Shown: positions 1 through 64,000 of the stretch, piece after piece
How the letters are laid out: every line of letters starts with the position of its first letter
Numbering within the stretch: position 1 is the stretch's first letter
Virus record (IMG/VR): IMGVR_UViG_3300010352_001405
Coordinates: 1 to 64,000 of that record
Origin: a virus
Taxonomy: Duplodnaviria; Caudoviricetes
Length of the DNA: 64,000 bases
Direction: 5' to 3' (one strand)
Notes under the pieces: model-generated
Database searches by the model: none
What the model was told of the DNA's origin: nothing
Seen by the model: the letters and a program-made list of their open reading frames with translations, nothing else
Translations under genes and position numbers: made by a program

Positions 1-1042
1 TTCTAACGAGATTTATATTATTTTCTTTACAATAATCATTTTTTATTTTATCTCTTTTTTGTAATTCTAATAATTTTATTTCTCCACCAAAAAATTCATT
101 TGGTTCGTAATGTTGTTTCCCATCATATTCTTTACATATATTATGATCAGGTAAATAAAAATCAAATGGTAATTTATTTATATTTTTACAATTATCAAAT
201 ATATATTCTCTTTCATATTCTATATTATATTTTTTTAATAATGTTGATATTTTTCTTTCGCCTTTACTTTCTTTACATATAGGACAACCATTTTTTTGAA
301 TTAAATGATTATGTGGGGTTTGTGAAAATTCTCCATGTGATGGACAAATTATTTTTATTTTGGACATTGAATTTATGTATTTAACGGTAGAATAATCATA
401 TTTATTATTGTGTATATTATTAGATCTTTCAATAAAATCTTTTATTTTAATTTTTCTTTTATCATTATCACATTCTGAACATCCCATACCTTTTAAATGA
501 TTTCCAGATAATTGATTAAATATCCCATGTTTTGGACATATAATATTTATATAACATCTAGTATTTTTATATATTGTTATTGAATAATCGTATTTATTAT
601 CATGTATTTTTTTACATTTTTCAATAAAATCAACTTGTGATAATTTTACTGATTTGTTACATAAATAACAACCATAACTCAAATGGAGAGACGGTCTTTG
701 TTCAAAAATACCATGAGTAGGACATAATATTTTTATTTTTTTATAACTATGAACATATTTTACTAACGAATAATCATATTTATCCCCGTGAATTTTCTTA
801 GCATCATCAATAAATTTTTCTACATTTTTTGTTTTCGTAATACTTTTAATTACATAAGCACATTTAGGACATCCGCTCTTATAATGAGAACTTGGTGTTT
901 GTTCAAAAATTCCGTGTTCTGAACATATTATTTTAATTTTCGTATCACAATTAACATAATTAACTAATGAATAATCGTATTTATTATCGTGTTTTAATTT
1001 AGATTTTTGTATAAATTCTTCTAAAGTTTTCTTTTTGTTCAT
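1..1042 (-). CDS. Free-standing (homing-type) endonuclease with DUF723-like repeats and a C-terminal DUF559/Vsr-like nuclease domain; runs off the window edge
   Basis: Manual translation from ATG 1042: repeated HxxKYDYSxxxY...IICxxHGxFxQxPxxH..GCxxC units, then CPICKESKGERKI...LPFDFYLPDHNICKEYDGKQHY...RDKIKNDYCKENNINLVR. Absent from the ORF track because the stop lies outside the window. Confidence 0.8.
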   Translation of the reverse strand, partial: MNKKKTLEEFIQKSKLKHDNKYDYSLVNYVNCDTKIKIICSEHGIFEQTPSSHYKSGCPKCAYVIKSITKTKNVEKFIDDAKKIHGDKYDYSLVKYVHSYKKIKILCPTHGIFEQRPSLHLSYGCYLCNKSVKLSQVDFIEKCKKIHDNKYDYSITIYKNTRCYINIICPKHGIFNQLSGNHLKGMGCSECDNDKRKIKIKDFIERSNNIHNNKYDYSTVKYINSMSKIKIICPSHGEFSQTPHNHLIQKNGCPICKESKGERKISTLLKKYNIEYEREYIFDNCKNINKLPFDFYLPDHNICKEYDGKQHYEPNEFFGGEIKLLELQKRDKIKNDYCKENNINLVR

Positions 1043-1150
1043 TTTCTTTATTTTTAATTTTCATGAAATTAAATAAATTATAAAAACTTATATTTTTTAC
1101 TTATATATAAATGATTAATAGAATGGTTTAGAAATAATATAAATAAATTC

Positions 1151-1285
1151 ATGGAATTACTAGAAACATTAAAAACTAAAATTACTAAAATAATAGTAAT
1201 AGAACATAATAATGAAGTAGAAAGTGATTTGATTATTAATGTTGTTAAAGATGAAAATGGTATTAGTTCTTTTGAAATAATTTAA
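1151..1285 (+). pseudogene. Orphan C-terminal fragment of an SbcC/Rad50/gp46-like ABC ATPase
   Basis: MELLETLKTKITKIIVIEHNNEVESDLIINVVKDENGISSFEI resembles the H-loop and terminal strands of SMC/SbcC ATPases. Confidence 0.5.
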
Positions 1286-1306
1286 TATATAATTATAAAT
1301 AATATA

Positions 1307-1708
1307 TTGGATATGAGAATACATCAAAGTTTTGTTAAATATTTAAAAGAAAAAAAATCTGAAGAAAAAAGATTTGTAGTGGATGAAAAGAATCACAAAT
1401 TTTATGTAATTTTAGATGATATTTTGCTAGCTGAATCTGGATTTAAGATAGAGAATCCAGATGAATGGTTTAATGGAAAATACATCAGCATTTACGATTT
1501 AAAAACAATTGAAAAATATAGAGGCAAAGGATTTGCTAGATATTTATTAGAAAAAATATTTGAGTATACAAAAAATATTCTTGAATTTAATATTGTCACA
1601 TTAATAGTGGATAAGGATAATTATAAAGCAATAAAATTATATTTTAATATGGGGTTTGAAATATTCATGGAATATGATGAAAGTTATTCATTAGTGAAAA
1701 AATTATGA
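1307..1708 (+). CDS. GNAT family N-acetyltransferase
   Basis: Motif A KYRGKGFARYLL, motif B VDKDNYKAIKLYFNMGFE. Confidence 0.85.
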   Translation: MDMRIHQSFVKYLKEKKSEEKRFVVDEKNHKFYVILDDILLAESGFKIENPDEWFNGKYISIYDLKTIEKYRGKGFARYLLEKIFEYTKNILEFNIVTLIVDKDNYKAIKLYFNMGFEIFMEYDESYSLVKKL

Positions 1709-1711
1709 ACG

Positions 1712-1915
1712 ATGGAATTCACTTGGGAAGATTATATAGAATTTAAAGGAAGAATGATGGAATTGGAATTGAATTACTTTATTCCTATGGAAATTGAACA
1801 TTTGAATGAATATTATAAATGTAGACGTTCCTATGATTATTTTAGAAATAGTCAATTTTGTAATTATTTAAAAAATAAAAAAAGAACAAGTTTGATCGAA
1901 AAGATGATTGATTAA
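1712..1915 (+). CDS. Hypothetical protein with C-terminal KRxxLIEKM motif
   Basis: ORF track; C-terminal motif shared with four other ORFs. Confidence 0.55.
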   Translation: MEFTWEDYIEFKGRMMELELNYFIPMEIEHLNEYYKCRRSYDYFRNSQFCNYLKNKKRTSLIEKMID

Positions 1916-3066
1916 TATAATACTTTAACATAAACCGAATTTTTATAATTAATTCTAATTTTAGTTTTAACTTTCCAATCATATCCGCTATAAGGTATTA
2001 CCCAGTAACTATCACTACCAGTGACAGTCAGACGATGATAACAATAACAGTTACCATCTTGTTTTTTTCTATCCATATGCTCATATATATCATGAATATA
2101 AAAAAACATTTCCATTTTGGAATCTAAATATTGCAAACATTTAATATCTATCCTGTTTTCATTTATGTTTTTTTTTATAGAAATTAATTTATCTATATCT
2201 GTTTTTTTATTTATTTCATTTTTTATTGTGTTATAAACATTATTAAATTCAGAATTATTTATCCATATCTTAGATATTGGATTATTATAGAAATATATTC
2301 CACTGTTCAAAGCTTTTGTCATAAAAATTATAGTTTTGTTAACATCTCTAATGTTTTCTTTGACTATCGTTTGTGTGTACGGACTAGAAGATCTTCCAAT
2401 AATAATATGGCAAAATGTTGATAAATATGATATTTCCATTAAATCGCATCCATCATTTTTTATGATGTCCGAAGTAAAAAATATATTATTTTTATTGATA
2501 TTTATTTTATCAGTTAAAATAAAATCCACTTCTCTAAAATCTTCAGATAAAGAATCTACGATTTTTGAAAAATCTATATCATCAGATTGATATGAACGAA
2601 TGGGGCCATTACTAATTAATACTTTAAAATTACTTATATTATTTTTTAGATATTCATTAACGTTATTTATATTATAGTAATTGTAGTCTATTTTTGGTTC
2701 ATAATGACTTAATTCTTCTAATGTTATTTGTAATTCATCATATATATTAGAATATATAAAATGTACAGCCATGACATCTATGTTTATAGGTAGACTTATA
2801 TAACAATCATTATCATTTACTCTTAAAATATAATGACCGTATATGTAGTTTGGGTTTGTTGATAAAACATTTAAATTATATTCATCATTAAATTTATCGA
2901 ATATTAATTCTGGTATATCTTTTAGTAAATTTTTAGCATTGTTTATGTTTTCGCATAAAAAGTAATAATTATCGTAATCTGTTTTTCTTATTATATCTCT
3001 CACATATTCTCTGCAATAATGTATGTCGCCGTTATGCCCTTCACTATTAAAATATAAGTTTTTCAT
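1912..3066 (-). CDS. Putative GT-B glycosyltransferase-like protein
   Basis: N-terminal GHNGDIHY and C-terminal DLMEISYLSTFCHIIIGRSSSP resemble GT9-like motifs. Confidence 0.5.
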   Translation of the reverse strand: MKNLYFNSEGHNGDIHYCREYVRDIIRKTDYDNYYFLCENINNAKNLLKDIPELIFDKFNDEYNLNVLSTNPNYIYGHYILRVNDNDCYISLPINIDVMAVHFIYSNIYDELQITLEELSHYEPKIDYNYYNINNVNEYLKNNISNFKVLISNGPIRSYQSDDIDFSKIVDSLSEDFREVDFILTDKININKNNIFFTSDIIKNDGCDLMEISYLSTFCHIIIGRSSSPYTQTIVKENIRDVNKTIIFMTKALNSGIYFYNNPISKIWINNSEFNNVYNTIKNEINKKTDIDKLISIKKNINENRIDIKCLQYLDSKMEMFFYIHDIYEHMDRKKQDGNCYCYHRLTVTGSDSYWVIPYSGYDWKVKTKIRINYKNSVYVKVLY

Positions 3067-3194
3067 GAAACATTTATTTATAAAATGATATAAAGTTTAT
3101 TAAAAAATTAAACTAAACAAATTCAAAATTGAACTTTATATTTAAATAAACTATATTAATTGGTTTAAATTGAACCATGATTTTCAATCGATAA

Positions 3195-3524
3195 TTGGAC
3201 ATTATTATTGTCCAATTTGTGGAAATAAGTCATAGTATTAAGAATATTGAATTGATTGACAATAAAATATACGGTGATGTAGAAATTTTAAATACTCCAT
3301 GTGGAAAAACTGTTAAATTATTAAATGGAAATTATAGAATGGGATTAAGAGCATCAGGGAGAACTGAAGAAAAAGTAATAAATCGTGGTGAACAAACATT
3401 TTCAGAAATTGATCCTTACTGTGAAGAAAATTGGAATGACGATGATTTTGAAACAGTAAAAAAAATAGAAATATTTAAAATTTATACATGGGATATTATT
3501 CCTCTTCAAAAAACAAATAATTAA
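3195..3524 (+). CDS. Degenerate T4 gp21-like prohead protease domain with DPYCEENW tag
   Basis: ISHSIKNIELIDNKIYGDVEILNTPCGKTVKLL matches the VSH...G...ILxTPxG pattern; the catalytic GVSSRG region reads MGLRASG; 5' end appears frameshifted. Confidence 0.5.
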   Translation: MDIIIVQFVEISHSIKNIELIDNKIYGDVEILNTPCGKTVKLLNGNYRMGLRASGRTEEKVINRGEQTFSEIDPYCEENWNDDDFETVKKIEIFKIYTWDIIPLQKTNN

Positions 3525-3525
3525 A

Positions 3526-3738
3526 ATGAAAAATAAAATAGTAATACTTAGAGACGGAAAAACCACATTAAGAATAATAGATATTATAATTAATAAAGGC
3601 GACACCGAATATTTAGCGATAGACTTTGAAACTACTACTATAACTACAATAAAACCAAAAGACATTTATGATATTTTAAAAATTGAAGGTGATAAACCTC
3701 ATTCAGATAAAAATAACATAATAGAATACGGAATTTAA
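3526..3738 (+). CDS. Hypothetical protein
   Basis: ORF in series with neighbours. Confidence 0.5.
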   Translation: MKNKIVILRDGKTTLRIIDIIINKGDTEYLAIDFETTTITTIKPKDIYDILKIEGDKPHSDKNNIIEYGI

Positions 3739-3765
3739 TATAATAAAATATTAATATATACGTAT

Positions 3766-4251
3766 ATGGTACTTGGACATGAAGATATAGAAATGAATTT
3801 ATCATCATCAAATATAACAATAGAAAATATTGATATATTGAGTTTGAATGAAAATTTCAGAATAATTGAAGAAACATTTTATAAAGTATTTGATCTGAAT
3901 CCGTGTTTAATGGTAATAGGTAAATTGGAAACCGGCGAATTAATTGACGTTAATCAAGCCTTTATAGATATTATTGGTATTCAATCGAAGTATGATGTTA
4001 TAGGGAAAATAACCACAGAAGAAGGTCTTAAAATTTTGAAAAAGAAAGACAGAGATACAATTATTCGCTCTATATATGATGAAGGTGAGGTAAAAAATAT
4101 TTTTGTCAAAATCAAAACGCCTTCCAATAAAAAGTTTAGAGGATTATTTTCGGCAACAATAATTGAAATGAATAATATTAAATGTTTATTAACAATTTGC
4201 CAAATTATTAATAAAAAATGCTTAATGGATTGTATATCTGATTTTTTTTAA
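3766..4251 (+). CDS. Stand-alone PAS domain protein
   Basis: FDLNPCLMVIGKLETGELIDVNQAFIDIIG...DVIGK pattern typical of PAS. Confidence 0.7.
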   Translation: MVLGHEDIEMNLSSSNITIENIDILSLNENFRIIEETFYKVFDLNPCLMVIGKLETGELIDVNQAFIDIIGIQSKYDVIGKITTEEGLKILKKKDRDTIIRSIYDEGEVKNIFVKIKTPSNKKFRGLFSATIIEMNNIKCLLTICQIINKKCLMDCISDFF

Positions 4252-4256
4252 ACATC

Positions 4257-4523
4257 TTGATTAATTTAATATATAAAGACAAAAAATACAATTATACGAT
4301 TATGCAATTACATGACGGACGCAAGATTGTAGATCCTAATAAAAAATCCTATTTTTTTCTTTTTAGATTGTATTTAAAAAGGAATAAAAAGAGAATATTA
4401 AATTTTTTTCTTTTTTTAATGTTGATGATTATTTTGTTCGCTCCGATTTGGAGCGGAAATCTTATTGGAAATTGGATAAAGGATTTTATTGGAACAATAT
4501 TAAATATAATTAAAACAATATAG
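4257..4523 (+). CDS. Hypothetical membrane protein
   Basis: Hydrophobic segment ILNFFLFLMLMIILFAPIW. Confidence 0.5.
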   Translation: MINLIYKDKKYNYTIMQLHDGRKIVDPNKKSYFFLFRLYLKRNKKRILNFFLFLMLMIILFAPIWSGNLIGNWIKDFIGTILNIIKTI

Positions 4524-4539
4524 AATATCTTCAAATTTC

Positions 4540-4809
4540 ATGGTAAAAAAGAAAAACAAAGACGAAAAATTTTATATAGAAGAAATTGGTGTTCTTGATT
4601 GGCTTAAAAGCACGGAAGAATATCAAATACATAGATTTTCAAATAGAATAGAATACAAGAAAAATTATAAATTACATAGAGAAGGAGGTCCAGCTATTGA
4701 ATTTTTTTCAGGCATTGGTAATCAATATTATATAGATGGAGATAAATTATCAGAGGAAAAATATAAAAATTATAATAGAGGAATTTTAATTGATAAAATG
4801 ACGAAATGA
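4540..4809 (+). CDS. LHREDGPA-repeat (MORN-variant-like) protein
   Basis: KLHREGGPAIE...QYYIDG; C-terminal RGILIDKM. Confidence 0.65.
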   Translation: MVKKKNKDEKFYIEEIGVLDWLKSTEEYQIHRFSNRIEYKKNYKLHREGGPAIEFFSGIGNQYYIDGDKLSEEKYKNYNRGILIDKMTK

Positions 4810-5085
4810 TTATTCTTTGTAAATAACACAAAGGGGTTCATTTTTTGTTATTTGTATTATTTTTCTAAAAGCTCCTCTAATATCACCGTGTTCAACTAAA
4901 GGATTTTCTTTATCTATGAGTTTTTTAAGAAGCTTAAGATTTATTTCCCAAGGATCTCCTTTAAATATTATTTTATCTGTTTTGGCATTAAAAATATATT
5001 CAAGGATAAATTGATTCAACTTATCTTGGTTTTCAAAGGATTTGTAAGCTATTTTTTCTTTAAGATTCAATTTCAATTCATGCAT
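4810..5085 (-). CDS. Hypothetical protein
   Basis: ORF track. Confidence 0.5.
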   Translation of the reverse strand: MHELKLNLKEKIAYKSFENQDKLNQFILEYIFNAKTDKIIFKGDPWEINLKLLKKLIDKENPLVEHGDIRGAFRKIIQITKNEPLCVIYKE

Positions 5086-5196
5086 CTTTATTTTGTTATT
5101 TTATTGATTTTTATTTTAAAAGTTTTATTTTTTGAATTATTTTTTTTATATATAGGTATATATTAAAAGTATTTAAGTGAAAATTAATATTTAATA

Positions 5197-6252
5197 ATGG
5201 ACGATTATGAATTTTTAAACGAAGATATGTCAGAGATGGCTACTAAAAAATTAAGAGATGCTATTCATGATATAGTAGTCGGACTTAAACAAAAAGAAAC
5301 GTTAGATGTAGAAGAATTGTCTAATGCTCTTTTAAATGATAATAAAATAACAATTAGTCCTTATTTTTTGGATAAGTTTCTGGATGACTTTATGAGAGTT
5401 AAAAGAGGAGATAAAAAAGCTTCTACGTTTTTTACACGAGGTGATACTAGATGGCTAGGTGTAAGAGATAATAAAGGAACAAAAGAGGTTAGGAATAATT
5501 TATTATTTCTTAAACCAGCATTATCGAAACATAAGAGAAAATTATATTCTGACGAAGAACATCAAAAGCTAGAACAAGCTTATAAAAATGGAATGCCAGA
5601 GCTTAATTTCACTGAAGATGTTTTAAAGAAAACTATCATTTTACAAAAACCAGAAGATTCGAAGAAAATAATGAAACTCATATATAGTGATATGATTATA
5701 GATAAAAAATATTATAATTCTTATGATAATTGTTGGAAATTGATGTGTTTGATCGGCAAACAAAACAATTTAGACAGAATAAGAGGATATTTTAAATTCG
5801 CCCCTCAGTCAGTGAAAGATGAATATAAAAGAACAGGAAAAGTGGATTTAAACTTAAAAAAGGTAGAAAAAGAAAAAACAAAAAATACAACTACAAATTC
5901 TACTCAAAAATCAAAATCAAATATTTCAACTGTTGGGGACCTTAACGGGTGGCAACGGTATACCTTTAATCAGAACACGCAATATTTAGATGAAAAAATT
6001 GGTAACTGGAAAGAATTCACAGGTATTAGTTTATCGGGTCTAATAAAAATAATAGACGGATTAAAAGTCATATCTAAACATTCGGAAATAGATGTTTTTC
6101 TGTCAAAAATTGACGAATTAATAATTTATTTAAGAGAGACTTATATGGTAGAAAAAACAGAAATAATAAACCATTTTAAAAAAATAGGACTTGCCAAATT
6201 TTTAAGAGATTGGGAATCTACTAAAATAAGACCAAAAATTAATGATTTTTAA
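5197..6252 (+). CDS. Hypothetical protein, possibly virion-associated (YEFLNE N-terminus)
   Basis: 351 aa ORF. Confidence 0.6.
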   Translation: MDDYEFLNEDMSEMATKKLRDAIHDIVVGLKQKETLDVEELSNALLNDNKITISPYFLDKFLDDFMRVKRGDKKASTFFTRGDTRWLGVRDNKGTKEVRNNLLFLKPALSKHKRKLYSDEEHQKLEQAYKNGMPELNFTEDVLKKTIILQKPEDSKKIMKLIYSDMIIDKKYYNSYDNCWKLMCLIGKQNNLDRIRGYFKFAPQSVKDEYKRTGKVDLNLKKVEKEKTKNTTTNSTQKSKSNISTVGDLNGWQRYTFNQNTQYLDEKIGNWKEFTGISLSGLIKIIDGLKVISKHSEIDVFLSKIDELIIYLRETYMVEKTEIINHFKKIGLAKFLRDWESTKIRPKINDF

Positions 6253-6663
6253 ATGCCCGGATTACCAAGAAAATCAACAGTGAATCAATTTAAAAGATTG
6301 ATGAAAAGGTCTGGAAAATCTAGAACCAATAAATTATCAGGCGGAAGAGATCCTTCAACAAGGAGAATTGCTACATATGAACAATTTAAAAACTTAAACG
6401 AAGGAATAAAATGGTGGAAAAATGGAAAAATTTATGATGATGACTCAGGCGATAATATTATAGATAAAAAACGGGATAAATATATAGGAATGAAAATATT
6501 TAGAAGTAACAATAATATCCCTTTTGGTGAAATAATATCAATTGAAAACAAAATAACTGTGAAGAATACTAATTATCAAAAGTTTATATTATCTTTTAGT
6601 AAGTTCAATGAATATGAATTCAAAGATTCGGATGGAAATATAATAAAATTAGATTTTGATTAA
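6253..6663 (+). CDS. Hypothetical protein with basic N-terminus and internal CTS-like motif
   Basis: IATYEQFKNLNE followed by GIKWWKNGKI. Confidence 0.55.
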   Translation: MPGLPRKSTVNQFKRLMKRSGKSRTNKLSGGRDPSTRRIATYEQFKNLNEGIKWWKNGKIYDDDSGDNIIDKKRDKYIGMKIFRSNNNIPFGEIISIENKITVKNTNYQKFILSFSKFNEYEFKDSDGNIIKLDFD

Positions 6664-6683
6664 TCAACAAGAAATACAATAAA

Positions 6684-7298
6684 TTATTTAGATTTTTTAT
6701 AACCTATTTTTCTTATGTTATTTGGATCCATTAACCAACATTGCCCGCTTTTTATATTGTTCTTATCATTGATTTCATAATTGAAATCGTTATTTATAAG
6801 AAGATAACTAAACTTGTCATCGAATTCAACTAAAAATTTTAAGCCGTCTTTATTGAATTGATTAACAATAATTCCTTTTTGACCGACAATAACATCTTTT
6901 TGAAAATCCTGTTCTTTAATAACAACTACTCTATCACCGATTGCAAATTCATCATCTAATTCAATATCAACTTCATTCCTTAATTTTTCCTCCTTTAAAA
7001 GAATTTTATTTAGGAGTTGAGATACTATTCTAGCTTCATTTCTTTTTTTATTACCACCAATATCCATGATGGTTAATGTCGTACTTCCCCAATTATCTTT
7101 TTTATTAAAATATACATACAATTTTGTACTTTTTGGATGTTGATTATAATATACTATTTTAAAAACGACTTTTTTATTTGGTGTCAATTCTTTTTCAAAA
7201 ATAGATTTCACCAATTCGTTTTCTATAGTGACAACCCATTTTATTTTATCACTTTCAGTATCTTCAATTAATTTTTTTAAAACGTCTGATGAATTCAT
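6684..7298 (-). CDS. Hypothetical protein; N-terminal domain paralogous to the C-terminus of 7295-8095, C-terminal KOW/SH3-like domain
   Basis: KKLIEDTESDKIKW vs KKLMEDTKKDKLKW; FAIGDRVVV. Confidence 0.55.
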   Translation of the reverse strand: MNSSDVLKKLIEDTESDKIKWVVTIENELVKSIFEKELTPNKKVVFKIVYYNQHPKSTKLYVYFNKKDNWGSTTLTIMDIGGNKKRNEARIVSQLLNKILLKEEKLRNEVDIELDDEFAIGDRVVVIKEQDFQKDVIVGQKGIIVNQFNKDGLKFLVEFDDKFSYLLINNDFNYEINDKNNIKSGQCWLMDPNNIRKIGYKKSK

Positions 7299-8095
7299 TC
7301 GAAATTTATATTATATTTTTTAATCATTTCCTTTGTAAAATCCACAATTTCATTAATTTCACTGAATTTAAAATTTTTTATGAATATATCTTTTTCTTTT
7401 CTTGTCTGATCTTGAAAATGTATAGATAAGAAAGTATAATTTTCTTGTATTTTATTAAAAATATAAAAACTAAATAATAAATTCTTATTTTCTGTAATTT
7501 TATGTGTAGTTTCATATTTTACCCAACCTTTAGCTGATGAAGACTTTACCCATTTCAATTTATCTTTTTTAGTGTCTTCCATTAATTTTTTAACTAATTG
7601 TCCTTGATTTAAAGGAGGAAGGTATTGCGGTTCAGGCCCTTTATTATAAATACTTTTATAAACTGAAACAAATTTTTTAACTTCATCTTTAGTGTATCTA
7701 TTACTAAAAATAGTTTTAATAACTTTATATATTTTAGAATGTTGTCTTTTATTGCTCTTGTATCTTTCTGATTCTGGTAAATCTTTTCCTCCATTTGGTA
7801 AATATGATAAAGTGTCTTCACGGGGAGTTAAATCCAAATAAGACATATCATATAGCGTTTTCACTTTCTGATCACATATTTGCAATAAATCCTTCGCTAT
7901 TTTATTACCTGTGTCTGCCATTTTTGTTAAAATATATTTAAATCTATCAGACACTATCATTTCCATTCCTGAAGATATTTTTGGCAACACGTATGTCTGG
8001 TTGAATTTTTTTTGATTTTCAGGCCATGCTTTTCCAACTCTATTTTTTTTAGATCGTCTTCTTGATTCATTTATTATTCCATTATAATTACGCAT
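7295..8095 (-). CDS. Hypothetical protein with CTS-like N-terminus
   Basis: MRNYNGIINES. Confidence 0.6.
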   Translation of the reverse strand: MRNYNGIINESRRRSKKNRVGKAWPENQKKFNQTYVLPKISSGMEMIVSDRFKYILTKMADTGNKIAKDLLQICDQKVKTLYDMSYLDLTPREDTLSYLPNGGKDLPESERYKSNKRQHSKIYKVIKTIFSNRYTKDEVKKFVSVYKSIYNKGPEPQYLPPLNQGQLVKKLMEDTKKDKLKWVKSSSAKGWVKYETTHKITENKNLLFSFYIFNKIQENYTFLSIHFQDQTRKEKDIFIKNFKFSEINEIVDFTKEMIKKYNINFE

Positions 8096-8348
8096 ATTCT
8101 TCTCTTAAATCTTCTGGGTGTAAATAATTATAAATATTTTTATTTATTTCTTTAATTTGTTCTTCAAAATGTTTTACTATTCCTGGTATATTATCGTTTT
8201 CAATGAATCTGACATTAAAATTCATATCATCTGTGACTTCTAAAATATTATGATTTAATTCACTCAGTCCTTCATCCCAATCTTCTTCGTTGTAAGGATC
8301 GACATCTTTATGGGATTCTTTAATATATTTATTAAAATGTTTAATCAT
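8088..8348 (-). CDS. Hypothetical protein with CTS-like N-terminus and DPYNEEDW tag
   Basis: MIKHFNKYIKESHKDVDPYNEEDW. Confidence 0.6.
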   Translation of the reverse strand: MIKHFNKYIKESHKDVDPYNEEDWDEGLSELNHNILEVTDDMNFNVRFIENDNIPGIVKHFEEQIKEINKNIYNYLHPEDLREEYA

Positions 8349-8369
8349 CTATTTTTTATTTTTTATATA

Positions 8370-8732
8370 TTAATTATTAGAAATGATATCGTGTATAATT
8401 AATCGATGTTCTATTATTAATTTATTACTCAATTTTATCATACAGTCGTCGTCGAATTTGATATAATAATCATCATTAAATTTATCAGCTCGATTAAAAA
8501 CAACAAATCTATTTATTATAGATCTGTTATAAAATAAATTTTTCTTTTCATTATATGTTATTTCTGCAATTTTTATTTCTTTTCCTGATAAAACTTTATT
8601 AATTTCATAACAAACCAAATCTTTACTATTTTTCAATAGTTGAAAGAGATGTCTAAGATCCATTTCATTTACAAATAAATTATTTTGCATATTTACTGAT
8701 TCTAACGCAAAGTTATTAAAATTTTTTATCAT
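8370..8732 (-). CDS. Hypothetical protein with CTS-like N-terminus
   Basis: MIKNFNNFALES. Confidence 0.55.
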   Translation of the reverse strand: MIKNFNNFALESVNMQNNLFVNEMDLRHLFQLLKNSKDLVCYEINKVLSGKEIKIAEITYNEKKNLFYNRSIINRFVVFNRADKFNDDYYIKFDDDCMIKLSNKLIIEHRLIIHDIISNN

Positions 8733-8744
8733 ATACTAATTTTT

Positions 8745-9740
8745 TTAATAATCCCAGTCTTCCTCACCATAGGGATCAAATTCTTTATATTTTTCAACAT
8801 TTTTTAATCTTTTTCGTTCTTTTTCTAAATATTTTTCTTCGGTTATTACATTTTCTTTATACACATAATAACATCGATCTGGCAAATTTAATTCTGAATA
8901 TTCTTCAGCTGAATGTAATTCATCATTAAATCTATCATCAAATAAAATTAAATAATCATAAACCAAATAATCCGAATTAAATTCATCTTTTGTTAATATT
9001 ATTTTTCCTCTATTGTAACGAAATTCAATTTCATCAACTGTTCCATAAACATAAACTATATCATCTTTTTTTGAATAATTCTCTTTTATAATAAATTTAT
9101 TTATTTTCAAATATTTTTTATATTCTGTTATTATTTTATCAAATAAAATTTCATTATCGAATCTTTTACTGACCATATCATAAACAATATCGTCATTTAT
9201 TTTTATAACAATATTACTATTTACTGATTTATATTCAGCGGTTATAAAATCTTTGTTAATCATAGAAATTTCTAAATATGTATCATAATAAAGATTGTGC
9301 CTACTATGAATTTCTTTATTTATATATCCATATATACTTTTAATTCTTAATGATTTTGAAGATCTTTTTTGAACTATTAATGACATATTATCGATAAGTT
9401 GATTAATTAGAAAATTATTACCTTCAACATTCATCTTAATATCTGTTGTTCCAGATAAAGGATCAATGGATTCTTGTATTTTGCCGTTTTTCCATCGTCT
9501 AAATTCCCCATCAGAATCTTCATCTTTTTTTGAAAACGAATTACCTTGGACGTATAAATTATCTTCAGCCGTCCAAAGCATATACCCATCTGGAAATTCA
9601 ATCCTATAAAGACAGAAATAATCTCTAATATCTACATCTATTACTATTGCTTTATTTGGATTTCTATAAAAACAAACAACATCCCCAATTTTGAATCTAG
9701 GAATAGATTCATTAACGAATGTTAAATAATTTTTCATCAA
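8745..9740 (-). CDS. Multi-module hypothetical protein with CTS-like N-terminus and C-terminal DPYGEEDW
   Basis: MKNYLTFVNES...FKIGDVV...EFDPYGEEDWDY. Confidence 0.6.
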   Translation of the reverse strand: MMKNYLTFVNESIPRFKIGDVVCFYRNPNKAIVIDVDIRDYFCLYRIEFPDGYMLWTAEDNLYVQGNSFSKKDEDSDGEFRRWKNGKIQESIDPLSGTTDIKMNVEGNNFLINQLIDNMSLIVQKRSSKSLRIKSIYGYINKEIHSRHNLYYDTYLEISMINKDFITAEYKSVNSNIVIKINDDIVYDMVSKRFDNEILFDKIITEYKKYLKINKFIIKENYSKKDDIVYVYGTVDEIEFRYNRGKIILTKDEFNSDYLVYDYLILFDDRFNDELHSAEEYSELNLPDRCYYVYKENVITEEKYLEKERKRLKNVEKYKEFDPYGEEDWDY

Positions 9741-9821
9741 AGCTATATATTAAAAATTGGAACCAATTTTTAATATATATATATATATATAATAGAAAAT
9801 TCAAAAAACAAAAGAATTGCA

Positions 9822-11177
9822 ATGACAAAAATAGTTAAATTAAACAACGACATTGATAGTGCAAAAGAATTTATAAGTATTATATCGGATAAACAGCTTC
9901 TTATTTATGAAGATATTCAGGGAAGTAAAATTTTTGTTAAATATGATGGTGAAAAATTCATAATAAAACCAAAAACAGTAAAAAATGATCCTCTCAATTT
10001 TGTAGATCTTACAGTTCAAAAATTTTATAATCAAGCTTATAATTATTTTGCATCTTTACCGAGTTATATAACGGATTTATTATCTAGAAGTTGGTGGTTC
10101 TGTTTTGAATATTTTCCACCATATGATGCTTGTCCAGCAAACATTGAATATGCTAAAAATCCGAAAAATAATTTAATATTAACTTGTATAGTTAAAGGAA
10201 ATAAATATAAATATGATTATGCTGAATTACAAGAATATGCCAATTTATTTGATTGTGATCCTCTTCCTGTTATTTATATGGGTAAATTAAATGTAAAACA
10301 ACTCGAAATCATTAATTTATTTTTACACACGTCGCGAGAAGATGTTGAATTTGTTTTCGGCGAAAGTAATTTTGCTAAATTCTTTTATGATATATTAAAT
10401 CCACAGTTGAAAAATTCTTTTTTAATGCAAGACGATGAATTTAATAATAATTTAGAAAAAATTGTCATTAAAATAGAAGGTAACGATGATTTATCTTTCG
10501 AAGTATTAAATCCTCTTTATAAGAGATTGTCATATTATAATGACGACGAATATGTAGAAATGTATAGTTTAATAATTTTAAATTTTTTAGAATATTGTCA
10601 ATTAATTGACATAAGTACATATAAAGTTAAAGCTAATATAAAGGATGATATTTATATCGATTTAATATGTCAATTATTTAATGAATATATGGATAATATT
10701 AAAAAAGATATTGATAAATTGGAATTTAATATACCCCCATTTTTTCAAGAAGAAAAATTTAAAATAAATATCGATTTATTAAATAATAGAAAAACAATTG
10801 AACATGTTAAATCAGATAAAAAAATAGAATATATTTTCAAGGTAATACTTGGAACTTTTAGTAAAAGAAGGAAAAAACCAATTGGTATATTCAACGAACA
10901 AACAGTTGAAATATTTAATAGTTTTGTGGATAAGTTGAGTGCTCATATAGATAAATTATTAAATATAAATAGGGAATATAATTTGCAAAAATCTGATCTA
11001 CTCAATTTCAATGATTATTTCAAATTGAATTTTAATATTGATCATGATTCAAAATTATACCCGGATATTTATAATCATTTCGCTCACGAAGAAACAGGAG
11101 AAGAAAAGAAAGGTAAAAGTAAGAAAAGTAAAACTAGAGGAAGACCTATAGTTGGAAAAAATCCATTAGAAAAATAA
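9822..11177 (+). CDS. Hypothetical protein, possible degenerate RNA-ligase-like nucleotidyltransferase fold
   Basis: IYEDIQGSKIFV resembles motif I (EKxDGS) but lacks the catalytic Lys; FCFEY resembles motif III. Confidence 0.35.
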   Translation: MTKIVKLNNDIDSAKEFISIISDKQLLIYEDIQGSKIFVKYDGEKFIIKPKTVKNDPLNFVDLTVQKFYNQAYNYFASLPSYITDLLSRSWWFCFEYFPPYDACPANIEYAKNPKNNLILTCIVKGNKYKYDYAELQEYANLFDCDPLPVIYMGKLNVKQLEIINLFLHTSREDVEFVFGESNFAKFFYDILNPQLKNSFLMQDDEFNNNLEKIVIKIEGNDDLSFEVLNPLYKRLSYYNDDEYVEMYSLIILNFLEYCQLIDISTYKVKANIKDDIYIDLICQLFNEYMDNIKKDIDKLEFNIPPFFQEEKFKINIDLLNNRKTIEHVKSDKKIEYIFKVILGTFSKRRKKPIGIFNEQTVEIFNSFVDKLSAHIDKLLNINREYNLQKSDLLNFNDYFKLNFNIDHDSKLYPDIYNHFAHEETGEEKKGKSKKSKTRGRPIVGKNPLEK

Positions 11178-11314
11178 ACGATTGTTTCATATATTCTTTA
11201 TAAAAAGATTTATATAAAACAATCGTTTAAATTTTCATGTCTTCTGTTAGTTATTAACAAGGTCAAAAAAAACACTTTATATTTTTAATATATAAAAAGA
11301 AACAATATTTAATT

Positions 11315-11815
11315 ATGAAAATTATTAAAAGTTATGTTGATTTTTCGAAAGAATACAGTTTAAATGAAAATTTAATTAAAAAATCATGGATGAAAATTCA
11401 AGAGTTTTTTAGAAATAAATATAGAAAGTCAGCTTGGATTTATTATGCGTTATTTTTGAAAAAATCTAATAAATTACCAAAAAATAAAATTGAAATTATA
11501 TTACCTTCTAACAATTCGTTAGATAAAATGACTGAAATTCCCGAAAAAAAATATAGCAATTTTAAATTTGGCATATTCGACATCAATGAAAAACAAATCA
11601 CATTACAACATCCAGATCCTAGTATTGAAAATTTAGATGTCGATGAATTGGTCGATGAAATCGTTTTTGCGTATAAAATGAACGCTAATAGAGTCGAAGA
11701 AAACAAACCAAGAACAAAAAATCACGCTTTATATATTTGGGGGGCTCCCGGCATTGGAAAAACTGAAATTCTTCATCAAGTGGCAAACAAATTAAGTATA
11801 GTTGTTCAAGAATGA
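11315..11815 (+). pseudogene. 5' part of a MoxR-like AAA ATPase, truncated just after Walker A
   Basis: ALYIWGAPGIGKTEILHQVANKL then stop; no Walker B. Confidence 0.75.
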
Positions 11816-12681
11816 ATTTATTTTTGGAGAAATTATTATATATTTATATAAATGACGAGGATTTTATTATTGAAAAAAATTCATTACTTGAAGAGTACAC
11901 TAGCTTATTCAATATACAAAATTCCTCGCATCTTTTAAATTTATATAGAAAATTATTCAATTCTTATAATACAATAGGTAAAAAAGAAGATATAATTGAT
12001 ATAACTAAAAAAGATTGTTGTGAATATAGAACAAAATATTATAATTCACCTTCTATAATAATCAACGTTTCTAAAAATTCAATTTTTGAAACAGATATAA
12101 AATTGAATAATATTGAAAACAATTATCATATTTATTTTGAAAATAATTCTAACATAACATACGAAAAACATTTCTCAATGAATAAAACTTCATTAATATA
12201 TGTGTCACCAATAATTAATGATAATTGGGCTTCAGTATTTTTTATAAATTATATTTTATCAAACGGAATAGGGTCAATTTTATATAAAAATATAAGAAAG
12301 AAACATGGTTTGGCTTATTATATAAAATGTAATATAAATAGAATGAGCGATTATTCCGGAATTAATGTCATAATGACAGAAACAGAAGACAGTAAATTGC
12401 CATATTTAATGGATAATTTAGATAAAACTTTAAAAGAAAAATCATTCTTAACTAAAGAAAAATTCGAAAATGTTAAAAATTCTATAATCAATAAAATTGA
12501 TACAATATCAATTAATAGACACAATAATATAGAATATTATATAAAACCAAAAAAATGGTCGATTGAAAAACAAATACATCAAATAACATTAGATAATATT
12601 ATAGAAACTTATGATAAATATTTTAACGTTAATAATTTTATTAAAAGCATAGATAAAGAAGATTTTAGAAAAAAAAATTAA
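11812..12681 (+). pseudogene. M16 (insulinase-like) peptidase lacking its N-terminal HxxEH region
   Basis: FIIEKNSLLEEY and GIGSILYKNIRKKHGLAYYI motifs; starts mid-domain. Confidence 0.6.
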
Positions 12682-12872
12682 TATATATTATAAAACATTT
12701 TAATTAAAAATAATGTGGACATAATATATTGTTATAATAATCAATTAACTTCATTAGAAGGAATAGAAAAACTAGTTAATCTAAAAATATTAAGATGTTC
12801 TAATAATGATTTTTCCAAAGAATATATAAAATATCTAAAAGATTATTGTCTAAAAAATAAAATAAAATTAAT

Positions 12873-13955
12873 ATGATTAAAAGATATAATCAATATATTA
12901 AAGAATCAAGAGAAGATATTGATCCTTATGGCGAAGAAATCTGGGAGGAAGTACCTAGAATCATAGAAATCGCTTTGAAACAAGGAAAACCACTAGATAA
13001 AATAACTAAATTAGATTGTTATAATAATCAATTAACTTCATTAGAAGGAATAGAAAAACTAGTTAATTTAAAAGAATTATGGTGTTCTTATAATCAATTA
13101 ACTAGTCTAGAAGGAATAGAAAAACTAGTTAATTTAAAAGAATTATATTGTTCTAATAATCGATTAACATCATTAGAAGGAATAGAAAAACTAGTTAATT
13201 TAGAAATATTATATTGTTTTTATAATCAATTAACTTCATTAGAAGGAATAGAAAAACTAGTCAATTTAAAAACATTATATTGTCATCATAATCGATTAAC
13301 TTCATTAGAAGGAATAGAAAAACTAGTTAATTTAAAAGAATTATATTGTCATCATAATCGATTAACTTCATTAAAAGGAATAGAAAAACTAGTTAATTTA
13401 GAAATATTATATTGTTATAATAATCAATTAACTTCATTAGAAGGAATAGAAAAACTAGTTAATTTAAAAACATTATATTGTCATCATAATCAATTAACTT
13501 CATTAGAAGGAATAGAAAAACTAGTTAATTTAAAAACATTATATTGTCATCATAATCGATTAACTTCATTAAAAGGAATAGAAAAACTAGTCAATTTAGA
13601 AATATTAGATTGTCATTCTAATCGATTAACTTCATTAGAAGGAATAGAAAAACTAGTCAATTTAGAAATATTAGATTGTTATAATAATCAATTAACTTCA
13701 TTAGAAGGAATAGAAAAACTAGTTAATTTAAAAGAATTATGGTGTTCTTATAATCAATTAATTTCATTAGAAGGAATAGAAAAACTAGTTAATTTAAAAA
13801 CGTTATGGTGTTATAATAATCAATTAACTTCATTAGAAGGAATAGAAAAACTAGTTGATTTAAAAATATTAAATTGTTCTAATAATGATTTTTCCAAAGA
13901 ATATATAAAATATCTAAAAGATTATTGTCTAAAAAATAAAATAAAATTAATATGA
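12873..13955 (+). CDS. Leucine-rich repeat protein (13 x 22 aa plus cap)
   Basis: LxxLxCxxNQLTSLEGIEKLVN repeats. Confidence 0.95.
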   Translation: MIKRYNQYIKESREDIDPYGEEIWEEVPRIIEIALKQGKPLDKITKLDCYNNQLTSLEGIEKLVNLKELWCSYNQLTSLEGIEKLVNLKELYCSNNRLTSLEGIEKLVNLEILYCFYNQLTSLEGIEKLVNLKTLYCHHNRLTSLEGIEKLVNLKELYCHHNRLTSLKGIEKLVNLEILYCYNNQLTSLEGIEKLVNLKTLYCHHNQLTSLEGIEKLVNLKTLYCHHNRLTSLKGIEKLVNLEILDCHSNRLTSLEGIEKLVNLEILDCYNNQLTSLEGIEKLVNLKELWCSYNQLISLEGIEKLVNLKTLWCYNNQLTSLEGIEKLVDLKILNCSNNDFSKEYIKYLKDYCLKNKIKLI

Positions 13956-15034
13956 TTAAAAAATATAATCAATATATTAAAGAATCAAGAGAAGATATTG
14001 ATCCTTATGGCGAAGAAATCTGGGAGGAAGTACCTAGAATCATAGAAATCGCTTTTAAACAAGGAAAACCACTGGACAAAATAACTGAATTAAATTGTTC
14101 TAATAATCAATTAACTTCATTAGAAGGAATAGAAAAACTAGTTAATTTAAAAATATTATATTGTTATAATAATCAATTAACTTCATTAGAAGGAATAGAA
14201 AAACTAGTTAATTTAAAAGAATTATATTGTTCTTATAATCAATTAACTAGTCTAGAAGGAATAGAAAAACTAGTTAATTTAAAAGAATTATATTGTTCTA
14301 ATAATCGATTAACATCATTAGAAGGAATAGAAAAACTAGTTGATCTAAAAATATTAAGATGTTCATATAATCAATTAACTTCATTAGAAGGAATAGAAAA
14401 ACTAGTCAATTTAGAAATATTAGATTGTTCTAGTAATCAATTAACTTCATTAGAAGGAATAGAAAAACTAGTTGATCTAAAAATATTAAGTTGTTATAAT
14501 AATCAATTAACTTCATTAGAAGGAATAGAAAAACTAGTCAATTTAGAAATATTAGATTTTTATGATAATCAATTAACTTCACTAGAAGGAATAGAAAAAC
14601 TAGTTAATTTAAAAGAATTAAATTGTTCTAATAATCAATTAACTTCATTAGAAGGAATAGAAAAACTAGTCAATTTAAAAACATTATATTGTCATCATAA
14701 TCGATTAACTTCATTAGAAGGAATAGAAAAACTAGTTAATTTAGAACGATTATATTGTTCTGATAATAAATTAACTTCATTAGAAGGAATAGAAAAACTA
14801 GTTGATCTAAAAATATTAAGTTGTTATAATAATCAATTAACTTCATTAGAAGGAATAGAAAAACTAGTCAATTTAGAAATATTAGATTTTTATAATAATC
14901 AATTAACTTCACTAGAAGGAATAGAAAAACTAGTTAATCTAAAAACATTAAGTTGTTCTAATAATGATTTTTCCAAAGAATATATAAAATATCTAAAAGA
15001 TTATTTAAAAAATAAAATAGAATTATTAATATGA
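13952..15034 (+). CDS. Leucine-rich repeat protein (13 repeats)
   Basis: Same repeat; ATGA overlap with the upstream gene. Confidence 0.95.
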   Translation: MIKKYNQYIKESREDIDPYGEEIWEEVPRIIEIAFKQGKPLDKITELNCSNNQLTSLEGIEKLVNLKILYCYNNQLTSLEGIEKLVNLKELYCSYNQLTSLEGIEKLVNLKELYCSNNRLTSLEGIEKLVDLKILRCSYNQLTSLEGIEKLVNLEILDCSSNQLTSLEGIEKLVDLKILSCYNNQLTSLEGIEKLVNLEILDFYDNQLTSLEGIEKLVNLKELNCSNNQLTSLEGIEKLVNLKTLYCHHNRLTSLEGIEKLVNLERLYCSDNKLTSLEGIEKLVDLKILSCYNNQLTSLEGIEKLVNLEILDFYNNQLTSLEGIEKLVNLKTLSCSNNDFSKEYIKYLKDYLKNKIELLI

Positions 15035-16113
15035 TTAAAAGATATAATCAATATATTAAAGAATCAAGAGAAGATATTGATCCTTATGGCGAAGAAATCT
15101 GGGAGGATGTGCCTAGAATCATAGAAATATCCTTGGAACAAGGAAAACCACTAGATAAAATAACTAAATTAGAATGTTCTAATAATCAATTAACTTCATT
15201 AGAAGGAATAGAAAAACTAGTTAATTTAAAAGAATTATGGTGTTCTTATAATCAATTAACTAGTCTAGAAGGAATAGAAAAACTAGTTAATTTAAAAATA
15301 TTATATTGTTATAATAATCAATTAACTTCATTAGAAGGAATAGAAAAACTAGTTAATTTAGAAATATTATATTGTTTTTATAATCAATTAACTTCATTAG
15401 AAGGAATAGAAAAACTAGTTAATTTAAAAATATTATATTGTTATAATAATCAATTAACTTCATTAGAAGGAATAGAAAAACTAGTCAATTTAGAAATATT
15501 AGATTGTTCTAGTAATCAATTAACATCATTAGAAGGAATAGAAAAACTAGTTAATTTAAAAACATTATATTGTCATCATAATCGATTAACTTCATTAAAA
15601 GGAATAGAAAAACTAGTTAATTTAAAAACATTATATTGTCATCATAATCGATTAACTTCATTAAAAGGAATAGAAAAACTAGTCAATTTAGAAATATTAG
15701 ATTGTTATAATAATCAATTAACTTCATTAGAAGGAATAGAAAAACTAGTCAATTTAAAAACATTATATTGTCATCATAATCGATTAACTTCATTAGAAGG
15801 AATAGAAAAACTAGTTAATTTAAAAATATTAAGTTGTTCTTATAATCAATTAACTTCATTAGAAGGAATAGAAAAACTAGTTAATTTAGAAATATTATAT
15901 TGTTATAATAATCAATTAACTTCATTAAAAGGAATAGAAAAACTAGTCAATTTAAAAACATTATATTGTCATCATAATCGATTAACTTCACTAGAAGGAA
16001 TAGAAAAACTAGTTAATCTAAAAACATTAAGTTGTTCTAATAATGATTTTTCCAAAGAATATATAAAATATTTAAAAAATTATTGTCTAAAAAATAAAAT
16101 AAAATTAATATGA
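15031..16113 (+). CDS. Leucine-rich repeat protein (13 repeats)
   Basis: Same repeat. Confidence 0.95.
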   Translation: MIKRYNQYIKESREDIDPYGEEIWEDVPRIIEISLEQGKPLDKITKLECSNNQLTSLEGIEKLVNLKELWCSYNQLTSLEGIEKLVNLKILYCYNNQLTSLEGIEKLVNLEILYCFYNQLTSLEGIEKLVNLKILYCYNNQLTSLEGIEKLVNLEILDCSSNQLTSLEGIEKLVNLKTLYCHHNRLTSLKGIEKLVNLKTLYCHHNRLTSLKGIEKLVNLEILDCYNNQLTSLEGIEKLVNLKTLYCHHNRLTSLEGIEKLVNLKILSCSYNQLTSLEGIEKLVNLEILYCYNNQLTSLKGIEKLVNLKTLYCHHNRLTSLEGIEKLVNLKTLSCSNNDFSKEYIKYLKNYCLKNKIKLI

Positions 16114-16862
16114 TTAAAAAATATAATCAATATATTAAAGAATCAAGAGAAGATATTGATCCTTATGGCGAAGAAATCTGGGAGGAAGTACCTAGAATCA
16201 TAGAAATCGCTTTTAAACAAGGAAAACCACTGGACAAAATAACTGAATTAAATTGTTCTAATAATCAATTAACTTCATTAGAAGGAATAAAAAAACTAGT
16301 TAATTTAAAATTATTAGATTGTTTTAATAATCAATTAACTTCATTAGAAGGAATAGAAAAACTAGTCAATTTAGAAATATTATATTGTTATAATAATCAA
16401 TTAACTTCATTAGAAGGAATAGAAAAACTAGTTAATTTAAAAGAATTATATTGTTCTGATAATAAATTAACTTCATTAGAAGGAATAGAAAAACTAGTTA
16501 ATTTAGAACGATTATATTGTTCTGATAATAAATTAACTTCATTAGAAGGAATAGAAAAACTAGTTAATTTAGAACGATTATATTGTTCTGATAATAAATT
16601 AACTTCATTAGAAGGAATAGAAAAACTAGTTGATCTAAAAATATTAAGTTGTTATAATAATCAATTAACTTCATTAGAAGGAATAGAAAAACTAGTTAAT
16701 TTAAAAGGATTATGGTGTTATAATAATCAATTAACTTCATTAGAAGGAATAGAAAAACTAGTCAATTTAGAAATATTAGATTGTTATAATAATGATTTTT
16801 CCAAAGAATATTTGGAATATTTAAAAGATTATTGTCTAAAAAATAAAATAAAATTAATATGA
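16110..16862 (+). CDS. Leucine-rich repeat protein (8 repeats)
   Basis: Same repeat; 330 bp shorter, equal to 5 units. Confidence 0.95.
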   Translation: MIKKYNQYIKESREDIDPYGEEIWEEVPRIIEIAFKQGKPLDKITELNCSNNQLTSLEGIKKLVNLKLLDCFNNQLTSLEGIEKLVNLEILYCYNNQLTSLEGIEKLVNLKELYCSDNKLTSLEGIEKLVNLERLYCSDNKLTSLEGIEKLVNLERLYCSDNKLTSLEGIEKLVDLKILSCYNNQLTSLEGIEKLVNLKGLWCYNNQLTSLEGIEKLVNLEILDCYNNDFSKEYLEYLKDYCLKNKIKLI

Positions 16863-16944
16863 TTAAAAAATATAATCAATATATTAAAGAATCAAGAGAA
16901 GATATTGATAAATTTCGCCTTCTCTGTAATCTTTCACAACAGAA

Positions 16945-17568
16945 ATGACCAAAATAATTTTTGAATGGTTAAGAAAGGTCGGAAAGGCGAAAGTAAATTG
17001 GAGAGTCGAGTTAAAAAGATTCGTCGCTAATATATATGATGAACTTGATTATATGTATTCTAATAGAAGATTTATTTGGCAGGATATGCATTTACCAGGG
17101 CCACATCCATCAGACAAATCAACATATCAAAATGTTGTCGTGGCGATTGACACATCGGGTTCGATTTCAGATGATAGTTTAAATAAATTTGCCGCGGAAT
17201 TATTGAAATTATTTAAACTTTATAGTGTATTGAATTGTTATGTAATATGGTGTGATAATGACATTACATCTGTTCAAATATTCGAAAAAGCGGATAAGAG
17301 TTTTAAAATAGATAAACTTAAACCAAAAGGTGGAGGCGGAACAAGTTTTAAACCGCCATTTAAATGGGTTCAAAATAACATATTGAAAAAAGGCAAAATC
17401 CCTGCTTTTATGGTTTATTTCACAGATGCTTATGGTGATGCACCAAATATAGGTGAATATTCTATAAAATCATATGCTAATAGAGTATTGTGGGTAATAA
17501 CTAATAACGATCAAGCTTCAAATATTAAATTTGGAAAAAGAATATTTATAGATAAAATACTCGAATGA
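16945..17568 (+). pseudogene. VWA-like (DUF2201-type) C-terminal domain; N-terminal metallopeptidase part missing
   Basis: VNWRVELKRFV, VVAIDTSGSI (MIDAS), GGGGTSFKPPF, VYFTDAYG. Confidence 0.75.
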
Positions 17569-17723
17569 CTTGGTAATTTTGGTAATTCAATTAATTTATT
17601 ACTATAACACCATAATATTTCTAATGTATCTGGTAAATCAGGTAATTCAATTAAATTTTGATTAGATAAATTTAAAAAAGTAATTACGTTTTCAAATAGT
17701 TTATATTTTTTAATGTATTTCAC
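17569..17723 (-). pseudogene. Truncated bacterial-type (LPxLP) LRR gene with CTS-like N-terminus
   Basis: MKYIKKYKLFE...LNLSNQNLIELPDLPDTLEILWCYSNKLIELPKLP, then runs into the antisense strand of the VWA gene. Confidence 0.7.
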
Positions 17724-17823
17724 AAGTTATATTTTTTTGCTAAATATGGTCAATTTTTTCTTATTCTTATATATTATTTTTTTTATGATAAACTTTTTAT
17801 ATATTTGTATATAATAATAATTA

Positions 17824-18381
17824 ATGAAAGAATTAGATATTTATACAGATTGTTCTGGATCTTTAAATGATTTTGGTATATCTATTGTTGTCATTGACAA
17901 CGATGAAGAAAGTATTCAAAATTACAAAACAAATACAGAGTCTTTAAACCATGAATTTAAAACTTTAGATGAATGTGGTAGTACCACAATCGGCGAATTA
18001 TATGCTATATACAAATCGTTATCTAATCTTATGGTAAAGAAAGAAATAAAAAATCATATTAAAATCTATACCGATAATGAAAGTATTTTTATGTTATTAA
18101 ATGGTGTATCTAAATTAAGAAATTGGAAAAAAAATAAAGACAATGACTCATTATTACACATCTTATATTCAAGATGCATGCGCGTTTTAAATGAACATAA
18201 AAATATCGAAGTTCTTTTTATAAAATCTCATATAGGTATATATGGCAATGAAGTAGCAAATATTTATGCCCAGTCGATTAGAAATGATGGGTTAGAATAT
18301 AAAAAAGGTAAAAAAAAATATAATGTTCCGCCTTTAGATAGAGTTAATAGTTTTATTTCAATTTTTAAAAAATTATCTTAA
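17824..18381 (+). CDS. rnhA: Ribonuclease HI-like protein
   Basis: IYTDCSG, GELYAI, IYTDNES, IKSHIGIYGNEVAN. Confidence 0.8.
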   Translation: MKELDIYTDCSGSLNDFGISIVVIDNDEESIQNYKTNTESLNHEFKTLDECGSTTIGELYAIYKSLSNLMVKKEIKNHIKIYTDNESIFMLLNGVSKLRNWKKNKDNDSLLHILYSRCMRVLNEHKNIEVLFIKSHIGIYGNEVANIYAQSIRNDGLEYKKGKKKYNVPPLDRVNSFISIFKKLS

Positions 18382-18578
18382 AATTTTTTTATTTAAATAA
18401 ATATTTGTAATTTTGTAATGTAATATAAAAAATATAAAAACTATGAAAACAAAAATTAAATTGAAGAAACGTAATATCGATTTTATGATCTGTACACTTA
18501 CAGAAAAAGTAATATTTGAAGATATTTCTAAAAAAGAAAGGAAAACAATAAAAAATATTCTCAAAAAACTCGGAGATT

Positions 18579-18797
18579 ATGAAGATCTGTAAAGTTTGTG
18601 GGAATTTTATTCCGGAAGGAAGAATTAAAGCTATACCAAATACACAAACATGTATTGATTGTTCAGACACTGATAAAAAAAAGGATTTCACAGTCATTAC
18701 AGGTAAAACAACATATTCTGAAATAGATATTGTTGATGATCATATATATAATGTTCTTAATAATTTTGATAGAAAAAAATATTCAGAAATTAATTAA
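18579..18797 (+). CDS. DksA/TraR C4 zinc-finger protein
   Basis: CKVCGNFIPEGRIKAIPNTQTCIDC. Confidence 0.85.
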   Translation: MKICKVCGNFIPEGRIKAIPNTQTCIDCSDTDKKKDFTVITGKTTYSEIDIVDDHIYNVLNNFDRKKYSEIN

Positions 18798-18906
18798 AAT
18801 AATTTTTTATTTCAAAAACTTTTTATAATTTTGTAATATAATTAAAAAATAATAAAAAGGAATAAAAATGGAAAAAATTGACATTTTTAATATAATATAT
18901 AAAAAT

Positions 18907-18978
18907 ATGAAAAACATGAATCACAAATATTATAATGATTGTATTATTAATGATAAGCTAAAAATGCTGATTGGATGA
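18907..18978 (+). CDS. Putative attenuator leader peptide 1 (MKNMNHKYYNDCIINDKLKMLIG)
   Basis: Short ORF after TGACATTTTT..TATAATATATAAAA; its last codons contain CTGATTGG, complementary to the terminator arm. Confidence 0.7.
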   Translation: MKNMNHKYYNDCIINDKLKMLIG

Positions 18979-19000
18979 ACTATGTTTATTTAACATAACG

Positions 19001-19036
19001 AAACCCCAATCAGAAATGACTGGGGTTTTTTGTTTT
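19001..19036 (+). terminator. Intrinsic terminator of attenuator 1
   Basis: aaaccccaatcagaaatgactggggttttttg hairpin plus U tract; identical core at 28168. Confidence 0.85.
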
Positions 19037-19058
19037 AATATTGTTGTTTGAAAAATTA

Positions 19059-19125
19059 AAAGTCGACGAGTAGGGACAATCCAGACCTGTAAAATCTTAT
19101 TAGGATGTTCGAAACAGTACTTTGG
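19059..19125 (+). pseudogene. Possible degenerate tRNA-Tyr(GTA) remnant
   Basis: aaagt/acttt ends, CTGTAAA loop, TTCGAAA loop; stems are poor. Confidence 0.25.
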
Positions 19126-19142
19126 ATAGTTTGATATAAAAA

Positions 19143-19219
19143 CGGCGTGTATCACCTCTCTCTGATAAGGAGTTGAAAGTGTAACTGGTCACATGATGGT
19201 TCGACTCCATTCTCGCCGA
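19143..19219 (+). tRNA. Atypical D-arm-less tRNA-like RNA, anticodon GAT (Ile)
   Basis: cggcgtg/ctcgccg acceptor, CTGATAA loop, gatgg-TTCGACT-ccatt T arm, extra hairpin gtg-TAACTGGT-cac in the variable region. Confidence 0.6.
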
Positions 19220-19245
19220 CAAATTGTTTTTTGATTTAATGAAAC

Positions 19246-19323
19246 GGCAAGGTGCTCGAGTGGTCCAAGGGAACCGCCTGCAAAGCGGCATTATGATCGT
19301 GGGTTCGAATCCCACCCTTGTCT
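19246..19323 (+). tRNA. tRNA-Cys(GCA)
   Basis: Cloverleaf; ccgc-CTGCAAA-gcgg; GTTCGAATC; U discriminator. Confidence 0.9.
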
Positions 19324-19369
19324 CATCAATAAAAATAAATTGTTCTTTGAAATTTTGTAAAAATATTAA

Positions 19370-20260
19370 CTTTGTTTGGAAAGTTTCTTCCGAAAGGAAG
19401 AGAAGAATAATGTGATGCGAGTCACAAAAGAGGATGGGTGTCACACCCACCTACCAATATCCAAATGGAAATTGGATCATCCAAAAAAGCATCGTCTTAT
19501 CGCATCCAAGTGCGATCTTCGCTTACCATGCGGAGATAAGATGGAAGAACGTTACTGGTTCTTTGGAAAGAATATATGGGGTAAGCCCCTACATAGAAAT
19601 GTGTTGGTAAGGAGCCTCATTAATTAGGGATTGACACCCCGACGCCAGTTGGTCAAACGTCCCATTATCCGATTAGATAAGATGTAGTTAGTCTGTTCAA
19701 ACACACCAAAGCAAGAGCTAACTAACAATTCCAAAGATGAAGGGTAATTCCGGAATCTTGAAGAATCACACAGTAGAGCTAGTAACTCGAAACGTATTGT
19801 GTGTGTCGTGTATTTTGTACCTCAAAAGGGTATGAATCACAAGAGTAGGCACCACACGGTGACATAGTAAATTTGCTTAATGGTAGAGCAATTCCATTTT
19901 AAGGAATAGGTTGTTGGTTCAAATCCATCATTTATTAACAGGAAAGACCTACTCAACGATAAACGGAAAGTCGTTTAATTCTCAACATCTTCGGATGAAT
20001 TGAGAGTCTGGAAAGCCCCAAGCTGGAAGGATTTGGTTGAAAAATGCACCTAATGGTTTAGCGACCATGTACTGTGGAAACACAGAGGGTAATTGGAAAG
20101 CCGAATATGTTTATCGGGAAAAGTTGAGTCTCCAACTATAAAAAGGCAACGTCGTCGATAGACCTCTTTTGAAGAGGTGGATAAGTTGGGAACCGCTGGC
20201 GGGAGTCGGTAGGATAATACAACAAAGGTATCGATATCAAGGATGTAATCTCAGTCCTTT
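19370..20260 (+). ncRNA. Large structured RNA, probably GOLLD-like (~890 nt)
   Basis: GC-elevated non-coding stretch with dense hairpins (GAAA/TTCG loops) inside a tRNA cluster; contains an embedded tRNA; ends gtaatctcagtcc; boundaries approximate. Confidence 0.6.
19865..19938 (+). tRNA. tRNA-Lys(TTT)-like element embedded in the large ncRNA
   Basis: tagtaaa/tttatta acceptor, gct-taatggtag-agc D arm, attcc-ATTTTAA-ggaat, GGTTCAAATCC. Confidence 0.65.
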
Positions 20261-20271
20261 TAAAAATAAAT

Positions 20272-20344
20272 GGGCTTTAGGTCAAACGGTTAAGATGTAT
20301 CCCTGTCACGGATCACGGAGCGAGTTCAACTCTCGTAAGGCCCG
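20272..20344 (+). tRNA. tRNA-Asp(GTC)
   Basis: gggcttt/aaggccc acceptor, atcc-CTGTCAC-ggat, gcgag-TTCAACT-ctcgt. Confidence 0.85.
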
Positions 20345-20396
20345 CTGTAGTTCTGGGTAATTTGAAATGTCAACCCCCATAGTTCATTGAAATAAT

Positions 20397-20712
20397 GGCT
20401 CGTTAGCTCAGTAGGTAGAGCAGCAGACTGTAAGTAATTGCAGCTTATATGAGTGATCATATTTGAAAAATCGGATGAACTCAGGGAAACCTTCACTCAT
20501 TAAAAATGGGTATGGTAATCCTGATCCAAGCTCAAAGAAGGTCAAATTATGTATTTGAGAAGGAGCAGAGACTAAAAGGTGAGAAAACCAATCAATAAAC
20601 CTTTACAAGCGTCCGACATCTTATAAAAAGATGATGATATAGTCCACCCTATAATGAAAATTATAGATAATGTGTAATCTGTTGGTCGTAGGTTCGACCC
20701 CTACACGAGCCG
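20397..20712 (+). tRNA. tRNA-Asn(GTT) split by a group I intron (exons 20397-20431 and 20675-20712)
   Basis: Joined exons give gcaga-CTGTTAA-tctgt and a full cloverleaf. Confidence 0.9.
20432..20674 (+). mobile_element. Group I intron (IC3-like) with no ORF
   Basis: 5' exon ends in U pairing with G of the IGS (ctgt/gcag); core elements gaactcagggaaacc, ggtaatcctgatccaag, gcagagact, gatatagtcc; terminal G. Confidence 0.9.
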
Positions 20713-20720
20713 CAAAAAGA

Positions 20721-20814
20721 GGGAAAGTAACGGCACTGGTCTGTAAAACCAACCTGCTCAACAAATCGTCGTAGTGGACTTAGCAGTAAGTGAGTTCGAA
20801 TCTCACCTTTCCCA
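20721..20814 (+). tRNA. Atypical D-arm-less tRNA-like RNA, anticodon GTA (Tyr), long variable arm
   Basis: gggaaag/ctttccc acceptor, tggt-CTGTAAA-acca, ctgct/agcag arm, gtgag-TTCGAAT-ctcac. Confidence 0.65.
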
Positions 20815-21074
20815 CAAAAATTATTAATAAAAAAGAATTATGAATTTTAAAGAAAGTGAATCTGGTAAGATTGTTGTGGATGCTTTAATCGAAAGTAAAA
20901 AAATAACAGAATTAAAAAATGAAAGAATAAAAGAATATGAAATGATTCCCAAATATTGCATTCTTTGCGGGAACATACTAAGTTAGAAAATATTACACAA
21001 AAAGTAATGAAAAAATTTTAATTGAAGTCACATCTTGGTATTCAAAAAATGGTATTCCAGAATTACCATTAGAT

Positions 21075-21653
21075 GTGATAACACAAAAAATTTTAGAATT
21101 GGTTCCAATTGACATGACTGAAGATATGATAGTTCCTAAATTTTCTACATTAACAGAAAAAAGTGAATTGGCTTTCAAATGTTCTTTTTTAGAAACAGTT
21201 TCACCTTATTATGAATATTCTGTGTGGGGGTGTGGATTTAGTAAAATAAAAAGATTAGGAACCATAGATGATTATAAATTAATGATAACAACATTAAATA
21301 AAATTCAGGATATTATTCCGGATTTTAAAGTATATTTCAAAACTTGTATTGAAACAATTGAAGAAATCATAAAAGAATGGGATAATAAATATTTTTGGAG
21401 TTATATATGTTGGACTGATCATGGTTATGCAATGCATGATGTTGATGGTTGGTTTACTAAATTTTATAGAAAATATAATGGAAAACCAAAAAGTGTAACA
21501 TCCTTTTCAAAACATATAACAAAAGTAGATTATTTACATGGTGACATAAATTATACGATGTATATGGGATTGTTAACTTCTTCATATGAAGATGGTTGTT
21601 ATGTTCCAGAATTTACAAAAATTATAACAAAACAAGAGAAAAAAGAAAAGTAA
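21075..21653 (+). CDS. DUF4419-like protein; true 5' end probably near 20840 and disrupted
   Basis: PKFSTLT...YYEY...CGFSKIKRLGTIDDY pattern. Confidence 0.5.
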   Translation: MITQKILELVPIDMTEDMIVPKFSTLTEKSELAFKCSFLETVSPYYEYSVWGCGFSKIKRLGTIDDYKLMITTLNKIQDIIPDFKVYFKTCIETIEEIIKEWDNKYFWSYICWTDHGYAMHDVDGWFTKFYRKYNGKPKSVTSFSKHITKVDYLHGDINYTMYMGLLTSSYEDGCYVPEFTKIITKQEKKEK

Positions 21654-21874
21654 TTGTAAGAGGATATATCGCACTAATCGTTATAAAAACGAAAGTGAGG
21701 AAACTCAGCCAACCGTTGCTTAAAAGTAGGAGATTAAAAATCGTTAATACTACTGAGGGTTAAACTCAAAAAGGTCTTACCATTCCGGTATAGTGGGTGA
21801 GCAACACGAAAAGACAAGGTAGAGGACAATAGACAAATGATATAATAAAACAGAAGGCCGGTTACGCTCAACAA
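21654..21874 (+). ncRNA. rnpB: Minimal RNase P RNA-like ribozyme
   Basis: GAGGAAACTCAGCC...AGACAAATGAT...AAACAGAAGGCCGGTTA conserved regions with covarying P4 (gcc/ggc); P2 tatatc/gatata; P3 cact..agtg; followed by a terminator. Confidence 0.7.
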
Positions 21875-21887
21875 CTACAAAGTTTCA

Positions 21888-21920
21888 AAAAATCTGACCA
21901 TTTTGATCAGGTTTTTTTAT
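21888..21920 (+). terminator. Intrinsic terminator
   Basis: aatctgacca-tttt-gatcaggtt hairpin plus T tract. Confidence 0.6.
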
Positions 21921-21941
21921 TAACAAAAAAAATAAAATATT

Positions 21942-22157
21942 ATGGGAGCTTTAGAAGAAAGAATCAAACAAGAAAATGAAATTTTGAGAAAAATTAAACG
22001 TGAAATCATCAAATGCGCAAAGAAAGGTGAATTACACTATTATTGGGAAATAACAGGGTTAAGTGATTCCACGGTTAAAAGTATAGTAAAGGAATTAGAA
22101 TCTGATGGAAAGTATGTTAATAGTAAAGGAATGAATTTTAAAATAGTGAGATGGTGA
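21942..22157 (+). CDS. Hypothetical protein
   Basis: ORF track. Confidence 0.55.
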   Translation: MGALEERIKQENEILRKIKREIIKCAKKGELHYYWEITGLSDSTVKSIVKELESDGKYVNSKGMNFKIVRW

Positions 22158-22202
22158 AAAATTGACTTTTTTTATTTAATATATATAAAGAAAATAAAAA
22201 AT

Positions 22203-22709
22203 ATGAGAGTTAGAAGCGGTTTTGTGAGTAATAGTAGTAATTCATCTTTCATAATAATATATCTTCCGGATAATTTTGATCCTGAAGTTTATATCGATTA
22301 TATTAATGAAAAAAATAAAAAAAAGACTTTTCCGAAATCAGTAGTAAATGATTTAAGACAATTAGTTAAGAAAGGACATGTAAATGAACAAAACGATTGT
22401 GAAGATTATTATGAATTATATGATGCTGTTTATAAATTGAATATATTTCAAGGAGAAACTAATGAAGAATGTGGGTATATTCAAGCCGTAAAGAAAAAAT
22501 ATTTTGAAAAGTTGAATAAAATTGATGCTGAATATAATACAGATAAGATGAAACAGGCGACATTAGAAATTAGAGAAAAAAGAGAAAAAATGAAATTGAA
22601 ATATAAACATATAGATCCCTATGGTGAAGAAGATTGGGAGGTAGAAGAATTAAAAATAAAAACATTATATGATTTTATGAACGAATCATTTGAAAAAAAA
22701 TCTAAATAA
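22203..22709 (+). CDS. Phage protein of the MKxRxGFVSNSSSSSF family, with DPYGEEDW tag
   Basis: MRVRSGFVSNSSNSSFII; HIDPYGEEDW; CTS-like IKTLYDFMNES near the C-terminus. Confidence 0.65.
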   Translation: MRVRSGFVSNSSNSSFIIIYLPDNFDPEVYIDYINEKNKKKTFPKSVVNDLRQLVKKGHVNEQNDCEDYYELYDAVYKLNIFQGETNEECGYIQAVKKKYFEKLNKIDAEYNTDKMKQATLEIREKREKMKLKYKHIDPYGEEDWEVEELKIKTLYDFMNESFEKKSK

Positions 22710-22765
22710 AACAAAAATTAAAAAAAAATATTAATATATAAATAAAAAAAATAATTAAAAAGAAT

Positions 22766-23242
22766 ATGACAAAATTAGAAAATCTTTTAAATTTCGATGA
22801 TTTCGAAAAAAATTGGAAATCAAAAGAACAAAAATCAACGAAAAGAACTGATGTCGGTGTTGATGTTTTGAACGAAAATTTATATATGAAGGTTATGGAT
22901 CAAGAAGCATCTGGTTGGAAAGGTAATCTTGAAAAATTTATAGCTAGCATTAAAAAGGCTATTGAAGAAAATCAAGTTAAGGATATTAAAATAACTGATA
23001 ATTCAGTGACTTTTAGTATTCGTGGACGTAAACATAAAATAAATAAAGAAAATGGATCCATTACACTGTGGAGAACAAAGGCCACAGCTTTCAGAAAAAC
23101 TACAACTGATGAAGCGGGTAGAGTAAGAGAGGAAAGAAAACGTCAAAAAACCAGAGAACAAGTTGAAGTCAATATTCCTATCAATAAAGCCGATGCTAAT
23201 CAGATTTATAATGATTTGAAAGAAAAAACCGATGACGAATAA
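22766..23242 (+). CDS. Hypothetical protein, CTS-like N-terminus
   Basis: LLNFDDFE...DVLNEN; downstream terminator at ~23306-23338. Confidence 0.6.
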   Translation: MTKLENLLNFDDFEKNWKSKEQKSTKRTDVGVDVLNENLYMKVMDQEASGWKGNLEKFIASIKKAIEENQVKDIKITDNSVTFSIRGRKHKINKENGSITLWRTKATAFRKTTTDEAGRVREERKRQKTREQVEVNIPINKADANQIYNDLKEKTDDE

Positions 23243-23376
23243 TAAGTCATTTATGTACATAATTTAAGATTTGGGTCCTCTCTCTAATGCGTCCATTTCT
23301 TTTTCACCGAATCATGAAATATTGATTCGGTTTTTTATTGTATAAACTTTTATATAATTTAATTATAAATGTGTGA

Positions 23377-24696
23377 ATGGAAATAAATAAAAAAATAACA
23401 AATTCTATTGATCAAATGATATCTGATGCTATGTTGGAGATTCAGTATTATGGTGAATTTTGTCAATTTATTAATTTTAAAAAATCAATTAGAATAAAAA
23501 CATGTGGGGTTACAGTCGACATTCAAGGAATGCGTTTTTATTATAATGATGAATTTGTAAATGGATTGGATCAAGAAGAAATGAATTTTATTATGTTACA
23601 TGAAATATTTCATCTTCTTTGGGATCATCAAACTAGGGAACGTCGATGTGGATATGATCATGATTTGAGTAACATGGTCCAAGATATGATAATAAATCAA
23701 GTTATCAATACAGATATTATTTTAAGAATGGAAGAATCAAATAAAAGAGAACATCGCAATTTATCTTTTGCTAAAATACCTGTTAATAAAGAATCAAATA
23801 AAATTTGGGTTCTTACAATGCCGAAAGAATATAAAGGTAAATTGATCTATGAAGACATGTATGAATGGATATTTGAAGAAAAGAAAAAATATGACGAATG
23901 GAAAAATAATTGTAAATGCGATAAAGATAAAAAATGTATATGTAATAGAGCCGATGGTAAAGAATCATGCGAGTGTGGAAATTGTCCAGTAAGCGATTAT
24001 CTAAGAAAATTATTTGACCAATTAGAATTAGGTATTTTAGATTTTTTAGATAGTCATTTGCCGTCAGATATGCCTGAAGATTTCAGAAAATCAATTATAG
24101 AAAATATTAAAAATAATTTAAGAAATAGAGGATTTGAAACAGCAGATATATTATCAACCATAGGTAAATTAACAAAGTCCAAAAAAGATTATATTAAAAG
24201 TATAAAAATCTGTATTAATGAATTATTTGGAATACATAAAGAAAAATCAATAACTAAAAAAAATAGAAGATCTATTAATGGTGTTAAAGGCAAAAAAAAA
24301 GGAGCCTTCGCATTATCTGTTATTTTAGATGTTTCTGGATCTATGGAATCTTATTTTGAAAAAGCTTTATCATATATTTTTCAAAATGATATAATTGTTC
24401 AACTTTTACAAATAGACACTGAAGTTAAATCGCATACCACTGTCAAAAATAAAAGAGAGATGCAAAAAATAAAAATATGTGGTTTAGGAGGCACAACAAT
24501 TTCACCAGCTATACAATATGTGGTAAATAATAAAAAATTAAAGAAATTAAATCTTTTAATTCTTACAGACGGTGAAACAGATATATTAGATTTTAGGGGG
24601 TTTAATAATAAATGTATGATTTTAAGCACTCATAAAAAATGTGAAACTATAAATATAAGTGGATGCAAAATTAAACAAATTGTGATTAAAGACTAA
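23377..24696 (+). CDS. DUF2201-type HExxH metallopeptidase-VWA protein (MoxR partner)
   Basis: LHEIFH; ILDVSGSM MIDAS; GLGGTTI; ILTDGE. Confidence 0.85.
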   Translation: MEINKKITNSIDQMISDAMLEIQYYGEFCQFINFKKSIRIKTCGVTVDIQGMRFYYNDEFVNGLDQEEMNFIMLHEIFHLLWDHQTRERRCGYDHDLSNMVQDMIINQVINTDIILRMEESNKREHRNLSFAKIPVNKESNKIWVLTMPKEYKGKLIYEDMYEWIFEEKKKYDEWKNNCKCDKDKKCICNRADGKESCECGNCPVSDYLRKLFDQLELGILDFLDSHLPSDMPEDFRKSIIENIKNNLRNRGFETADILSTIGKLTKSKKDYIKSIKICINELFGIHKEKSITKKNRRSINGVKGKKKGAFALSVILDVSGSMESYFEKALSYIFQNDIIVQLLQIDTEVKSHTTVKNKREMQKIKICGLGGTTISPAIQYVVNNKKLKKLNLLILTDGETDILDFRGFNNKCMILSTHKKCETINISGCKIKQIVIKD

Positions 24697-25501
24697 AATC
24701 ATTTTTTTTATTCTTTTTAGAATTAATATATCTTTTCGTAATACATAAATTTGAAATATCGCCTATATCAAATGGATCTAAATTATTCTCATAACCATAA
24801 AAAATACTTATTTTGTGATCTATTGTTGGATAATAACCGTCGCTCGGTTTTAAAAGAAAATTTTTTATTATATGTTCTTTATCATAAAAATCATAACCAT
24901 TCCACATTTCAAAAAGTTCCTTTTGATTTTTTCTAGTGATACTCCAAACTTTATTTTTATATTGATAAAAATCAGTTTGTTCATCGTAGGATCTTATGAA
25001 TCCACTTAATATTTTAGATTTTATTGAACTATCAATAGCTTTTTTATGAGTTTCTGGTAAAATAAAATTTACTTTTACTCCAAACCTTTCATACATTGTT
25101 TTTTCTCTCTTTTTCTTATTTTCTTCTAATTTTGAAGTATTATCGACTCCGTATTTTTCAATAAAATATTGTTTTAATTGTTCATATTTTTCTTTCGATT
25201 GAAGGGGATAATCAGAACCATATTTTATATTATTTGTTTTTTTAACTTTCTCTTTAGAACACAATTGACTACAAGCATAATAACCACCATTTAATATATT
25301 TTCATTATATTTTTGATAACTTATATTTTTAATTTTTCCACAAATATCACATTTTGTTTCAATTCTGTGGGTTGAGCATATTGGCAGATCTTCAATTTTA
25401 GCCAACAATTCTTTTTTATTTTTGACATCATATCCTTTTAATATATAATAATTTATATTTCTATTGGTTATTTTTACCATAACTTCTTTATTTATTATCA
25501 T
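24686..25501 (-). CDS. HNH-type free-standing endonuclease with zinc ribbon and KYGV repeats
   Basis: CDICGK, KYGVDN, PTIDHKIS...NLCITKRYINSKKN. Confidence 0.7.
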   Translation of the reverse strand: MIINKEVMVKITNRNINYYILKGYDVKNKKELLAKIEDLPICSTHRIETKCDICGKIKNISYQKYNENILNGGYYACSQLCSKEKVKKTNNIKYGSDYPLQSKEKYEQLKQYFIEKYGVDNTSKLEENKKKREKTMYERFGVKVNFILPETHKKAIDSSIKSKILSGFIRSYDEQTDFYQYKNKVWSITRKNQKELFEMWNGYDFYDKEHIIKNFLLKPSDGYYPTIDHKISIFYGYENNLDPFDIGDISNLCITKRYINSKKNKKNDFSL

Positions 25502-25640
25502 TTATATTTTTTATTTTTTCAAATTCTTTTTTAATTAAATTTTCAATCCACTCATTTAATTTCAACGTATTTTCTTTTGAATATTTTTTCAATTCTCTAT
25601 GGAGATTTTCATCTATTTTTAATGTTTTTGATTTTTTCAT
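25488..25640 (-). CDS. Small ribbon-helix-helix-like DNA-binding protein
   Basis: Manual translation MKKSKTLKIDENLHRELKKYSKENTLKLNEWIENLIKKEF; overlaps the endonuclease start. Confidence 0.6.
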   Translation of the reverse strand: MKKSKTLKIDENLHRELKKYSKENTLKLNEWIENLIKKEFEKIKNINDNK

Positions 25641-25697
25641 AAACTAAATTCTTTTTTTTATTATATATTAAATAAAAAAAGTGGAAAAAAGTAGAAA

Positions 25698-26123
25698 ATG
25701 GAAATAAATTATTTCGATTTTTTAAGAATGTATCCTGACATAATTATTGAAAATTTTGTTGATAAAATAGATTTCATCAATTATATTGAAATTTTACACA
25801 AAAAATGTATAGGAAAGAAACCTTTGATTAAAATTGATCAAAATAAATTATCAGAAATAGTATATAATGGAAAAACAAATAAAGATAATCTTGATATATT
25901 TAAAAATGAAATAAAAATAAATATATATGACGATACTATAATTATCATATTACATACAGATAAAAGAAGATTGTTCTATTTTAATGACTCAAATGAGAGA
26001 TTCGGTCAATTTTATATATCTGGTAGATTTAATTTATTTTTAGATTCAAAATTTTATTATCTAAATAATAATGAAATAAAAAATATAAAAAGAAGTTTAT
26101 TAATCGACAAATGCTTGATATAG
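25698..26123 (+). CDS. Hypothetical protein, paralog of 48596-48964
   Basis: INYFDFLRMYPD vs INYFKFLEQYPE; C-terminal KRSLLIDK. Confidence 0.6.
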   Translation: MEINYFDFLRMYPDIIIENFVDKIDFINYIEILHKKCIGKKPLIKIDQNKLSEIVYNGKTNKDNLDIFKNEIKINIYDDTIIIILHTDKRRLFYFNDSNERFGQFYISGRFNLFLDSKFYYLNNNEIKNIKRSLLIDKCLI

Positions 26124-26356
26124 ATGGTGATATATTTTATATTAATAATGATAATCTTTTACATAGAGAAGATGGTCCTTCTATTGAGTTCAAATCTGGA
26201 ATTAAATGGTGGTTAAAAAACGGAAGACTTAATAGAGATGACGGACCAGCAATTTTAAATAAAAAATATAAAGAATACTGGGTTAATGGACACAGGGCGA
26301 ATGAAGAAGAAATTAAAAATATAAAAAGAAATTATTGGATTAGAAAAATGATATGA
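26111..26356 (+). CDS. LHREDGPA-repeat protein
   Basis: LHREDGPSIE, LNRDDGPAI. Confidence 0.7.
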   Translation: MLDIDGDIFYINNDNLLHREDGPSIEFKSGIKWWLKNGRLNRDDGPAILNKKYKEYWVNGHRANEEEIKNIKRNYWIRKMI

Positions 26357-27555
26357 TAAGTGAAGAAAAATTAAATAAACTATCGGAAAGAGAAAGACTC
26401 TATATGGAGATATTATTGAGTGGAAATTCTCTTTATTTAAGAGGCAAACCTGGTATGGGGAAATCAGCTATAAGTTTATCTATTACTAAAAAAATCGGAA
26501 TTAAACATTTAGATAAAAGACTCAGTCAAATCGATGAAACAGATATTGGATTATATCCTGTGTTAAATGATGCTTATTCAAAATTAGAAAAAATTGGAAA
26601 ACTAAAAGATCTAGGATATTTGACAATCGAAGAATTCGAAAATATGAAAAAATCACTGCTGAAAAATATAAAAAATGGTCAAGTTGAATTATTACATTTT
26701 GCAATTCCAGACTGGGCTTTTAGTGCCAATGTAGAACCAACTTTAATACATCTAGAAGAACTAAATCGAGCTAATTTACATGTTAGAAACGCAGCACTTC
26801 AACTTCTCAATGAAAGACAGATAGGCGATTTAAAATTGAATGATAATGTTTATTTAATGTCATCTGGTAATCTTGGTGAAACCGATGGAACAGAGGTGGA
26901 TGAAATGGATTTAGCATTGAGCAATAGACTCGTCATACTAGATCACGACCTACCATATGAAGAATGGATTAGTGAATATGCTCAGTATCACGTATGGCAT
27001 GTAATAATAGATTATATTAGAACAAATGCTGGCGAATATTATAAAATGCCAAACGATAAAGAAATTAGATATGCTTCACCAAGAAGTTGGACAAATTTAT
27101 CAAAATTTATAACATATAAATTCGGTAAAAATCCTAAATTGGATGAAGTTATACCACTATTAATGAATCATGGATGCGGTAGAGGATTCATAGGCAATAG
27201 TATAACCAATTTCATAAGATATTGTCAAGATATATCAAACATAAATATAAACGATATTCTTATGAGATGGGAAGACGTAAAAGATGATGTTTCTAAATTT
27301 CATAGATCCAGAATTTCTGAATTGATAGGTAATTTAAAATATATGGATTTAACGAAATTAAAAAAGAATGAGATCGATAATTTATTGAATTTTTTAGATT
27401 CTCTTAGGGGAAATGGAAACGATGATGAATTGACTAGTTATATTATACATTTATTGGATAATACTGATATCGAGAAAAATTATGAAATTCATAAAGTAAT
27501 AATTAATAGATTTAAAGAAAAAGTTAAACAATTAGAAAAATACACGAAAATTTAA
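26353..27555 (+). CDS. MoxR-like AAA+ ATPase with internal SHOCT-like insertion
   Basis: GKPGMGKS, RLSQIDETD, LEELNRA, SSGN, ALSNRL, ASPRSW. Confidence 0.85.
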   Translation: MISEEKLNKLSERERLYMEILLSGNSLYLRGKPGMGKSAISLSITKKIGIKHLDKRLSQIDETDIGLYPVLNDAYSKLEKIGKLKDLGYLTIEEFENMKKSLLKNIKNGQVELLHFAIPDWAFSANVEPTLIHLEELNRANLHVRNAALQLLNERQIGDLKLNDNVYLMSSGNLGETDGTEVDEMDLALSNRLVILDHDLPYEEWISEYAQYHVWHVIIDYIRTNAGEYYKMPNDKEIRYASPRSWTNLSKFITYKFGKNPKLDEVIPLLMNHGCGRGFIGNSITNFIRYCQDISNININDILMRWEDVKDDVSKFHRSRISELIGNLKYMDLTKLKKNEIDNLLNFLDSLRGNGNDDELTSYIIHLLDNTDIEKNYEIHKVIINRFKEKVKQLEKYTKI

Positions 27556-27561
27556 ATATTC

Positions 27562-27957
27562 TTAATTCCAATCCTCTTCACCATAAGGATCTTCTAAAGT
27601 TATTATTTTTTTAGGCTTTAATGAGTCTATTAATTTTTTTTCTGATTCAGTTAAATTGGATAATATTTCTAGTTTATCACAACCATAAATATTAAAAATT
27701 TTTCCTTTTGTGCTTCTTAAAGCCAAGCGTATTGGTTGGTCTTGTTGAAGACTTATTAAAACTGACGCGACTTCAATGTTTTTTAATACTGTTTTATCAC
27801 ATACATGAATATTTATTGACTTTTTATATAATAATCTATCCAATATTCCCTTAGCTTTAACAATATCGTATTTATCATATAACTTATATACGTATATTAC
27901 ATTTTCACCATCTTCAATGTTTTCATTTAATTTATCATAAGTCAAAATATATTTCAT
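27562..27957 (-). CDS. Hypothetical protein with CTS-like N-terminus and C-terminal DPYGEEDW
   Basis: MKYILTYDKLNE...EDPYGEEDWN. Confidence 0.6.
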   Translation of the reverse strand: MKYILTYDKLNENIEDGENVIYVYKLYDKYDIVKAKGILDRLLYKKSINIHVCDKTVLKNIEVASVLISLQQDQPIRLALRSTKGKIFNIYGCDKLEILSNLTESEKKLIDSLKPKKIITLEDPYGEEDWN

Positions 27958-28069
27958 TTATTTATATATTATTTTTTTATTTCATAAACTTTTATTAATT
28001 TTGTATTTATAAAATAGAAAAAAATGACATTTTTATTATAATATATAAAAATACTAAAAAATAAAAATT

Positions 28070-28144
28070 ATGAACTTTCGAATAGAATATATGATACAAG
28101 AACAAATGCAACAGATCAAAAATCTGATTGGGTATGCTGTGTGA
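28070..28144 (+). CDS. Putative attenuator leader peptide 2 (MNFRIEYMIQEQMQQIKNLIGYAV)
   Basis: Same promoter context and CTGATTGG antiterminator strand as leader 1. Confidence 0.7.
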   Translation: MNFRIEYMIQEQMQQIKNLIGYAV

Positions 28145-28167
28145 TAACTATAAGATTGTTATAATAT

Positions 28168-28200
28168 AACCCCAATCAGAAATGACTGGGGTTTTTTGTT
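28168..28200 (+). terminator. Intrinsic terminator of attenuator 2
   Basis: aaccccaatcagaaatgactggggttttttg, identical to the copy at 19002. Confidence 0.85.
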
Positions 28201-28205
28201 TAAAT

Positions 28206-28268
28206 GCTCCCATCGTCTAAAGGTAGGACAAAAGCTTTTCATACTTTAAATGCGATTCGCTGGGAGTA
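28206..28268 (+). pseudogene. tRNA-Glu(TTC) with shortened T arm
   Basis: gctccca/tgggagt acceptor, Glu-type D arm, TTTTCAT loop; T arm reduced to gcg-att-cgc. Confidence 0.6.
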
Positions 28269-28407
28269 CAAAAATTAAAAAAAAATGAAAAAAATAGAAA
28301 GAAAAGATTTCTGATTATCATAAGTAAAGAAAAATTGTTCATTGACATATTGAAATAAAATTTTTGGGGAAAGTGGGTCGATGTAGTCGAATCCAAACTC
28401 AAAAAAT

Positions 28408-28484
28408 GCCGATGTGGGCGGAGTTGGCTATCGCATGTGAATCATAATCACAACACGTCGCTGGTTCGAATCCAGCCATCGGTA
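28408..28484 (+). tRNA. tRNA-Met/Ile2(CAT)
   Basis: tgtga-ATCATAA-tcaca; gctgg-TTCGAAT-ccagc. Confidence 0.85.
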
Positions 28485-28487
28485 CAT

Positions 28488-28562
28488 TGCTCCTTAGCGC
28501 AACTTGGTTAGAGCTAGTGGTTTTGAGCCACAGGGTTGGAGGTTCGAGTCCTTCAGGAGCAG
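28488..28562 (+). tRNA. tRNA-Gln(TTG)
   Basis: tgctcct/aggagca acceptor; gtgg-TTTTGAG-ccac. Confidence 0.85.
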
Positions 28563-28565
28563 CAC

Positions 28566-28636
28566 AGTTTCTTGATGTAACGGAAGCATATAATTTTCTG
28601 AAAATTATTGTCTTGGTTCAAATCCAAGAGAAACTA
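28566..28636 (+). tRNA. tRNA-Gln(CTG)
   Basis: agtttct/agaaact acceptor; taatt-TTCTGAA-aatta. Confidence 0.8.
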
Positions 28637-28746
28637 CTAAATAATATTAAAAAATAATTGACCTTTTATTCATTTCGATCTACGAATTTAAAACTTTTTA
28701 CACTGTATAATATATAACATTAAAAATTTTTGGAAACATAGTAATT

Positions 28747-29277
28747 ATGAAAAAATTATTTATTATTTTATTTATCTTAACTTCTTTTATATTAAACGCT
28801 CAAACAAAAGGAACGTTCATTGATATACGTGATAATAAAACATACAAAACTATCAAAATAGGTGATCAAATTTGGATGAATGAAGATCTAAAATATAATG
28901 ATACTACATTATATAACTATCAAGTGATTATGAACGGAACAAAACCAGATACAAATCAAATCAAAGGGATTTGTCCATATGGTTGGCATGTACCAAATGT
29001 AAGTGAATGGTATAAATTATTAATAACTGTTGGAAGACAAAATGCTTCTGAAAAATTAAGAGATTATAATGGATTTCACGCATCTATGAATGGTAGATAT
29101 AATTTTGATAAAAAATTGTTAGAAAATAAAGGAAGTCATTCATATTACTGGACATCAACTGAAAGAGATCAAAGTACAGCTTGGGTATATTTTATATATG
29201 AAATGGCACCATCTGTAAATAAAATAGATGGTGATAAAAATTTCGGATATTCTTTAAGATGTATAAAAAATTTTTAA
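28747..29277 (+). CDS. Secreted FISUMP (Fibrobacter succinogenes major paralogous) domain protein
   Basis: Signal peptide; DIRDNKTYKTIKIGDQIWM, GICPYGWHVP, YYWTST, GYSLRCIK. Confidence 0.85.
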   Translation: MKKLFIILFILTSFILNAQTKGTFIDIRDNKTYKTIKIGDQIWMNEDLKYNDTTLYNYQVIMNGTKPDTNQIKGICPYGWHVPNVSEWYKLLITVGRQNASEKLRDYNGFHASMNGRYNFDKKLLENKGSHSYYWTSTERDQSTAWVYFIYEMAPSVNKIDGDKNFGYSLRCIKNF

Positions 29278-29354
29278 AAATAATTTTTTAAATCAAAAAA
29301 TAAATTCTATATTTGTATTATAAATATGGTTCATTGAAATTTTGAAAAATATAT

Positions 29355-29440
29355 AGCGGGATAGTCTAATGGTAGGATCCTAGGCTCATAATCTAGAGAA
29401 TGGTAAAGTCCAGTTGGAGGTTCGATTCCTTCTCCCGCAA
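29355..29440 (+). tRNA. Initiator-like tRNA-Met(CAT) with extended variable arm
   Basis: 1:72 mismatch, gcggga/tcccgc acceptor, ctagg-CTCATAA-tctag, 19-nt variable region. Confidence 0.75.
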
Positions 29441-29444
29441 CTAA

Positions 29445-29590
29445 AAGGTGTTTTTTGTTTTAATGTAGCTAATGCAAAGATATCAGGGCAAGACCTGATG
29501 CGAGGGTATGATGTCGAAGTCATATCAAACAAAAATCTAGAGGGTGTAGCAAATCCCTTACATTAAAACAAAGAAAGTCTAGACCACCTT
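29445..29590 (+). ncRNA. Unassigned structured RNA
   Basis: 14-bp closing stem tttgttttaatgta/tacattaaaacaaa enclosing three hairpins. Confidence 0.6.
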
Positions 29591-29599
29591 AAAATATAC

Positions 29600-29672
29600 G
29601 GTCTGGTATGTCAATGGTTAGACGGCAATTCTTATAAAATTGAGGTTGGTGGTTCAAGTCCACCCCAGACTA
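29600..29672 (+). tRNA. tRNA-Ile(TAT)
   Basis: ggtctgg/ccagact acceptor; caatt-CTTATAA-aattg; ggtgg-TTCAAGT-ccacc. Confidence 0.9.
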
Positions 29673-29743
29673 CGATATGATAAAAGTTCAAGTTGTAAAA
29701 AACGACTTTTTTATTTTAATATATAAAATAAAAAAGGAACATT

Positions 29744-30508
29744 ATGGAAAAAAATGAAATAAAAAATAAAATTTTAAATTCAAAGTCTAGAACTGAAGCT
29801 AGTAAAAAAATATTCAATTATTCAAATAGAACAACCTTATTAAAAATAGATTATTATTTAAAAGAATTTGATTTAGTAGGTTTTTTCAAAAAGAAAAAAA
29901 TTGAAAAAAAATGTTTAAATTGCGGAATCATAATAAATAGAAGAAATAAGTTTTGTTGTCAATCTTGTTCGGCTATTTATAATAATAAAAATAGACAATT
30001 GACAGAAGATACTAAAAATAAAATAAGTAAATCTTTAAAGGGTAGAAATAGAGTAGATGTAAAAAGTAAAGGAAAGACTATTATTATAAATTGTAAAAAT
30101 TGTAACAATGAATTTTTATTTTTAAAATATAAATTAAAAGAAGGAAAATCTAATTTTTGTAGTAAAAGTTGTTACCATGAATATAGAACTAAAAATAAAA
30201 AAGATATAAAACATTTACAAAAATTAAATAGAATAAAATATAATTATGGATTAAACGAAGATGAATATATAAAATTGTTTGAAAATCAAAATTATATTTG
30301 TCCTATTTGTAATATTAATCTAAATGATGTGAAAGCTTGTGTTGATCACGAACACAACACTGGTAAAATAAGGGGAATTTTATGTGATAAATGTAATAAG
30401 GGTATTGGTCATTTTGAAGATAATATAAAACTATTCGAAAATGCTATAATTTATTTAAAGACTTTTTATGAAAAAGAAAATATTAAAAATATAAATATGA
30501 TTCAGTAA
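29744..30508 (+). CDS. Endonuclease VII-like (His-Me) homing endonuclease within the tRNA cluster
   Basis: QNYICPIC...VDHEHNTGKIRGILCDKCNKGIGHF; N-terminal CxxC..FCS fingers and NUMOD3-like motif. Confidence 0.85.
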   Translation: MEKNEIKNKILNSKSRTEASKKIFNYSNRTTLLKIDYYLKEFDLVGFFKKKKIEKKCLNCGIIINRRNKFCCQSCSAIYNNKNRQLTEDTKNKISKSLKGRNRVDVKSKGKTIIINCKNCNNEFLFLKYKLKEGKSNFCSKSCYHEYRTKNKKDIKHLQKLNRIKYNYGLNEDEYIKLFENQNYICPICNINLNDVKACVDHEHNTGKIRGILCDKCNKGIGHFEDNIKLFENAIIYLKTFYEKENIKNINMIQ

Positions 30509-30628
30509 ACCAGCTTCTCTATTCGCAGGCCTATGGCACAGGACACAGAATATGCGCCCGTAACGTAAGATAACGAGAGAACAATTAAGGAGGGAATGGC
30601 GAGTCTCCCTATCTAACTGGAGCTGTTT
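30508..30628 (+). ncRNA. Unassigned structured RNA
   Basis: cagcttc/ggagctg closing stem with internal hairpins; GC-rich island. Confidence 0.5.
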
Positions 30629-30674
30629 CACAATTAATCATAGAAATTACACGAACTAACAAATAAAAAAAATA

Positions 30675-31040
30675 ATGGAAAATTTTTTATCTATCCAGAG
30701 TCTCATTTTGATTATAATTGTGGTTGTTATACTATTTTTTTTATTTAGAGAAGTAAACTGTTGGTATTGGAAAATCAATAAAAGAATCAAATTACAGGAA
30801 GATATTATTTTACATCTAAAAATCATTTCTAATTCTATAAATGATCAAAATGAAAACACTAAAAATGAAATTTCTAAAAACGATATTAATTTGACAGATG
30901 ATGAAAAAAGAATTATAGATTCTTTTGAAATAAAAGAAGGTGAAAAAATAATCATACATAAAAGATTGAGAAACATAATAAAAGTATCAGAAAAAGATCA
31001 AAGACGTCTTCAAATGGAAGATTGGATAGTAGTTGGGTAA
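30675..31040 (+). CDS. Hypothetical membrane protein
   Basis: N-terminal TM, FREVNCWYWKIN. Confidence 0.6.
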   Translation: MENFLSIQSLILIIIVVVILFFLFREVNCWYWKINKRIKLQEDIILHLKIISNSINDQNENTKNEISKNDINLTDDEKRIIDSFEIKEGEKIIIHKRLRNIIKVSEKDQRRLQMEDWIVVG

Positions 31041-31071
31041 TTAAATTTGGAAACTATTAAAAAAAACATAC

Positions 31072-31293
31072 ATGAAAACACTGAAAAAAGGAGAAGATTT
31101 TAAAAGAGTTAAGGATTTTTCTTATGAAGATCTTAATAAAATGAATTCCCTTCTTAAAGAAGGATGGAATTATTGTTCAAAACAAGAATATAAAGAAACT
31201 TTCAAAGGCGAAAAAACAGTAACGGAAGTAAAATCTGAAGAAAAAAAGAAAGATAAAGAAAACAAAAAGAAAGAATCTAAAAAGAAGAAATAA
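31072..31293 (+). CDS. Hypothetical basic protein
   Basis: GWNYCSKQEYK. Confidence 0.55.
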   Translation: MKTLKKGEDFKRVKDFSYEDLNKMNSLLKEGWNYCSKQEYKETFKGEKTVTEVKSEEKKKDKENKKKESKKKK

Positions 31294-31351
31294 TTGGCTG
31301 AAAATTAAAATAAACAAAGAATAAAATAAAATATATATAGAAAAAGAAAAT

Positions 31352-31426
31352 GCTCTCGTCGTCTAATCGGTTAGGACATCGCCTTTTCACGGCGAAGATT
31401 TGCGAGTTCGAGTCTCGTCGAGAGTA
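31352..31426 (+). tRNA. tRNA-Glu(TTC)
   Basis: tcgcc-TTTTCAC-ggcga; full cloverleaf. Confidence 0.9.
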
Positions 31427-31480
31427 CAAAAAAGATTTAGATTATAATCCTTCTAATAATGTAGATTTTAAAAGAATTGA

Positions 31481-31557
31481 ACTCCCGTCGTCTAGTGATC
31501 CAGGACGTCAGATTCTCATTCTGAAGATCGTGGGTTTAAATCCCATCGGGAGTACCA
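31481..31557 (+). tRNA. tRNA-Glu(CTC) with encoded CCA
   Basis: tcaga-TTCTCAT-tctga; T loop TTTAAAT is atypical. Confidence 0.85.
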
Positions 31558-31590
31558 GAATTATTTAAGAGAAAACACGGTATCAATTTA

Positions 31591-31650
31591 AAACAAGTCT
31601 TCATATATTTTATATTTTTCATATTATATAAAATATATGAAGACTTGTTT
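31591..31650. repeat. 25-bp perfect inverted repeat
   Basis: aaacaagtcttcatatattttatat / atataaaatatatgaagacttgttt, 10-nt spacer. Confidence 0.9.
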
Positions 31651-32108
31651 ATTGATAAATATGGAAGAGATTTTATAAAAATATATGATGTGAATCCATA
31701 TGGAAAATAAAAACAATGTTTGTGAAGTCTGTGGGAATCCTTGTAAAAAAGTTTATTGTCCTAGGAAATGATTCGGTAAGGGTGTAAATAAAAAATATAA
31801 ACAAATAAAAAAAAATAACATAAAATAACATTATATGTTGGTACAAAAAATAACTCATATAACATGAAACCATTCTTTCAATCAATTTTATTCATTTTTT
31901 CTAAGTGGGATATGTCTCTTGATGAATTTAATATGGTAGGTAAAATTTTATTTTATGTTCCATGTTATTTAAATAATATATTAACACAAATATGGTATTT
32001 CATATTATTTCCAATAATATATTTAAATTTTTTATTTGTTAATAAATTCAGTGGAATTGATACATTAATGAATATTTATTTAATAAAAAATTCATATAAA
32101 AATAAAAT

Positions 32109-32753
32109 TTAAGAATTTTTTTTCAAAACACTTAACCATTTTTGATCTATTCTGTTCCAATATTCATGTCCCTCTGGTGTACTCCACCAATATATATAAT
32201 CTATAAATCTTCTTGGTTTGATGTTATTTAAAATTTTCTCAAAATTATCATCGTTGATTTCTTTTCTGAATTGATCATATACATTATCAATATATCTTTT
32301 ATAAATTTTATTGTCTACTAAAAATTTTTTGAACAAAGCATACGGGTCTAATTCATCCCAATTTTCTTCACCGTAAGGATCTATATCTTCATTTTTTTCG
32401 TATATTCTGTTAATTTTTTTCAATTTAATCATCCATTTCACGTTCAATTTGGTCCAATAACTACCACCTTGATTAGTATTTTTCCAATAGAAAGCACCTC
32501 TTATAAACTGTGTTGGATTTGCTTGCGTTAAATATTCATCTATATCGTTCCACCCGTTTGTTTTTAAATTATCTTTGTAATTTTCGAGTGATTTATGTTT
32601 AGTTAGGAAATCTTTAAATTTATTTTCTATATCATCATCATCCCAATTTTCTTCACCGTAAGGATCTACATCAGAATGTTTATTAATTCTTTTTTTTCTA
32701 AAAGGATTCCAATTGAAATCTTCGTTATATGTTTCAAAATTTATAATAATCAT
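32109..32753 (-). CDS. Protein with two tandem homologous domains, each preceded by DPYGEENW
   Basis: DPYGEENW..FKxFL..WxxTxxGxxYWxxxxxKW occurs twice. Confidence 0.7.
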   Translation of the reverse strand: MIIINFETYNEDFNWNPFRKKRINKHSDVDPYGEENWDDDDIENKFKDFLTKHKSLENYKDNLKTNGWNDIDEYLTQANPTQFIRGAFYWKNTNQGGSYWTKLNVKWMIKLKKINRIYEKNEDIDPYGEENWDELDPYALFKKFLVDNKIYKRYIDNVYDQFRKEINDDNFEKILNNIKPRRFIDYIYWWSTPEGHEYWNRIDQKWLSVLKKNS

Positions 32754-32754
32754 T

Positions 32755-33588
32755 TTATTTCCAGTATGGTAAGTTTTCCCAATATTTTTTGTCCAATTTA
32801 GTTAATGGTTTTTCTTTTTTATTTTTATCACCAAAATTAATTGGTTTCACTTTATCTCCTTCTCTTGCCAGAACTCTATATTTATGTTTTCCTTTTCCTA
32901 TGAATCTTTTTGGATAATTGAAATTTGGATATATTTCGTTTCTATATTTAACATTAGTTGGATTTATTTCAACATCTTTTAGTTTTCCTTCGGTGATTAT
33001 ATTTTCACCGGATTTGATTTTCTTAGAAAACTTATTCCATATTAATTTAATAATATTTTTTGTTGTCATGGTGATAATACCGGCACTTATACTCATACCA
33101 CAACCAATTATTTCATCCATTGACATTAATTGATTATGTATAATATCATTTATGGCTAACATAAATGGTGCTAATATCGCAGTATATGAAAATGTATCAG
33201 TTAGAAACTCGATGGAATTAAATTTCATAAGAAATTCATATATGTTTTTAAAAGATTTAATTGATTTTATGAAATAATTTATAATATCAGATAAATTATT
33301 TTCTTTAATATATTTTTTAAGTTCTTCTGTCTGAGTATCTTTAAAAACAACACAAAATGCTGATATAATACTCAATATGATAGTTTCTTCTGTTATTGGA
33401 GCATTAAAATTTTGATTTTTTATTATATGATTTGCTATTGGTATGTAGGCTGCGATAGCTGTTCCAAATGTCATGACGAAAATTATATTTAAGTTAAATT
33501 CTTTGGCCAAATTTTTTATTAATTCGTTATTTTTCTTTATCAAAAAATCCTCATTAATAAAATTATCATATTTTAGCACATTATTCAT
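32755..33588 (-). CDS. Membrane protein with CTS-like N-terminus
   Basis: VLKYDNFINE; several hydrophobic helices. Confidence 0.6.
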   Translation of the reverse strand: MNNVLKYDNFINEDFLIKKNNELIKNLAKEFNLNIIFVMTFGTAIAAYIPIANHIIKNQNFNAPITEETIILSIISAFCVVFKDTQTEELKKYIKENNLSDIINYFIKSIKSFKNIYEFLMKFNSIEFLTDTFSYTAILAPFMLAINDIIHNQLMSMDEIIGCGMSISAGIITMTTKNIIKLIWNKFSKKIKSGENIITEGKLKDVEINPTNVKYRNEIYPNFNYPKRFIGKGKHKYRVLAREGDKVKPINFGDKNKKEKPLTKLDKKYWENLPYWK

Positions 33589-33589
33589 A

Positions 33590-34273
33590 TTAATTATTTA
33601 TTTTATCGTCATCTTCAACTATATTATCTAAATAATTTGTTAAGAAATTTTCAACATTATAACAATTAAATTTTTTAGATGTAACAATCAAATTTCTAAT
33701 TTTATTTATAAAATACTCGTCTTTAATAATATAATTGGGTAGGGGTTTAATCATTTTTTCAAAATCTTGAATCGCACTAGTTTCTTGATTTTTTGTCATT
33801 CTTTGAATCATAACTTTACACATGATATCTAATAGATGTTTTAGTTTATCGAATTTCAAAGATTCATTATTCATTATGTAATCTTGTTCAATGTCGTTTA
33901 TATTATCTTTGGCATTGAAATTTATTTTAACATATTTGATATATTTATTAACAATATCTTTAGCACATTGTTGTGTATCTTTACAACTATCGACCATATG
34001 TTTTATTTCTTGGGATTTATTGTTGCCCAGTCTGAAGAATGATTCAGCTACTTTTTCTATATCGCTATCTTCAGCATTTTTATTTTTCTTTAGAATGATG
34101 GGTTTTAAAATAATTTTCATGTGTTCTTGAACTTCTTGAAATTTATTTTCTTTTTTTGCGTATTCTAGATTATTAGTAACATCATCATCACCAAGACCAA
34201 CACTTTGTTTATTCATAGGCCATTCTTGAGTATACGTTCCATTATACTCAAAAAATTTCATTATTCTTCCCAT
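33590..34273 (-). CDS. Hypothetical protein with CTS-like N-terminus
   Basis: MGRIMKFFE. Confidence 0.6.
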   Translation of the reverse strand: MGRIMKFFEYNGTYTQEWPMNKQSVGLGDDDVTNNLEYAKKENKFQEVQEHMKIILKPIILKKNKNAEDSDIEKVAESFFRLGNNKSQEIKHMVDSCKDTQQCAKDIVNKYIKYVKINFNAKDNINDIEQDYIMNNESLKFDKLKHLLDIMCKVMIQRMTKNQETSAIQDFEKMIKPLPNYIIKDEYFINKIRNLIVTSKKFNCYNVENFLTNYLDNIVEDDDKINN

Positions 34274-34352
34274 TATTTATATTATTGTTTTTATTATATA
34301 TATAAAAAATAATTTTAAATTTTTAATATATATAAAAAAATATAGCATTATT

Positions 34353-34967
34353 ATGATAAAGAAATTTAATTTGTTCGAAGAAATTTTTATTAGGCCAAAA
34401 GAAATTGATCCAACAAAACCTAGTATATTATATATCAATGGATCTAGACCATTGCTCAAAGAAGATGGTTCTTTAAATGTAAATAGAAGAAGTCAACTTA
34501 TTTATAATAGATTATCGCAATTTGGAGATAATGTTATCTATCCTTCTGTTTATTGGAAAGGTGGTGAAATGATATTTGATGAGATGATTGAAATTGTTGA
34601 AAATAACAATATTAAAGCGATTGTTGGTAATTCAGCCGGGGGTTATGTATCATTTTATTTATCTAATGGATATAATATTCCGTCTATGTCTATAAATCCA
34701 GCGATGGCATCTACAAGTGAAGCTCCCACATTACAGTCAGTTCCGTCTAATATTAAAAATAGTCCATTGAATTCAAAACAATTGATCGTTATTGGTGATA
34801 AAGATACTAAGGCTGATAGGGGAGTAGATGGTTCTTTGGTTATGAAAGATTTGAAAAATATGGGTTTTGGCGGTGAAATTCTAATTTTAGAAAACACTTA
34901 TCATAGATTAAGTAACGAACAATTTGATGAAACTTTTAAATATTTTTATAAAAAATATATAAGATAA
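34353..34967 (+). CDS. Alpha/beta hydrolase (YqiA/UPF0227-like esterase)
   Basis: GNSAGG nucleophile elbow, INPA, GDKD, H near the C-terminus; CTS-like MIKKFNLFEE. Confidence 0.8.
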   Translation: MIKKFNLFEEIFIRPKEIDPTKPSILYINGSRPLLKEDGSLNVNRRSQLIYNRLSQFGDNVIYPSVYWKGGEMIFDEMIEIVENNNIKAIVGNSAGGYVSFYLSNGYNIPSMSINPAMASTSEAPTLQSVPSNIKNSPLNSKQLIVIGDKDTKADRGVDGSLVMKDLKNMGFGGEILILENTYHRLSNEQFDETFKYFYKKYIR

Positions 34968-34968
34968 T

Positions 34969-35313
34969 ATGGAAAAGACTTTCAATGGATTTCTTAATAT
35001 AAAAAATTCGGATAATGTATTTATAAAAGAGTCAAATTATCCAAGAAGGAATATTTCAGAAGGAGATATGATCGTTGTTACTAAAAAAGGAAAATATTTC
35101 AATCAAACAGGAGTCGTTATATACGTATATGATGAAAATGATAGATCAATATTAGTAAATGATATTGATGTTAAATTAGATTATATCGATAAAGAAATTC
35201 CATTTCAATTCTATGATGTTGAAAAATTAGATGTGATTAAAAGAAATACAGATGTGGACCCTTATGGTGAAGAAGATTGGAGAGAATCACCGTACGAAAA
35301 ATATATAATATAA
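34969..35313 (+). CDS. KOW-like protein with DPYGEEDW tag
   Basis: ISEGDMIVVTKKGKYFNQTGVV. Confidence 0.6.
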   Translation: MEKTFNGFLNIKNSDNVFIKESNYPRRNISEGDMIVVTKKGKYFNQTGVVIYVYDENDRSILVNDIDVKLDYIDKEIPFQFYDVEKLDVIKRNTDVDPYGEEDWRESPYEKYII

Positions 35314-35316
35314 TTA

Positions 35317-36030
35317 ATGATAAAATACAACGATTTTATAAATGAAAATATAATTAAACTAGATGGGCGTCATGGATTTTTTATGTTTCTTAAACTTATT
35401 GACGATTTAAAATTTAATTTTATTAAAACTAATCATTATTTCAATGTTGGAAAATATCTTATTTTTTTTACAACAGAAAATATTAAAAATAAAGATAAAT
35501 TTTATGACTTTTTTAGAGATTGTCTTTCAATTAAAATAACTTGTGATACAGCAATCAATTTAAAAGATAAAAGAATATCATTTTATTTTGGTGTTAAAGA
35601 TAATAAATTAGAATACGGTTTTCAAGACGATTCGAATAGAGATATTTATAAAACAGGTGAGTTTGAAGTTGATTACAAATATGTAAGATCTTTAAGATCA
35701 TATAAATGTTTAGTATTAATTGAAAATTTGCTTAAAAATTTCAATATGAAAAATTTGACTTTATTGCATGAAATCAAATTAAATCTAAAGAATTGGTATG
35801 AAGGAGATGGAAAGATAATTATTATTAGTGATGATGTTTTGAAAAAAACTATAAGTAAAGACATTTTAAAGGAAGAATTAAAAGATGTTAATGGATTATT
35901 GCGTAAGTATGAGAATTGGTGTGAAAAATTTAAATGGGTTAATAAAGTTTTTTATTATATAGATAATGATGATGAAGATAACGTAACTTTTTATATTAAA
36001 ATTAAACCAAAAATGAAAAATGATGAATAA
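35317..36030 (+). CDS. Hypothetical protein, CTS-like N-terminus
   Basis: MIKYNDFINE. Confidence 0.6.
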   Translation: MIKYNDFINENIIKLDGRHGFFMFLKLIDDLKFNFIKTNHYFNVGKYLIFFTTENIKNKDKFYDFFRDCLSIKITCDTAINLKDKRISFYFGVKDNKLEYGFQDDSNRDIYKTGEFEVDYKYVRSLRSYKCLVLIENLLKNFNMKNLTLLHEIKLNLKNWYEGDGKIIIISDDVLKKTISKDILKEELKDVNGLLRKYENWCEKFKWVNKVFYYIDNDDEDNVTFYIKIKPKMKNDE

Positions 36031-36367
36031 TATTAAAAAATATTCTACTTTTAATGAAGATTTTCGTCGAGGAAATTATTATAGAATTATATTAAATGAA
36101 ATACACATCTATATTGATGAATTTATAAAAACTTTTAAAGATAAATACAAGTTAGATTGTTGGTTTTTATATAATAATAAAGATGGTGTATCGCTTGAAT
36201 ATTTTCAATCGTCAGACGACAGTGCTGAAAATATTACTAATGTTAAAAAATTCATGTTTGAAAAAGCTCCTTATTTTAGAGATGTAATTATACACAGAGA
36301 TGATCATAGAATTATTTTAAAATTCTTTGATCCAGGAGAACCTATAAAATTTAAATTTTTTCATTGA
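36020..36367 (+). CDS. Hypothetical protein, CTS-like N-terminus
   Basis: NIKKYSTFNE. Confidence 0.55.
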   Translation: MMNNIKKYSTFNEDFRRGNYYRIILNEIHIYIDEFIKTFKDKYKLDCWFLYNNKDGVSLEYFQSSDDSAENITNVKKFMFEKAPYFRDVIIHRDDHRIILKFFDPGEPIKFKFFH

Positions 36368-36473
36368 AAATTGTTTCGTTTAGAATCCGAAAATATAACT
36401 TATAAATAAAAAACTTTTTCAGTTTATACATGATTGATTTAATTGTTCAAATATTCTAAAATTCTTTATCATT

Positions 36474-37160
36474 TTATATTTTTAAATCTTTTATTTTTAA
36501 TGATTTTAAATAATTTTTATATTCTTGGGTGAATCTATTATTAGAACATTTTAAATATCTTAAATTCGTTAAACTTTCAATCCCTTCTAAATTGGTTAAT
36601 TGATTATTAAAACAAATTAATTGTCTTAAATTCGTTAAATTTTCAATTCCGTATAGATCTGTTAATTGATTATTATAGCAATATAACACTTTTAAATCCG
36701 TTAAATGTTCAATTCCTTCTAAACCGATTAATCGATTATGATAACAATGTAAATAACTTAAATTAGTTAATTGTTCAATTCCTTCTAAACTAGTTAATTG
36801 ATTATTAGAACAATGTAAATATCTTAAATTAGTTAAATGTTCAATTCCTTCTAAACTAGTTAATCGATTATAAGAACAATATAATTCTCTTAAATTCGTT
36901 AAATGTTCAATACCATTTAAATTAGTTAATTGATTATTAGAACAATATAATATCTCTAAATTCGTTAAATATTCAATTCCTTCTAAACTAGTTAATCCTT
37001 TATTACAACAATCTAAATATGTTATTTTATCTAATGGTATATTTTGTTTTTTAGCGATAGTTATTATCGGAGTATCATTATCATCGTTCCAGTCTTCTTC
37101 ACCATAAGGATCAATATCTGATATATTTAATTGTTCAAATATTTTAAAATTCTTTATCAT
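36474..37160 (-). CDS. LRR protein, divergent paralog of the 12.8-16.9 kb array
   Basis: LxxLxCxxNQLTSLEGIEHLTN repeats; CTS-like start plus DPYGEEDW. Confidence 0.9.
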   Translation of the reverse strand: MIKNFKIFEQLNISDIDPYGEEDWNDDNDTPIITIAKKQNIPLDKITYLDCCNKGLTSLEGIEYLTNLEILYCSNNQLTNLNGIEHLTNLRELYCSYNRLTSLEGIEHLTNLRYLHCSNNQLTSLEGIEQLTNLSYLHCYHNRLIGLEGIEHLTDLKVLYCYNNQLTDLYGIENLTNLRQLICFNNQLTNLEGIESLTNLRYLKCSNNRFTQEYKNYLKSLKIKDLKI

Positions 37161-37185
37161 TTTATATTTTTATATCTTTTATTTT

Positions 37186-37563
37186 TTAATCATCCCAATT
37201 TTCTTCACCGTAAGGATCGTATTCCATGTGTTTCAATCTGATCAATTCCATTTTTTCTTTATATTTTCTATATTCATCTTCATCTTCATCATATGGGATT
37301 AATAATTCTTCAAAAATCCAATACCGCGAAATTTTAGCAATTCGGCAATTTTTAAAATCAACTTGATACATTGTTCCTCTTTTCATGATGCGATTTAATT
37401 CACCTATACCACCAGTTAAATTCATACCAATAATAGTTCCATCCCATCCATTCACATCAAACTGATCTTGTCTTCCTTTTTTACAAATCACTCTATCACC
37501 TATATTAAATGAATGATCTTTACTATTTTCTTCTATTTTAATAAATTTATTATAAGTTTTCAT
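37186..37563 (-). CDS. SH3/KOW-like protein with CTS-like start and C-terminal DPYGEENW
   Basis: MKTYNKFIKIEE; FNIGDRVIC. Confidence 0.6.
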   Translation of the reverse strand: MKTYNKFIKIEENSKDHSFNIGDRVICKKGRQDQFDVNGWDGTIIGMNLTGGIGELNRIMKRGTMYQVDFKNCRIAKISRYWIFEELLIPYDEDEDEYRKYKEKMELIRLKHMEYDPYGEENWDD

Positions 37564-37566
37564 ATA

Positions 37567-37959
37567 TTAATCTTCCCATTCTTCTTCACCATAAGGATCT
37601 AAATCTTTATCATATTCTTTTATTTTACGTGGTTCTTTCAAATAAGTAATTACTGTCGAACTAGGATCTACTTCAAATATACTCATTATTTCTTCGTTTT
37701 TATTTTTTATTACAAAAAGTATAGAAAAATAATGATCGAATTGTGTAATTACTTCAATTTTAACAACTAATCCCTTTATTTTATTCTTTGTTTGAAATTG
37801 TTCAAATTCACATAAATTATTTAAAAATAATTTTTTTAATTTTTTTTCAAAACCATTTGTATCGAAATATTCATCATATGAAAAAGAACAACCAATATCA
37901 TTTAATGAATAAATTTCAACAATATTTTCATTTTCAAATAATTTAAATTTTGTTATCAT
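37567..37959 (-). CDS. Hypothetical protein with CTS-like start and C-terminal DPYGEEEW
   Basis: MITKFKLFENE. Confidence 0.6.
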   Translation of the reverse strand: MITKFKLFENENIVEIYSLNDIGCSFSYDEYFDTNGFEKKLKKLFLNNLCEFEQFQTKNKIKGLVVKIEVITQFDHYFSILFVIKNKNEEIMSIFEVDPSSTVITYLKEPRKIKEYDKDLDPYGEEEWED

Positions 37960-38054
37960 ATACCTATATATTAAAACTTAAATATAAAAATCGTTTTTTT
38001 TTCTTTTAAAAAACATATCATTTATTTCACAATACAATATAAAAAAATATTTCT

Positions 38055-38339
38055 ATGGAAAAATCATTTGGTTCGTCTGGTAAATCGGGATGTATGATTC
38101 ATGCTGATTGGGGTGGATATGGATATGATATTGAATGTGATGAAAATTATCCGAATTTTTTAAAAGATATAATTACATTTAGAAATATATCATATAGAAA
38201 AGAATGGATGAATGCATTGGAACATAATGCTTACGGTGATAATGCAGAAGAAAGATATAATAGAGAATTGTTTTTCAATATATGTGAAAATTTTCCATTA
38301 ATCGGTCTAATGAAAAATAAAGATAAGAAAAATAATTAG
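38055..38339 (+). CDS. Hypothetical protein
   Basis: ORF track. Confidence 0.45.
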   Translation: MEKSFGSSGKSGCMIHADWGGYGYDIECDENYPNFLKDIITFRNISYRKEWMNALEHNAYGDNAEERYNRELFFNICENFPLIGLMKNKDKKNN

Positions 38340-38382
38340 TTAAATAATTTTTTAATATCATCTGATATAGAAACCTTGTATA

Positions 38383-40098
38383 TTATTTTTTATAAACATA
38401 TTTTAAACTACCAGAATCATATATCCGAAATATTTTTCTTTCTAACATTATTTCGTGTTCAGTTTTATTTGAGTCAAATCCTTCTCTAACCAATTTATCT
38501 TTTCTAAAATTAAATCTATATCTCCTTACGCCATCAACGATATAATAATAATTTGGTTGAGTATTAGAAACCAAATTAAAACCTAATTTTTCGTATAAAT
38601 TGCCGATAGACCAACTTCTATCAGCGTAGCTAATAACCTCATTTGGTTTGTAATTATTAATAAAATATTTAAATATGCGACTAGCACCACCAACTACGTT
38701 TGTACTTAATTTATTACAAAATCTCAACATTTCGTATGACCCTTCTGTTGTTCTTTGGCCCAATGCTTTTCTTTGAGAACCGAAAGTCATTAAAGAAACA
38801 AGTTCTTCTTTATAGAAAAGACCAATTTTTATTTTAGAACCTAAAAATCCTTGAATATGATTCTCTTCAAGGAAATCTTTAATTAATTTATTATCAGATA
38901 TTTCTCTTATTTCGCATTTTCTAGCAAACAATCTATTTGATTTTCCAAGTAGATTTAATATTCTAGATTTAATTATATCTCGTTTAAATAACCAATCGTC
39001 TTCGTATATTTGTATGAGTTTGATTCCTATTTTTTCACAAGATTCTGTTTTTTCTCTATGGTAATTATTTGGAATATTAAATTCACTATGCCAAAAAAGT
39101 CCATTAAATTCAAAGGCCAATTTTAAATCCGGTAAATATATGTCAATCTCTTTACCCACGATTTTTCTATTGTTTAATATAATATTATTATTATAATTTT
39201 TTTTTATAAATTCTTGTAATTGTAATTCATATCCGCTATTTGAGTAAGATGATATTGGATAACAAATAGTACATAATTTTGTTTTAAGTTTGATTCTATT
39301 TTTAAATGTATTATAGTCAATTTTATAAACATGTCCCTTATCACACATCAATTTCAATATTTTTTTAGAAATATCATATTCAATGATATCATAATTGTTA
39401 TATTTTTTTATAAAATTTAGTCTTCTAGTTTCAATATTTTTATTTAATATTTTTTTATTCTGCATTGGATTTTCATAACCATATCTATCCAAATTAGTTC
39501 GTTTTATTTTTTCTTTATTTTTTAATCCATTATCAAAACCATTTTTTTCTAAGTTGGTTTTTTTAATCTGTTCTTTCATTTCATAGTTTTGTATTGGATA
39601 TTCGACTCCGTATAATTCCATCATAGTCTTTTTTCCTTTATCGTAGAATTCTTTGTTTTGTAATACAGATTTATTACCATATTTTTTTAAATTGGTTTTT
39701 TCTTGTTTATCTTTATATTCCTGCAACTGAGAAGAATGTTCAACTCCATATCTTTCTAAATTAGTTTTCACTATTTTATCTTTAATAATTTGATTTTGTT
39801 GTGGATAAATAGATCCATATTTCTCTAAATTGGTTTTCTCCCACTTTTCTTTAGAACATTTTTGACAATAATACTTCTCAGCACAACCACTAGTAATTTT
39901 ATAATATGTTCTATACTCCATATTCTTCTCTTTTCCACATATATCACAAGAAGTTAATATCAAAACATGACTACCTTTCATTAATTGTTCTGGTCTTATA
40001 GATATAACGTCTTTTATTTTTAAATTATTATAAAATTTACTATACTCCTTAATATTCAACGAATTTATAACAACATTAACTCTTTCACTCAGTATCAT
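38383..40098 (-). CDS. Free-standing endonuclease-like protein: TNLERYG repeats, PD-(D/E)XK/Vsr-like domain, C-terminal GNAT-like domain
   Basis: EIDIYLPDLKLAFEFNGLFWHS, IYEDDW, FLEENHIQG, EMLRFC, SYADRSWS, IYDSG. Confidence 0.75.
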   Translation of the reverse strand: MILSERVNVVINSLNIKEYSKFYNNLKIKDVISIRPEQLMKGSHVLILTSCDICGKEKNMEYRTYYKITSGCAEKYYCQKCSKEKWEKTNLEKYGSIYPQQNQIIKDKIVKTNLERYGVEHSSQLQEYKDKQEKTNLKKYGNKSVLQNKEFYDKGKKTMMELYGVEYPIQNYEMKEQIKKTNLEKNGFDNGLKNKEKIKRTNLDRYGYENPMQNKKILNKNIETRRLNFIKKYNNYDIIEYDISKKILKLMCDKGHVYKIDYNTFKNRIKLKTKLCTICYPISSYSNSGYELQLQEFIKKNYNNNIILNNRKIVGKEIDIYLPDLKLAFEFNGLFWHSEFNIPNNYHREKTESCEKIGIKLIQIYEDDWLFKRDIIKSRILNLLGKSNRLFARKCEIREISDNKLIKDFLEENHIQGFLGSKIKIGLFYKEELVSLMTFGSQRKALGQRTTEGSYEMLRFCNKLSTNVVGGASRIFKYFINNYKPNEVISYADRSWSIGNLYEKLGFNLVSNTQPNYYYIVDGVRRYRFNFRKDKLVREGFDSNKTEHEIMLERKIFRIYDSGSLKYVYKK

Positions 40099-40180
40099 AC
40101 ATTAAAGAAATTGTTTTTCCTTTTATATATTATTCATTCGAAATAGTTTATTTTAATATATACAAATAAAAAGTCATTAA

Positions 40181-40882
40181 ATGAGAATATCATCACAAAA
40201 TAATCAATTTATTTTTCAACTACCGGTAGATTTCATTTCTCCTTATTTATATGAAAAGTTTCAAATATTTCTGGATAATAATAGAATGCCATATGATAAT
40301 GTTTTAGACTATATTAACTCGACAATTAAAGAATTAGTATTTCCAAGTGTTTCATATGAGAATGTTACTCAAAGATTATATGGTGGTAAAACCGTAGATT
40401 ATAAATCAGCGAAAAATATATTTGATACTTTTCAACACGATTTAGATATAACTTTTAAGAGCGTGGATTCGCACACAAATTTTTTCATGATGCAAGAAAT
40501 ATTAGATGAATTTTATTTGAATACTCGAAAACCATACGTACCATATTTCACATTATCGATTCTGGATAAAAATGGTGATCTTATTTATACTGTTATTTTT
40601 AAAAATATTTTATTGAAATCACAAGGTGAAATTAGATTACAATATCAGAAACAGGATTTCGGGGAGAACACATTTAGTTTGACATTTTCATATAACTTTT
40701 TAGACATCCTTTGGGAAATTAGAAATCTTCCAACAGATTCACCGATTAGTGTTTTTGATCTCCCATTGGGGAATGGATACTGGGAAAAAAGAGATCGCGG
40801 TGAGAAGGATATTAGAGATAATCCTTTAAATAAAGAAAGAAGAACACCGAAAATATATCCTGACGAAATGTCGGAATATTAA
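40181..40882 (+). CDS. Putative virion structural protein (tail tube/terminator-like)
   Basis: TAATATATA upstream; beta-rich pattern ending FSLTFSYN; fold is a guess only. Confidence 0.35.
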   Translation: MRISSQNNQFIFQLPVDFISPYLYEKFQIFLDNNRMPYDNVLDYINSTIKELVFPSVSYENVTQRLYGGKTVDYKSAKNIFDTFQHDLDITFKSVDSHTNFFMMQEILDEFYLNTRKPYVPYFTLSILDKNGDLIYTVIFKNILLKSQGEIRLQYQKQDFGENTFSLTFSYNFLDILWEIRNLPTDSPISVFDLPLGNGYWEKRDRGEKDIRDNPLNKERRTPKIYPDEMSEY

Positions 40883-40938
40883 TTTTTTTTAAACTTATAA
40901 TTTTTTTATAAATATAACCTCTATCAAACTAAAAAAAT

Positions 40939-42108
40939 ATGATAGACAATAACACTATTGAAGCTGAAGTCGAAGTACCATTCGACGTATTATTTGAAAA
41001 ACTAAAAAACGAAAACAAAGTTTTCAAATTAAAAAACAAAAATTTTAAATCTTCCTTAAACGAAGACTATTTAAAATTCATCGACAAATTAGAATCATCT
41101 AATAATAAATTTAAAGAGATCGAAGAAGGTGAAGTAGTCAACGGTAAAATTATTAAAATTGATGATAGAGAATTAATCATTGATATCAATTTTAAAGATA
41201 ATGTATACGTGGAAACACGTTCTATTGACCAAAGCGTTTTAGAAAATCTAAACGTGGGTGATAATTTAGAAGTTCTAATAGTAAAAGTTAGCGATGACCC
41301 ATATTTTATACGTGGTTCAATAACCGAATTACTTAGAATGAATATATCAAATGTAGTTAAGGAACATTATAATGAAAATAATTTCTTGATGGCTAACGTT
41401 TTGGAATCTCAACCGGCTGGATATATATTAGATCTAGAAGTGGATGGACAAATCGCCGATGCTTTTATGCCAAATACTCTAGCTGGTGTAAATAAACTTC
41501 ATGATCCTAGTTTATTGGTGGGTAAGAAAATAGAGGTTATGATAGAAACGCTAGAACAAGACAAAGGTATTTATGTCGTAAGTCGTAAAAAATATTTAGA
41601 AACTTTGATTCCTGAAAGAGTTAAACAATTAAGAAAGGAATGGAACAAAGATAAAACTAAAATTTACGAAGGACATATAACTGGAACAACTCCTTTTGGT
41701 GCTTTTGTTGAATTCTGTGATTATTTAACTGGAATGATCCATAGATATAACGTGAATAAAGAATGGCAATCAGATGAGAAATGGACTAGTCTGAAACCTG
41801 GAATGTACGTCAATTTTTATATTAAAGATATTATTATCAAGAAAAATAAAGTCATTCTAACACAGATTCTAAGAGAATCTCTTTGGGATAATATTAAAAT
41901 AGACGATGTTATAAATGGTAAAGTTATAATGATTAAACCATTTGGTGCACTTATTCAATTAGATGATGAAACCAACGGATTAATTCAGAACACTTATCTT
42001 CAAAAAAATAAGATCGATTTAAAAGTCGGCCAAGATGTTGAAGTGAAAGTGACTAGTATAATGAAAGACGAAAGAAAAATAAATCTATCATTAATTGGAA
42101 TTATGTAA
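40939..42108 (+). CDS. rpsA: Ribosomal protein S1-like protein (about four S1 domains)
   Basis: EEGEVVNGKI, AFMP, VVSRKKYL, PFGAFVEF, PFGALIQL...GLI, ERKINLS. Confidence 0.8.
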   Translation: MIDNNTIEAEVEVPFDVLFEKLKNENKVFKLKNKNFKSSLNEDYLKFIDKLESSNNKFKEIEEGEVVNGKIIKIDDRELIIDINFKDNVYVETRSIDQSVLENLNVGDNLEVLIVKVSDDPYFIRGSITELLRMNISNVVKEHYNENNFLMANVLESQPAGYILDLEVDGQIADAFMPNTLAGVNKLHDPSLLVGKKIEVMIETLEQDKGIYVVSRKKYLETLIPERVKQLRKEWNKDKTKIYEGHITGTTPFGAFVEFCDYLTGMIHRYNVNKEWQSDEKWTSLKPGMYVNFYIKDIIIKKNKVILTQILRESLWDNIKIDDVINGKVIMIKPFGALIQLDDETNGLIQNTYLQKNKIDLKVGQDVEVKVTSIMKDERKINLSLIGIM

Positions 42109-42126
42109 TATTATATATTAATATAT

Positions 42127-42164
42127 AAAAAAATGATAGTTTTATAGACTATCATTTTTTTTAT
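42127..42164. terminator. Likely bidirectional terminator
   Basis: aaaaaatgatagt-tttatag-actatcatttttt. Confidence 0.7.
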
Positions 42165-42214
42165 AGAAATTAATTTGTTAATTTTGCGTGTCATAAAAAA
42201 TAAAATAATCTATA

Positions 42215-42703
42215 ATGAAAGATTTCAAACTATTCGGTGGGGAAGGAATAGATGATCTTGGAGAATATATAAAAGAATATTACGCTCAGTATCAAGATAT
42301 TGAAATATATGTTGGTACTGACTCGGCTCAGCATGGGAAAGTAACTAAGTATGCTACTGCTGTTTCATTATTGCGCCCAGGAAAAGGTGTACATGTTGTT
42401 TATCGTAGAATTACAATTAAACGAGAAAGAGATATGTTTACGCGTTTATGGAATGAAGTTGAAATGACAAGAGAAATTGGTGAATATGTACATGATGTAA
42501 TGAAAGATGTTTATGAAGTCAAAAATAAAAAAAATATAAAAATCCCTATTTTGCATCTAGATTTTAATAAACAACCGAAATATAAATCAAATGTTGTACA
42601 TGACTTATCAATTGGATATCTCAGAGGTTTCGGTTTTGATGTCAGCAGCAAAAACACGAGTTGGTGTGCTACTGTGGCAGCAGATCTTTTAGTTAAAAAT
42701 TGA
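42215..42703 (+). CDS. RNase H-like YkuK (DUF458) family protein
   Basis: IYVGTDS, RLWNEV, LHLD, ATVAAD. Confidence 0.8.
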   Translation: MKDFKLFGGEGIDDLGEYIKEYYAQYQDIEIYVGTDSAQHGKVTKYATAVSLLRPGKGVHVVYRRITIKRERDMFTRLWNEVEMTREIGEYVHDVMKDVYEVKNKKNIKIPILHLDFNKQPKYKSNVVHDLSIGYLRGFGFDVSSKNTSWCATVAADLLVKN

Positions 42704-42742
42704 TAATAAATATAAATTAATTAAACTTAAAAATATTAAAAA

Positions 42743-43058
42743 ATGAAGAAAATAATCTTATTAATGTTATTCACTATTGGTTTTTCAAGCTGTGATCAAT
42801 GGATAGGCGATGCAAAAATTAATAAAAAAATAGAAGATGTTACTGTCTATGAACTTGACGGGTGTGAGTGGCCAGAATGCGTGGGGTGGTCATAAAGGGA
42901 ATTGTAAAAATCCTATTCATAAACAGAAATCTGTAATGAAATTTTATAATTTGGATAGTAAATGTGATAGTGTAATATTTATTGATTCAATTATAAATGA
43001 TAGAAAAACAAAAAGAAATATTGTATATTATAATAATAACAAATTTATAATGCAGTGA
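42743..43058 (+). pseudogene. Frameshifted lipoprotein gene
   Basis: MKKIILLMLFTIGFSSC lipobox and YELDGCE in one frame; GHKGNCKNPIH in another. Confidence 0.55.
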
Positions 43059-43108
43059 AAAGAAGTATATATCAAAAATATTGAAATATTAAAAAAAAAT
43101 TATTAAAC

Positions 43109-43704
43109 ATGACAGATAACATTTTATCAAATGCTCTTAATTATATTAAAAATAATAATAAAGGAGATTCAAATAAATATCATAACAATAAACATATCTT
43201 ATTTGTATTCGAAAATAGCATGATGATTTTCGGTAAATATAGAAAAGAATATGATTTGAAAAAAAGGATGAAATAGAATTAGGACTGGCAGCCATTTTTC
43301 ATGATTTTAATCATTCTGGTGGAAAATTAAAAGATAATGAAAATATAAAAATATCTGTAAACGGTCTTAAAGATTTTTTAAATGAATACAATATAGATAA
43401 AGAAATAGACGAAGAAAAAGTTATCTCCATTCTTGAATCAACTGAGTTTCCTCATAAACAAATGGAACTTAGTATATTACAAAAAATAATCAAAGATGCT
43501 GATACTATGGGGGGAATATCCGATAATTGGTTTGAAATCGTTGTTTCTTTAGCTGCCGAGTTAAATATAAAATTAGCTGAATTCATTCCTATGCAAATTA
43601 AATTTTTGGATAATATTAAATTTAACACTCCTTATTGTAACGAATTATTGAATAAAAGAAGAGATACAATAAAGAAAAAACTTTTAGAAATATTATCTTT
43701 ATAG
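43109..43704 (+). pseudogene. HD-domain phosphohydrolase with a single frameshift in an A7 run at ~43259-43265
   Basis: YHNNKH in the first frame; AAIFHDFNHSG and IIKDAD in the frame of ORF 43462. Confidence 0.7.
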
Positions 43705-44294
43705 TAGTTATATATCATAATATCTTTGATTATAATGAACAGGAACAATGTTCCTTAGATTGGGAGGTGGTGTTTTTTTAAATTCACTACAATCTTTTTT
43801 CTCCCATTTACCTCTACCAGTTTCAGACATTATATACATTTTATCATCGCCCACATCTACAATTTCATATGATTTTCCTTTTTTAAAAACATGAGTTGGT
43901 GGGTAATATCCAACAGTATAATCAACTTGACAGATTAAATAATCACCAATTTTATAATCTTCATCCCATTCTTCTTCGTCATATGGATCTATATTTTTGT
44001 GTTTATTTTCAAATACTTTATATTCTCATATTTTCATTTTCCCAATTTTCTTCACCATATGGATCATCGGGTGTAAAAATTCTAATTGGATCTTTTTTTA
44101 TTTTTTGTAACCACATTCTATCATATATCATTTTAAAACCATTATCAAATTCAACTTCTACTGTATACCCCAAATGATACTTTTGAATATTTAAAATATA
44201 ATTCAGAATCAAAATAGCATAAATTAGTAACATCGTCTCCAACTTTAATTTTATTTCCGTTCATATCTAAACAAGAATCTACATTTTTTATCAT
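43700..44294 (-). pseudogene. Two frameshifted small genes carrying DPYGEENW and DPYDEEEW tags
   Basis: Tags at 44042-44065 and 43966-43989; reading frames broken. Confidence 0.5.
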
Positions 44295-44454
44295 ATTTTT
44301 ATATATTAAAAATTGAAAATCATTTTAAAGATATAATGGATTTAAAAACATCTTCATTTTTAGAAGATTAAAATTTAAAAACAACTTTTTTCTACTTTTT
44401 TATTAAATATAAACAAAATACTACGTTTATTATATATACAACAAAATTATATTA

Positions 44455-47400
44455 ATGGTTAAAAATAATTCAGATAAATATCAAAAACTTACACATAAAG
44501 AACATGTCTTATTAAGACCCAATATGTATGTTGGGTCAGTTGTGAATGAAACAAAATCACTTTTTGTCGTAGATGATCCAAAATATTTAAATTCTTTTAA
44601 AATTACTAATAAAACAGTTAGTTATAATGGTGGATTTTTAAAAATATTCGACGAAATACTTGTTAACGCATCAGATCATTCGATAAGAACTGATAAAGTA
44701 AAATATATCAAGGTCGATGTTACAAAAGATTCAATTTCTGTAGAAAATGATGGACCTGGAATACCCATAGAAATGCATAATAAAGAAAAATGTTATATTC
44801 CAGAATTAATTTTTGGGCATCTTTTAACAGGATCCAATTTTGATAAAAATGAAGATAAATATTGGGGTGGGTTGCATGGGTTAGGCGCCAAGTTAACTAA
44901 TATCTTTTCTAAAAAATTCATCATAGAAACGTGCGATGGAAAAAAACATTATACTCAAATTTTTGAGAACAATTTAAATAAGATAAATAAACCAAAAATA
45001 AAATCATCGAAGAAACAATATACAAAAATAACTTATTATCCCGATTTTACACGTTTTGATTTAGTTGGTATAGATGAAGATATTGAATCAATTTTCATAA
45101 AAAGATGTATTGATGTTTCTGTATATTGTAGCAAAGTTAAAGTATATTACAACGGAAACCTTATACCAACAAAAAGCTTCAAATCATATATGGAAATGTT
45201 CGTTAGTGACCAAGAGACATTTTACGAAAAAATAAATGATTTTTGGGAAATTGGTGTTAGTAAATCATTAGACAATTCGTTTGATCAAATATCTATGGTA
45301 AATGCTATTTCTACTTATAATGGCGGAACTCACGTTAATGCCATAACTAATCAGATAACAAAAAGGATACAAGAATCATTATTAAAAAAGAACAAAAAAT
45401 TAAACATTAAACAAAACGATATAAAAAATCGATTATTTGTTTTCGTTAATCTTAAAGTGGCTAATCCAGTATTTGATACGCAATCAAAAGAAAATCTTAT
45501 AAGTAAAATAAATGCTCCTGATGTATCAGATATTTTAATAAAAAAAATAACATCATCATCGATGATAGATGAACTTCTTAAATTTTTAATGATTAAAGAA
45601 GAACATGATACCAAAAAAGAAATAGGTAAACATAAAATAAAAATTAGTAAACTAGAGGACGCACGAAAGGCTGGTACATCTGAAAGCAAATCTTGTTTAA
45701 TTTTTATTTCAGAGGGGGACTCAGCTTCAAGTTCAGTTATGGCTGGTATTTCAGGATCAGACAATCCTGAATATTATGGAGTTTTTCCAATCCGTGGAAA
45801 AATTTTAAACGTAAGAGATGAAGATCTATCAAAAATAAGAAATAATGAAGAAGTAAAAAATATTATAAATATATTAGGATTAGAATATGGAAAACAATAT
45901 ACAGATACATCTAAATTAAGATACGGGAAAATTGTTTTAACTGCCGACGCCGATTGTGATGGGAACCATATCAGAGGACTTATAATAAATCTCTTTGACA
46001 CATATTGGCCCGAATTACTTAGAATGGACTTTATATATGATTTTATAACGCCGATAGTCAAAGCTACGAAAGGAAATAATATCAAATATTATTATAGTTT
46101 GAAAGATTATCAAAAAAATAAAGAAAATCTTTCAGGATATGAAATTAAATGGATAAAAGGTCTTGGGACAATAGAACCGCACGAAATGAAAAATTTTTTC
46201 AAAAACATAAATAAACATCTCATAAGATTTCATGATACACCAAAATCAGATACTAAAAACATGATAGATCTTGTTTTTAATAAAAAAAGATCAGATGATA
46301 GAAAAGAATGGTTAAAGAATTATAAACCAATAGAATACATCGATAAATTTACAACCAATCAAACATACGATAAATTCATTAATAACGAATTAATGGAATG
46401 GAGTATGGAAACATCTAATAGAATGATACCCAATATCATGGATGGCTTAAAACCAGGTCAAAGAAAAGTTATTTATACTATGTATAAAAAGAATATGAAA
46501 ACTGATATTAAGGTTAGTTCTTTATCTGGAGCCGTAATTCAAGAATCAGCTTACCACCATGGTAATGTATCAATCGAGGGGACTATAATTGGAATGGCAC
46601 AAGATTTTGTTGGTTCAAATAATTTGAACTTAATTCTTCCAAAAGGACAATTTGGTTCAAGATTAAAGGGGGGTAAAGATTCTGCTAGTGCCAGATATAT
46701 ATTTACTAAGCTTAATGATATAACTTCAAATATTTTGAAAAAAGAAGATAATGATATTTTAGAATATCAGAATGATGATGGATTTCCAATTGAACCAACT
46801 TACTATGTCCCTGTTATACCTATGATTCTTGTGAACGGAGGGTCTGGTATAGGTTCGGCTTATTCAACTGATATACCAAGTTTTAGTCCACTTGAAATAA
46901 TAACATATTTGCAGAATAAAATTAAAGGAAAAAAGAACATTGAATTAATACCATACTATAAAGAATTTAAGGGGACCATAGAATTAGATATTGAAAATAA
47001 AAGATATATAACAAGAGGTATTCTTAATAGGGTAAATGATATAACTTATGAGATAAAAGAATTACCACTTTGGATGTGGAATGATTCATACTATGAATTT
47101 TTAGATGATTTATCAGAAGATAAAAAAGAACCTAAGACTCAAAAGTTAATAAGAAAAGCTTACATAAGAGATTGGGTAAAGAGTGGTAATGATAAAGACA
47201 TCCATATTAAAATCTATTTCTATAAAGATGTACCTAAAGAGTTCTTTCATAATATTTGGAAGAATTTAAAAATGGAAAGTTATATATCTTTTAATAATAT
47301 GTATTTATGGGACGAGAATAAAAAAATTAAAAAGTATTCAAACCAATACGAAATAATAGATGATTTCTATAAAATAAGATTAGAATATTATACAAAAAGA

Positions 47401-47736
47401 AAAAATCATCAAATAGAAGAACTGAAAAAAGATATAAAAATTGTTCAAAATAGAATGAAATTTTTGAAAAACGTTATCGATGGCAATCTCATCATTTACA
47501 AAAAAACCAGAGATATAGTAGAGAAGGATTTAGATAAATTAGCTTTTGATAAAGTAGATAATTCATATGGATATTTGTTGAATATGTCTATTATGTCTTT
47601 CACTAAAGATAGATTACAAGAATTAAAAGAAGAACTTGATAATACTAAATTGAAATTAAAAGAATTGGTAGAAACGAGCGAAGAAACTATTTGGTTAAAA
47701 GAACTATCAGAGTTAAAATCTAAATTAAAATTTTAA
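44455..47736 (+). CDS. Single-polypeptide type IIA DNA topoisomerase (ATPase, TOPRIM and breakage-reunion domains fused)
   Basis: EHVLLRPNMYVGS, FDEILVNA, GLHGLGAKL, EGDSA, PIRGKILNV, DADCDG, DGLKPGQRK, YHHG, ASARYIFT. Confidence 0.95.
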   Translation: MVKNNSDKYQKLTHKEHVLLRPNMYVGSVVNETKSLFVVDDPKYLNSFKITNKTVSYNGGFLKIFDEILVNASDHSIRTDKVKYIKVDVTKDSISVENDGPGIPIEMHNKEKCYIPELIFGHLLTGSNFDKNEDKYWGGLHGLGAKLTNIFSKKFIIETCDGKKHYTQIFENNLNKINKPKIKSSKKQYTKITYYPDFTRFDLVGIDEDIESIFIKRCIDVSVYCSKVKVYYNGNLIPTKSFKSYMEMFVSDQETFYEKINDFWEIGVSKSLDNSFDQISMVNAISTYNGGTHVNAITNQITKRIQESLLKKNKKLNIKQNDIKNRLFVFVNLKVANPVFDTQSKENLISKINAPDVSDILIKKITSSSMIDELLKFLMIKEEHDTKKEIGKHKIKISKLEDARKAGTSESKSCLIFISEGDSASSSVMAGISGSDNPEYYGVFPIRGKILNVRDEDLSKIRNNEEVKNIINILGLEYGKQYTDTSKLRYGKIVLTADADCDGNHIRGLIINLFDTYWPELLRMDFIYDFITPIVKATKGNNIKYYYSLKDYQKNKENLSGYEIKWIKGLGTIEPHEMKNFFKNINKHLIRFHDTPKSDTKNMIDLVFNKKRSDDRKEWLKNYKPIEYIDKFTTNQTYDKFINNELMEWSMETSNRMIPNIMDGLKPGQRKVIYTMYKKNMKTDIKVSSLSGAVIQESAYHHGNVSIEGTIIGMAQDFVGSNNLNLILPKGQFGSRLKGGKDSASARYIFTKLNDITSNILKKEDNDILEYQNDDGFPIEPTYYVPVIPMILVNGGSGIGSAYSTDIPSFSPLEIITYLQNKIKGKKNIELIPYYKEFKGTIELDIENKRYITRGILNRVNDITYEIKELPLWMWNDSYYEFLDDLSEDKKEPKTQKLIRKAYIRDWVKSGNDKDIHIKIYFYKDVPKEFFHNIWKNLKMESYISFNNMYLWDENKKIKKYSNQYEIIDDFYKIRLEYYTKRKNHQIEELKKDIKIVQNRMKFLKNVIDGNLIIYKKTRDIVEKDLDKLAFDKVDNSYGYLLNMSIMSFTKDRLQELKEELDNTKLKLKELVETSEETIWLKELSELKSKLKF

Positions 47737-47853
47737 TATAATATTAAAATTTATTTTTTACCCATTCCCAAGCTTTTAGTAAATAAGGTTGAGCCATAAC
47801 TCCGCCAACCAATCCGATTAATAAACCTATTAAAAACCACATAATTTTAGTTA

Positions 47854-48543
47854 TTATTTTTTATCTTGTTTTTTTAATGGTAATGGAGGAAAAAACTTAA
47901 ATCTTCTATTTAGAAATCTTCTAAATTCATTTTCGACATAATAAGGTGGAACAATTGACAAATCATCTTGATATTGAATTTTTTTAACTATATAAAAACT
48001 AAAATCTATAATATGTTCTTTTCGAACCATATTAATGAGTCCTCTTTCTATTGCGAAAGAATTATAAAACCAATCATCTACTGTCAATCTTTCTATTTCT
48101 CCCTCTGTTAAATCCATTGTTTTATTTATTATATTCAATAAAAAACCATCATATTTTCCATTGTCCATTTTTAAAACTTGAATCATAATTTTATTTAATG
48201 CTCTAGTTGCTCCAAGAATTTGTGAAATTAACCAAATTGGAAAAAAAATCGGAGCAAAAGCAATTGGAACAATTCTCCATAGAAATTTTTGAATACCTTG
48301 TTTTAATTCTCTGGATTTTTTAAATTTCAATGCGTCTTGATGAAGAGATTTTAACATCCCGAATGTGAGTTTTCTTTGACCACTTGTTAAATATTTATAA
48401 AGATTTCCATTCATGGCTATCTCTTTTATTTTAAGATAATCTGGATCTTGTGGATCATCAGGTATATTTGAAAAAATATTAGTAAGATTAACACCAGCGT
48501 CTATATCTTGAAATTCTTCATATATATGTTTTAAATGTTCCAT
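47854..48543 (-). CDS. Hypothetical protein with hydrophobic segment and CTS-like start
   Basis: MEHLKHIYEE; upstream TAATATATA on the minus strand. Confidence 0.6.
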   Translation of the reverse strand: MEHLKHIYEEFQDIDAGVNLTNIFSNIPDDPQDPDYLKIKEIAMNGNLYKYLTSGQRKLTFGMLKSLHQDALKFKKSRELKQGIQKFLWRIVPIAFAPIFFPIWLISQILGATRALNKIMIQVLKMDNGKYDGFLLNIINKTMDLTEGEIERLTVDDWFYNSFAIERGLINMVRKEHIIDFSFYIVKKIQYQDDLSIVPPYYVENEFRRFLNRRFKFFPPLPLKKQDKK

Positions 48544-48595
48544 TCAAAAACTTTTATTGATTTGTTTTATATATTAAAATAAATTAATTAATTAT

Positions 48596-48964
48596 TTGAA
48601 ACAGATAAATTATTTCAAATTTCTTGAACAATATCCAGAATTTATTGGTTTTGATGAATCTATTCCAATTAAATTAGCTTTACTTTCCGAAGTAAAGAAA
48701 CAATATTGGTTTAAAAAAGAAGGAGAAATAGCTAGATTATTGCCTTTGAATTTTCACAATAAACAAACTACATTTTTTTGTAATCACTTACGTATAAAAT
48801 ATAGAAAAGCTGATGTTGCAATCATATGGACAGACGATGAAAATCACATAAAATATTTTTCTTATAACATTAAACCCAATATTTATATAATGATGGAAAA
48901 AGAAGAAATGATTAATTTAAAAAGAGAAATATTAATAAAGGAAATGTTATTGAATAAATCATGA
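48596..48964 (+). CDS. Hypothetical protein, paralog of 25698-26123
   Basis: Shared N- and C-terminal motifs. Confidence 0.55.
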   Translation: MKQINYFKFLEQYPEFIGFDESIPIKLALLSEVKKQYWFKKEGEIARLLPLNFHNKQTTFFCNHLRIKYRKADVAIIWTDDENHIKYFSYNIKPNIYIMMEKEEMINLKREILIKEMLLNKS

Positions 48965-50658
48965 TAATTAACTCTATAAGCATAAGGAACTTTAAAAGCT
49001 ACGGAAATAACTTACAAAAGTTGTCTTTCGGCAAAGATGCTGAACTCATACTAATTGTGGGGGAAAACGGGGGTGGAAAAAGTAGTCTTTTAGAATCCAT
49101 AGACTTTACATTATATAGTATAGTCAGAGGTAAAAATTCTAAAAGAGTTCCTAATTATATACTTCCTAATAGAACAAATAAAAATTTAGAAACAGAAATT
49201 GATTTTATTAATTGGAATAATGATAAAGTAGTTATAAATAGAAAATTAAATCCAAAGGGATTTGATTTATTCATTAATGATATAAATAGAACAGATGAAT
49301 ATAATTTGATGTCTCAAGATGATAAAGATGAAATAATTGGAATTGAGTATAATACATATAAATCTTTAGTTTCATTAAATCTTGCAGATTTCGCTAATTT
49401 CATCAATTTAGACACTGATACTAAGAAAAAATTATTGAACAAAATATTTAACATTGAAGAAATTGATGATTATTTTTCTATAACAAAAGAATTATTGAAA
49501 AATACATATAGAAAAAAAGAAAAAATTGAAACTCATATATCATTAAATAATAATACGATAAATACTTATAAGAATAATATACAAAATATTTTACAATTGA
49601 GTGGTAATATCAATAAAGATGATATTAAAGATAAAATGTTATCTTATAAAGATAAATACAAAGAATTAGAAGATGATATAAAAGAATTAAGTGTTTTACA
49701 ACACAACATTAAAAAAGAAATAGATTCAAAAAAAGAGGTTTATGTTGCCAAAAAAAATAAAATATATCAAGATGAAATAGAATTGAATGAATTGGGTAAA
49801 AAAATAGATATATTCAAACAAGGTAATTGTCCTTTTTGTGGTTCTATATTAACAGATGATATTCATAAAGTGGAATTAGAACAATTGAATATTAATTATG
49901 AAGATTTTTCAAAAAGAGTATTGGAACTTAAAAAAAGTTTTAATATCTTAAAAAACGATTTAAACGATAAATTAAATGATAGAAAGAATGTATCAAATGA
50001 AAGGGAATCTAAAAAATTAGAGTTTGAATTAATTAAAAATGAACTTATTAATCTCAAGAAAACGTATTATCAAAATATAGAATCATTGTCTATTGATGAA
50101 ATAAATAAAAACATATTAAATACACAAAATGATAATTTAAAGTATGAAAAGGTGCTTGATAAAATAAATATTAAAATCGAAAAATATCAAAAATTAGTAG
50201 ATATATTATCAGAAAAAGGAATAAGAAAGGGGATAATAAATAACGTAGTGGATCCAATTAATGAACATCTTAATAAATATTTAATCGAATTAGAATCAAA
50301 ATATAATGTAAAATTAAATGATGAATTTGATGCTATTATTAAAGAAAGATTTACGGAGGATATTCATGTAGAATCATTATCGACAGGTGAATCTAGAAAA
50401 ATAAATATAGCTATTGCACTATCTTATATGGAAATGGTGCTGAATATGAACAGAAAAACAAATATATTATTTATGGACGAAGTATTTGCGTCAGTGGATC
50501 CAGATAATATAGATTTAATGTTAAAAGTTTTACGAACTTTTTCCAAGAAAAATAATATAAATGTTATTATAGTAAATCATTCAACTTTTGATACCGCCAA
50601 ATTTGATAGGGTAATAGAAATTGAAAAAATATTAGGATATTCGCAAATAAAAGTATAA
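48961..50658 (+). CDS. SbcC/Rad50/T4 gp46-like recombination ATPase
   Basis: NFKSYGN, GENGGGKS, CPFCG hook, LSTGE signature, LFMDEVF, IIVNH. Confidence 0.9.
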   Translation: MIINSISIRNFKSYGNNLQKLSFGKDAELILIVGENGGGKSSLLESIDFTLYSIVRGKNSKRVPNYILPNRTNKNLETEIDFINWNNDKVVINRKLNPKGFDLFINDINRTDEYNLMSQDDKDEIIGIEYNTYKSLVSLNLADFANFINLDTDTKKKLLNKIFNIEEIDDYFSITKELLKNTYRKKEKIETHISLNNNTINTYKNNIQNILQLSGNINKDDIKDKMLSYKDKYKELEDDIKELSVLQHNIKKEIDSKKEVYVAKKNKIYQDEIELNELGKKIDIFKQGNCPFCGSILTDDIHKVELEQLNINYEDFSKRVLELKKSFNILKNDLNDKLNDRKNVSNERESKKLEFELIKNELINLKKTYYQNIESLSIDEINKNILNTQNDNLKYEKVLDKINIKIEKYQKLVDILSEKGIRKGIINNVVDPINEHLNKYLIELESKYNVKLNDEFDAIIKERFTEDIHVESLSTGESRKINIAIALSYMEMVLNMNRKTNILFMDEVFASVDPDNIDLMLKVLRTFSKKNNINVIIVNHSTFDTAKFDRVIEIEKILGYSQIKV

Positions 50659-50825
50659 AAAATAATGGAAGAAAAATCAAAAAAAAGAGGATCAATTATG
50701 ATTAACATTGATAATTTTAACGAACATCAATTGAATATATCTGATGTCAATGATAATAATGTTATTGATAAATGATTGTTTTGATTTTAATGAAGTTTGA
50801 ATAAATAAAAAATAAATAATAAGTT

Positions 50826-51278
50826 ATGAAAAAATCATTCTATATAATATTAATGATATTGATATTTTTTTTAATCACTGGATTTATAACGTATTTAATT
50901 ATAAATATTAATAGTACCAATAAGATAAATGATATCAAAAAAGAAAATGTATCTAAAATTTCTAATGATCCTAAATCAAAAATAATATTTGTAATAATAG
51001 GTAAAAACATTGATTTCAATAAAATGGAAATTGATGATATAGTAGATCAGATACAAAAGGATAGTATTTTAGAAATAAAAAAACTATCTCCTGAAATTTA
51101 CATTAAACCTCAAATAATTAAGGTATATCTAGTTGAAGATATAACATGTAATTATCTTAAAAAGAGATTTGATAAAAATATGGCAGGTGAAATTGTATAC
51201 GAATATAACGGTAAACTTTTAATAAAATTAAATGATGGTGTAATAAAAGTATATCACGGACACAATCATGGGAAGTAA
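50826..51278 (+). CDS. Hypothetical membrane-anchored protein
   Basis: N-terminal TM. Confidence 0.5.
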   Translation: MKKSFYIILMILIFFLITGFITYLIININSTNKINDIKKENVSKISNDPKSKIIFVIIGKNIDFNKMEIDDIVDQIQKDSILEIKKLSPEIYIKPQIIKVYLVEDITCNYLKKRFDKNMAGEIVYEYNGKLLIKLNDGVIKVYHGHNHGK

Positions 51279-51531
51279 TTATAAAAAAATAGAATTTGAA
51301 TCCGAGGGTTCCTATGGTTTAATAGAAAAACACTGGTTATATGTTGAATCATCTCGTTCGTGTGATTATGTAAATGTGTACGATGAGAATGGAAAAAAAT
51401 TATTCGGATTTGGTGAATGGGGAGATTTCGACATGGGAGATGCACTGGTTGTTGCATTCACAAACTGGAATGATGAAAGAATGAAAAGTGTTTCTATTGA
51501 AGAAATGAAAAAATTAAAATTAAAAAAATAA
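51268..51531 (+). CDS. Hypothetical protein
   Basis: ORF track. Confidence 0.5.
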   Translation: MGSNYKKIEFESEGSYGLIEKHWLYVESSRSCDYVNVYDENGKKLFGFGEWGDFDMGDALVVAFTNWNDERMKSVSIEEMKKLKLKK

Positions 51532-51560
51532 AACATTTTTTTTATTCTAAATATAATTTG

Positions 51561-51568
51561 TACTTTTG
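51561..51568 (+). promoter_or_regulatory. Bacteroidota-type -7 promoter element TAnnTTTG (also at 17800, 18826, 29308, 42179, 55209, 58686)
   Basis: tacttttg 30 nt upstream of the start; recurs in intergenic regions ahead of plus-strand genes. Confidence 0.65.
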
Positions 51569-51598
51569 CATAAAATTACATAAAATTTATAAATATAG

Positions 51599-52372
51599 AT
51601 GAACATAAAACAAACTTTTTTAAAATTAACAAGTTTCACTATTCCACATGGAATGGAATATACTTTAGAAAGATATTTTCCGAGAGGAATACAGGAAGAC
51701 GAATGCGGAAATTATTATATTAAAATTGGAGATAGTAGAACAATTTTTACTTGTCACATGGATACTGCTTGTGGTGGGTATGAAAGGGTTAAACACGTTA
51801 TAAACGGAGGAATTATTTCAACTGATGGTAGAACAGTTCTGAGTGGGGATGATAAAAATGGTATGACAATTCTATTTTATATGATTGAACAAAAAGTACC
51901 AGGTACATATTATTTTTTTCAAGGTGAGGAAAGTGGTATGGTTGGAGCACGGGCGATTTTAAGAACAAATAAAGATTTTTTTAATGATTTTGATAGGATG
52001 GTTTCTTTTGATCGAAGAGCATATACATCAATTATAACACATCAATTAGGAAAGAGAGGATGTAGTGAAGAATTTTCAATCGCATTGTCTGAACAATTTA
52101 GAAATCAAGGACTTCAATATAGATCAGATAAAACTGGAATATTTACAGATAGTGCTTCCTTTATAGGAATTATTCCAGAAGTAACAAATTTATCTTGTGG
52201 ATATTTTAATGAACATTCACATTCCGAAAGAACTGATATTATTTTCTTAGAAAAATTGGCTAAAGCTGCTTGTTTGGTTAAATGGGAAGAACTCCCAACA
52301 AGCAAAGAAAAACACGGTAATTATGATTATTATGGTTTTGGTTATGGTGATGATGAATATAATTGGTGGTAA
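51599..52372 (+). CDS. M28/M20-type zinc peptidase
   Basis: CHMDT, GDDKNG, GEESG, SFDRR, GYFNEH. Confidence 0.85.
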   Translation: MNIKQTFLKLTSFTIPHGMEYTLERYFPRGIQEDECGNYYIKIGDSRTIFTCHMDTACGGYERVKHVINGGIISTDGRTVLSGDDKNGMTILFYMIEQKVPGTYYFFQGEESGMVGARAILRTNKDFFNDFDRMVSFDRRAYTSIITHQLGKRGCSEEFSIALSEQFRNQGLQYRSDKTGIFTDSASFIGIIPEVTNLSCGYFNEHSHSERTDIIFLEKLAKAACLVKWEELPTSKEKHGNYDYYGFGYGDDEYNWW

Positions 52373-52615
52373 AAAATATTGATGGAATAAATATACATAA
52401 AAAAAAATATTACGAAAATGGGACAAAGTGTTAAAAAGAGAATTTTTAAAATTTGGAGAAAAAATAGAGCTAATAAATCAAAATTTAGAAAAAGATTAGA
52501 AAAAAATATTGAGATTTTAGAAAAATTTAAAATAGATGAATAAAAAATGTCAATTTGACAAAAATCCATTAATGGTACAAGAATTGAAATAATCAAAAAA
52601 AAATTAATTTAAAAT

Positions 52616-52903
52616 ATGGATATAAAAACTATGAAATTACTATCTGACAGAGTTTTAATTAAACCGTCAAAAGTTGATAATGTTACAAATGGAGGTATTA
52701 TTATACCGGATACTGCCAAAGAAAAACCACAAAGGGGTTTAGTTATCGCGGTTGGACCAGGAAAACAAGGTAAAGATGATGAAAAAATGACATTAAAAGT
52801 TGATGATTTTGTCATATATAATAAATATAGTGGTTCTGAGCTAACTATAGATGGACAAGAATATATAATTATGAAAGAAAACGATGTAATTGCGGTATTA
52901 TGA
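52616..52903 (+). CDS. groES: Co-chaperonin GroES
   Basis: DRVLIK, GGIIIPDTAKEKPQRG, AVGPG, KYSG. Confidence 0.97.
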   Translation: MDIKTMKLLSDRVLIKPSKVDNVTNGGIIIPDTAKEKPQRGLVIAVGPGKQGKDDEKMTLKVDDFVIYNKYSGSELTIDGQEYIIMKENDVIAVL

Positions 52904-53124
52904 AAGTAAAAGAATTGATTGATACTTTATTAAAATATCCTGATAACATGGTTGTGGTAGTCGATGGTTATGAAGTCGGGTTTGATAATATAGTTGATAT
53001 GGAAATTATTGATATTTATAAAAGAAAAAATAAATCTTGGTGGGAGGGTGAATATACTAAGGAGGATAATTTATCCGATAAGAGTATAAAATGTGTACAT
53101 TTACTTTCACGAGTTGTAAAATGA
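52900..53124 (+). CDS. Hypothetical phage protein
   Basis: MKVKELIDTLLKYPDNMVVVVDGYE. Confidence 0.6.
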   Translation: MKVKELIDTLLKYPDNMVVVVDGYEVGFDNIVDMEIIDIYKRKNKSWWEGEYTKEDNLSDKSIKCVHLLSRVVK

Positions 53125-53131
53125 ATAATAT

Positions 53132-53479
53132 ATGGGACATATTATTTTGTATATAATAATATTATTATTAGGATTATTATTATTTAAAGTGGTTTACGAT
53201 TCACAAAAGAAACATAATTGGTTTAATAAACTCAAACCAAATGAAAAAATTATTGTGAAAATTTTTTCAGAAAATTGTGAATGCTATAAAGAAGCTTTTG
53301 TGATAAAAGAATCTGATGGCAAATTTATAGAAGCTAAATTATCAAATGAAGCTATTGAAAAGTGTACAAATTGCGCTGAATTAAATAGTAAAAATAAAAA
53401 AGGACAAATTACTTGTTGGTATAAAGTAACAATGTTTCCTAAAGAATATGTCGATAAAACAAATTTTGATAATAATTGA
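53132..53479 (+). CDS. Hypothetical membrane protein
   Basis: N-terminal TM, CxC and CxxC. Confidence 0.55.
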   Translation: MGHIILYIIILLLGLLLFKVVYDSQKKHNWFNKLKPNEKIIVKIFSENCECYKEAFVIKESDGKFIEAKLSNEAIEKCTNCAELNSKNKKGQITCWYKVTMFPKEYVDKTNFDNN

Positions 53480-53509
53480 AAAATGAATGGATTAATAAAA
53501 AATAATTGA

Positions 53510-55153
<1,644 letters not shown>

Positions 55154-55165
55154 AAAAAATAATGG

Positions 55166-55208
55166 CAATCAATTTATGTAATAATTTTTTTATTACATAA
55201 ATTGATTG
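55166..55208. repeat. 19-bp perfect inverted repeat after groEL
   Basis: caatcaatttatgtaataa / ttattacataaattgattg. Confidence 0.85.
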
Positions 55209-55477
55209 TATATTTGTTATACCTAAATAAAAAATATTTATTGCTGCAAAAATGGAATACAGAATAGTAGAAAAAAATTTAAAATTCTATCCTCAAGAAA
55301 AAGGATGGTCCACACTATGGTTTTGGGATTATTTTCATATGAAAAATCAATCCTTATACCAAGACGACTTTATTAGGTGTTCATTCAATACATATGACGA
55401 AGCATTGGATTTCATAAAAGATAAAAAATCTAAAAAAAAGAAAATTCATAAAATTAATTTTTCATAAATATATCACA

Positions 55478-56791
55478 ATGTTCAAAAAATTTTTCGATAA
55501 ATTAATAAATAGGCCGAAATGTTTAACATATATCTATAAAAGATATAGTGATGATATAGAAAAAATGTTAGATATCCTTGAAAATTATAGAAACTTCGAG
55601 GAACCTCCAAGACATTTTAAATTTAATTATCCTCCGCATTATAAATCAAGAATAAATAAATTCTCAGATTTGACTGAGATCAACAATGATAAAAGAAAAT
55701 ATAAAACATATTATTGTGAATCACCAACATCCAGTGTAAATGGTTTTATTAGAATTCTTAATAGATATAAATTTTTTGATGTTGTCGATAATTGGGATCT
55801 ATATATTCCAAGTGGTTATAACAGAATTGAAATAGAACTAGATAAATTGAATCCAACAAGACCTGATCAAATTATATTTGGAATTCAAGGATGTGATGAA
55901 GTTGTTAGTAAGCCAGGTCTTTGGAAAATGTTAGAGAATAAATATGGTCGTGAAAAAGCAATGACCATAATGCCACAAACGTATCTTTTTGAAAACGATG
56001 AACATATCAATTTATTTAAAGAAAATTACGAAGAAGGGAAGACATATATTCTTAAAAAAAGAAAGCAGAGAAAAGAAGGTCTTCTTTTAACAAGAGACAT
56101 TAATGAAATACTATCAGCAAAAGAAAAAGAATTTACTATAATTCAAGATTATAAAAATGACGTTCTTCTCATCAATAATAGAAAAATCAATCTCCGTATT
56201 TATTTACTTTTAACAATAAAAAATGGAATATTAGAAGCTCATATTAATAAATATGGTACTTGCATATATAATAATAAAGATTACGATGATACGTCATTGG
56301 ATTTCGAACATAATATAACAAGTTTCAACTTAAATCTAAAAATATATGATAAAAATCCAATGACATTTAAACAATTAAGAACTTATTTGTCTGAACACGG
56401 ATATGAAAATCCTGAAATTCTTTTTGATAGAATTGAAGATAACGTAAAATTGTTATGTGATGCAATAAAAAATAATATTGGGAGAGGACACAATTTGAAA
56501 GATAATTTATGTGTTCAAATTTTCGGATTAGATTTTATTATTGATAAAGATCTTAATCCTTATTTATTAGAATGTAATAAAGGTCCAGATATGTCGCCAA
56601 AGAAAGACACTGGATTCGCTGATCTAATTAATAAATTAGAAGATTTTTATATGTCTGAAAATTTAGTAGAAAAATCATATCCCGATGGATATAAATCAGG
56701 AAATGGATTGAAAGTACAAAGAGATTTGTTCAAATATTTAGGAATAATAGATTTAAAATCAACAAATAACGGTTTTTACAGGGTATATTAA
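55478..56791 (+). CDS. Tubulin-tyrosine ligase (TTL/TTLL)-like ATP-grasp ligase
   Basis: MPQTY, IIQDY..LLINNRKINLRIYLL, QIFGLDFIIDKDLNPYLLECNKGP. Confidence 0.85.
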   Translation: MFKKFFDKLINRPKCLTYIYKRYSDDIEKMLDILENYRNFEEPPRHFKFNYPPHYKSRINKFSDLTEINNDKRKYKTYYCESPTSSVNGFIRILNRYKFFDVVDNWDLYIPSGYNRIEIELDKLNPTRPDQIIFGIQGCDEVVSKPGLWKMLENKYGREKAMTIMPQTYLFENDEHINLFKENYEEGKTYILKKRKQRKEGLLLTRDINEILSAKEKEFTIIQDYKNDVLLINNRKINLRIYLLLTIKNGILEAHINKYGTCIYNNKDYDDTSLDFEHNITSFNLNLKIYDKNPMTFKQLRTYLSEHGYENPEILFDRIEDNVKLLCDAIKNNIGRGHNLKDNLCVQIFGLDFIIDKDLNPYLLECNKGPDMSPKKDTGFADLINKLEDFYMSENLVEKSYPDGYKSGNGLKVQRDLFKYLGIIDLKSTNNGFYRVY

Positions 56792-56804
56792 AATATAATA
56801 AAAA

Positions 56805-56981
56805 ATGAAATTAAGAGAAGTTCTTAATGATAAATATGAAAATAAATATTCTATCGTTGAAGATATTATTTCAGAAATGAAAGAAAGAGTTCAATCCGGT
56901 GAAGATCCCGAAGAAGTTCTCTATGATGAAGGATTGGAACCGGATTATGTTTTTGATCTTTTAGATGAATGTGATTTATAA
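56805..56981 (+). CDS. Small hypothetical phage protein
   Basis: Manual translation ending GEDPEEVLYDEGLEPDYVFDLL. Confidence 0.55.
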   Translation: MKLREVLNDKYENKYSIVEDIISEMKERVQSGEDPEEVLYDEGLEPDYVFDLLDECDL

Positions 56982-56998
56982 ACCTTAAAATTAAATAA

Positions 56999-57772
56999 AT
57001 GAAAAAATTATTAATCTTTTTATTTGCACTTATTTTTAGTGCGTCGATTTTTGCACAGGATACTATTAAAGAATCCATTTATATTCCAGATAGACCTGGT
57101 TATACAGCTAATGCCAATCTAATTGGATTACACCAAATGGATATTGAAATGGGGTTTGGTTATAATTATGTTAATTGCGGCGATGTAAATAATATTTTTT
57201 ATAATACTACTTATTTTCGATACGGGATATTTAAACACTTAGAGATTAGAGCGGGAATTGATTTTGGTGAAATATCAACGCCAATTTATAATAGTATAGG
57301 AGTAAAAGGATTGAATATTGGAGTTAAAATTCCAATTATAAAAGATGTTAAATATGCTCCAGATATTGCTATTCTAGCATATACATATCTTCCTAATATT
57401 GGGATACCGGAATTTAGTATTCCTGATTATGCTCCAGCAATGACACTTTGTTTACAAAAATGTTTTTTTGATAGATTAATACTACTTGGAAACGCCGGTT
57501 TTTTCTATGATGGTATAAATCCTTATGCACAAGGAAATATTTCTTTAGCAACTTATTTTTTTATTACGAAAAAAATGGCTATATTTGTAGAAACAAATTG
57601 TTTATATTCAGATATGAACAATCCAAATAATATGGGAGATACAGGAATGATATTTTATGTCACGGATAATATCCAATTGGATTTATCTTTTGGTATAAAT
57701 TATGTTAAAGGAATTGATAATTCATTTATTAACACTGGATTTTCTTGGAGGATTCCAAATAAAAATAAATAA
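56999..57772 (+). CDS. Outer-membrane beta-barrel transporter (Phenol_MetA_deg-like)
   Basis: Signal peptide, DRPG, RYGI..LEIR, QLDLS.G, terminal GFSWRI. Confidence 0.7.
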   Translation: MKKLLIFLFALIFSASIFAQDTIKESIYIPDRPGYTANANLIGLHQMDIEMGFGYNYVNCGDVNNIFYNTTYFRYGIFKHLEIRAGIDFGEISTPIYNSIGVKGLNIGVKIPIIKDVKYAPDIAILAYTYLPNIGIPEFSIPDYAPAMTLCLQKCFFDRLILLGNAGFFYDGINPYAQGNISLATYFFITKKMAIFVETNCLYSDMNNPNNMGDTGMIFYVTDNIQLDLSFGINYVKGIDNSFINTGFSWRIPNKNK

Positions 57773-57801
57773 TTTTATAATTAAAAAATAATAAAAAAAT
57801 T

Positions 57802-58401
57802 ATGTCACATTTCACAGTAATGGTAATTGGAAATAATCCCGAAGAACAATTAGCGCGTTATGATGAGAATTTGGATACTGAACCATACGTGGTTGGTAAA
57901 GTTTCAGAAGATGATAAAAAAAATTTTGTAGATTATTATATTAAATTATATCCAGAAGACGCTGCTCTTCCTTTCGATAACTTGTACATTAAAAACTGTG
58001 ATAATTGGAATAATCATCAATGGGAAAAAAACGAAGACGGGGAATGGGAAGAATGGTCTACATACAATCCGGATTCTAAGTGGGATTGGTATGCCTTAGG
58101 TGGCCGATGGAGTGGTATGATTAAATTGAAAAAGGGAACAAAAGGCACAAAAGGAAGATCCGGTGTTTTTAATAACGAAGTCGGTATTGATTCGGCTATG
58201 AAGGGAGATATCGATAATTTAGATGAACTTAAAACATTTGCAGTTTTGAAAGATGGTGAATGGTATGAAAGAGGAAAGATGGGTTGGTGGGGAATAACAA
58301 CTAACGAAATGGATGAAACATCTTGGGATAAAGAAATAGTAGAATTTCTTCGTGATTTACCAGATTATACTTTAATTTCAATATACGATTGTCATATTTA
58401 A
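57802..58401 (+). CDS. Conserved hypothetical phage protein
   Basis: MSHFTVMVIG, YNPDSKWDWYALGGRW, YDCHI. Confidence 0.65.
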   Translation: MSHFTVMVIGNNPEEQLARYDENLDTEPYVVGKVSEDDKKNFVDYYIKLYPEDAALPFDNLYIKNCDNWNNHQWEKNEDGEWEEWSTYNPDSKWDWYALGGRWSGMIKLKKGTKGTKGRSGVFNNEVGIDSAMKGDIDNLDELKTFAVLKDGEWYERGKMGWWGITTNEMDETSWDKEIVEFLRDLPDYTLISIYDCHI

Positions 58402-58718
58402 AATTATGATGAGAAATCTTTTAAAATATTATATTTATAATTACACGAAAAATATAATAATTATTTTTATGTTTTTTATAACTATGCCAATAAATTATTA
58501 TTTTGTGAAAAATTTATTTGAGTGTGGATTGTTTTTGATATGTCTTATAATATTTAATACAATAATAGGAGTATCCTATAGTTTTGGCATAGAAGAGTTT
58601 AATAAATTCGTTAAGAAAAAGTCGATTTTTTAAAAAGTATTTATTAAAAAATATTAAAAAATTTTTTTATTACGATAAATAAATTTAATTTTGTACCATT
58701 ATTCTAAAAAATAATAAA

Positions 58719-59420
58719 ATGACAAATGAAAAAAAAGGAGGATGGTTAAAATCTATTCTCGTTAAGGAGGAAGAGTCAGTAGAAAACAAACAACCTGTTG
58801 GTAATGTTAATTATACATTTTCAATGCCACGGCAAATGAGTCAACCTAGCAACCAAACAATTGGACTAAACACAGAAACACCAGATCAAGCTTATCTTGA
58901 TCATTTATATAAATTCATGGAAGATCAAAATATTCCAGGTCCTGATTATTTTGAATTCGCTAACACTTTGCATGAAATGTCACGTATGGCAGGAGCTATC
59001 CCAGAGCAAAGTTTATTTCAATTAGCTTTTGTGAGTCTTAAAACACAGGGAATTACTCCCGAAATTTTAATTCAAACAGCACAGAAATACGTTGTCTTGT
59101 TTGAAAAACATAAACAAGAATTTGAAAATGTTTTATCTCAAGAAATACAAAAATCTGTAAATGTCAAGACACAAGAATGTCAATCTCTTGAACAAGCGAA
59201 TAAACAAGCCGAAGTTAAAATGGCCGAACTTCAGCAACAAATTCAATCTTTACAACAACAAATGATTATAAATGCTAAAAAAGTAGCCGAAAATAATGAT
59301 TTTATCCAAAGCGAAGGTCAGAAATTAAATATCAAAAAAAGTAAATTCGAAAAAGCTTATAGTATTGTTGTTGATAAAGTTAATGGAGATATTCAGAAAA
59401 TTCAAAACTATATCAAATGA
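58719..59420 (+). CDS. Coiled-coil protein, first gene of the PspA/ABC operon
   Basis: PGPDYFEF motif and long coiled coil. Confidence 0.6.
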   Translation: MTNEKKGGWLKSILVKEEESVENKQPVGNVNYTFSMPRQMSQPSNQTIGLNTETPDQAYLDHLYKFMEDQNIPGPDYFEFANTLHEMSRMAGAIPEQSLFQLAFVSLKTQGITPEILIQTAQKYVVLFEKHKQEFENVLSQEIQKSVNVKTQECQSLEQANKQAEVKMAELQQQIQSLQQQMIINAKKVAENNDFIQSEGQKLNIKKSKFEKAYSIVVDKVNGDIQKIQNYIK

Positions 59421-59513
59421 TAATATTAATCAAACTTTTGACATAATGACAATAAGTATCTATAAATAAAAATAACAACAATAATTAAACAAAAAACAAA
59501 AACAATTAAAATT

Positions 59514-60566
59514 ATGGAAATTAAAAATTATTTACCAACTGGTTCCGATGGAGGAAAAATTTTAACCAAAACAGAAAGGGGCGTTGCTTGGACAGTGGGG
59601 ATTGCACTACTATGTGGAGGAATATGGTTATTGTCATGGCTTCTACCAATTCTTATCGCTATAGTGAAAAATGCAATAGTGTTCGGTGCATTATTAGGAG
59701 TTACAGGACTTTTCATTTTTCTTATTTGGTCGAACAAATCAATGATTGCTCTTCGATATCAACTTTTCGTTAAGAAAATGTGGAGGAATATTGTAAAAAG
59801 TGATCCGATTTCTGTTATGGAAATTCAATGGCGTAAATGGTCTAAAAAGCGTCAAGAACTCAATCAATCTATCATTACTATGACCGCGGCTAAAAACGAT
59901 CTCTTAATGGCTATGGATAGTAAGAAAGCATTAGCCAATGAAAAATTTCAAGACGCTAAAACAGCTTCAGAATTAGCCGAAAAGAAAAAGGACGCTGAAT
60001 ATGGTCGTAAAGCAACTAAAAATTCAATTATTGCTAATCGTTTGATGCAATCCAATCAGAATTTTGTACCAAGATTAAAAGCAATTCAAACTGCTATCGC
60101 TTATTGCACAAAACTCTACGAAAGTTGGGGAGACGATTTGGAGCTTTTGAGACAAGATATTGATATGAAGAAAGAAGACCTAAAACTTTTATCGAGTACG
60201 TCAAACGCATTTGATTCAGCTAAAAGTATATTAAATGATGATCCAGATGAAAGAGCTCTTTGGGAAATGTCGGCTGACGCATATGCAGAAAAGGTCAGTA
60301 ACTATGTTGCAAATATCTCACGTTTCACAGACCAGGCTAAAAATTGGGTCTATGATAAAAGTATTCAAGAAGCATCTTGGGAAGATGAGGGTGAAAAACT
60401 TTTATCTATGTACGACACTGAAACTTTCAATCAACTCACAGATTTTCGCGCACTTGTAAATAAAGATGAAAATATTAGTTTTGCAGAAAAATCTAATGAT
60501 TATCAAAAGATTTTATCTGAACCAATGCCATCATCTAAATCATCAACATTCAAAGATTTAATATAA
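59514..60566 (+). CDS. Membrane-anchored PspA/IM30-like coiled-coil protein
   Basis: Two TM helices then DP-helix and coiled coil; operon context. Confidence 0.5.
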   Translation: MEIKNYLPTGSDGGKILTKTERGVAWTVGIALLCGGIWLLSWLLPILIAIVKNAIVFGALLGVTGLFIFLIWSNKSMIALRYQLFVKKMWRNIVKSDPISVMEIQWRKWSKKRQELNQSIITMTAAKNDLLMAMDSKKALANEKFQDAKTASELAEKKKDAEYGRKATKNSIIANRLMQSNQNFVPRLKAIQTAIAYCTKLYESWGDDLELLRQDIDMKKEDLKLLSSTSNAFDSAKSILNDDPDERALWEMSADAYAEKVSNYVANISRFTDQAKNWVYDKSIQEASWEDEGEKLLSMYDTETFNQLTDFRALVNKDENISFAEKSNDYQKILSEPMPSSKSSTFKDLI

Positions 60567-60760
60567 TATAATTATTAACAATTTAAAAACAATAATAAAA
60601 TATGACAACATTAGATTGGATTGAATTATCACTATTAATAATTTTATTATTACTCCAAATATCGGGAGTTATATCAAATCAAAAAATAATTAATAGATTC
60701 AAAAAATAAAAAAAAGAAAATTAAAACAAACAATTATTAACAATTTAAAAACTCAAAATT

Positions 60761-62317
60761 ATGTTTAGTAGATTAACAACGACAGGTAAAATTCTCGCAG
60801 GTTTAGTAATCGCAGGAATTCTTTTCGGATTGGGATATTTTCTTTATCCTAATTTCAAATCAGTTACAACGGCATCAAAAGAGATCCCTGGACTGACAGA
60901 AGATGAAATGGATAGTGTTTTGACTATCGGACTCAATACATTTGGTGGATACGCCGTTATTACTTATCTCAACGATGGAGTAACTCCAAATAAAAACAGT
61001 AGAATGTATAAGGATTTTGGACTTTTATTGGATATTAAACAGATGGATGATAGAAATCTATGCAAAGAATCTCTTATTTCAGATAAAACTGACGCAATTT
61101 ATACTACAACCGATATTTCACCGGCCGAAATGAGTGCCGATGGGGAATTGGCTAAGGCTGGAGTTGTTCAGTTTTTCAAAATTGATAATAGTGGTTCTGA
61201 TCTAGGCGGTGCAGATGTTATTGTAGGAACACGTTCTTATAATAGTGTGTCTGATTTGAAACCAAGCACAAAAATTGCTTGCGCTTTTCCAACAGCTTCT
61301 TCAACTCTGTTAATTAACTGGCTAGATGCCGGCGGGAAAACAGTTAATGATGTTGAGGTGGTTTATGTTGAAAGCGGAGCTAAAGCAGCAGAACTTTTTA
61401 CTCTAGGACAAGTAGATCTTGCAGTAGTATGGTCTCCGGATGATGTCGATTGTATTAATAAGGTTAAAGGTTCTCATGTTGTAACTAGTACAAAATTCGC
61501 GAGATCTATCATCATGGACGGTCTTATTGCTAAAAGAAGCACTATTGATAAGAAATTTAATTTATTTGTTAAATTGACAAGAGCTTGGATGGTGGGTAAT
61601 TCAGAAATGACTGATCCAGCCAAAAGGGATTTAGCTGCCAAATCTTTTGCAACAGCTTTCAATTTTAAATATGAATTAGTAAAGGATGCTGTTGATAAAA
61701 TTAGATGTGCTACATATGGAGATAATTTGGCATTCTTTGGACTGGATGCAACATATACTGGAATTGACGGTGATGATCTATATACACGAATGGCTAAGAT
61801 TTATTCTAAAATTAAAGATCCAGCATCTAAAAGTTATTACGCAGTTAATCCTCTTCCATGGGTTAAAGTATCTTACTCCGGAGTAATTGAATCCATAAAA
61901 GATTTAACTGGAATTCAACACGCTGCAGAGGGTCAAATTCAATTTGAGCCATCTTCAAAAGAAACCATGTCTAAAACTCCAATGGCAACAAAACATGTGA
62001 CAATTCAATTTGCATTAAATTCTTTCGAACTAGATAATACTGCGAAAGATATCATCGATAGAGAAGTTGGCACTACTTTAAATAGTTGGTTAGGCGCAAG
62101 AATTAGAATTGAGGGTAATACTGATAAAACAGGCAATAGAGAAAATAATAAAGCTCTATCGTATAAAAGAGCTAATGCTGTAAAAAATTATTTGATGAAA
62201 ACATATGATTTTCAAGAAAATAGGTTTGATATTATTGGAAATGGTCAGGATAAACCAATTCCCGGTGGAACAAATGAAATGAATCGTAGAACTGACTTTG
62301 GATTAATTGGTGAATAA
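60761..62317 (+). CDS. NitT/TauT-type substrate-binding protein fused to an OmpA-like peptidoglycan-binding domain
   Basis: GADVIV, DLAVVWSPD; IEGNTDKTG...NKALSYKRANAV...NRRTDF. Confidence 0.85.
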   Translation: MFSRLTTTGKILAGLVIAGILFGLGYFLYPNFKSVTTASKEIPGLTEDEMDSVLTIGLNTFGGYAVITYLNDGVTPNKNSRMYKDFGLLLDIKQMDDRNLCKESLISDKTDAIYTTTDISPAEMSADGELAKAGVVQFFKIDNSGSDLGGADVIVGTRSYNSVSDLKPSTKIACAFPTASSTLLINWLDAGGKTVNDVEVVYVESGAKAAELFTLGQVDLAVVWSPDDVDCINKVKGSHVVTSTKFARSIIMDGLIAKRSTIDKKFNLFVKLTRAWMVGNSEMTDPAKRDLAAKSFATAFNFKYELVKDAVDKIRCATYGDNLAFFGLDATYTGIDGDDLYTRMAKIYSKIKDPASKSYYAVNPLPWVKVSYSGVIESIKDLTGIQHAAEGQIQFEPSSKETMSKTPMATKHVTIQFALNSFELDNTAKDIIDREVGTTLNSWLGARIRIEGNTDKTGNRENNKALSYKRANAVKNYLMKTYDFQENRFDIIGNGQDKPIPGGTNEMNRRTDFGLIGE

Positions 62318-62338
62318 TTGTTGTTATTTGATTATTAT

Positions 62339-62369
62339 GGGGGGTTCAAATATCGGACCCCCTTTTTTC
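62339..62369 (+). terminator. Intrinsic terminator
   Basis: gggggttc..ggaccccc plus T tract. Confidence 0.7.
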
Positions 62370-62390
62370 AATGAGTAAAAAAACATAAAA

Positions 62391-63227
62391 ATGAACATAA
62401 AAAAAATATTTAATTCTTTTGGAAAAGATTGGAAGTATCTTTTTAAAATGGAAAGTCCTAAAACATCAGATATAAATTCGAGTACAAAAATAATTCTTTT
62501 GTTTTTAGGAACCGCTATTTTGTTTTTTCTGTGGTGGGGAATAAACTTAACAAATTTAATTTCGGCAAATATTCTTCCATCTCCAATTAAAGTTTTTTCT
62601 TCTTTTGAAGAATTAGTAGTGAAGAAACATTTAATACAAAATACGATTTATTCTTTCGGAATCAATTTCGCAGGTTATATAATCGCAATATTAATAGCAC
62701 TTCCCTTGGGATTTATTTTGGGTCTAATTCCGGGTTTCAGAGAAATGTTTAGTAAACAAATAGATACCGCGAGATTTCTCCCCATTCCGGCAGTAACGGG
62801 TATATTTTTAGCTATTTTTGGATTATCTGTTTGGTTAAAAATAAATTTTTTAGCTTTTGGTATCTTTGTTTATTTACTTCCAGTTGTTGTAATTAGAATT
62901 ATCGAAGTTGATAAAACATATAAACAAACCATATGGACACTCGGAGCTAATAAATGGCAACAATTAAGAAGAGTTTATATTCCATCAGTTTTATCAAGAG
63001 TATCTGATGATATTAGAGTTCTAGTTGCAATTTCATGGACATATATTGTTGTCGCAGAAATGATGTTTAACACAGGTGGTTTAGGTGGTCTCATTCCTAT
63101 TGTTAGACAAGAAACAAGATATGATATGCTATATGCGATACTTTTAGTGTTTGTTTTTATAGCTTTCATACAAGATAAATTGTTAATGATCCTAGATAAA
63201 TCAGCTTTTAAATTCAAATACGTATAA
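62391..63227 (+). CDS. ABC transporter permease (NitT/TauT)
   Basis: LPSPIKV, RFLP, TLGANKWQ, SWTYIVVAE, GLG. Confidence 0.9.
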   Translation: MNIKKIFNSFGKDWKYLFKMESPKTSDINSSTKIILLFLGTAILFFLWWGINLTNLISANILPSPIKVFSSFEELVVKKHLIQNTIYSFGINFAGYIIAILIALPLGFILGLIPGFREMFSKQIDTARFLPIPAVTGIFLAIFGLSVWLKINFLAFGIFVYLLPVVVIRIIEVDKTYKQTIWTLGANKWQQLRRVYIPSVLSRVSDDIRVLVAISWTYIVVAEMMFNTGGLGGLIPIVRQETRYDMLYAILLVFVFIAFIQDKLLMILDKSAFKFKYV

Positions 63228-63230
63228 GAT

Positions 63231-63638
63231 ATGAACAACAATTTTTTTAATGACACTATAAAAAAAGAAGAAGTAATTATTCCACAAACGGATACAAAAT
63301 CCAATCCTTTTATTGAGGTAGAATCAGTGGATGTTAAAACAAAACATGATGTTGTAGAAGAAAAACTCAATGGAGTTAAATACAATCAAACAAATATAAT
63401 GGAACTTAATCATATCAATCAAACATATGATGATGGGAAAATTGTTATATTCGATGATTTTAATTTACAAATAAAAGATATTGCTGATAGAGGACAGTTC
63501 ATTGCAATAATCGGAGAATCCGGGTGCGGAAAATGTTTTTCTAAAAATAGTTTTATAACAATAAGAAATAAAAAAACTCAAAAAATAGAAAAAATTAAAG
63601 CAGATGATTTTATAAAACGTTTACGAAAACCGAATTAA
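63231..63638 (+). CDS. N-terminal part of an ABC ATPase followed by a putative split-intein N fragment (63534-63635)
   Basis: Walker A GESGCGK directly followed by CFSKNSFITIRNKKTQKIEKIKADDF (intein block A-like), then stop. Confidence 0.75.
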   Translation: MNNNFFNDTIKKEEVIIPQTDTKSNPFIEVESVDVKTKHDVVEEKLNGVKYNQTNIMELNHINQTYDDGKIVIFDDFNLQIKDIADRGQFIAIIGESGCGKCFSKNSFITIRNKKTQKIEKIKADDFIKRLRKPN

Positions 63639-63684
63639 CCAAATACGACATTATTATTTAAATATATTATAATTAAAAAAATAT

Positions 63685-64000
63685 ATGATATTTAAATATG
63701 CTTCTCATGAATTTGAACAGGATAATATACCACAGTGTAATATATGTAATGGTAAACTTATTATTAAATTAAGAAAAAAACGCAAACCAATAAAATATGA
63801 ATATTATCAGTTATATGGGTGTACAAATTGTAATTTGAATAATAGATATTTAAAATGGAAGTCATTATTACCGAAGGAATTATATAATAAGATAAAATTA
63901 ATGTATAGTAACCAATTGGTTAAAAATCATATATTCAATATAAATAATTATTTAAAAAAGGGATATAGTGAAGAAGATGCAAAAAAAATAATATCTAATA
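63685..64000 (+). CDS. Probable free-standing endonuclease (5' part, runs off the window)
   Basis: CNIC..CTNC, YLKKGYSEEDAKKIIS repeat type. Confidence 0.5.
   Translation, partial: MIFKYASHEFEQDNIPQCNICNGKLIIKLRKKRKPIKYEYYQLYGCTNCNLNNRYLKWKSLLPKELYNKIKLMYSNQLVKNHIFNINNYLKKGYSEEDAKKIISN

Follow-up and report, generated by a model that had tools for sequence, protein, structure and literature searches.

Why should many otherwise unrelated proteins of a very large bacteriophage carry the same acidic eight-residue peptide on a floppy end or linker? The question is raised by a window of 64,000 nucleotides, the whole stretch of DNA analysed here, taken from a 163-kb viral contig (IMGVR_UViG_3300010352_001405). 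The preliminary description listed 17 copies of a DPYGEExW tag, on both strands, and the presence and positions of all 17 are confirmed. It read the tag as a peptide under selection and as a short docking or address motif, for example for capsid loading; this interpretation is partly supported, as selection on the peptide, portability and flexibility are borne out, whereas the evidence for capsid loading is only circumstantial. About one protein in ten (roughly 9-12%) of a lineage of ~700-kb phages carries the tag, which looks like an undescribed docking label, most likely for loading or holding proteins in the phage head.

Seventeen copies in the window

Six-frame scans find a tag at each of the 17 positions, in frame in open reading frames (ORFs). 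Fourteen copies are DPYGEE[D/N/E/I]W, and three differ at position 4 (DPYCEENW, DPYNEEDW and DPYDEEEW). All 14 exact matches to GAYCCNTAYGGNGARGARNNNTGG lie in a frame open for at least 80 aa in the tag's own frame, while none is open for 45 aa or more in the other two frames. The pattern carries about 34 bits, so that about 1e-5 copies would be expected in 64 kb by calculation. The contig as a whole holds 30 copies, against 0 in ten shuffles.

Six copies sit 16 residues after the start Met, behind a leader of the MIKxYNxYIKE type. Five of these belong to leucine-rich repeat (LRR) genes. The first LRR protein (12873-13955, 360 aa; LRR_4, E 2e-74) has the leader MIKRYNQYIKE and carries DPYGEEIW at residue 17 (12921..12944, +). 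The same DPYGEEIW is found at residue 17 of three LRR paralogues, at 14000..14023 (+) in 13952-15034 (360 aa), at 15079..15102 (+) in 15031-16113 (360 aa) and at 16158..16181 (+) in 16110-16862 (250 aa). The fifth LRR protein (36474-37160, 228 aa) has the leader MIKNFKIFEQ and carries DPYGEEDW at residue 17 (37089..37112, -); in its AlphaFold2 model, residues 1-30 have a pLDDT of 39-62, while the LRR domain is above 95. The sixth copy, the variant DPYNEEDW (8277..8300, -), lies at residue 17 of ORF 8088-8348 (86 aa) after the leader MIKHFNKYIKE; this ORF matches no Pfam or PHROG family. A seventh, the variant DPYDEEEW (43966..43989, -), lies near the N-terminus of the open frame 43711-44025, 12 residues below an in-frame TGA. 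This frame has no ATG of its own, as ATG AAA ATA TGA precedes it in frame.

Four copies are followed by only one or two residues before the stop. DPYGEEDW at 8754..8777 (-) is followed by two residues in ORF 8745-9737 (330 aa, leader MKNYLTFVNE). Homologues of this protein shuffle domains: P0002 keeps the tag, P0003 and P0004 end without it, and the homologue in phage LR756501 (E 2.4e-45) is untagged. DPYGEEDW at 27568..27591 (-) is followed by one residue in ORF 27562-27957 (131 aa), for which searches found no family. DPYGEENW at 37195..37218 (-) is followed by two residues in ORF 37186-37563 (125 aa, leader MKTYNKFIKIEE). The AlphaFold model of this protein shows a disordered leader, a small beta-barrel, a helix at 95-113 and then the tag as coil with a pLDDT of about 55; fold matches to SH3-like barrels are weak. 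The protein equals one unit of a six-unit domain-plus-tag protein in another stretch, L022. DPYGEEEW at 37576..37599 (-) is followed by two residues in ORF 37567-37959 (130 aa, leader MITKFKLFENE), and the LR756501 orthologue is also tagged. Slightly further from the end, DPYGEENW at 44042..44065 (-) is followed by seven residues in ORF 44018-44233 (71 aa), and DPYGEEDW at 35257..35280 (+) by ten in ORF 34969-35313 (114 aa).

The remaining four copies are internal. The variant DPYCEENW (3411..3434, +), with 29 residues following, lies in ORF 3195-3524 (109 aa from TTG), a partial copy of the head maturation protease. This ORF matches phrog_207 (head maturation protease) at E 0.006 and a tagged 178-aa protease-domain protein of LR756501 at E 5.8e-9, and that protein in turn matches the phage's main protease at E 1e-25. 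DPYGEEDW at 22614..22637 (+) lies 23 residues before the stop of ORF 22203-22709 (168 aa, N-terminus MRVRSGFVSNSS); seven of its eight IMG/VR homologues carry the tag near the C-terminus and one lacks it. Two copies of DPYGEENW occur in a single protein, ORF 32109-32753 (214 aa), the first at residue 30 (32643..32666, -) and the second, an internal linker, at residue 125 (32358..32381, -); homologues in LR756501 and IMG/VR are mostly untagged. As the preliminary description stated, no tag lies in the topoisomerase II gene (44455-47736), the chaperonin gene (53516-55153) or the SMC/ABC-type ATPase gene (48961-50658). Its account of the tag as terminal requires qualification, since about 40% of copies in relatives are internal linkers.

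Conservation of the peptide within one phage lineage

The tag is restricted to one lineage. The closest complete relative, the 735-kb phage LR756501, holds 103 copies, against 0 for the reversed control pattern, and at least 269 copies occur in 109 IMG/VR stretches. Four more distant large phages (LR756504, LR756500, RsoM2USA and XacN1) hold none. In 596 Gb of prokaryote genomes, 72 single hits were found, where about 69 are expected by chance.

Selection acts on the peptide. The tag frame is open at 14/14, 24/24 and 103/103 copies, the last being those of LR756501; frame-independent conservation at the DNA level, which had been named in advance as grounds for rejecting the docking motif, is thus not observed. 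Residues D, P, E, E and W are invariant across 150 and 86 otherwise unalignable proteins, and every synonymous codon of D, P, Y, G and E is used. The tag is also portable, as orthologous domains occur with and without it and the same leader-plus-tag N-terminal module sits on LRR and non-LRR proteins. In both AlphaFold models it lies in low-confidence, flexible segments, as a short linear docking motif would.

Synonymous usage, although varied, is biased: Pro is CCT in 69/102 copies against 34% genome-wide, Tyr is TAC in 77/102 against 35%, and Gly favours GGT (p 1e-5 to 1e-17). This bias raises the possibility that the conserved unit is primarily a DNA element, a recombination joint or small mobile cassette that shuffles gene segments, with the peptide as a by-product. 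Domains are visibly shuffled at tag boundaries, and junctions of tag, stop, start and leader recur between neighbouring genes; T4-type phages shuffle modules at short conserved sequences. However, a DNA element would fall in all three phases and in spacers, the flanks of unrelated copies are not conserved at the DNA level, and the tag persists across contigs of 23-42% GC. Recombination at the tag may well help it spread but cannot explain the amino-acid invariance, which makes this the least likely of the readings considered.

Links to the phage head

Tagged ORFs are enriched for the leader, both in the contig (17/27 vs 32/198, p 7.5e-7), where the paralogous LRR genes inflate the statistics, and in LR756501 (21/87 vs 80/926, p 4e-5). 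The leader heptad [FY]xx[FY][ILV]xE is also the T4 capsid-targeting sequence (YQEFIAE in MKTYQEFIAE; PMC8442874) and the unit repeated 14 times in the 807-aa protease-scaffold protein of LR756501. Tagged ORFs are similarly enriched for partial copies of portal, protease-scaffold, capsid and sheath proteins (8/87 vs 13/922, p 1.8e-4). Contig ORF 95208-95777 and its LR756501 counterpart combine three scaffold repeats with a C-terminal tag, the position where many phage scaffolds carry their coat-binding end. Other carriers look like deliverable effectors, with LRR, SH3-like, Zn-ribbon, deaminase, GNAT, methyltransferase and PRTase domains, which parallels the diverse head-packaged internal proteins of T4 that share only the targeting sequence (PMC3012670).

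The reading we favour, although only tentatively, is that DPYGEExW is the invariant core of a portable module of about 20-25 residues, comprising a lysine/arginine-rich, partly helical stretch, then [D/E]-[I/V/L]-DPYGEExW, then one to four acidic residues, and that the window is a fragment of one of the ~700-kb phages. The module would act at the protein level as a docking label read by a single, highly conserved phage-encoded partner, most likely a component of the assembling head (the scaffold core or the inner face of the capsid shell), and would thereby load or retain cargo in the virion alongside the T4-type leader. If the leader is trimmed at its I-x-E site as in T4, the tag would stay on the mature protein, a few residues from the new N-terminus or at the C-terminus. 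The analysis itself demonstrates the peptide-level conservation, the portability, the flexibility, the lineage restriction and the statistical links to head-related features, whereas the binding, the identity of the partner and the head location are inferred. As no virion proteomics and no partner or hub were identified, every link to the head is an enrichment, or a similarity to a head protease, and not a demonstration. Moreover, 56-66 of the 87 tagged ORFs of LR756501 (depending on how strictly the leader is defined) and about 10 of the 27 in the contig lack the leader, and if the leader already targets the head, a second head label is partly redundant. Tagged genes in LR756501 are not enriched for the ATATATA upstream motif that marks the head genes and the leader genes (24% vs 22%). 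Some carriers are not obvious head contents, namely a sheath C-terminal domain and a deaminase/CCA-adding enzyme/HD fusion, and the internal copies are unlike classical terminal targeting peptides.

The leader, not the tag, is the counterpart of the T4 capsid-targeting sequence of internal proteins IPI-III and Alt, a short peptide shared by otherwise unrelated, rapidly diversifying small proteins that loads them into the scaffold core of the prohead (PMC3012670; PMC8442874). The tag has a different sequence, is never at residue 1, occurs N-terminally, C-terminally and internally, and has no (L/I)-x-E cut site, so it should stay on the mature protein. Encapsulin cargo-loading peptides are likewise short, conserved and placed on a flexible linker at either end of diverse cargo proteins, and dock on the inner face of an HK97-fold shell, the fold of phage capsids. 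However, they show no sequence similarity to the tag, the cargo genes here are scattered over hundreds of kilobases rather than lying next to the shell gene, many copies are internal, and binding of the tag to the capsid protein is only inferred.

A quite different link to the head would be cleavage, with the tag serving as a site for the prohead (T4 gp21-type) protease, so that tagged and multi-unit proteins are trimmed or cut into units during head maturation. The lineage has a gp21-family protease fused to a scaffold, tags lie between repeated units in multi-unit proteins (six units in L022) and just behind removable leaders, and the G-E-E of the tag resembles the S/A/G-x-E sites reported for the phiKZ-type protease. 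However, the T4-type site is (L/I)-x-E, which this phage's own scaffold repeats and leaders keep (YIAE, YIKE) and which the tag core does not fit. Most C-terminal copies leave only 1-3 residues after W, so cutting there would achieve nothing; position 4 tolerates N, D, S and C, which breaks G-x-E; and eight conserved positions exceed what such sites need. This reading is therefore very unlikely.

Possible alternative partners of the tag

The window also encodes a tubulin-tyrosine-ligase (TTL) family ATP-grasp enzyme (55478-56791; PF03133, E 1e-22), with homologues in only LR756501 and LR756503 among 50,697 phage records. A homologue is also present in the tag-bearing IMG/VR contig 3300045006_000162 (whose tags are in stretches L028 and L062), while the nearest tagless relative, LR756504, has neither the tag nor a TTL hit. 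The tag is an exposed Gly-Glu-Glu acidic peptide, often at the C-terminus, and resembles the ...GEE(Y) tail of alpha-tubulin that TTL and TTLL enzymes modify. It may be the recognition element or the acceptor site of this enzyme, which would add glutamate or tyrosine to the invariant EE or to the acidic tail, marking proteins for a post-translational code rather than for a place, or as well as for a place. This remains a live rival, although an unlikely one. The co-occurrence amounts to one lineage against its relatives, so any lineage-specific gene would show it, and only about 40% of tags are C-terminal. The last residue of C-terminal copies is E in only 28 of 110 (D in 26, N in 16 and K in 14), which does not fit a strict C-terminal-Glu acceptor, and eight invariant or near-invariant positions including D, P, Y and W are more than known TTL or TTLL substrate tails need.

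Alternatively, the tag may be the constant handle and the attached domain the variable binder, analogous to F-box adaptors. LRR, SH3-like and Zn-ribbon modules, and pieces of the phage's own portal, capsid, protease and sheath proteins, would bind their targets, and the tag would recruit to them one common machine, for example a chaperonin, a protease or a modifying enzyme. Many carriers are indeed protein-binding modules, many others are partial copies of self-assembling virion proteins that could bind their full-length counterparts, and the tag is joined to the domain by a flexible linker. This model is also unlikely, as the enzyme carriers (deaminase, GNAT, methyltransferase, CCA-adding enzyme) are not binders, no candidate machine is singled out, thirteen untagged fragment copies also exist, and the association with the capsid-targeting leader is not explained. 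One constant short element grafted on many unrelated payload domains (enzymes, LRR binders), so that a single machine or scaffold can handle all of them, is also seen in the marker motifs of delivered polymorphic effectors (for example, MIX motifs of type VI secretion effectors) and in dockerin-cohesin docking, but these are bacterial secretion or cellulosome systems with folded domains or longer motifs, whereas the element here is an 8-residue linear motif in a virus. The tagged fragments of virion proteins are conserved between this contig and LR756501 and resemble each other more than the parent gene (E 1.6e-16 vs 5.6e-6), and are therefore maintained genes, not debris.

Sequence, distribution and codon use of the tag

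The 17 copies of the tag reported in the preliminary description are real: six-frame scans recovered a tag at each position. Fourteen of them read DPYGEE[D/N/E/I]W, and the other three differ at position 4 (DPYCEENW at 3411, DPYNEEDW at 8277 and DPYDEEEW at 43966). The window is the first 64 kb of an IMG/VR virus contig (163,324 bp, 25.6% GC, rated 23% complete by CheckV, implying a genome of about 700 kb). The whole contig holds 30 copies, against 0 in ten shuffles, and a reversed control pattern gave 0 matches in the related phage LR756501. Chance or low complexity can thus be rejected. The extended consensus comprises a K/R-rich stretch (net charge +1.35 over positions -14 to -3), then [S/K/T]-[D/E]-[I/V/L]-DPYGEE-[D/N/E/I]-W, followed by acidic residues (net charge -1.6 over the next four residues). 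Two longer forms recur, ...KRVYSE[LM]-DPYGEE... and ...RLKHMDI-DPYGEE...

A pattern scan of IMG/VR returned at least 109 stretches holding at least 269 tags, from contigs of up to 243 kb and 23-42% GC. The closest complete genome is that of the 735-kb uncultured phage LR756501, the largest reported in its study (PMC7162821), whose topoisomerase II is 66% identical to that of the window. It contains 103 exact-pattern copies. An ORF call for this genome gives 87 tagged ORFs of 1013, although such counts are approximate, as they rest on a simple caller (longest ATG frame, greedy removal of overlaps). The next relatives by topoisomerase, LR756504 (636 kb), LR756500, RsoM2USA and XacN1, have no copies. 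Mimicry of a host motif was likewise rejected at the level of the exact pattern: a scan of one genome for each of 185,579 prokaryote species found 72 isolated single matches, whereas a 34-bit pattern is expected, by our arithmetic, to give about 69 in 596 Gb on two strands. The tag is therefore specific to one lineage of huge phages. A literature search for DPYGEE found only unrelated eukaryotic papers, and the 24-residue tag module matches no PDB chain.

Selection acts on the peptide. Every match to the degenerate DNA pattern GAYCCNTAYGGNGARGARNNNTGG lies in a frame open for at least 45 codons in the phase of the tag (14/14 in the window and 24/24 in the contig), while the other two phases are almost always closed, and all 103 copies in LR756501 are in frame. 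All synonymous codons of D, P, Y, G and E occur, the flanking DNA of unrelated copies differs, and D, P, E, E and W are invariant across 150 IMG/VR and 86 LR756501 proteins that are otherwise unalignable. The alternative, that the conserved unit is a DNA element, is poorly supported. However, codon use within the tag is skewed relative to each genome (CCT for Pro, TAC for Tyr in LR756501, GGT for Gly), and the tag DNA starts with GATC when Asp is GAT. The module probably also spreads by copying or recombination, or is under some codon-level constraint.

Placement of the tag and nature of its carriers

Of 102 tags in LR756501, 41 are C-terminal, 18 N-terminal and 43 internal. C-terminal copies usually leave exactly two residues after the Trp (45 of the IMG/VR set), and these are mostly acidic. 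N-terminal copies start 15-17 residues after Met, right behind a leader such as MIKRYNQYIKE. Internal copies lie between domains, as in a six-unit protein (SH3-like barrel, helix, tag) of the IMG/VR locus L022, or in a 1179-aa protein of LR756501 (154866-158402, - strand) that fuses a cytidine-deaminase domain, a DPYGEExW linker and a CCA-adding/poly(A) polymerase head plus HD domain. In the AlphaFold2 model of the LRR protein 36474-37160, built from a 19-sequence alignment, the LRR domain has pLDDT above 95, whereas residues 1-30, which hold leader and tag, have 39-62. Docking of the tag on its own LRR domain therefore finds no support, although this rests on confidence values rather than contacts. 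The model of 37186-37563 shows a disordered leader, a small beta-barrel, a helix at 95-113 and the tag as low-confidence coil. The barrel weakly resembles SH3-like folds (PWWP, KOW-type ribosomal proteins; E about 5e-3), which mildly supports the KOW/SH3-like label of the preliminary description.

The tag is portable. ORF 8745-9737 and its relative P0002 end in the tag, while two further relatives, P0003 and P0004, and the LR756501 homologue share the central domain but have no tag. An apparent clamp-loader homologue of the same ORF, P0005, also carries no tag, but it shares only a 43-residue identical stretch and comes from a 1.4-kb contig, possibly a chimeric assembly. Seven of eight relatives of the FVSNSS protein 22203-22709 are tagged, and the N-terminal module of leader plus tag is found both on LRR proteins and on unrelated small proteins. 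At 44026-44037 (- strand), the gene holding the tag at 43966 reads ATG AAA ATA TGA GAA TAT..., that is, M-K-I-stop-E-Y-K-V-F-E-N: a leader-like start interrupted by TGA (44026-44028) at codon 4 and overlapping the end of the upstream tagged gene. This could reflect a nonsense mutation, a sequencing error, an unusual start or read-through. Recoding of TGA is unlikely, since TGA is otherwise a normal stop here, ending 43 of 224 ORFs.

Most carriers belong to no family, and PHROG scans of the 20 longest tagged IMG/VR proteins gave no named function. Of 150 IMG/VR carriers, 15 are LRR_4 proteins, 2-3 are head maturation protease, 2 are tail-sheath domain and 2 are DnaJ-type zinc fingers, with single hits to TPM, Lar, PRTase and others. 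In LR756501 the carriers also include a GNAT, a methyltransferase and the deaminase/CCA-enzyme fusion. A less expected class comprises small tagged ORFs that are partial copies of the phage's own morphogenetic proteins. In LR756501 these are a 178-aa protease domain (E 1e-25 to the main protease), pieces of the capsid protein (residues 140-220, 518-566 and 80-130), two sheath pieces (1175-1262 and 28-72), a portal piece and a scaffold-repeat protein. Eight of 87 tagged ORFs match portal, protease-scaffold, capsid or sheath proteins, against 13 of 922 untagged ORFs (odds ratio 7, p 1.8e-4). These about 21 small ORFs often lie in tandem arrays (for example at 552-556 kb and 145.6-146.1 kb of LR756501), and the same kind of array occurs at 400-3253 of the IMG/VR locus L091 and at 107852-108696 of the present contig. 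The contig copies are closer to their LR756501 counterparts than to the parent capsid gene and are therefore maintained genes; decoys, assembly regulators or head components are possible roles. In the window, ORF 3195-3524 is such a protease fragment. An adaptor model, in which the tag is a constant handle and the attached domain a variable binder, fits the LRR, SH3-like and virion-fragment carriers but not the enzymes.

Association with the T4-like leader and possible link to the phage head

In LR756501 the head module lies at 72-78 kb and encodes a portal-like 608-aa protein, an 807-aa protease-scaffold fusion (73913-76336) and a 583-aa Gp23-family capsid protein. The scaffold part of the fusion contains 14 tandem 14-residue repeats with the heptad [FY]xx[FY][ILV]xE (YSEYIAE, YNKYIAE and similar). 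This is also the heptad of the T4 capsid targeting sequence MKTYQEFIAE (PMC8442874) and of the N-terminal leaders found here (YNQYIKE, YNKFIKIE). About 12-22% of ORFs start with such a leader (M-I/K-K-x-[FY]-x-x-[FY]-[ILV]-x-E), examples in the window being 8370-8732 (-), 34353-34967 (+), 35317-36030 (+) and 37186-37563 (-). The strict heptad occurs in the first 16 residues of 5-6% of ORFs, against 0.36% of internal windows. Leader-bearing genes share an ATATATA upstream motif with the portal, protease, capsid and sheath genes (46% vs 20%, p 4e-8). The leader is therefore very probably a T4-type head-loading signal.

The tag is associated with the leader both in the contig (17/27 vs 32/198, p 7.5e-7) and in LR756501 (21/87 vs 80/926, p 4e-5). 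However, the ATATATA motif tracks the tag only weakly, and only in this contig, with no enrichment for tagged genes in LR756501, and the T4 late promoter TATAAATA is not enriched upstream of tagged genes. Because the leader ends in I-x-E, trimming as in T4 would leave the tag on the mature protein. Contig ORF 95208-95777 (-) and its LR756501 orthologue 619760-620383 (+) combine three scaffold-type repeats (xYSEYIAE), a collagen-like or Gly-Ser-rich stretch and a C-terminal KRVYS-x-DPYGEEDW tag; many phage scaffolds carry their coat-binding end in that position.

The tag itself does not have the position, sequence or cut site of the T4 capsid targeting sequence. It starts at residue 17 at the earliest in the window and is elsewhere C-terminal or internal, rather than lying within the first ten residues or so from Met1, and its core has neither the heptad nor the gp21 cleavage site (L/I)-x-E, both of which fit the separate leaders (MKTYNKFIKIEE, MIKRYNQYIKE) and the 14 scaffold repeats of LR756501. 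A role as a cleavage site for the prohead protease (gp21/S77) is similarly poorly supported, as P3 of either Glu is Tyr or Gly and the consensus before the tag is [D/E]-[I/V/L]-D. Encapsulin cargo-loading peptides are short conserved peptides on a flexible linker at a terminus of the cargo; the tag lies in segments predicted to be flexible (pLDDT 39-62), at a terminus in about 60% of copies, while about 40% are internal. However, it cannot be classed with these peptides, since encapsulin cargo genes lie next to the shell gene, whereas the tags are spread over the whole 735 kb of LR756501 with the capsid gene at 76-78 kb, and any binding to a pocket on the inner face of the HK97-fold shell protein is conjectural.

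Possible functions

The tag satisfies the general definition of a docking short linear motif of 3-10 conserved residues, being a short conserved element in predicted disordered regions, conserved independently of the flanking domains and gained and lost between homologues. The interpretation in the preliminary description is partly supported. The peptide-level conservation, portability, predicted flexibility and lineage restriction, together with the statistical links to head-related features, are shown, whereas binding, the partner, loading into the prohead and location in the head are inferred. A label for docking or retention in the head is ranked first, but only tentatively; it would act like an encapsulin cargo peptide or as a second address beside the T4-type leader, and the tag would be related to portable targeting or docking peptides of capsid-like compartments. 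This reading is weakened by the many tagged proteins that lack the leader, the absence of late-motif enrichment in LR756501 and carriers that would be odd head contents, such as a sheath domain or a tRNA enzyme fusion.

The main rival, itself of low likelihood, is that the tag is read by the tubulin-tyrosine-ligase (TTL) family enzyme (PF03133, E 1e-22) predicted at 55478-56791 (+), next to the chaperonin gene 53516-55153. Among 50,697 phage records, homologues of this gene are found only in LR756501/3 (54% identity), with one more in a tag-bearing IMG/VR contig. Gene and tag are both present in this contig, LR756501/3 and that IMG/VR contig and both absent from LR756504 and other phages, although this co-occurrence is a single lineage contrast. 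The invariant EE followed by acidic residues, in a segment that is flexible in both models, matches the exposed glutamate-rich tails modified by TTL/TTLL-family ligases. However, only 41 of 102 copies in LR756501 are C-terminal, and the last residue is Glu in only 28 of 110 C-terminal copies, in contrast to the C-terminal Glu of TTL-type substrates. No paper linking TTL and huge phages was found. In the most far-reaching, and unlikely, form of this idea, the enzyme would glutamylate or tyrosinate the invariant EE on about a hundred proteins, thereby controlling whether they are held in, or released from, the giant head: a tubulin-code-like system in a bacterial virus that has no tubulin.

The largest known phages (about 700 kb) have almost no experimentally characterized biology, and a single conserved octapeptide on roughly a tenth of their proteins offers a direct handle on it, as a synthetic peptide could retrieve its partner and a reporter fusion could show where these proteins go. 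The list of tagged proteins (LRR binders, deaminase, acetyl- and methyltransferases, copies of virion-protein domains) would become a catalogue of one functional class, possibly the cargo delivered into the host. If the tag is a head-loading or retention label that survives maturation, it would be a second address code beside the T4-type leader and could be used to load foreign proteins into capsids. If instead it is read by the TTL-like enzyme, it would reveal a new kind of protein modification system in viruses of bacteria. At the nucleotide level, the only match to LR756501 in a 24-kb query from the window is an 83-bp stretch at 31348-31430 with 94% identity, probably a tRNA or other small RNA gene.

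Follow-up and report, generated by a model that had tools for sequence, protein, structure and literature searches.

The window analysed here is AT-rich phage DNA and makes up the opening 64 kb of an IMG/VR virus record 163 kb long. Ahead of a cluster of tRNA and other RNA genes it carries a short leader unit (unit A, of leader class A), which a sequence-only reading had interpreted as a leader-peptide attenuator gating those genes. The parts of the unit and the genes behind it are listed in Table 1. Direct reading of the sequence confirmed the 23-codon ORF and the codon tally given for it, with Asn (four codons), Lys (four), Ile (three, all ATT), Tyr (two), Asp (two) and Cys (one) making up 16 of the 23 codons and with neither Gln nor Glu represented. 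The small hairpin and the strong terminator placed behind this ORF were also recovered, the terminator folding at -15.6 kcal/mol and being followed by a T-run at 19026-19036. Its 5' arm contains CCAATCAG at 19006-19013, which is exactly complementary to CTGATTGG in the last codons of the leader ORF, and this complementarity, which had been noted before, exceeds chance: the duplex of the two strands has an energy of -11.6 kcal/mol, as against -4.9 +/- 1.6 kcal/mol in dinucleotide shuffles (z = -4.3). Unit A as a whole folds far more strongly than shuffled sequence (z = -4.1). The spacer hairpin keeps its stem in the class A homologs while its loop varies, and probably serves to bring the two strands of the antiterminator close to each other. 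A longer in-frame ORF of 36 codons begins at 18868 behind AAAGGA; it was rejected as the unit, its ATG being replaced by ATA, GTG or CGG in relatives, and the 23-codon frame is therefore taken as the conserved one. The gene immediately 5' of unit A encodes a DksA/TraR-type zinc finger.

Table 1. Features of leader unit A, of the RNA genes downstream of it, and of the paralogous unit B (positions in the window)
Feature	Position	Strand	Remarks
Candidate host-type promoter box TAATTTTG	18826..18833	+	matches Bacteroidota-type -7 box TAnnTTTG; putative function
Extended phage promoter motif GAAAAAA..TGACA..TTTTT..AATATATAA	18871..18902	+	directly 5' of leader ORF
Class A leader ORF	18907..18978	+	ATG at 18907, 23 codons, TGA 18976-18978
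Control codons 2-17 of class A leader	18910..18957	+	14/16 read by downstream Asn, Lys, Tyr, Asp, Cys, Ile tRNAs
Antiterminator strand CTGATTGG	18967..18974	+	overlaps final three sense codons, Leu-Ile-Gly
Spacer hairpin, unit A	18981..18997	+	stem 18981-18986 / 18992-18997, between antiterminator and terminator
Intrinsic terminator, unit A	19001..19036	+	stem 19001-19012 / 19017-19028, loop GAAA, one A.C mismatch
tRNA-like unit with GAT (Ile) anticodon loop	19143..19219	+	22.3 bits, cut-off 29; without D arm
tRNA-Cys(GCA)	19246..19324	+	ARAGORN, Rfam
GOLLD RNA	19799..20257	+	RF02032, 155.2 bits, cut-off 150; inside unit A operon
tRNA-Lys(UUU)	19865-19939	+	nested within GOLLD RNA
tRNA-Asp(GTC)	20272..20345	+	ARAGORN, Rfam
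tRNA-Asn(GTT)	20397..20713	+	split by 243-nt group I intron 20432-20674 (RF00028, 94.5 bits)
tRNA-Tyr(GTA)	20721..20814	+	Rfam tRNA match 33.4 bits; long variable arm; anticodon read from sequence
Unit B	28018..28199	+	same promoter motif; leader 28070-28144, antiterminator 28124-28133, terminator 28168-28199, T-run 28189-28199

The list of downstream anticodons in the sequence-only reading (Ile-GAT, Cys, Lys, Asp, Asn and Tyr) was corrected in part. ARAGORN, run on the intact sequence downstream of unit A, called the Cys, Lys and Asp genes only; Asn-GTT, whose intron lies in the anticodon loop, was called by the same program after in-silico removal of the intron, and the Tyr gene was found through Rfam. 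The Ile-GAT unit scores below the cut-off (Table 1), and that the first gene past the terminator is this degenerate tRNA-like unit counts against the attenuator model. The class A operons of relatives contain normal tRNA-Ile(GAT) genes.

The promoter-like stretch reported ahead of the leader was a reasonable call, as it belongs to a recurrent phage promoter motif ending in AATATATAA. The extended form of this motif is conserved in all the leader units, and a pattern scan of three related phage records returned 18 matches, with 0 in the reversed control; 11 of these 18 are tRNA leaders and belong to classes A-D or to a fifth, E. The shorter AATATATAA box also stands 5' of many protein genes in the same genome and is therefore most simply a phage promoter. 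The TAnnTTTG box, with a chance occurrence of 0.88 per kb, recurs at the corresponding position ahead of units B, C and D as well as in most relatives. It matches the -7 element of Bacteroidota promoters, which hints at a Bacteroidota host. No AATATATAA box was found between the unit A terminator and the tRNA genes. A TTTG-N19-TAACTTTG arrangement at 19344-19374 is a possible internal promoter that could feed the distal tRNA genes independently, and it counts against the attenuator model. Terminators of the AAAACCCCGA type in the relatives were considered as units as well and were rejected; they are ordinary terminators, 3' of a cold-shock-protein gene.

A distant blastn search against phage records matched exactly positions 18865-19036, at 80% identity, in LR756501, with the flanks unmatched. 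LR756501 is a 735-kb uncultured phage, and the array behind its class A unit consists of Ile-GAT (three genes), Cys, Asp (three), Asn (three) and Tyr. Pattern scans located further class A units, in eight metagenome contigs and two IMG/VR phages, here too with tRNAs for Ile, Cys, Asp, Asn, Tyr or Lys downstream. The copies are about 80% identical, with the similarity limited to the span from promoter to terminator, and the terminator is nearly identical across 12 homologous loci. In 10 distinct homologs the short ORF is open, with its start and stop kept and a length of 21-23 codons, so that all indels in it must be multiples of three. The order of the Tyr, Asn, Asp, Cys and Ile codons differs between genomes while the composition is retained, which points to selection on codon content and not on peptide sequence. 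As for translation signals, most class A homologs have a ribosome-binding stretch, AAGGAAG, 7-9 nt 5' of the short ORF. Two observations here count against the attenuator model: this stretch has been removed from unit A of the window by an 8-nt deletion, and in classes B-D only an A-rich stretch precedes the leader ORF.

ARAGORN detected 21 tRNAs in the whole 163-kb record, all of them within four clusters, and the record has four leader units, one 5' of each cluster. Unit A has a paralog, unit B, in the same record at 28011-28205, and two further units of the same architecture lie at about 130.6 kb and 138.4 kb. The codon content of each leader resembles the set of tRNAs behind it. The 24-codon leader of unit B is rich in Gln (four codons), Met, Glu and Ile(ATA), and behind it follow a Glu-like mini tRNA, Met, Gln-UUG, Gln-CUG, a second CAU tRNA (Met/Ile), Ile-UAU and, further on, two Glu tRNAs. 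Unit C has six Leu codons of four kinds and is followed by four Leu tRNAs; unit D has His (three), Ser (five), Phe (two), Trp and Lys codons, ahead of Trp, His, Phe, Ser (three) and Lys-CUU tRNAs. Class E is found in LR756501 as a GC-rich leader of 42 codons, the centre of which holds Thr, Gly, Ala, Pro, Arg and Val codons in many synonymous forms, and its tRNAs are Arg (four), Thr (three), Val (two), Ala (two), Gly (three) and Pro. This GC-rich leader sits in an AT-rich genome. Since LR756501 also has class B, all five classes occur in one genome, and classes A-E jointly span all 20 amino acids.

The leader classes of the 163-kb record are carried by three related phages, LR756501 among them, and several metagenome contigs, with class E added by LR756501. 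The same correspondence is seen there, with Leu-rich leaders before Leu clusters, His/Ser/Phe/Trp/Lys leaders before Trp-His-Phe clusters, and Gln/Met/Glu leaders before Glu-Met-Gln clusters. The covariation of leader codons with downstream anticodons, which the sequence-only reading had put forward as a check, thus extends over five classes and four phage genomes, each leader agreeing with its own cluster only. A pattern scan for class B found nothing beyond two already known relatives, and a class D 16-mer scan of IMG/VR was non-specific, with more than 119 chance matches; by these outcomes the family is, by sequence, a small clade.

The correspondence was quantified with the decodable codons of each cluster as the set and the phage's own long ORFs as the background. 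Over the whole leader, the binomial p values for the own cluster were 0.0012, 0.0029, 0.0086 and 0.00028 for units A, B, C and D, and against the other clusters none was below 0.2. The matches are concentrated in codons 2-17, where 14/16, 10/16, 6/16 and 11/16 codons match the own cluster in units A-D, as against 2/6, 0/7, 0/6 and 1/12 among the later codons. Relative to 9078 sixteen-codon windows of the phage's real genes, codons 2-17 gave z values of 3.7, 4.8, 4.0 and 6.0 for the own cluster and of at most 0.5 for the other clusters. Fisher's combined p for these codons in units A-D is about 4e-11, a value that is somewhat optimistic because the 2-17 window was picked after the fold result, while the whole-ORF p values are unaffected by that choice. 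At the level of isoacceptors, the own leader contains a strictly cognate codon for 32 of 38 anticodons, against 28.6 expected from synonymous resampling (P = 0.047). As this match is only marginal, isoacceptor-level tuning is not claimed and the matching is stated for amino acids or codon families.

For all 16 leaders examined from classes A-D, the terminator 5' arm finds its best partner in the upstream RNA within nucleotides 54-71 of the ORF, at codons 18-21, which spell x-Ile-Gly. The antiterminator duplexes so formed have 8-10 bp and energies of -11.6 to -16 kcal/mol, with z values of -2.5 to -6.2 relative to dinucleotide shuffles; in class E the pairing lies further 3', at nucleotides 92-106. 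The two strands have changed together. Where classes A-C pair ATTGG with CCAAT, class D has ATCGGGG/CCCCGAT in this genome and TTCGGGG/CCCCGAA in the relatives; class C of the relatives shows G:C at a position that is T:A in classes A and B. Double changes are seen at three positions of the antiterminator, between or within classes, and pairing is 82% in register as against 14-49% when the strands are slid. These covariation figures come from an anchored count, MAFFT alignments having been set aside with class D mis-registered in them; the count itself mis-anchored three class C relatives, for which the duplex-energy analyses give the correct duplex.

These results also bear on the idea that each unit is a stand-alone micro-protein or sRNA gene with its own terminator, the tRNAs being transcribed from promoters of their own and the codon likeness being a product of AT-richness. 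Each unit does have its own promoter and a strong terminator, the element at 19344-19374 might serve as the separate promoter, and all the leaders share an Ile-Gly end. AT bias, however, cannot give cluster-specific matching, least of all in the Leu-rich leaders or in GC-rich leaders within AT-rich genomes; a shuffled codon order with a kept composition is not what a folded or binding peptide would show; and the Ile-Gly end is made of the very antiterminator nucleotides that covary with the terminator. A stand-alone gene is accordingly considered highly improbable.

A riboregulator that works independently of translation, its leader RNA binding uncharged tRNA in a T-box-like manner or binding a phage or host protein, would likewise combine a terminator/antiterminator pair with a link to tRNA identity, both of which are T-box hallmarks too. 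T-boxes recognise uncharged tRNA directly, by means of a specifier codon together with the T-box sequence, and need no ribosome for this. The T-box model RF00230 gave no match at E up to 1 in 17000-33000 of the window and none at the gathering score in seven related loci, and no other Rfam leader family was matched in the window or in relatives. In addition, the matched triplets lie in one frame whose ATG and stop are kept through indels, they number up to 14 codons for up to six amino acids where a T-box has one specifier codon, and the leader, at about 130 nt, is too short for a T-box. This explanation is regarded as extremely improbable.

The terminator hairpins of the different classes have energies of -12 to -19 kcal/mol, are followed by a T-run and lie 17-47 nt past the leader stop; with this spacing, a ribosome terminating at the stop codon leaves the hairpin free to form. 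In equilibrium folds that include the full terminator, class B flips with the position of the ribosome, the probability of the terminator going from mostly <0.05 to 0.95, while in classes A, C and D the terminator is preferred at every ribosome position. An equilibrium switch with a masked ribosome was therefore rejected for classes A, C and D, in which only the fold computed before the 3' arm of the terminator is made switches, and the model needs co-transcriptional kinetics. In this pre-3'-arm fold, computed for 16 leaders, most leaders form the antiterminator with a probability of 0.84-1.0 as long as the A site has not moved beyond codon 14-17; by codons 16-20, the exact point differing between leaders, the probability has fallen to about 0. 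The matched codons therefore sit where a stalled ribosome leaves the antiterminator free. The ribosome-masking folds give a trp-like geometry and support a switch that is kinetic and not thermodynamic.

In ribosome-free RNA the antiterminator forms in 13 of the 16 leaders and is sequestered in 3, and many of the minimum-free-energy folds have a long-range pairing of the ORF start with the segment after the stop. According to these folds, the default without translation would probably be ON, unlike in trp, with no clear superattenuated state, and this counts against the attenuator model. The preference of untranslated RNA for the antiterminator would also suit an attenuator whose signal is the overall availability of ribosomes, or coupling, and which would work as an infection-stage timer without codon specificity, since any loss of translation would then open all five operons together. 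Five different codon compositions, one matched to each cluster, would be superfluous in such a timer, which is considered very improbable.

Here it is proposed, with a probability of roughly three in four, that the region is a ribosome-mediated transcription attenuator of the trp/his/ilv type gating a phage tRNA operon. Transcription would begin at the phage promoter motif just 5' of the leader, and host ribosomes would translate the 23 codons while RNA polymerase advances. If translation passes rapidly through positions 2-17, with their Asn, Lys, Tyr, Asp, Cys and Ile codons, the ribosome would reach the Leu-Ile-Gly-stop end and cover CTGATTGG, whereupon the terminator hairpin would form and transcription would stop at the T-run. 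When charged cognate tRNA is scarce, slow decoding would stall the ribosome upstream, and CTGATTGG could pair with CCAATCAG before the 3' arm of the terminator is made, which would let polymerase continue through the downstream genes (Ile-like, Cys, Lys/GOLLD, Asp, Asn, Tyr). The sequences show the architecture and its conservation, the match of codons to clusters, the covariation and the fold geometry. We infer that the leader is translated, that read-through is conditional and that it responds in this direction to a scarcity of charged cognate tRNA as its physiological trigger; the tRNA set would then probably be made only when ribosomes read its codons slowly. Because the products are the very tRNAs under test, such a circuit would be a negative-feedback controller of tRNA supply.

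The same architecture could instead act as a counter-defence sensor, a more specific version raised by the sequence-only reading, in which the loss of host tRNAs to anticodon nucleases (PrrC-, RloC- or colicin-type) would switch on replacements only under attack. The circuit would read defined codon groups and put out the matching tRNAs; the class A Asn tRNA has its intron in the anticodon loop; and class A includes the Lys, Asn, Asp and Tyr families. These four tRNA families are targets of PrrC-type and colicin E5-type nucleases. The five classes, however, span all 20 amino acids, many of them without a known nuclease, which points to general control of supply and not to a response to one nuclease, and the sequence does not separate cleavage from ordinary scarcity or poor charging. 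A dedicated nuclease sensor is thus judged unlikely.

Extended to the giant-phage clade, the attenuator reading becomes broader and is held with moderate confidence. A tRNA set for 20 amino acids would be divided into five operons, each behind an attenuator of its own whose leader uses the operon's codons, as a phage-encoded, codon-group-specific feedback control that restores the tRNA groups that become limiting, with the GOLLD RNA co-regulated with one of the groups; it would be the first ribosome-mediated attenuation of tRNA genes. Host shut-off, codon-usage mismatch and tRNA-targeting defences are the causes of limitation envisaged in it. In the literature searched in full text, no attenuators before tRNA genes were found, in phages or otherwise, and an older cellular precedent (the E. 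coli tRNA-Phe genes studied in the 1980s) is possible. The novelty would be that the attenuated genes are tRNAs and not biosynthetic or aminoacylation genes.

The units resemble the enterobacterial attenuators (trpL, hisL, leuL, pheL, thrL and ilvGMEDA) in having a short leader with regulatory codons and an antiterminator that shares nucleotides with the last leader codons and whose formation precludes an intrinsic terminator, the position of the ribosome deciding between the two. As in the ilv and thr leaders, several amino acids would be sensed by one leader. They differ in that the regulated genes are tRNAs and GOLLD or other RNAs instead of biosynthetic enzymes, so that the output would feed back directly on the sensed quantity; they are also phage-encoded, address up to six amino acids per leader and, in most phage copies, have no clear 1:2 anti-antiterminator. 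The Rfam models for the His, Leu, Thr, Trp and Phe leaders gave no match in the window region or in the relatives. In E. coli, phenylalanyl-tRNA synthetase is under attenuation through the pheM leader of pheST. That system is similar in attenuating a component of the translation apparatus and not a biosynthetic pathway, but it is cellular and concerns a synthetase and one amino acid, whereas the phage units would control tRNA genes and partition the repertoire. T-boxes, too, tie the choice between terminator and antiterminator to a specific tRNA state 5' of translation-related genes; the phage element is unlike them in being an in-frame, multi-codon ORF.

To our knowledge, the regulation of phage tRNA genes is essentially uncharted, and these genes are usually seen as constitutive cargo serving codon usage or counter-defence. 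If the proposed attenuation is correct, phages would gauge decoding speed per codon group and top up only the tRNAs in short supply, and a textbook bacterial mechanism would be extended to a new class of targets with direct feedback. The units would also provide a sequence signature for regulated tRNA operons in other phages, as well as compact, modular and codon-specific sensors for synthetic biology. GOLLD RNAs are known from the tRNA regions of phages and may enclose tRNAs; for phage tRNA clusters with a GOLLD RNA, no regulatory leader was described in the literature searched. Its placement here, within an operon that would respond to translation, may offer a hint to the unknown function of this RNA.

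A GOLLD RNA that encloses tRNA-Lys(UUU) is part of operon A, the cluster gated by attenuator A (the class A leader ORF with its antiterminator and terminator), and would thus be co-regulated with the Asn, Lys, Tyr, Asp, Cys and Ile tRNAs of this operon. In seven loci taken from relatives, GOLLD had no matches at gathering score; class A operon sequence is present in four of these loci. Operon A also has a TTTG-N19-TAACTTTG sequence after tRNA-Cys and ahead of the GOLLD region, from which the distal part of cluster A could be driven independently of the attenuator. A TTCTTTGAA box, conserved a few nucleotides 3' of the class A terminator in the relatives L029 and L032, is found again in the window after tRNA-Cys (19339-19349), and could function in processing or as part of a promoter.

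Features in and around the two tRNA clusters of the window
Feature	Position	Details
DksA/TraR C4 zinc-finger protein gene	18579-18797	72 aa; PF01258
tRNA-like unit after unit A terminator	within 19055-19219	GAT-loop, without D arm; 22.3 bits
TTTG-N19-TAACTTTG	19344-19374	good match to Bacteroidota-type promoter
GOLLD RNA with nested tRNA-Lys(UUU)	19799-20257	RF02032; 155 bits
tRNA-Asn(GTT) with group I intron	20397-20713	
Glu(UUC)-like mini tRNA after unit B terminator	28206-28268	63 nt, 3-bp T stem; 36.8 bits
Fib_succ_major-domain protein gene	28747-29277	between cluster B tRNAs
Endonuclease VII/NUMOD3 homing-endonuclease-like gene	29744-30508	between cluster B tRNAs

The intron of tRNA-Asn(GTT) is 243 nt long, ORF-less and inserted between anticodon positions 35 and 36, and two related loci, L010 (9424-9666) and L008 (5812-6025), carry similar introns. 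Attenuator A is directly preceded by the DksA/TraR zinc-finger gene. Bacterial rRNA and tRNA promoters are targets of DksA-type factors, so that a connection of this gene to the control of the tRNA operon is conceivable.

The terminators of unit A and of its paralog, unit B, are both immediately followed by degenerate or truncated tRNA-like units. In the relative G002, a normal tRNA-Glu(UUC) occupies the place of the mini tRNA behind unit B. The tRNAs of cluster B, downstream of this unit, are interspersed with protein genes.

One of the copies of the extended promoter motif, which recurs directly upstream of the leader ORFs, lies in the 735-kb related phage LR756501 (L020, ~89.6 kb, minus strand) and is followed by a GC-richer, structured and apparently non-coding stretch of ~100 nt ending in a T-run; because this stretch holds no ORF and no tRNA, it may be an unassigned small RNA.

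What the first reader, a model, noticed from the sequence alone, without database searches (positions are those of the whole stretch)
21654..21874. Phage-encoded minimal RNase P RNA with a non-canonical P4
Seen: the catalytic-domain signatures are present in only ~220 nt. P4 reads GAGGAAACTCAGCC/ACAGAAGGCCGGTTA instead of the usual GAGGAAAGTCCGGG/ACAGAACCCGGCTTA, with compensatory changes, and the specificity domain is much reduced. Inference: it could mature the phage's atypical tRNAs using host RnpA.
Basis: partly seen in the sequence, partly recalled or inferred. Interest (0 to 1): 0.7.

Follow-up and report, generated by a model that had tools for sequence, protein, structure and literature searches.

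The report
Miniature RNase P ribozyme gene in phage
A giant bacteriophage carries a 229-nt, half-sized version of RNase P RNA (the ribozyme that trims new tRNAs); it keeps the whole catalytic core, has lost the tRNA-elbow-reading half, belongs to a conserved phage family I found in no paper, and some related phages also encode the matching protein subunit.

Summary
Window 21650-21878 (+) is a non-coding gene with the full architecture of the catalytic domain of bacterial type A RNase P RNA. It has P1-P5, P15-P17 with the GGU loop, the P6 pseudoknot and CR-I, CR-IV and CR-V. A 30-nt hairpin replaces the specificity domain, and P18 is absent.

In 30 distinct homologs from viral and metagenomic contigs, 93% of cells pair (32-44% when partners are slid). 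37 of 43 pairs show compensatory changes, and the bulged P4 uridine is invariant. A family model built without the window scores it 125 bits (E=1e-22).

Rfam's models miss the window. They do hit relatives significantly, with RF00010 reaching 72 bits (E=5e-20).

The odd P4 (C-G where cells have G-C) is a family trait. The window also has its own A.C mismatch in P4.

One copy each lies in the 595-, 635-, 642- and 735-kb phage genomes. Three carrier genomes also encode an RnpA homolog. None was found in the window's 163-kb fragment (about 23% of the genome).

The most likely function is 5' maturation of phage tRNAs as an RNA-protein enzyme. That function is untested.

This scan has noted the same family before on other DNA. 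I found no publication describing it.

The parts
21650..21878 (+). Whole mini RNase P RNA gene (229 nt), delimited by the P1 helix
   Evidence: P1 pairing read from the sequence. The core 21695-21865 is matched by family model R1 at 125.3 bits. It lies in the gap between ORF 21075-21653 and ORF 21942-22157.
21650..21662 (+). P1 5' strand. The outer 8 nt (21650-21657) pair with 21871-21878, with one A.C. The inner 3 nt (21660-21662) pair with 21867-21869.
   Evidence: The inner 3 bp covary. The outer helix was read by eye and is present as 9-11 bp in L043, L287 and L301.
21665..21670 (+). P2 5' strand, pairing with 21839-21844. The conserved UCGC follows at 21669-21672.
   Evidence: 6 bp, of which 4 have double changes; 95.6-100% of cells paired. 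E. coli has the same GUCGC junction.
21672..21697 (+). P3 hairpin: base 21672-21674 with 21695-21697, apical stem 21679-21682 with 21688-21691
   Evidence: The base pairs covary. The apical stem was read from the sequence.
21697..21710 (+). CR-I and P4 5' strand, with bulged U21705 (the equivalent of E. coli U69) and A21707 mismatched with C21859
   Evidence: 8-bp P4, of which 7 pairs have double changes. The bulged U is invariant in 30 of 30 sequences. Position mapping to E. coli is.
21711..21714 (+). P5 5' strand, pairing with 21758-21761
   Evidence: All 4 bp have double changes.
21716..21720 (+). P6 pseudoknot 5' strand, pairing with 21800-21804 in the P17 loop
   Evidence: All 5 bp have double changes in the 30-sequence set; 91.8% of cells paired. 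The topology is the same as bacterial type A P6.
21725..21754 (+). Stub hairpin in the place of the S-domain (P7-P14). The outer helix is 21725-21729 with 21750-21754, and it contains a conserved asymmetric internal loop.
   Evidence: The outer helix covaries. A83, A101 and C102 of the first alignment row are invariant or nearly so.
21762..21767 (+). J5/15 adenines (21763-21764, equivalents of E. coli A248 and A249) and the P15 5' strand (21765-21767, pairing with 21822-21824)
   Evidence: The adenines are invariant or nearly so. All 3 bp of P15 have double changes. E. coli comparison is.
21774..21815 (+). P16 (21774-21778 with 21811-21815) enclosing P17 (21793-21795 with 21805-21807). The P17 loop supplies the P6 3' strand.
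   Evidence: Covariation.
21818..21821 (+). L15 GGUA, the equivalent of E. coli G292 G293 U294 A295 (the site that binds the tRNA 3'-CCA)
   Evidence: Nearly invariant in 30 sequences. It has the same position relative to the P15 3' strand as in E. coli.
21830..21844 (+). CR-IV (UAGAnAAAUGA) running into the P2 3' strand. There is no P18 between P15 and CR-IV.
   Evidence: Invariant columns. The same P18-less arrangement occurs in cellular Bacteroidales, Marinitoga and Leptospira rnpB.
21850..21864 (+). CR-V: ACAGAA followed by the P4 3' strand and UA
   Evidence: ACAGAA and the terminal UA are invariant in the alignment (the homologs were retrieved with a pattern that specifies ACAGAA, see full report).
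21894..21918 (+). Hairpin followed by a run of seven T on the + strand, 16 nt after P1; a candidate terminator
   Evidence: The hairpin is listed (reported there for the - strand). The T run on the + strand was read.

Best explanation
Window 21650-21878 encodes the RNA subunit of a phage RNase P. It is a bacterial type A RNase P RNA stripped to its catalytic domain. It is probably transcribed with the surrounding + strand genes and ends near the hairpin and T-run at 21894-21918. It then folds into P1-P5, P15-P17 and the P6 pseudoknot.

Together with an RnpA protein, either the host's or a phage copy in the unsequenced three quarters of the genome, it would remove 5' leaders from the phage's many tRNA precursors. 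Catalysis would use the P4 metal site around the invariant bulged U21705 and the J5/15 adenines. Because the S-domain that reads the T-loop/D-loop elbow is missing, substrate binding would rest on the acceptor stem, on pairing of the tRNA 3' end with the L15 GGU, and on leader binding by the protein.

Shown here: the conserved fold, homology to RNase P RNA, one copy per giant-phage genome, and co-occurrence with phage RnpA genes in three genomes. Inferred: transcription, assembly with a protein, cleavage, and the identity of the substrates.
For: The fold is supported by covariation on alignments not fitted to it. A leave-out family model scores the window 125.3 bits, E=1e-22.

Relatives match Rfam RNase P models over their full length: L122 against RF00010 at 72.1 bits (E=4.9e-20), L124 against RF00010 at 50.5 bits, L130 against RF00011 at 46.8 bits, and L127 against RF02357 at 37.1 bits.

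Functionally critical nucleotides beyond what a protein-binding decoy would need are invariant or nearly so. These are the bulged P4 U, the equivalents of A248 and A249, the L15 GGU, and the core of CR-IV (E. coli mapping).

The natural design matches bench results. The E. coli C-domain alone is active, needs a P6-like pairing, and gains nothing from P18 (PMC5839562). This RNA keeps a covarying P6 and lacks P18.

Carriers are tRNA-rich phage contigs. There is one copy each in LR756511, LR756501, LR745206, LR756502, G001, G002 and G003. RnpA homologs with the RNR motif are encoded by G002, LR745206 and LR756502, outside the bacterial rpmH-rnpA-yidC context.
Against: No promoter signal above chance lies near the gene.

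The window's copy has an A.C mismatch inside P4 and another in outer P1, where its closest relatives pair.

No RnpA was found in the 163-kb record, nor in the complete LR756501 and LR756511 genomes.

Nine of the ten canonical tRNA genes in the window do not encode CCA, so the GGU contact needs prior CCA addition.

Rfam models do not reach threshold for any member.

A camelpox RNase P-like RNA was inactive in vitro (PMC3001073), so resemblance alone does not prove activity.
Confidence: 0.7

Rival explanations
1. It is a decoy or sponge. The RNA keeps the protein-binding surface of RNase P RNA and titrates host RnpA, shutting down host tRNA maturation without being catalytic itself.
For: Two complete carrier genomes and the window's record lack an RnpA gene. 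A decoy role was once proposed for the camelpox RNase P-like RNA (PMC3001073). The window copy has a mismatch in P4.
Against: Nucleotides needed for catalysis and substrate binding, but not obviously for protein binding, are conserved across 30 divergent members: the bulged P4 U, the J5/15 adenines, the L15 GGU and the P6 pseudoknot. Three carriers bring their own RnpA, which makes little sense for a sponge. The phage's own tRNAs would also suffer.
Confidence: 0.08
2. It is a catalytically active RNase P-derived ribozyme whose main substrates are not ordinary pre-tRNAs. Candidates are the D-arm-less tRNA-like RNAs, the tRNA embedded in GOLLD RNA, tmRNA, or phage mRNAs.
For: The S-domain, which reads the tRNA elbow, is gone. 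The same window holds two D-arm-less tRNA-like genes and a GOLLD RNA with an internal tRNA-Lys. One carrier locus holds a tmRNA.
Against: Most carriers sit in arrays of ordinary tRNAs. C-domain-only constructs still cleave tRNA-like substrates (PMC5839562). I did not test whether odd tRNAs and the mini RNA co-occur across genomes.
Confidence: 0.15
3. It is a decaying remnant of a captured host rnpB with no present function.
For: The window copy carries A.C mismatches in P4 and P1. The LR745206 copy has a deviant core, with AGCAAA in place of ACAGAA and no GGUAG.
Against: There are 337 compensated cells across 30 sequences, against 97 +/- 8 in shuffles. Core nucleotides are invariant. One copy is kept in each of seven large phage records. 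The same deletion boundaries recur in members that are only 57-67% identical.
Confidence: 0.04

Closest known systems
Bacterial type A RNase P RNA (rnpB; Rfam RF00010), especially the natural P18-less forms of Bacteroidales, Marinitoga and Leptospira
   Same: It has the same order and pairing of P1, P2, the UCGC junction, P3, CR-I/P4 with a bulged U, P5, the P6 pseudoknot, the J5/15 adenines, P15-P16-P17, the L15 GGUA, CR-IV and CR-V. The P18-less junction GGUAG-(P15 3')-UAGAnAAAUGA is identical to that of cellular rnpB genes.
   Different: The whole S-domain (P7-P14, with CR-II and CR-III) is replaced by a 30-nt hairpin. The CR-I to CR-V distance is 153 nt, against 250-300 nt in cells. The third P4 pair is C-G, not G-C. 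It falls below Rfam threshold. It is encoded by a phage.
Engineered E. coli C-domain ribozyme (Eco CP RPR; Mao et al. 2018, PMC5839562)
   Same: It is a catalytic domain without the S-domain. Activity of the construct depends on a P6-like pairing and not on P18. The phage RNA keeps a covarying P6 and lacks P18.
   Different: The phage RNA is a natural, evolutionarily maintained gene. It carries a conserved stub hairpin with an internal loop instead of an artificial closure. Its activity has not been measured.
Archaeal type T RNase P RNA of Thermoproteaceae (Rfam RF02357; PMC3579882)
   Same: It is a natural RNase P RNA of about 200 nt that has lost most of the S-domain and is missed by standard models. 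One family member (L127) scores best against this model, at 37 bits.
   Different: Type T is archaeal, cellular, and works with archaeal proteins. The phage RNA has bacterial hallmarks (L15 GGU, P15-P17 with P6) and co-occurs with bacterial-type RnpA. The window does not match RF02357 at E<=10.
[quoted passage not shown]
   Same: It is a virus-encoded RNA that resembles RNase P RNA.
   Different: It comes from a eukaryotic virus, was inactive in vitro, and as far as I read has no reported conserved family or covariation support. The phage family is broad, covarying, and paired with RnpA genes in some genomes.

Membership tests
Bacterial type A RNase P RNA (RF00010) | CR-I and CR-V form the long-range helix P4 with a bulged uridine | tested here: met
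   P4 is 21702-21710 with 21856-21863, with U21705 bulged. 7 of 8 pairs show double changes and the bulged U is invariant in 30 of 30. One A.C mismatch is specific to the window.
Bacterial type A RNase P RNA (RF00010) | P1-P2-P3 frame, with CR-IV preceding the P2 3' strand | tested here: met
   P1, P2 and P3 covary. CR-IV at 21830-21840 is invariant in the alignment, with the caveat that the retrieval pattern specifies it.
Bacterial type A RNase P RNA (RF00010) | P15-P16-P17 with the L15 GGU, and an L17 loop that forms the P6 pseudoknot | tested here: met
   P15, P16, P17 and P6 all covary. GGUA lies at 21818-21821.
Bacterial type A RNase P RNA (RF00010) | Specificity domain P7-P14 with CR-II and CR-III | tested here: not met
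   Only a 30-nt hairpin (21725-21754) lies between P6 and the P5 3' strand. The CR-I to CR-V distance is 153 nt, against 250-300 nt in cellular genes.
Bacterial type A RNase P RNA (RF00010) | Score at or above the Rfam gathering threshold (100 bits) | tested here: not met
   RF00010 gives no match in the whole 163-kb record at E<=10. The best clan hit is RNaseP_arch at 16.9 bits. Relatives reach 72 and 50 bits.
Bacterial type A RNase P RNA (RF00010) | Site-specific removal of pre-tRNA 5' leaders; works with RnpA | not testable with these tools
   There is no assay. RnpA homologs are in three other carrier genomes and none in this record.
Archaeal type T RNase P RNA (RF02357) | Match to the type T model; archaeal host with archaeal RNase P proteins | tested here: not met
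   The window is not reported against RF02357 at E<=10. The context is a phage with bacterial-type features, and bacterial-type RnpA occurs in relatives.
   125.3 bits, E=1e-22, model positions 1-160 of 160, and the only hit in 64 kb. Phage records score 92-156 bits, and five cellular genomes score at most 39 bits.

The most novel reading that the evidence does not exclude
Loss of the elbow-reading S-domain is an adaptation, not mere economy. On this reading the phage runs a private RNase P (mini RNA plus host or phage RnpA) that accepts substrates cellular RNase P handles poorly. Candidates are the two D-arm-less tRNA-like RNAs and the GOLLD-embedded tRNA in this same window. Ribozyme and non-canonical substrates would then have co-evolved, and the phage's tRNA supply would be independent of the host enzyme.
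Probability: 0.2. Interest if true: 0.9.

Novelty: new variant of a known kind. Interest (0 to 1): 0.8.

Why it matters
RNase P RNA is regarded as a cellular and organellar ribozyme. A conserved, virus-encoded version would add a ribozyme to the translation-related genes that giant phages are known to carry.

This family is also a natural experiment on the minimal RNase P. Evolution arrived at the design found by deletion studies: catalytic domain, P6 kept, P18 and S-domain dispensable. It additionally relaxed a P4 base pair that is almost fixed in cells.

The RNA is invisible to Rfam-based annotation, so it is unannotated even in the largest published phage genomes. Together with phage RnpA genes it makes several questions directly testable. 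How does substrate recognition work without an S-domain? Do phages process unusual tRNA-like RNAs themselves? Could a 230-nt ribozyme serve as a compact tool?

Tried and rejected
- A 15-mer taken from the P17 loop was too unspecific as a scan pattern. It returned 117 or more loci, only one of them new and real.
I built a CR-I to CR-V core model instead.
- blastn of L123 and L129 against the deposited phages gave nothing real.
- Folding the single sequence gave no signal (z = 0.39). The structure is visible only by comparison and contains two pseudoknots.
- The sigma-70-type promoter scan was not above chance, and it does not cover Bacteroidota promoters.
- Pfam PF00825, protein P0001 and the phage RnpA profile A4 found nothing in the 163-kb record. 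This is uninformative, because only about 23% of the genome is held.
- The search for related loci with P0001 found only P0001's own contig.
- Model R1 on five cellular genomes gave only weak hits (39 bits or less), and only 150 of more than 800 candidates per genome were scored. I do not use this as a test of homology.
- Similarity of the window RNA to the copies in RnpA-positive and RnpA-negative giant phages is alike (57-67%). It does not predict whether this phage has an RnpA.
- The overlapping small ORFs (21596-21763 on +, 21734-21874 on -) were rejected as explanations, because the covariation pattern is that of paired RNA.

Full report
**Location and first look.** The finding lies in a 290-nt gap between two + strand ORFs, 21075-21653 and 21942-22157. 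The window is rich in structured RNA. It holds ten canonical tRNA genes, a GOLLD RNA with an internal tRNA-Lys, and a group I intron. The window is the first 64 kb of a 163-kb IMG/VR virus record that CheckV rates 23% complete, which implies a genome of several hundred kb. Its DNA resembles the 735-kb and 595-kb 'uncultured phage' genomes LR756501 and LR756511.

Rfam at gathering thresholds reports no RNase P family in the window. A permissive local scan gives only RNaseP_arch at 16.9 bits against a threshold of 84, though it spans the whole model. RF00010 finds nothing in the whole record at E<=10. Single-sequence folding is uninformative, with z = 0.39.

**Homologs.** LR756511 contains a stretch 79.5% identical to the 3' part of the candidate. 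A pattern drawn from the shared 3' half found ten true homologs in IMG/VR. It found more than twenty further distinct ones in metagenome contigs and two in binned MAG contigs.

*A caution on "invariant" motifs.* The homolog set was retrieved with a pattern that itself specifies GGTAG, TAGA-N-AAATGA and ACAGAA. Those three motifs are therefore invariant in the set partly by construction and are not independent evidence. The evidence that is independent of the pattern is the covariation of the helices, the bulged P4 uridine, the J5/15 adenines and the P6 pairing.

**The fold.** RNAalifold on a plain MAFFT alignment of 12 sequences recovered P1, P3, the long-range P4, P5, a stub hairpin, P15, P16 and P17. 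28 of its 33 pairs carried compensatory changes. I added P2 and P6, both pseudoknots, by hand and counted pairs.

| Measure | 12 sequences | 30 distinct sequences |
|---|---|---|
| Cells forming a pair | 95.7% | 93.1% |
| Cells pairing when partners are slid 1-3 columns | about 34-44% | 32-44% |
| Pairs with double changes | 36 of 43 | 37 of 43 |
| Compensated cells | 142 | 337 (97 +/- 8 in shuffles) |
| Shuffles reaching the observed values | 0 of 500 | 0 of 500 |

Every helix is individually supported. Neither alignment was fitted to the structure.

**Comparison with E. coli.** I compared the RNA with a real E. coli rnpB. The order of elements is identical: P1, P2, the UCGC junction, P3, CR-I, P4 with a bulged U, P5, the P6 5' strand, then [S-domain], then the P5 3' strand, two adenines (A248 and A249), P15, an A-rich J15/16, P16/P17 whose loop closes P6, GGUA (G292-A295), the P15 3' strand, then [P18], CR-IV, the P2 3' strand, ACAGAA, the P4 3' strand, UA, and the P1 3' strand.

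In the window the S-domain is a 30-nt hairpin (21725-21754) and P18 is absent. Helix coordinates are and in the parts list.

**Link to RNase P by statistics.** Family members match Rfam RNase P models over their full length, below gathering but with strong E-values:

| Member | Best Rfam model | Bits | E-value |
|---|---|---|---|
| L122 | RF00010 (bacterial class A) | 72.1 | 4.9e-20 |
| L124 | RF00010 (bacterial class A) | 50.5 | 1.1e-12 |
| L130 | RF00011 (bacterial class B) | 46.8 | 1e-9 |
| L127 | RF02357 (truncated type T) | 37.1 | 1.8e-4 |

A covariance model of the CR-I to CR-V core (R1) was built from 16 members, deliberately excluding the window and its three closest relatives. It finds exactly one hit in the window, at 21695-21865, with 125.3 bits and E=1e-22.

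**Mini versus cellular.** The same 3' pattern also hits more than 100 cellular genome contigs. Those are ordinary full-length type A rnpB genes that naturally lack P18, in Bacteroidales, Marinitoga, Leptospira and others. Their CR-I to CR-V distance is 250-300 nt. The window (153 nt) belongs to a separate 125-225 nt class. The phage RNA is therefore best described as a P18-less type A RNA minus its S-domain.

**The 'non-canonical P4'.** At the third P4 pair (E. coli G68-C358) the window has C21704-G21861. In the mini family this pair is C-G in 15 members, G-C in 6, U.G in 6 and U-A in 3.

The window also has A21707.C21859, where L043, L287 and L301 have A-U. A second A.C lies in outer P1. Both are T-to-C differences on the 3' strands. 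They may be tolerated, or they may weaken this particular copy.

**Distribution.** R1 finds one copy each in LR756511 (150 bits), LR756501 (the 735-kb genome, 92.6 bits), LR745206 (635 kb, 96 bits), LR756502 (642 kb, 142.6 bits), and the IMG/VR records G001, G002 and G003. The other carrier contigs are 4-20% complete fragments of 29-78 kb, which implies very large genomes. One carrier is 82 kb and 90% complete. Most loci are tRNA arrays, and one also holds a tmRNA. The paper that published the giant genomes does not mention RNase P. It predicts Bacteroidetes hosts for the phages above 634 kb (PMC7162821).

**Protein partner.** Pfam PF00825 finds an RnpA in G002. It is P0001, 97 aa, 50.7 bits, with the RNR motif, and it lies 19 kb from the RNA. 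Its neighbours are an HD phosphohydrolase that matches a phage family and several unknown ORFs, not rpmH or yidC. It matches no PHROG.

P0001 belongs to a clade of short (92-102 aa) RnpA proteins, some on contigs of 434 kb and 634 kb. The nearest named cellular relatives are Bacteroidota RnpA. LR745206 and LR756502 encode such proteins with the same motif (90.7 and 102 bits against profile A4), and both carry the mini RNA.

The window's 163-kb record, LR756501 and LR756511 show none. It is also possible, though unlikely in vivo, that it works with no protein.

**Mechanism.** Established knowledge bears on this. The E. coli C-domain alone cleaves substrates, its efficiency with and without C5 protein depends on a P6-like pairing, and P18 adds nothing once the S-domain is gone (PMC5839562). 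From my own recollection, which I did not check here, the B. subtilis C-domain with its protein is active (Loria and Pan 2001).

The phage RNA keeps exactly the elements those studies found necessary. It also keeps the catalytic and substrate-contact nucleotides, including the bulged P4 U and the two J5/15 adenines. I therefore read it as an active RNase P RNA that matures phage tRNA 5' ends as an RNA-protein enzyme.

Nine of the ten canonical tRNA genes here lack an encoded CCA. The L15 contact therefore presupposes that CCA is added first.

Infernal aligns 20721-20814 (33.4 bits, anticodon GUA) and 19143-19219 (22.3 bits, anticodon GAU) to the tRNA model, with the D-arm replaced by 4-5 nt and a long variable region. 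An S-domain-less enzyme should be indifferent to a changed elbow. That link is suggestive and untested.

**Rivals.** A protein sponge, a ribozyme retargeted to non-tRNA substrates, and a decaying pseudogene are weighed in their own sections. Family-wide covariation essentially excludes the pseudogene reading.

**Novelty.** Six full-text searches found no phage-encoded RNase P RNA. The only viral precedent is the camelpox RNase P-like RNA, which was inactive in vitro (PMC3001073). The only natural S-domain-less form is the archaeal type T RNA (PMC3579882). The library is incomplete, so a publication may exist.

This scan has reported the same kind of RNA, and phage RnpA genes, on other DNA. My tests were made independently and agree with those notes.

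**Verdict.** The identity is supported. The function is plausible but untested. This is a new variant of a known kind, of high interest.

Noticed in passing
window 19143-19219 and 20721-20814: Two tRNA-like genes (anticodons GAU and GUA) align to the Rfam tRNA model with the 15-position D-arm replaced by 4-5 nt and an 18-34 nt variable region. They score 22.3 and 33.4 bits. ARAGORN does not call them.
   Followed up: partly
window 20421-20666: Group I intron (Rfam 94.5 bits) lying between tRNA-Asp and the D-arm-less tRNA-like gene. A first-reader note places it inside a tRNA-Asn anticodon loop. I did not check the exons.
   Followed up: no
window 19799-20257: GOLLD RNA just above threshold (155.2 bits against 150), with tRNA-Lys(UUU) at 19865-19939 embedded in it.
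   Followed up: no
window 21075-21653: The ORF just upstream of the RNA matches only positions 77-222 of the 303-position DUF4419 profile and starts with GTG. It may be truncated or split. Its stop codon overlaps the P1 5' strand.
   Followed up: no
L133:1501-1791 (G002), L383:1447-1794 (LR745206), L384:1420-1788 (LR756502): Phage-encoded RnpA homologs with the RNR motif, shorter (about 92-102 aa) than cellular RnpA. They are absent from PHROGs, lie outside the rpmH-rnpA-yidC context, and sit in genomes that also carry the mini RNase P RNA.
   Followed up: partly
L386 (LR745206 502104-502267): This copy of the mini RNA scores 96 bits but has a deviant core: GAGAAA for GAGGAA, AGCAAA for ACAGAA, and no GGUAG. 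The genome nevertheless encodes an RnpA.
   Followed up: no
L376 (LR756501 181323-181508) and L283:4160-4447: These copies carry one or two extra hairpins between the P15 3' strand and CR-IV, the position of P18, and read GGUUGG instead of GGUAG.
   Followed up: no
window 21730-21749 (inside the stub hairpin): The stub has a conserved asymmetric internal loop: N-A on the 5' side and G-Y-U-N-N-N-A on the 3' side, with an invariant A and C. The 3' side resembles a T-loop (U-N-N-N-A). Its partner, if any, is unknown.
   Followed up: no
L168:2036-2292, L226:836-1103, L179:2889-3175 (Gammaproteobacteria MAG contigs): These are short rnpB-like genes (CR-I to CR-V 169-199 nt) that keep parts of the S-domain. 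They look like reduced cellular RNase P RNAs and are distinct from the phage mini family.
   Followed up: no
window tRNA genes (19246-31557): Only one of the ten canonical tRNA genes (tRNA-Glu, 31481-31557) encodes the 3'-CCA.
   Followed up: partly
window 17824-18381: An RNase H family ORF (PF00075, 34.8 bits) lies upstream of the RNA gene cluster.
   Followed up: no

Follow-up and report, generated by a model that had tools for sequence, protein, structure and literature searches.

The enterobacterial leaders trpL, hisL, leuL, pheL, thrL and ilvL are leader-peptide attenuators of amino-acid biosynthesis operons, and the pheM leader attenuates the E. coli pheST operon. Phage tRNA clusters, such as those of T4-like, T5-like and huge phages, have been read as a codon-supply or a counter-defence device. 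The locus described here lies ahead of such a cluster, and we consider it likely to be a ribosome-mediated (leader-peptide) transcription attenuator that gates a block of phage tRNA genes by sensing the supply of the cognate aminoacyl-tRNAs. On this reading, the logic of leader-peptide attenuation is a known one and its target, tRNA genes, is new, the usual protein-coding biosynthetic targets being absent. A full-text literature search returned no paper on the attenuation of tRNA genes, nor one on a codon-matched attenuator before phage tRNA clusters.

The window analyzed here is a stretch of 64,000 nucleotides, bases 1–64000 of a 163-kb IMG/VR contig. CheckV rates this contig as 23% complete, so that it appears to represent only part of a very large phage. 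The DNA, which is AT-rich, contains many TAnnTTTG boxes behind T-rich blocks, a combination that we take to be the Bacteroidota promoter type and that therefore points to a Bacteroidota host. When window positions 17–32 kb were compared with phage records by megablast, the sole match was an unrelated one of 83 bp in a 735-kb uncultured phage. Four related contigs were reached through a neighbouring protein. Below, G000 denotes the window's own genome and G001, G002 and G003 its relatives, of which G003 is the more distant (194 kb; 57% identity in the neighbouring protein used as query); the genomes of the relatives are non-independent samples. Elsewhere in the window, at 12873–16113, three tandem ORFs of exactly 360 amino acids each are followed by an ORF of 250 amino acids.

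Layout of the element and its sister copies

The element, referred to here as copy 2, occupies positions 28017–28201 of the window on the plus strand. The sequence features listed for it by the first-pass annotation (promoter-like block, ORF, antiterminator strand, small hairpin and terminator) are all present. Upstream, at 27970–28003, lies a predicted host-type (Bacteroidota-like) promoter on the same strand, consisting of a T-rich upstream block and a −7 box, TAATTTTG, at 27996–28003. The same pairing of T-rich block and TAnnTTTG precedes copy 1, the sister attenuator (at 18800–18833), and several protein genes. A phage promoter-like block, GAAAAAAATGACATTTTT-N-ATAATATATAAAA, follows at 28017–28049 and occurs at all four attenuators of the genome. 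The repeat TGACATTTTTA.TATAATATATAAAAATA indeed recurs at 28025–28053 and 18879–18907 (2 matches, against 0 expected in shuffles). Its earlier designation as a promoter stands only in part: the block is present, but it also lies 20–30 nt before the ATG of protein genes, for example at 22155 and 29695. Since the phage-type block is found before protein genes and also sits downstream of the Bacteroidota-type TAnnTTTG box, the attenuator switches may be fed by two promoters, the host-type box and the phage-type block. Sigma-70 promoter matches were no commoner than in shuffles (30 against 28.4), a scan that is uninformative in AT-rich DNA.

The predicted leader ORF, at 28070–28144 on the plus strand, comprises 24 codons and a TGA stop; its translation is the peptide MNFRIEYMIQEQMQQIKNLIGYAV, and it is kept in relatives. 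Sensor codons 5–15, which read I E Y M I Q E Q M Q Q, lie at 28082–28114. Further downstream, and still within the ORF, the 5′ strand of the antiterminator, UCUGAUUGGG, occupies 28123–28132. In agreement with the earlier description, CTGATTGGG at 28124–28132 (antiterminator strand CUGAUUGGG) is read as L-I-G in the frame used in copy 1. A small hairpin inside the antiterminator, at 28140–28163, pairs 28140–28147 with 28156–28163 and overlaps the leader stop codon; this hairpin is possibly a pause site. The element closes with a predicted intrinsic terminator at 28170–28201, in which a hairpin (28170–28191) is followed by the T tract TTTTTTGTTT. A simple terminator scan missed this hairpin, presumably because of an A/C mismatch.

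Copy 1 (18871–19036, plus strand) carries the leader MKNMNHKYYNDCIINDKLKMLIG and stands ahead of Cys, Lys, Asp, Asn and Tyr tRNAs. The 22-nt terminator core of copy 2, CCCCAATCAGAAATGACTGGGG (28170–28191), is base-for-base identical to 19004–19025 (2 matches, against 0 expected), as had been claimed. Equally, the two leaders give no meaningful alignment outside the shared blocks, and their coding parts are unrelated. An in-frame ATG within the promoter-like block of copy 1 lengthens its leader ORF by 13 codons (18868–18906) in this genome only. This extension is probably unused, because the same ATG in G002 runs into a stop.

Four attenuators are present in G000, each ahead of a tRNA cluster, and G001, G002 and G003 hold 3, 4 and 3, respectively. 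The same architecture precedes the four-tRNA Leu cluster of G000 (~130.6 kb, minus strand; leader MKNILNIVSLNSLDLLLCYRSIG) and its Trp-His-Phe-Ser-Lys cluster (~138.4 kb, minus strand; leader MIHIYKHSKHSSFSSKWFATIGVLILLCL). The Trp-type switch has a different antiterminator, in which AUCGGGGU pairs with ACCCCGAU. Further attenuators are carried by 12 metagenome contigs, and contig L025 carries a Trp-type element. The metagenome scan gave 16 matches, comprising 12 true attenuator instances and 4 chance matches, and the scan of genome contigs gave two chance matches, one inside coding sequence and the other a plain long hairpin. Searched in IMG/VR, the leader-core patterns matched only two close relatives and one 9.6-kb contig, and the exact terminator sequence had no IMG/VR match outside this genome.

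Two other loci of this genome were noted in passing. Within the Trp/His/Phe/Ser/Lys cluster, at genome positions 137436–137707 (minus strand; contig L054, 737–1009), ARAGORN reports a 'suppressor tRNA (tta)' that has an intron of 180 nt. Under the splice rules of group I introns this could instead be a tRNA-Lys(UUU); Rfam at gathering score supports neither the suppressor nor the tRNA-Lys reading. At ~147.9 kb (minus strand), a region of structured RNA and tRNA is immediately preceded by four or five direct repeats of AAATTAGATTA, and this direct-repeat locus has no attenuator.

The antiterminator and terminator structures

The minimum-free-energy fold of 28115–28203 is the antiterminator, at −19.8 kcal/mol, with 28123–28132 paired to 28171–28180; the terminator hairpin alone reaches −11.3 kcal/mol. 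The two structures share the 5′ arm of the terminator and are predicted to be mutually exclusive. When the nascent RNA is folded only as far as the terminator loop, the antiterminator helix results in every one of the 26 instances of the family. The leader stop codon of copy 2 is at 28142, which places the antiterminator strand within reach of a ribosome at the stop.

Per-sequence folds across the instances reveal seven versions of the helix with compensatory changes: CUGAUUGG(G)/(C)CCAAUCAG; GAUUGGGU/ACCCAAUC; GGAUUGGGU/ACCCAAUCC; AUCGGGGU/ACCCCGAU; UUCGGGGUU/AACCCCGAA; UUGAUUGGG/CCCAAUCAA; and an interrupted 14-bp helix in G003. In alignment A2, 85.5% of cells are paired and 4 of 9 pairs change on both sides, an imperfect count to which some misaligned rows contribute. 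In four rows, those of the Trp/His/Phe/Ser/Lys class and the G003 Leu leader, MAFFT put the antiterminator in the wrong place, and these rows were judged by their per-sequence folds. None of 500 shuffles reached the covariation score of this alignment.

These antiterminators are also specific in their location. The four genomes (525 kb) contain 36 terminator-like hairpins, and in 13 of them the 5′ arm has an exact complement of 8 nt or more upstream. All 13 precede tRNA clusters, and such a complement occurs in 0 of the 23 others. The G003 Leu switch, with its interrupted helix, would be a fourteenth tRNA-cluster antiterminator. The reading frame over the antiterminator is shifted in G002 cL, and in G003 cE a stop codon falls inside it. 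Because the frame differs in these cases, the constraint over this segment, as judged from comparison of the genomes, is on the RNA and not on the peptide.

No clear region-1 (anti-antiterminator) hairpin was found in the folds. A weak CAGAU/AUCUG stem, seen in the centroid fold and by eye in relatives, and the small internal hairpin are present, neither clearly conserved. The lack of a clear region-1 hairpin would suit a different reading, in which the switch is real but senses general translation (ribosome availability, or coupling during host shut-off) and codon content is secondary. Since RNA free of ribosomes folds by default into the antiterminator, all clusters would open whenever translation is lost. 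However, a sensor of this kind would not need leaders that follow the tRNAs of their cluster, down to rare isoacceptor codons, across genomes, and we regard this explanation as unlikely.

The decision could also lie with a factor that binds the RNA in trans, whether a phage or host antiterminator protein or an uncharged tRNA as in a T-box, with the ORF incidental. Conserved blocks flank the switch, and copy 1 shows a weak, sub-threshold match to the PyrR-binding attenuator (RF00515; 26.6 bits against a gathering score of 54, E = 0.63). Copy 2, however, has no match to this family, nor to the T-box or any other cis-regulatory Rfam family at E ≤ 1. Furthermore, the part that differs between the paralogous copies is exactly the coding part, and all 26 instances retain the ORF, with substitutions that preserve the set, making a trans-acting factor distinctly improbable. 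Neither the PyrR-binding attenuator nor the T-box riboswitch was retained as an assignment; the latter gave no match at gathering score or at E ≤ 1.

Leader codons and the tRNA genes behind them

The genes behind copy 2 all lie on the plus strand. The first after the terminator is a tRNA-Glu(UUC)-like gene with a shortened T arm (28206–28268), which Rfam detects at 36.8 bits and ARAGORN does not call. The ARAGORN and Rfam calls further comprise tRNA-Met(CAU), tRNA-Gln(UUG) and tRNA-Gln(CUG) at 28408–28637; a second tRNA-Met(CAU) at 29355–29441 with tRNA-Ile(UAU) at 29600–29673; and, at 31352–31557, tRNA-Glu(UUC) (the canonical copy, at 31352) and tRNA-Glu(CUC). Two protein genes are inserted in this cluster. 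One, at 28747–29277, is lipoprotein-like with a Fib_succ_major domain; the other, at 29744–30508, is an endonuclease VII gene with an HNH-like Cys/His motif and a NUMOD3 motif, and its product is probably a homing endonuclease. Between the tRNAs of both clusters, the stretches 19376–19800, 29460–29590 and 30509–30660 are G+C-richer, with no ORF and no Rfam match, and are candidates for structured RNAs or intron remnants.

The correspondence proposed between leader 2 and its tRNAs was borne out by our calls. Ten of the 11 codons at positions 5–15 are read by Glu-UUC, Met-CAU (two copies), Gln-UUG, Gln-CUG, Ile-UAU and Glu-CUC, and the probability of at least 10 of 11 is 1.9e-7 at the genome-wide share of 0.170 for those codons. 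A fuller count took in every leader codon from the start codon to the antiterminator, under plain wobble rules and with no choice of sub-window. For the leaders of G000 this gave 15 of 19 matches in c1 (expected share 0.39, P = 4.3e-4), 10 of 17 in c2 (0.17, P = 1.2e-4), 6 of 19 in the Leu leader, cL (0.085, P = 3.9e-3), and 9 of 19 in the Trp-type leader, cW (Trp/His/Phe/Ser/Lys; 0.106, P = 5.6e-5). The Fisher-combined probability of this reciprocal codon match is 6.8e-11 over the four G000 leaders, with corresponding values of 1.6e-11 for G002 and 8.8e-8 for G003. Off-diagonal values, in which a leader is compared with the other clusters, are low for c2, cL and cW. The c1-type codons (AAT, AAA, GAT, TAT and ATT) are common in this AT-rich genome, and the c1 match is less specific.

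Codon choice within an amino acid follows the same pattern. For Ile, c1 leaders use ATT 15 times and ATA 0 times, a tally that leaves out two ATA codons, both in the non-conserved upstream ATG extension of the G000 ORF; genome-wide, ATA accounts for 50% and ATT for 42%. The c2 cores use ATA for Ile. Leu leaders contain nearly all six Leu codons, in a genome whose Leu usage is 61% TTA and 1.5% CTG. Judged by these counts, the match between leaders and tRNAs is one that reaches the level of isoacceptors. The first-pass annotation had held that the Ile codon tracks the cluster. This is so for copy 2, where ATA accompanies tRNA-Ile(UAU); the tRNA-Ile(GAU) that it placed in cluster 1 is absent from the ARAGORN and Rfam calls, though the clusters of relatives carry tRNA-Ile(GAU).

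By ARAGORN and Rfam, cluster 1 contains Cys, Lys-UUU, Asp, Asn-GUU and Tyr-GUA tRNAs. It also holds a tRNA-like stretch of ~160 nt (19063–19222) with a 9-bp acceptor-like stem and the T arm GGTTCGACTCC, for which there is no ARAGORN or Rfam call. Confirmation of this stretch as a tRNA-Ile(GAU) failed: it gives no alignment to the tRNA-Ile of relatives and folds no better than shuffles. Behind copy 1 lies a GOLLD RNA at 19799–20257 (Rfam 155.2 bits, full-length model), within which tRNA-Lys(UUU) is embedded at 19865–19939. The tRNA-Asn(GUU), contained in 20397–20814, is split by a group I intron (20421–20666; Rfam 94.5 bits), its anticodon being GUU by the U/omega-G splice rules. Beside it, tRNA-Tyr(GUA) at 20721–20814 scores 33.4 bits with Rfam and was missed by ARAGORN.

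Leaders and clusters also differ together in the more distant genome. The Cys/Asn/Tyr/Ile/Asp cluster of G003 additionally holds tRNAs for Gln and Met, and Q and M are gains in its leader, MKTMCNYMNIYDDQMKILIG. A separate G003 cluster of Glu-CUC, Glu-UUC and Ile-UAU is preceded by a leader reading ..IYEEIEN.., with codons GAA, GAG and ATA.

The ORF itself is consistently maintained. All 26 instances have an ATG-started ORF that terminates at the antiterminator or shortly beyond it, whereas the chance of such an ORF at any one site is ~0.1 (10% of shuffles). The c2 ORF is kept in 9 distinct c2-type sequences, in which changes to the core MIQEQMQQ are only synonymous or within the set (Q to E). 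The residues of this core are also conserved in order, which a pure codon sensor would not need. That order is what would be expected if the small ORFs encoded functional micropeptides and their resemblance to attenuators were coincidental. The c1 leaders, however, keep their composition (N, D, Y, C, I and K) and not the order of residues, and relatives differ in the frame that runs across the antiterminator. The four classes have the RNA switch in common although their peptides are unrelated, and we give the micropeptide reading very little credence.

A further consideration is where transcription of the tRNA genes begins. The motif GTTC[AT]TTGA (GTTCWTTGA) follows most attenuator terminators and precedes most tRNA units. 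In the form GTTC[AT]TTGA(A)AT.TTG it occurs at window positions 19342, 20382, 28337 and 29329 and in the tRNA clusters of G002 and G003, and thus in three genomes. Its role may be that of a processing signal or of a promoter element; as a promoter, it would bypass the attenuator switch. A caution raised earlier about a promoter at 29308 also has substance: a −7 box of the TAnnTTTG type, TATATTTG, is found at 29308–29315 (plus strand), before the second tRNA-Met and ahead of the distal tRNAs. Together with the inserted protein genes, this box may release the distal tRNAs (Ile-UAU, the second Met and both canonical Glu) from the attenuator.

These features lend themselves to another explanation, in which a plain terminator ends a short, non-regulatory transcript and the tRNAs are made from downstream promoters, either GTTCWTTGA or the TAnnTTTG box at 29308. 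The internal host-type box would fit this, as would the presence of GTTCWTTGA between the terminator and the first tRNA or non-coding RNA in many clusters. However, GTTCWTTGA lies ~14 nt downstream of TAnnTTTG boxes in several places (window 29308/29329; G002 27014 and 47692), which suggests that it sits inside transcripts and not at a promoter position. A plain terminator would also leave unexplained the occurrence of antiterminators only at these terminators, their covariation and the match between ORFs and tRNAs. We consider it a poor candidate, in the same range as a trans-acting factor.

Predicted mechanism and relation to described systems

The idea of a conserved switch with a re-programmed sensor, put forward from two copies, gains from this wider comparison of sequences. 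Additional copies and leaders, compensatory changes, antiterminators confined to tRNA clusters, reciprocal codons and the joint change of leader and cluster in a distant relative all argue for it. In the attenuation mechanism that we favor, transcription would start at the promoters within 27970–28049, and a ribosome would translate the 24-codon leader while RNA polymerase moves ahead. A ribosome running smoothly to the stop codon would cover CUGAUUGGG (28124–28132). With this strand covered, the terminator hairpin (28170–28191) and its U tract would form, and the transcript would end before the tRNAs. When the cognate aminoacyl-tRNAs are scarce, the ribosome would instead stall at the Ile(AUA), Glu, Met or Gln codons of positions 5–15 and leave CUGAUUGGG free. 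The free strand would pair with the 5′ arm of the terminator, CCCAAUCAG, allowing read-through into the Glu, Met, Gln and possibly Ile tRNA genes, whose products would relieve the stall and so exert negative feedback on tRNA supply. In the complete absence of translation, read-through is predicted too, the antiterminator being the default fold.

We infer leader translation, the coupling of transcription and translation in the host, the direction of the response and the reach of control along the cluster. The presence of isoacceptor codons in the leaders makes it more likely that the signal is the supply of tRNAs and not that of amino acids. More broadly, and with somewhat less assurance than for the single element, we lean toward a modular homeostat of tRNA supply. 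In such a system, each tRNA block would be gated by its own attenuator, each leader would list the codons of its block down to isoacceptors, the phage would gauge how fast each codon set is decoded in the infected cell, and only the tRNA sets in short supply would be switched on. The shortage could arise from a mismatch with host codon usage or from host anticodon nucleases.

If this attenuator is confirmed, it would be the first known to regulate tRNA genes and would constitute a built-in sensor of tRNA-targeting defence. It addresses why large phages carry tRNA genes and how these genes are controlled. A codon-matched attenuator would show that tRNA supply is sensed directly at the ribosome, that phage tRNA sets are made on demand and not constitutively, and that attenuation, a logic known from amino-acid and synthetase genes, has been turned to RNA genes. 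The element provides a direct handle for testing whether phage tRNAs answer the tRNA-cleaving defences of the host. It also offers compact, re-programmable sensor parts that would respond to the decoding speed of chosen codons, and the codons of a leader can be used to infer which tRNAs an as yet unassembled cluster contains.

Several described systems share parts of this design. Like T4-like, T5-like and huge phages, this phage carries its own clustered tRNAs together with homing endonucleases, introns and large non-coding RNAs (GOLLD). With the T-box (RF00230) the element shares the principle that a tRNA-related signal, here a presumed one, decides between terminator and antiterminator upstream of genes for translation supply. 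The T-box, however, binds uncharged tRNA through a specifier codon and the T-box sequence and needs no ORF, whereas the phage element has a conserved one. The pheST operon with its pheM leader offers another parallel, namely ribosome-mediated attenuation of a gene of the translation apparatus by the supply of cognate charged tRNA, as would also apply here. Its target is an aminoacyl-tRNA synthetase for one amino acid in a bacterium; those of the phage element are tRNA genes for several amino acids.

No Rfam leader family matches the element in copies 1 and 2, and its likeness to the trpL-type attenuators lies in their organization. Both have a short leader, translated in the enterobacteria and predicted to be so in the phage, that is rich in diagnostic codons, with the stop codon beside the 5′ strand of the antiterminator. 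In both, an antiterminator and an intrinsic terminator compete for the same 3′ partner, and a stalled ribosome favors read-through, presumably so in the phage. The geometry of the phage element matches regions 2, 3 and 4 of the trp attenuator, in contrast to region 1, for which it has no evident hairpin. The targets differ as well, being enzymes in trpL-type systems and tRNAs and other non-coding RNAs in the phage, including GOLLD and an intron-bearing tRNA behind copy 1. Finally, trpL-type leaders repeat one amino acid, whereas the phage leaders are multivalent, drawing on the codons of every isoacceptor that lies behind them, and form a paralogous family of attenuators with exchangeable leaders within a phage.
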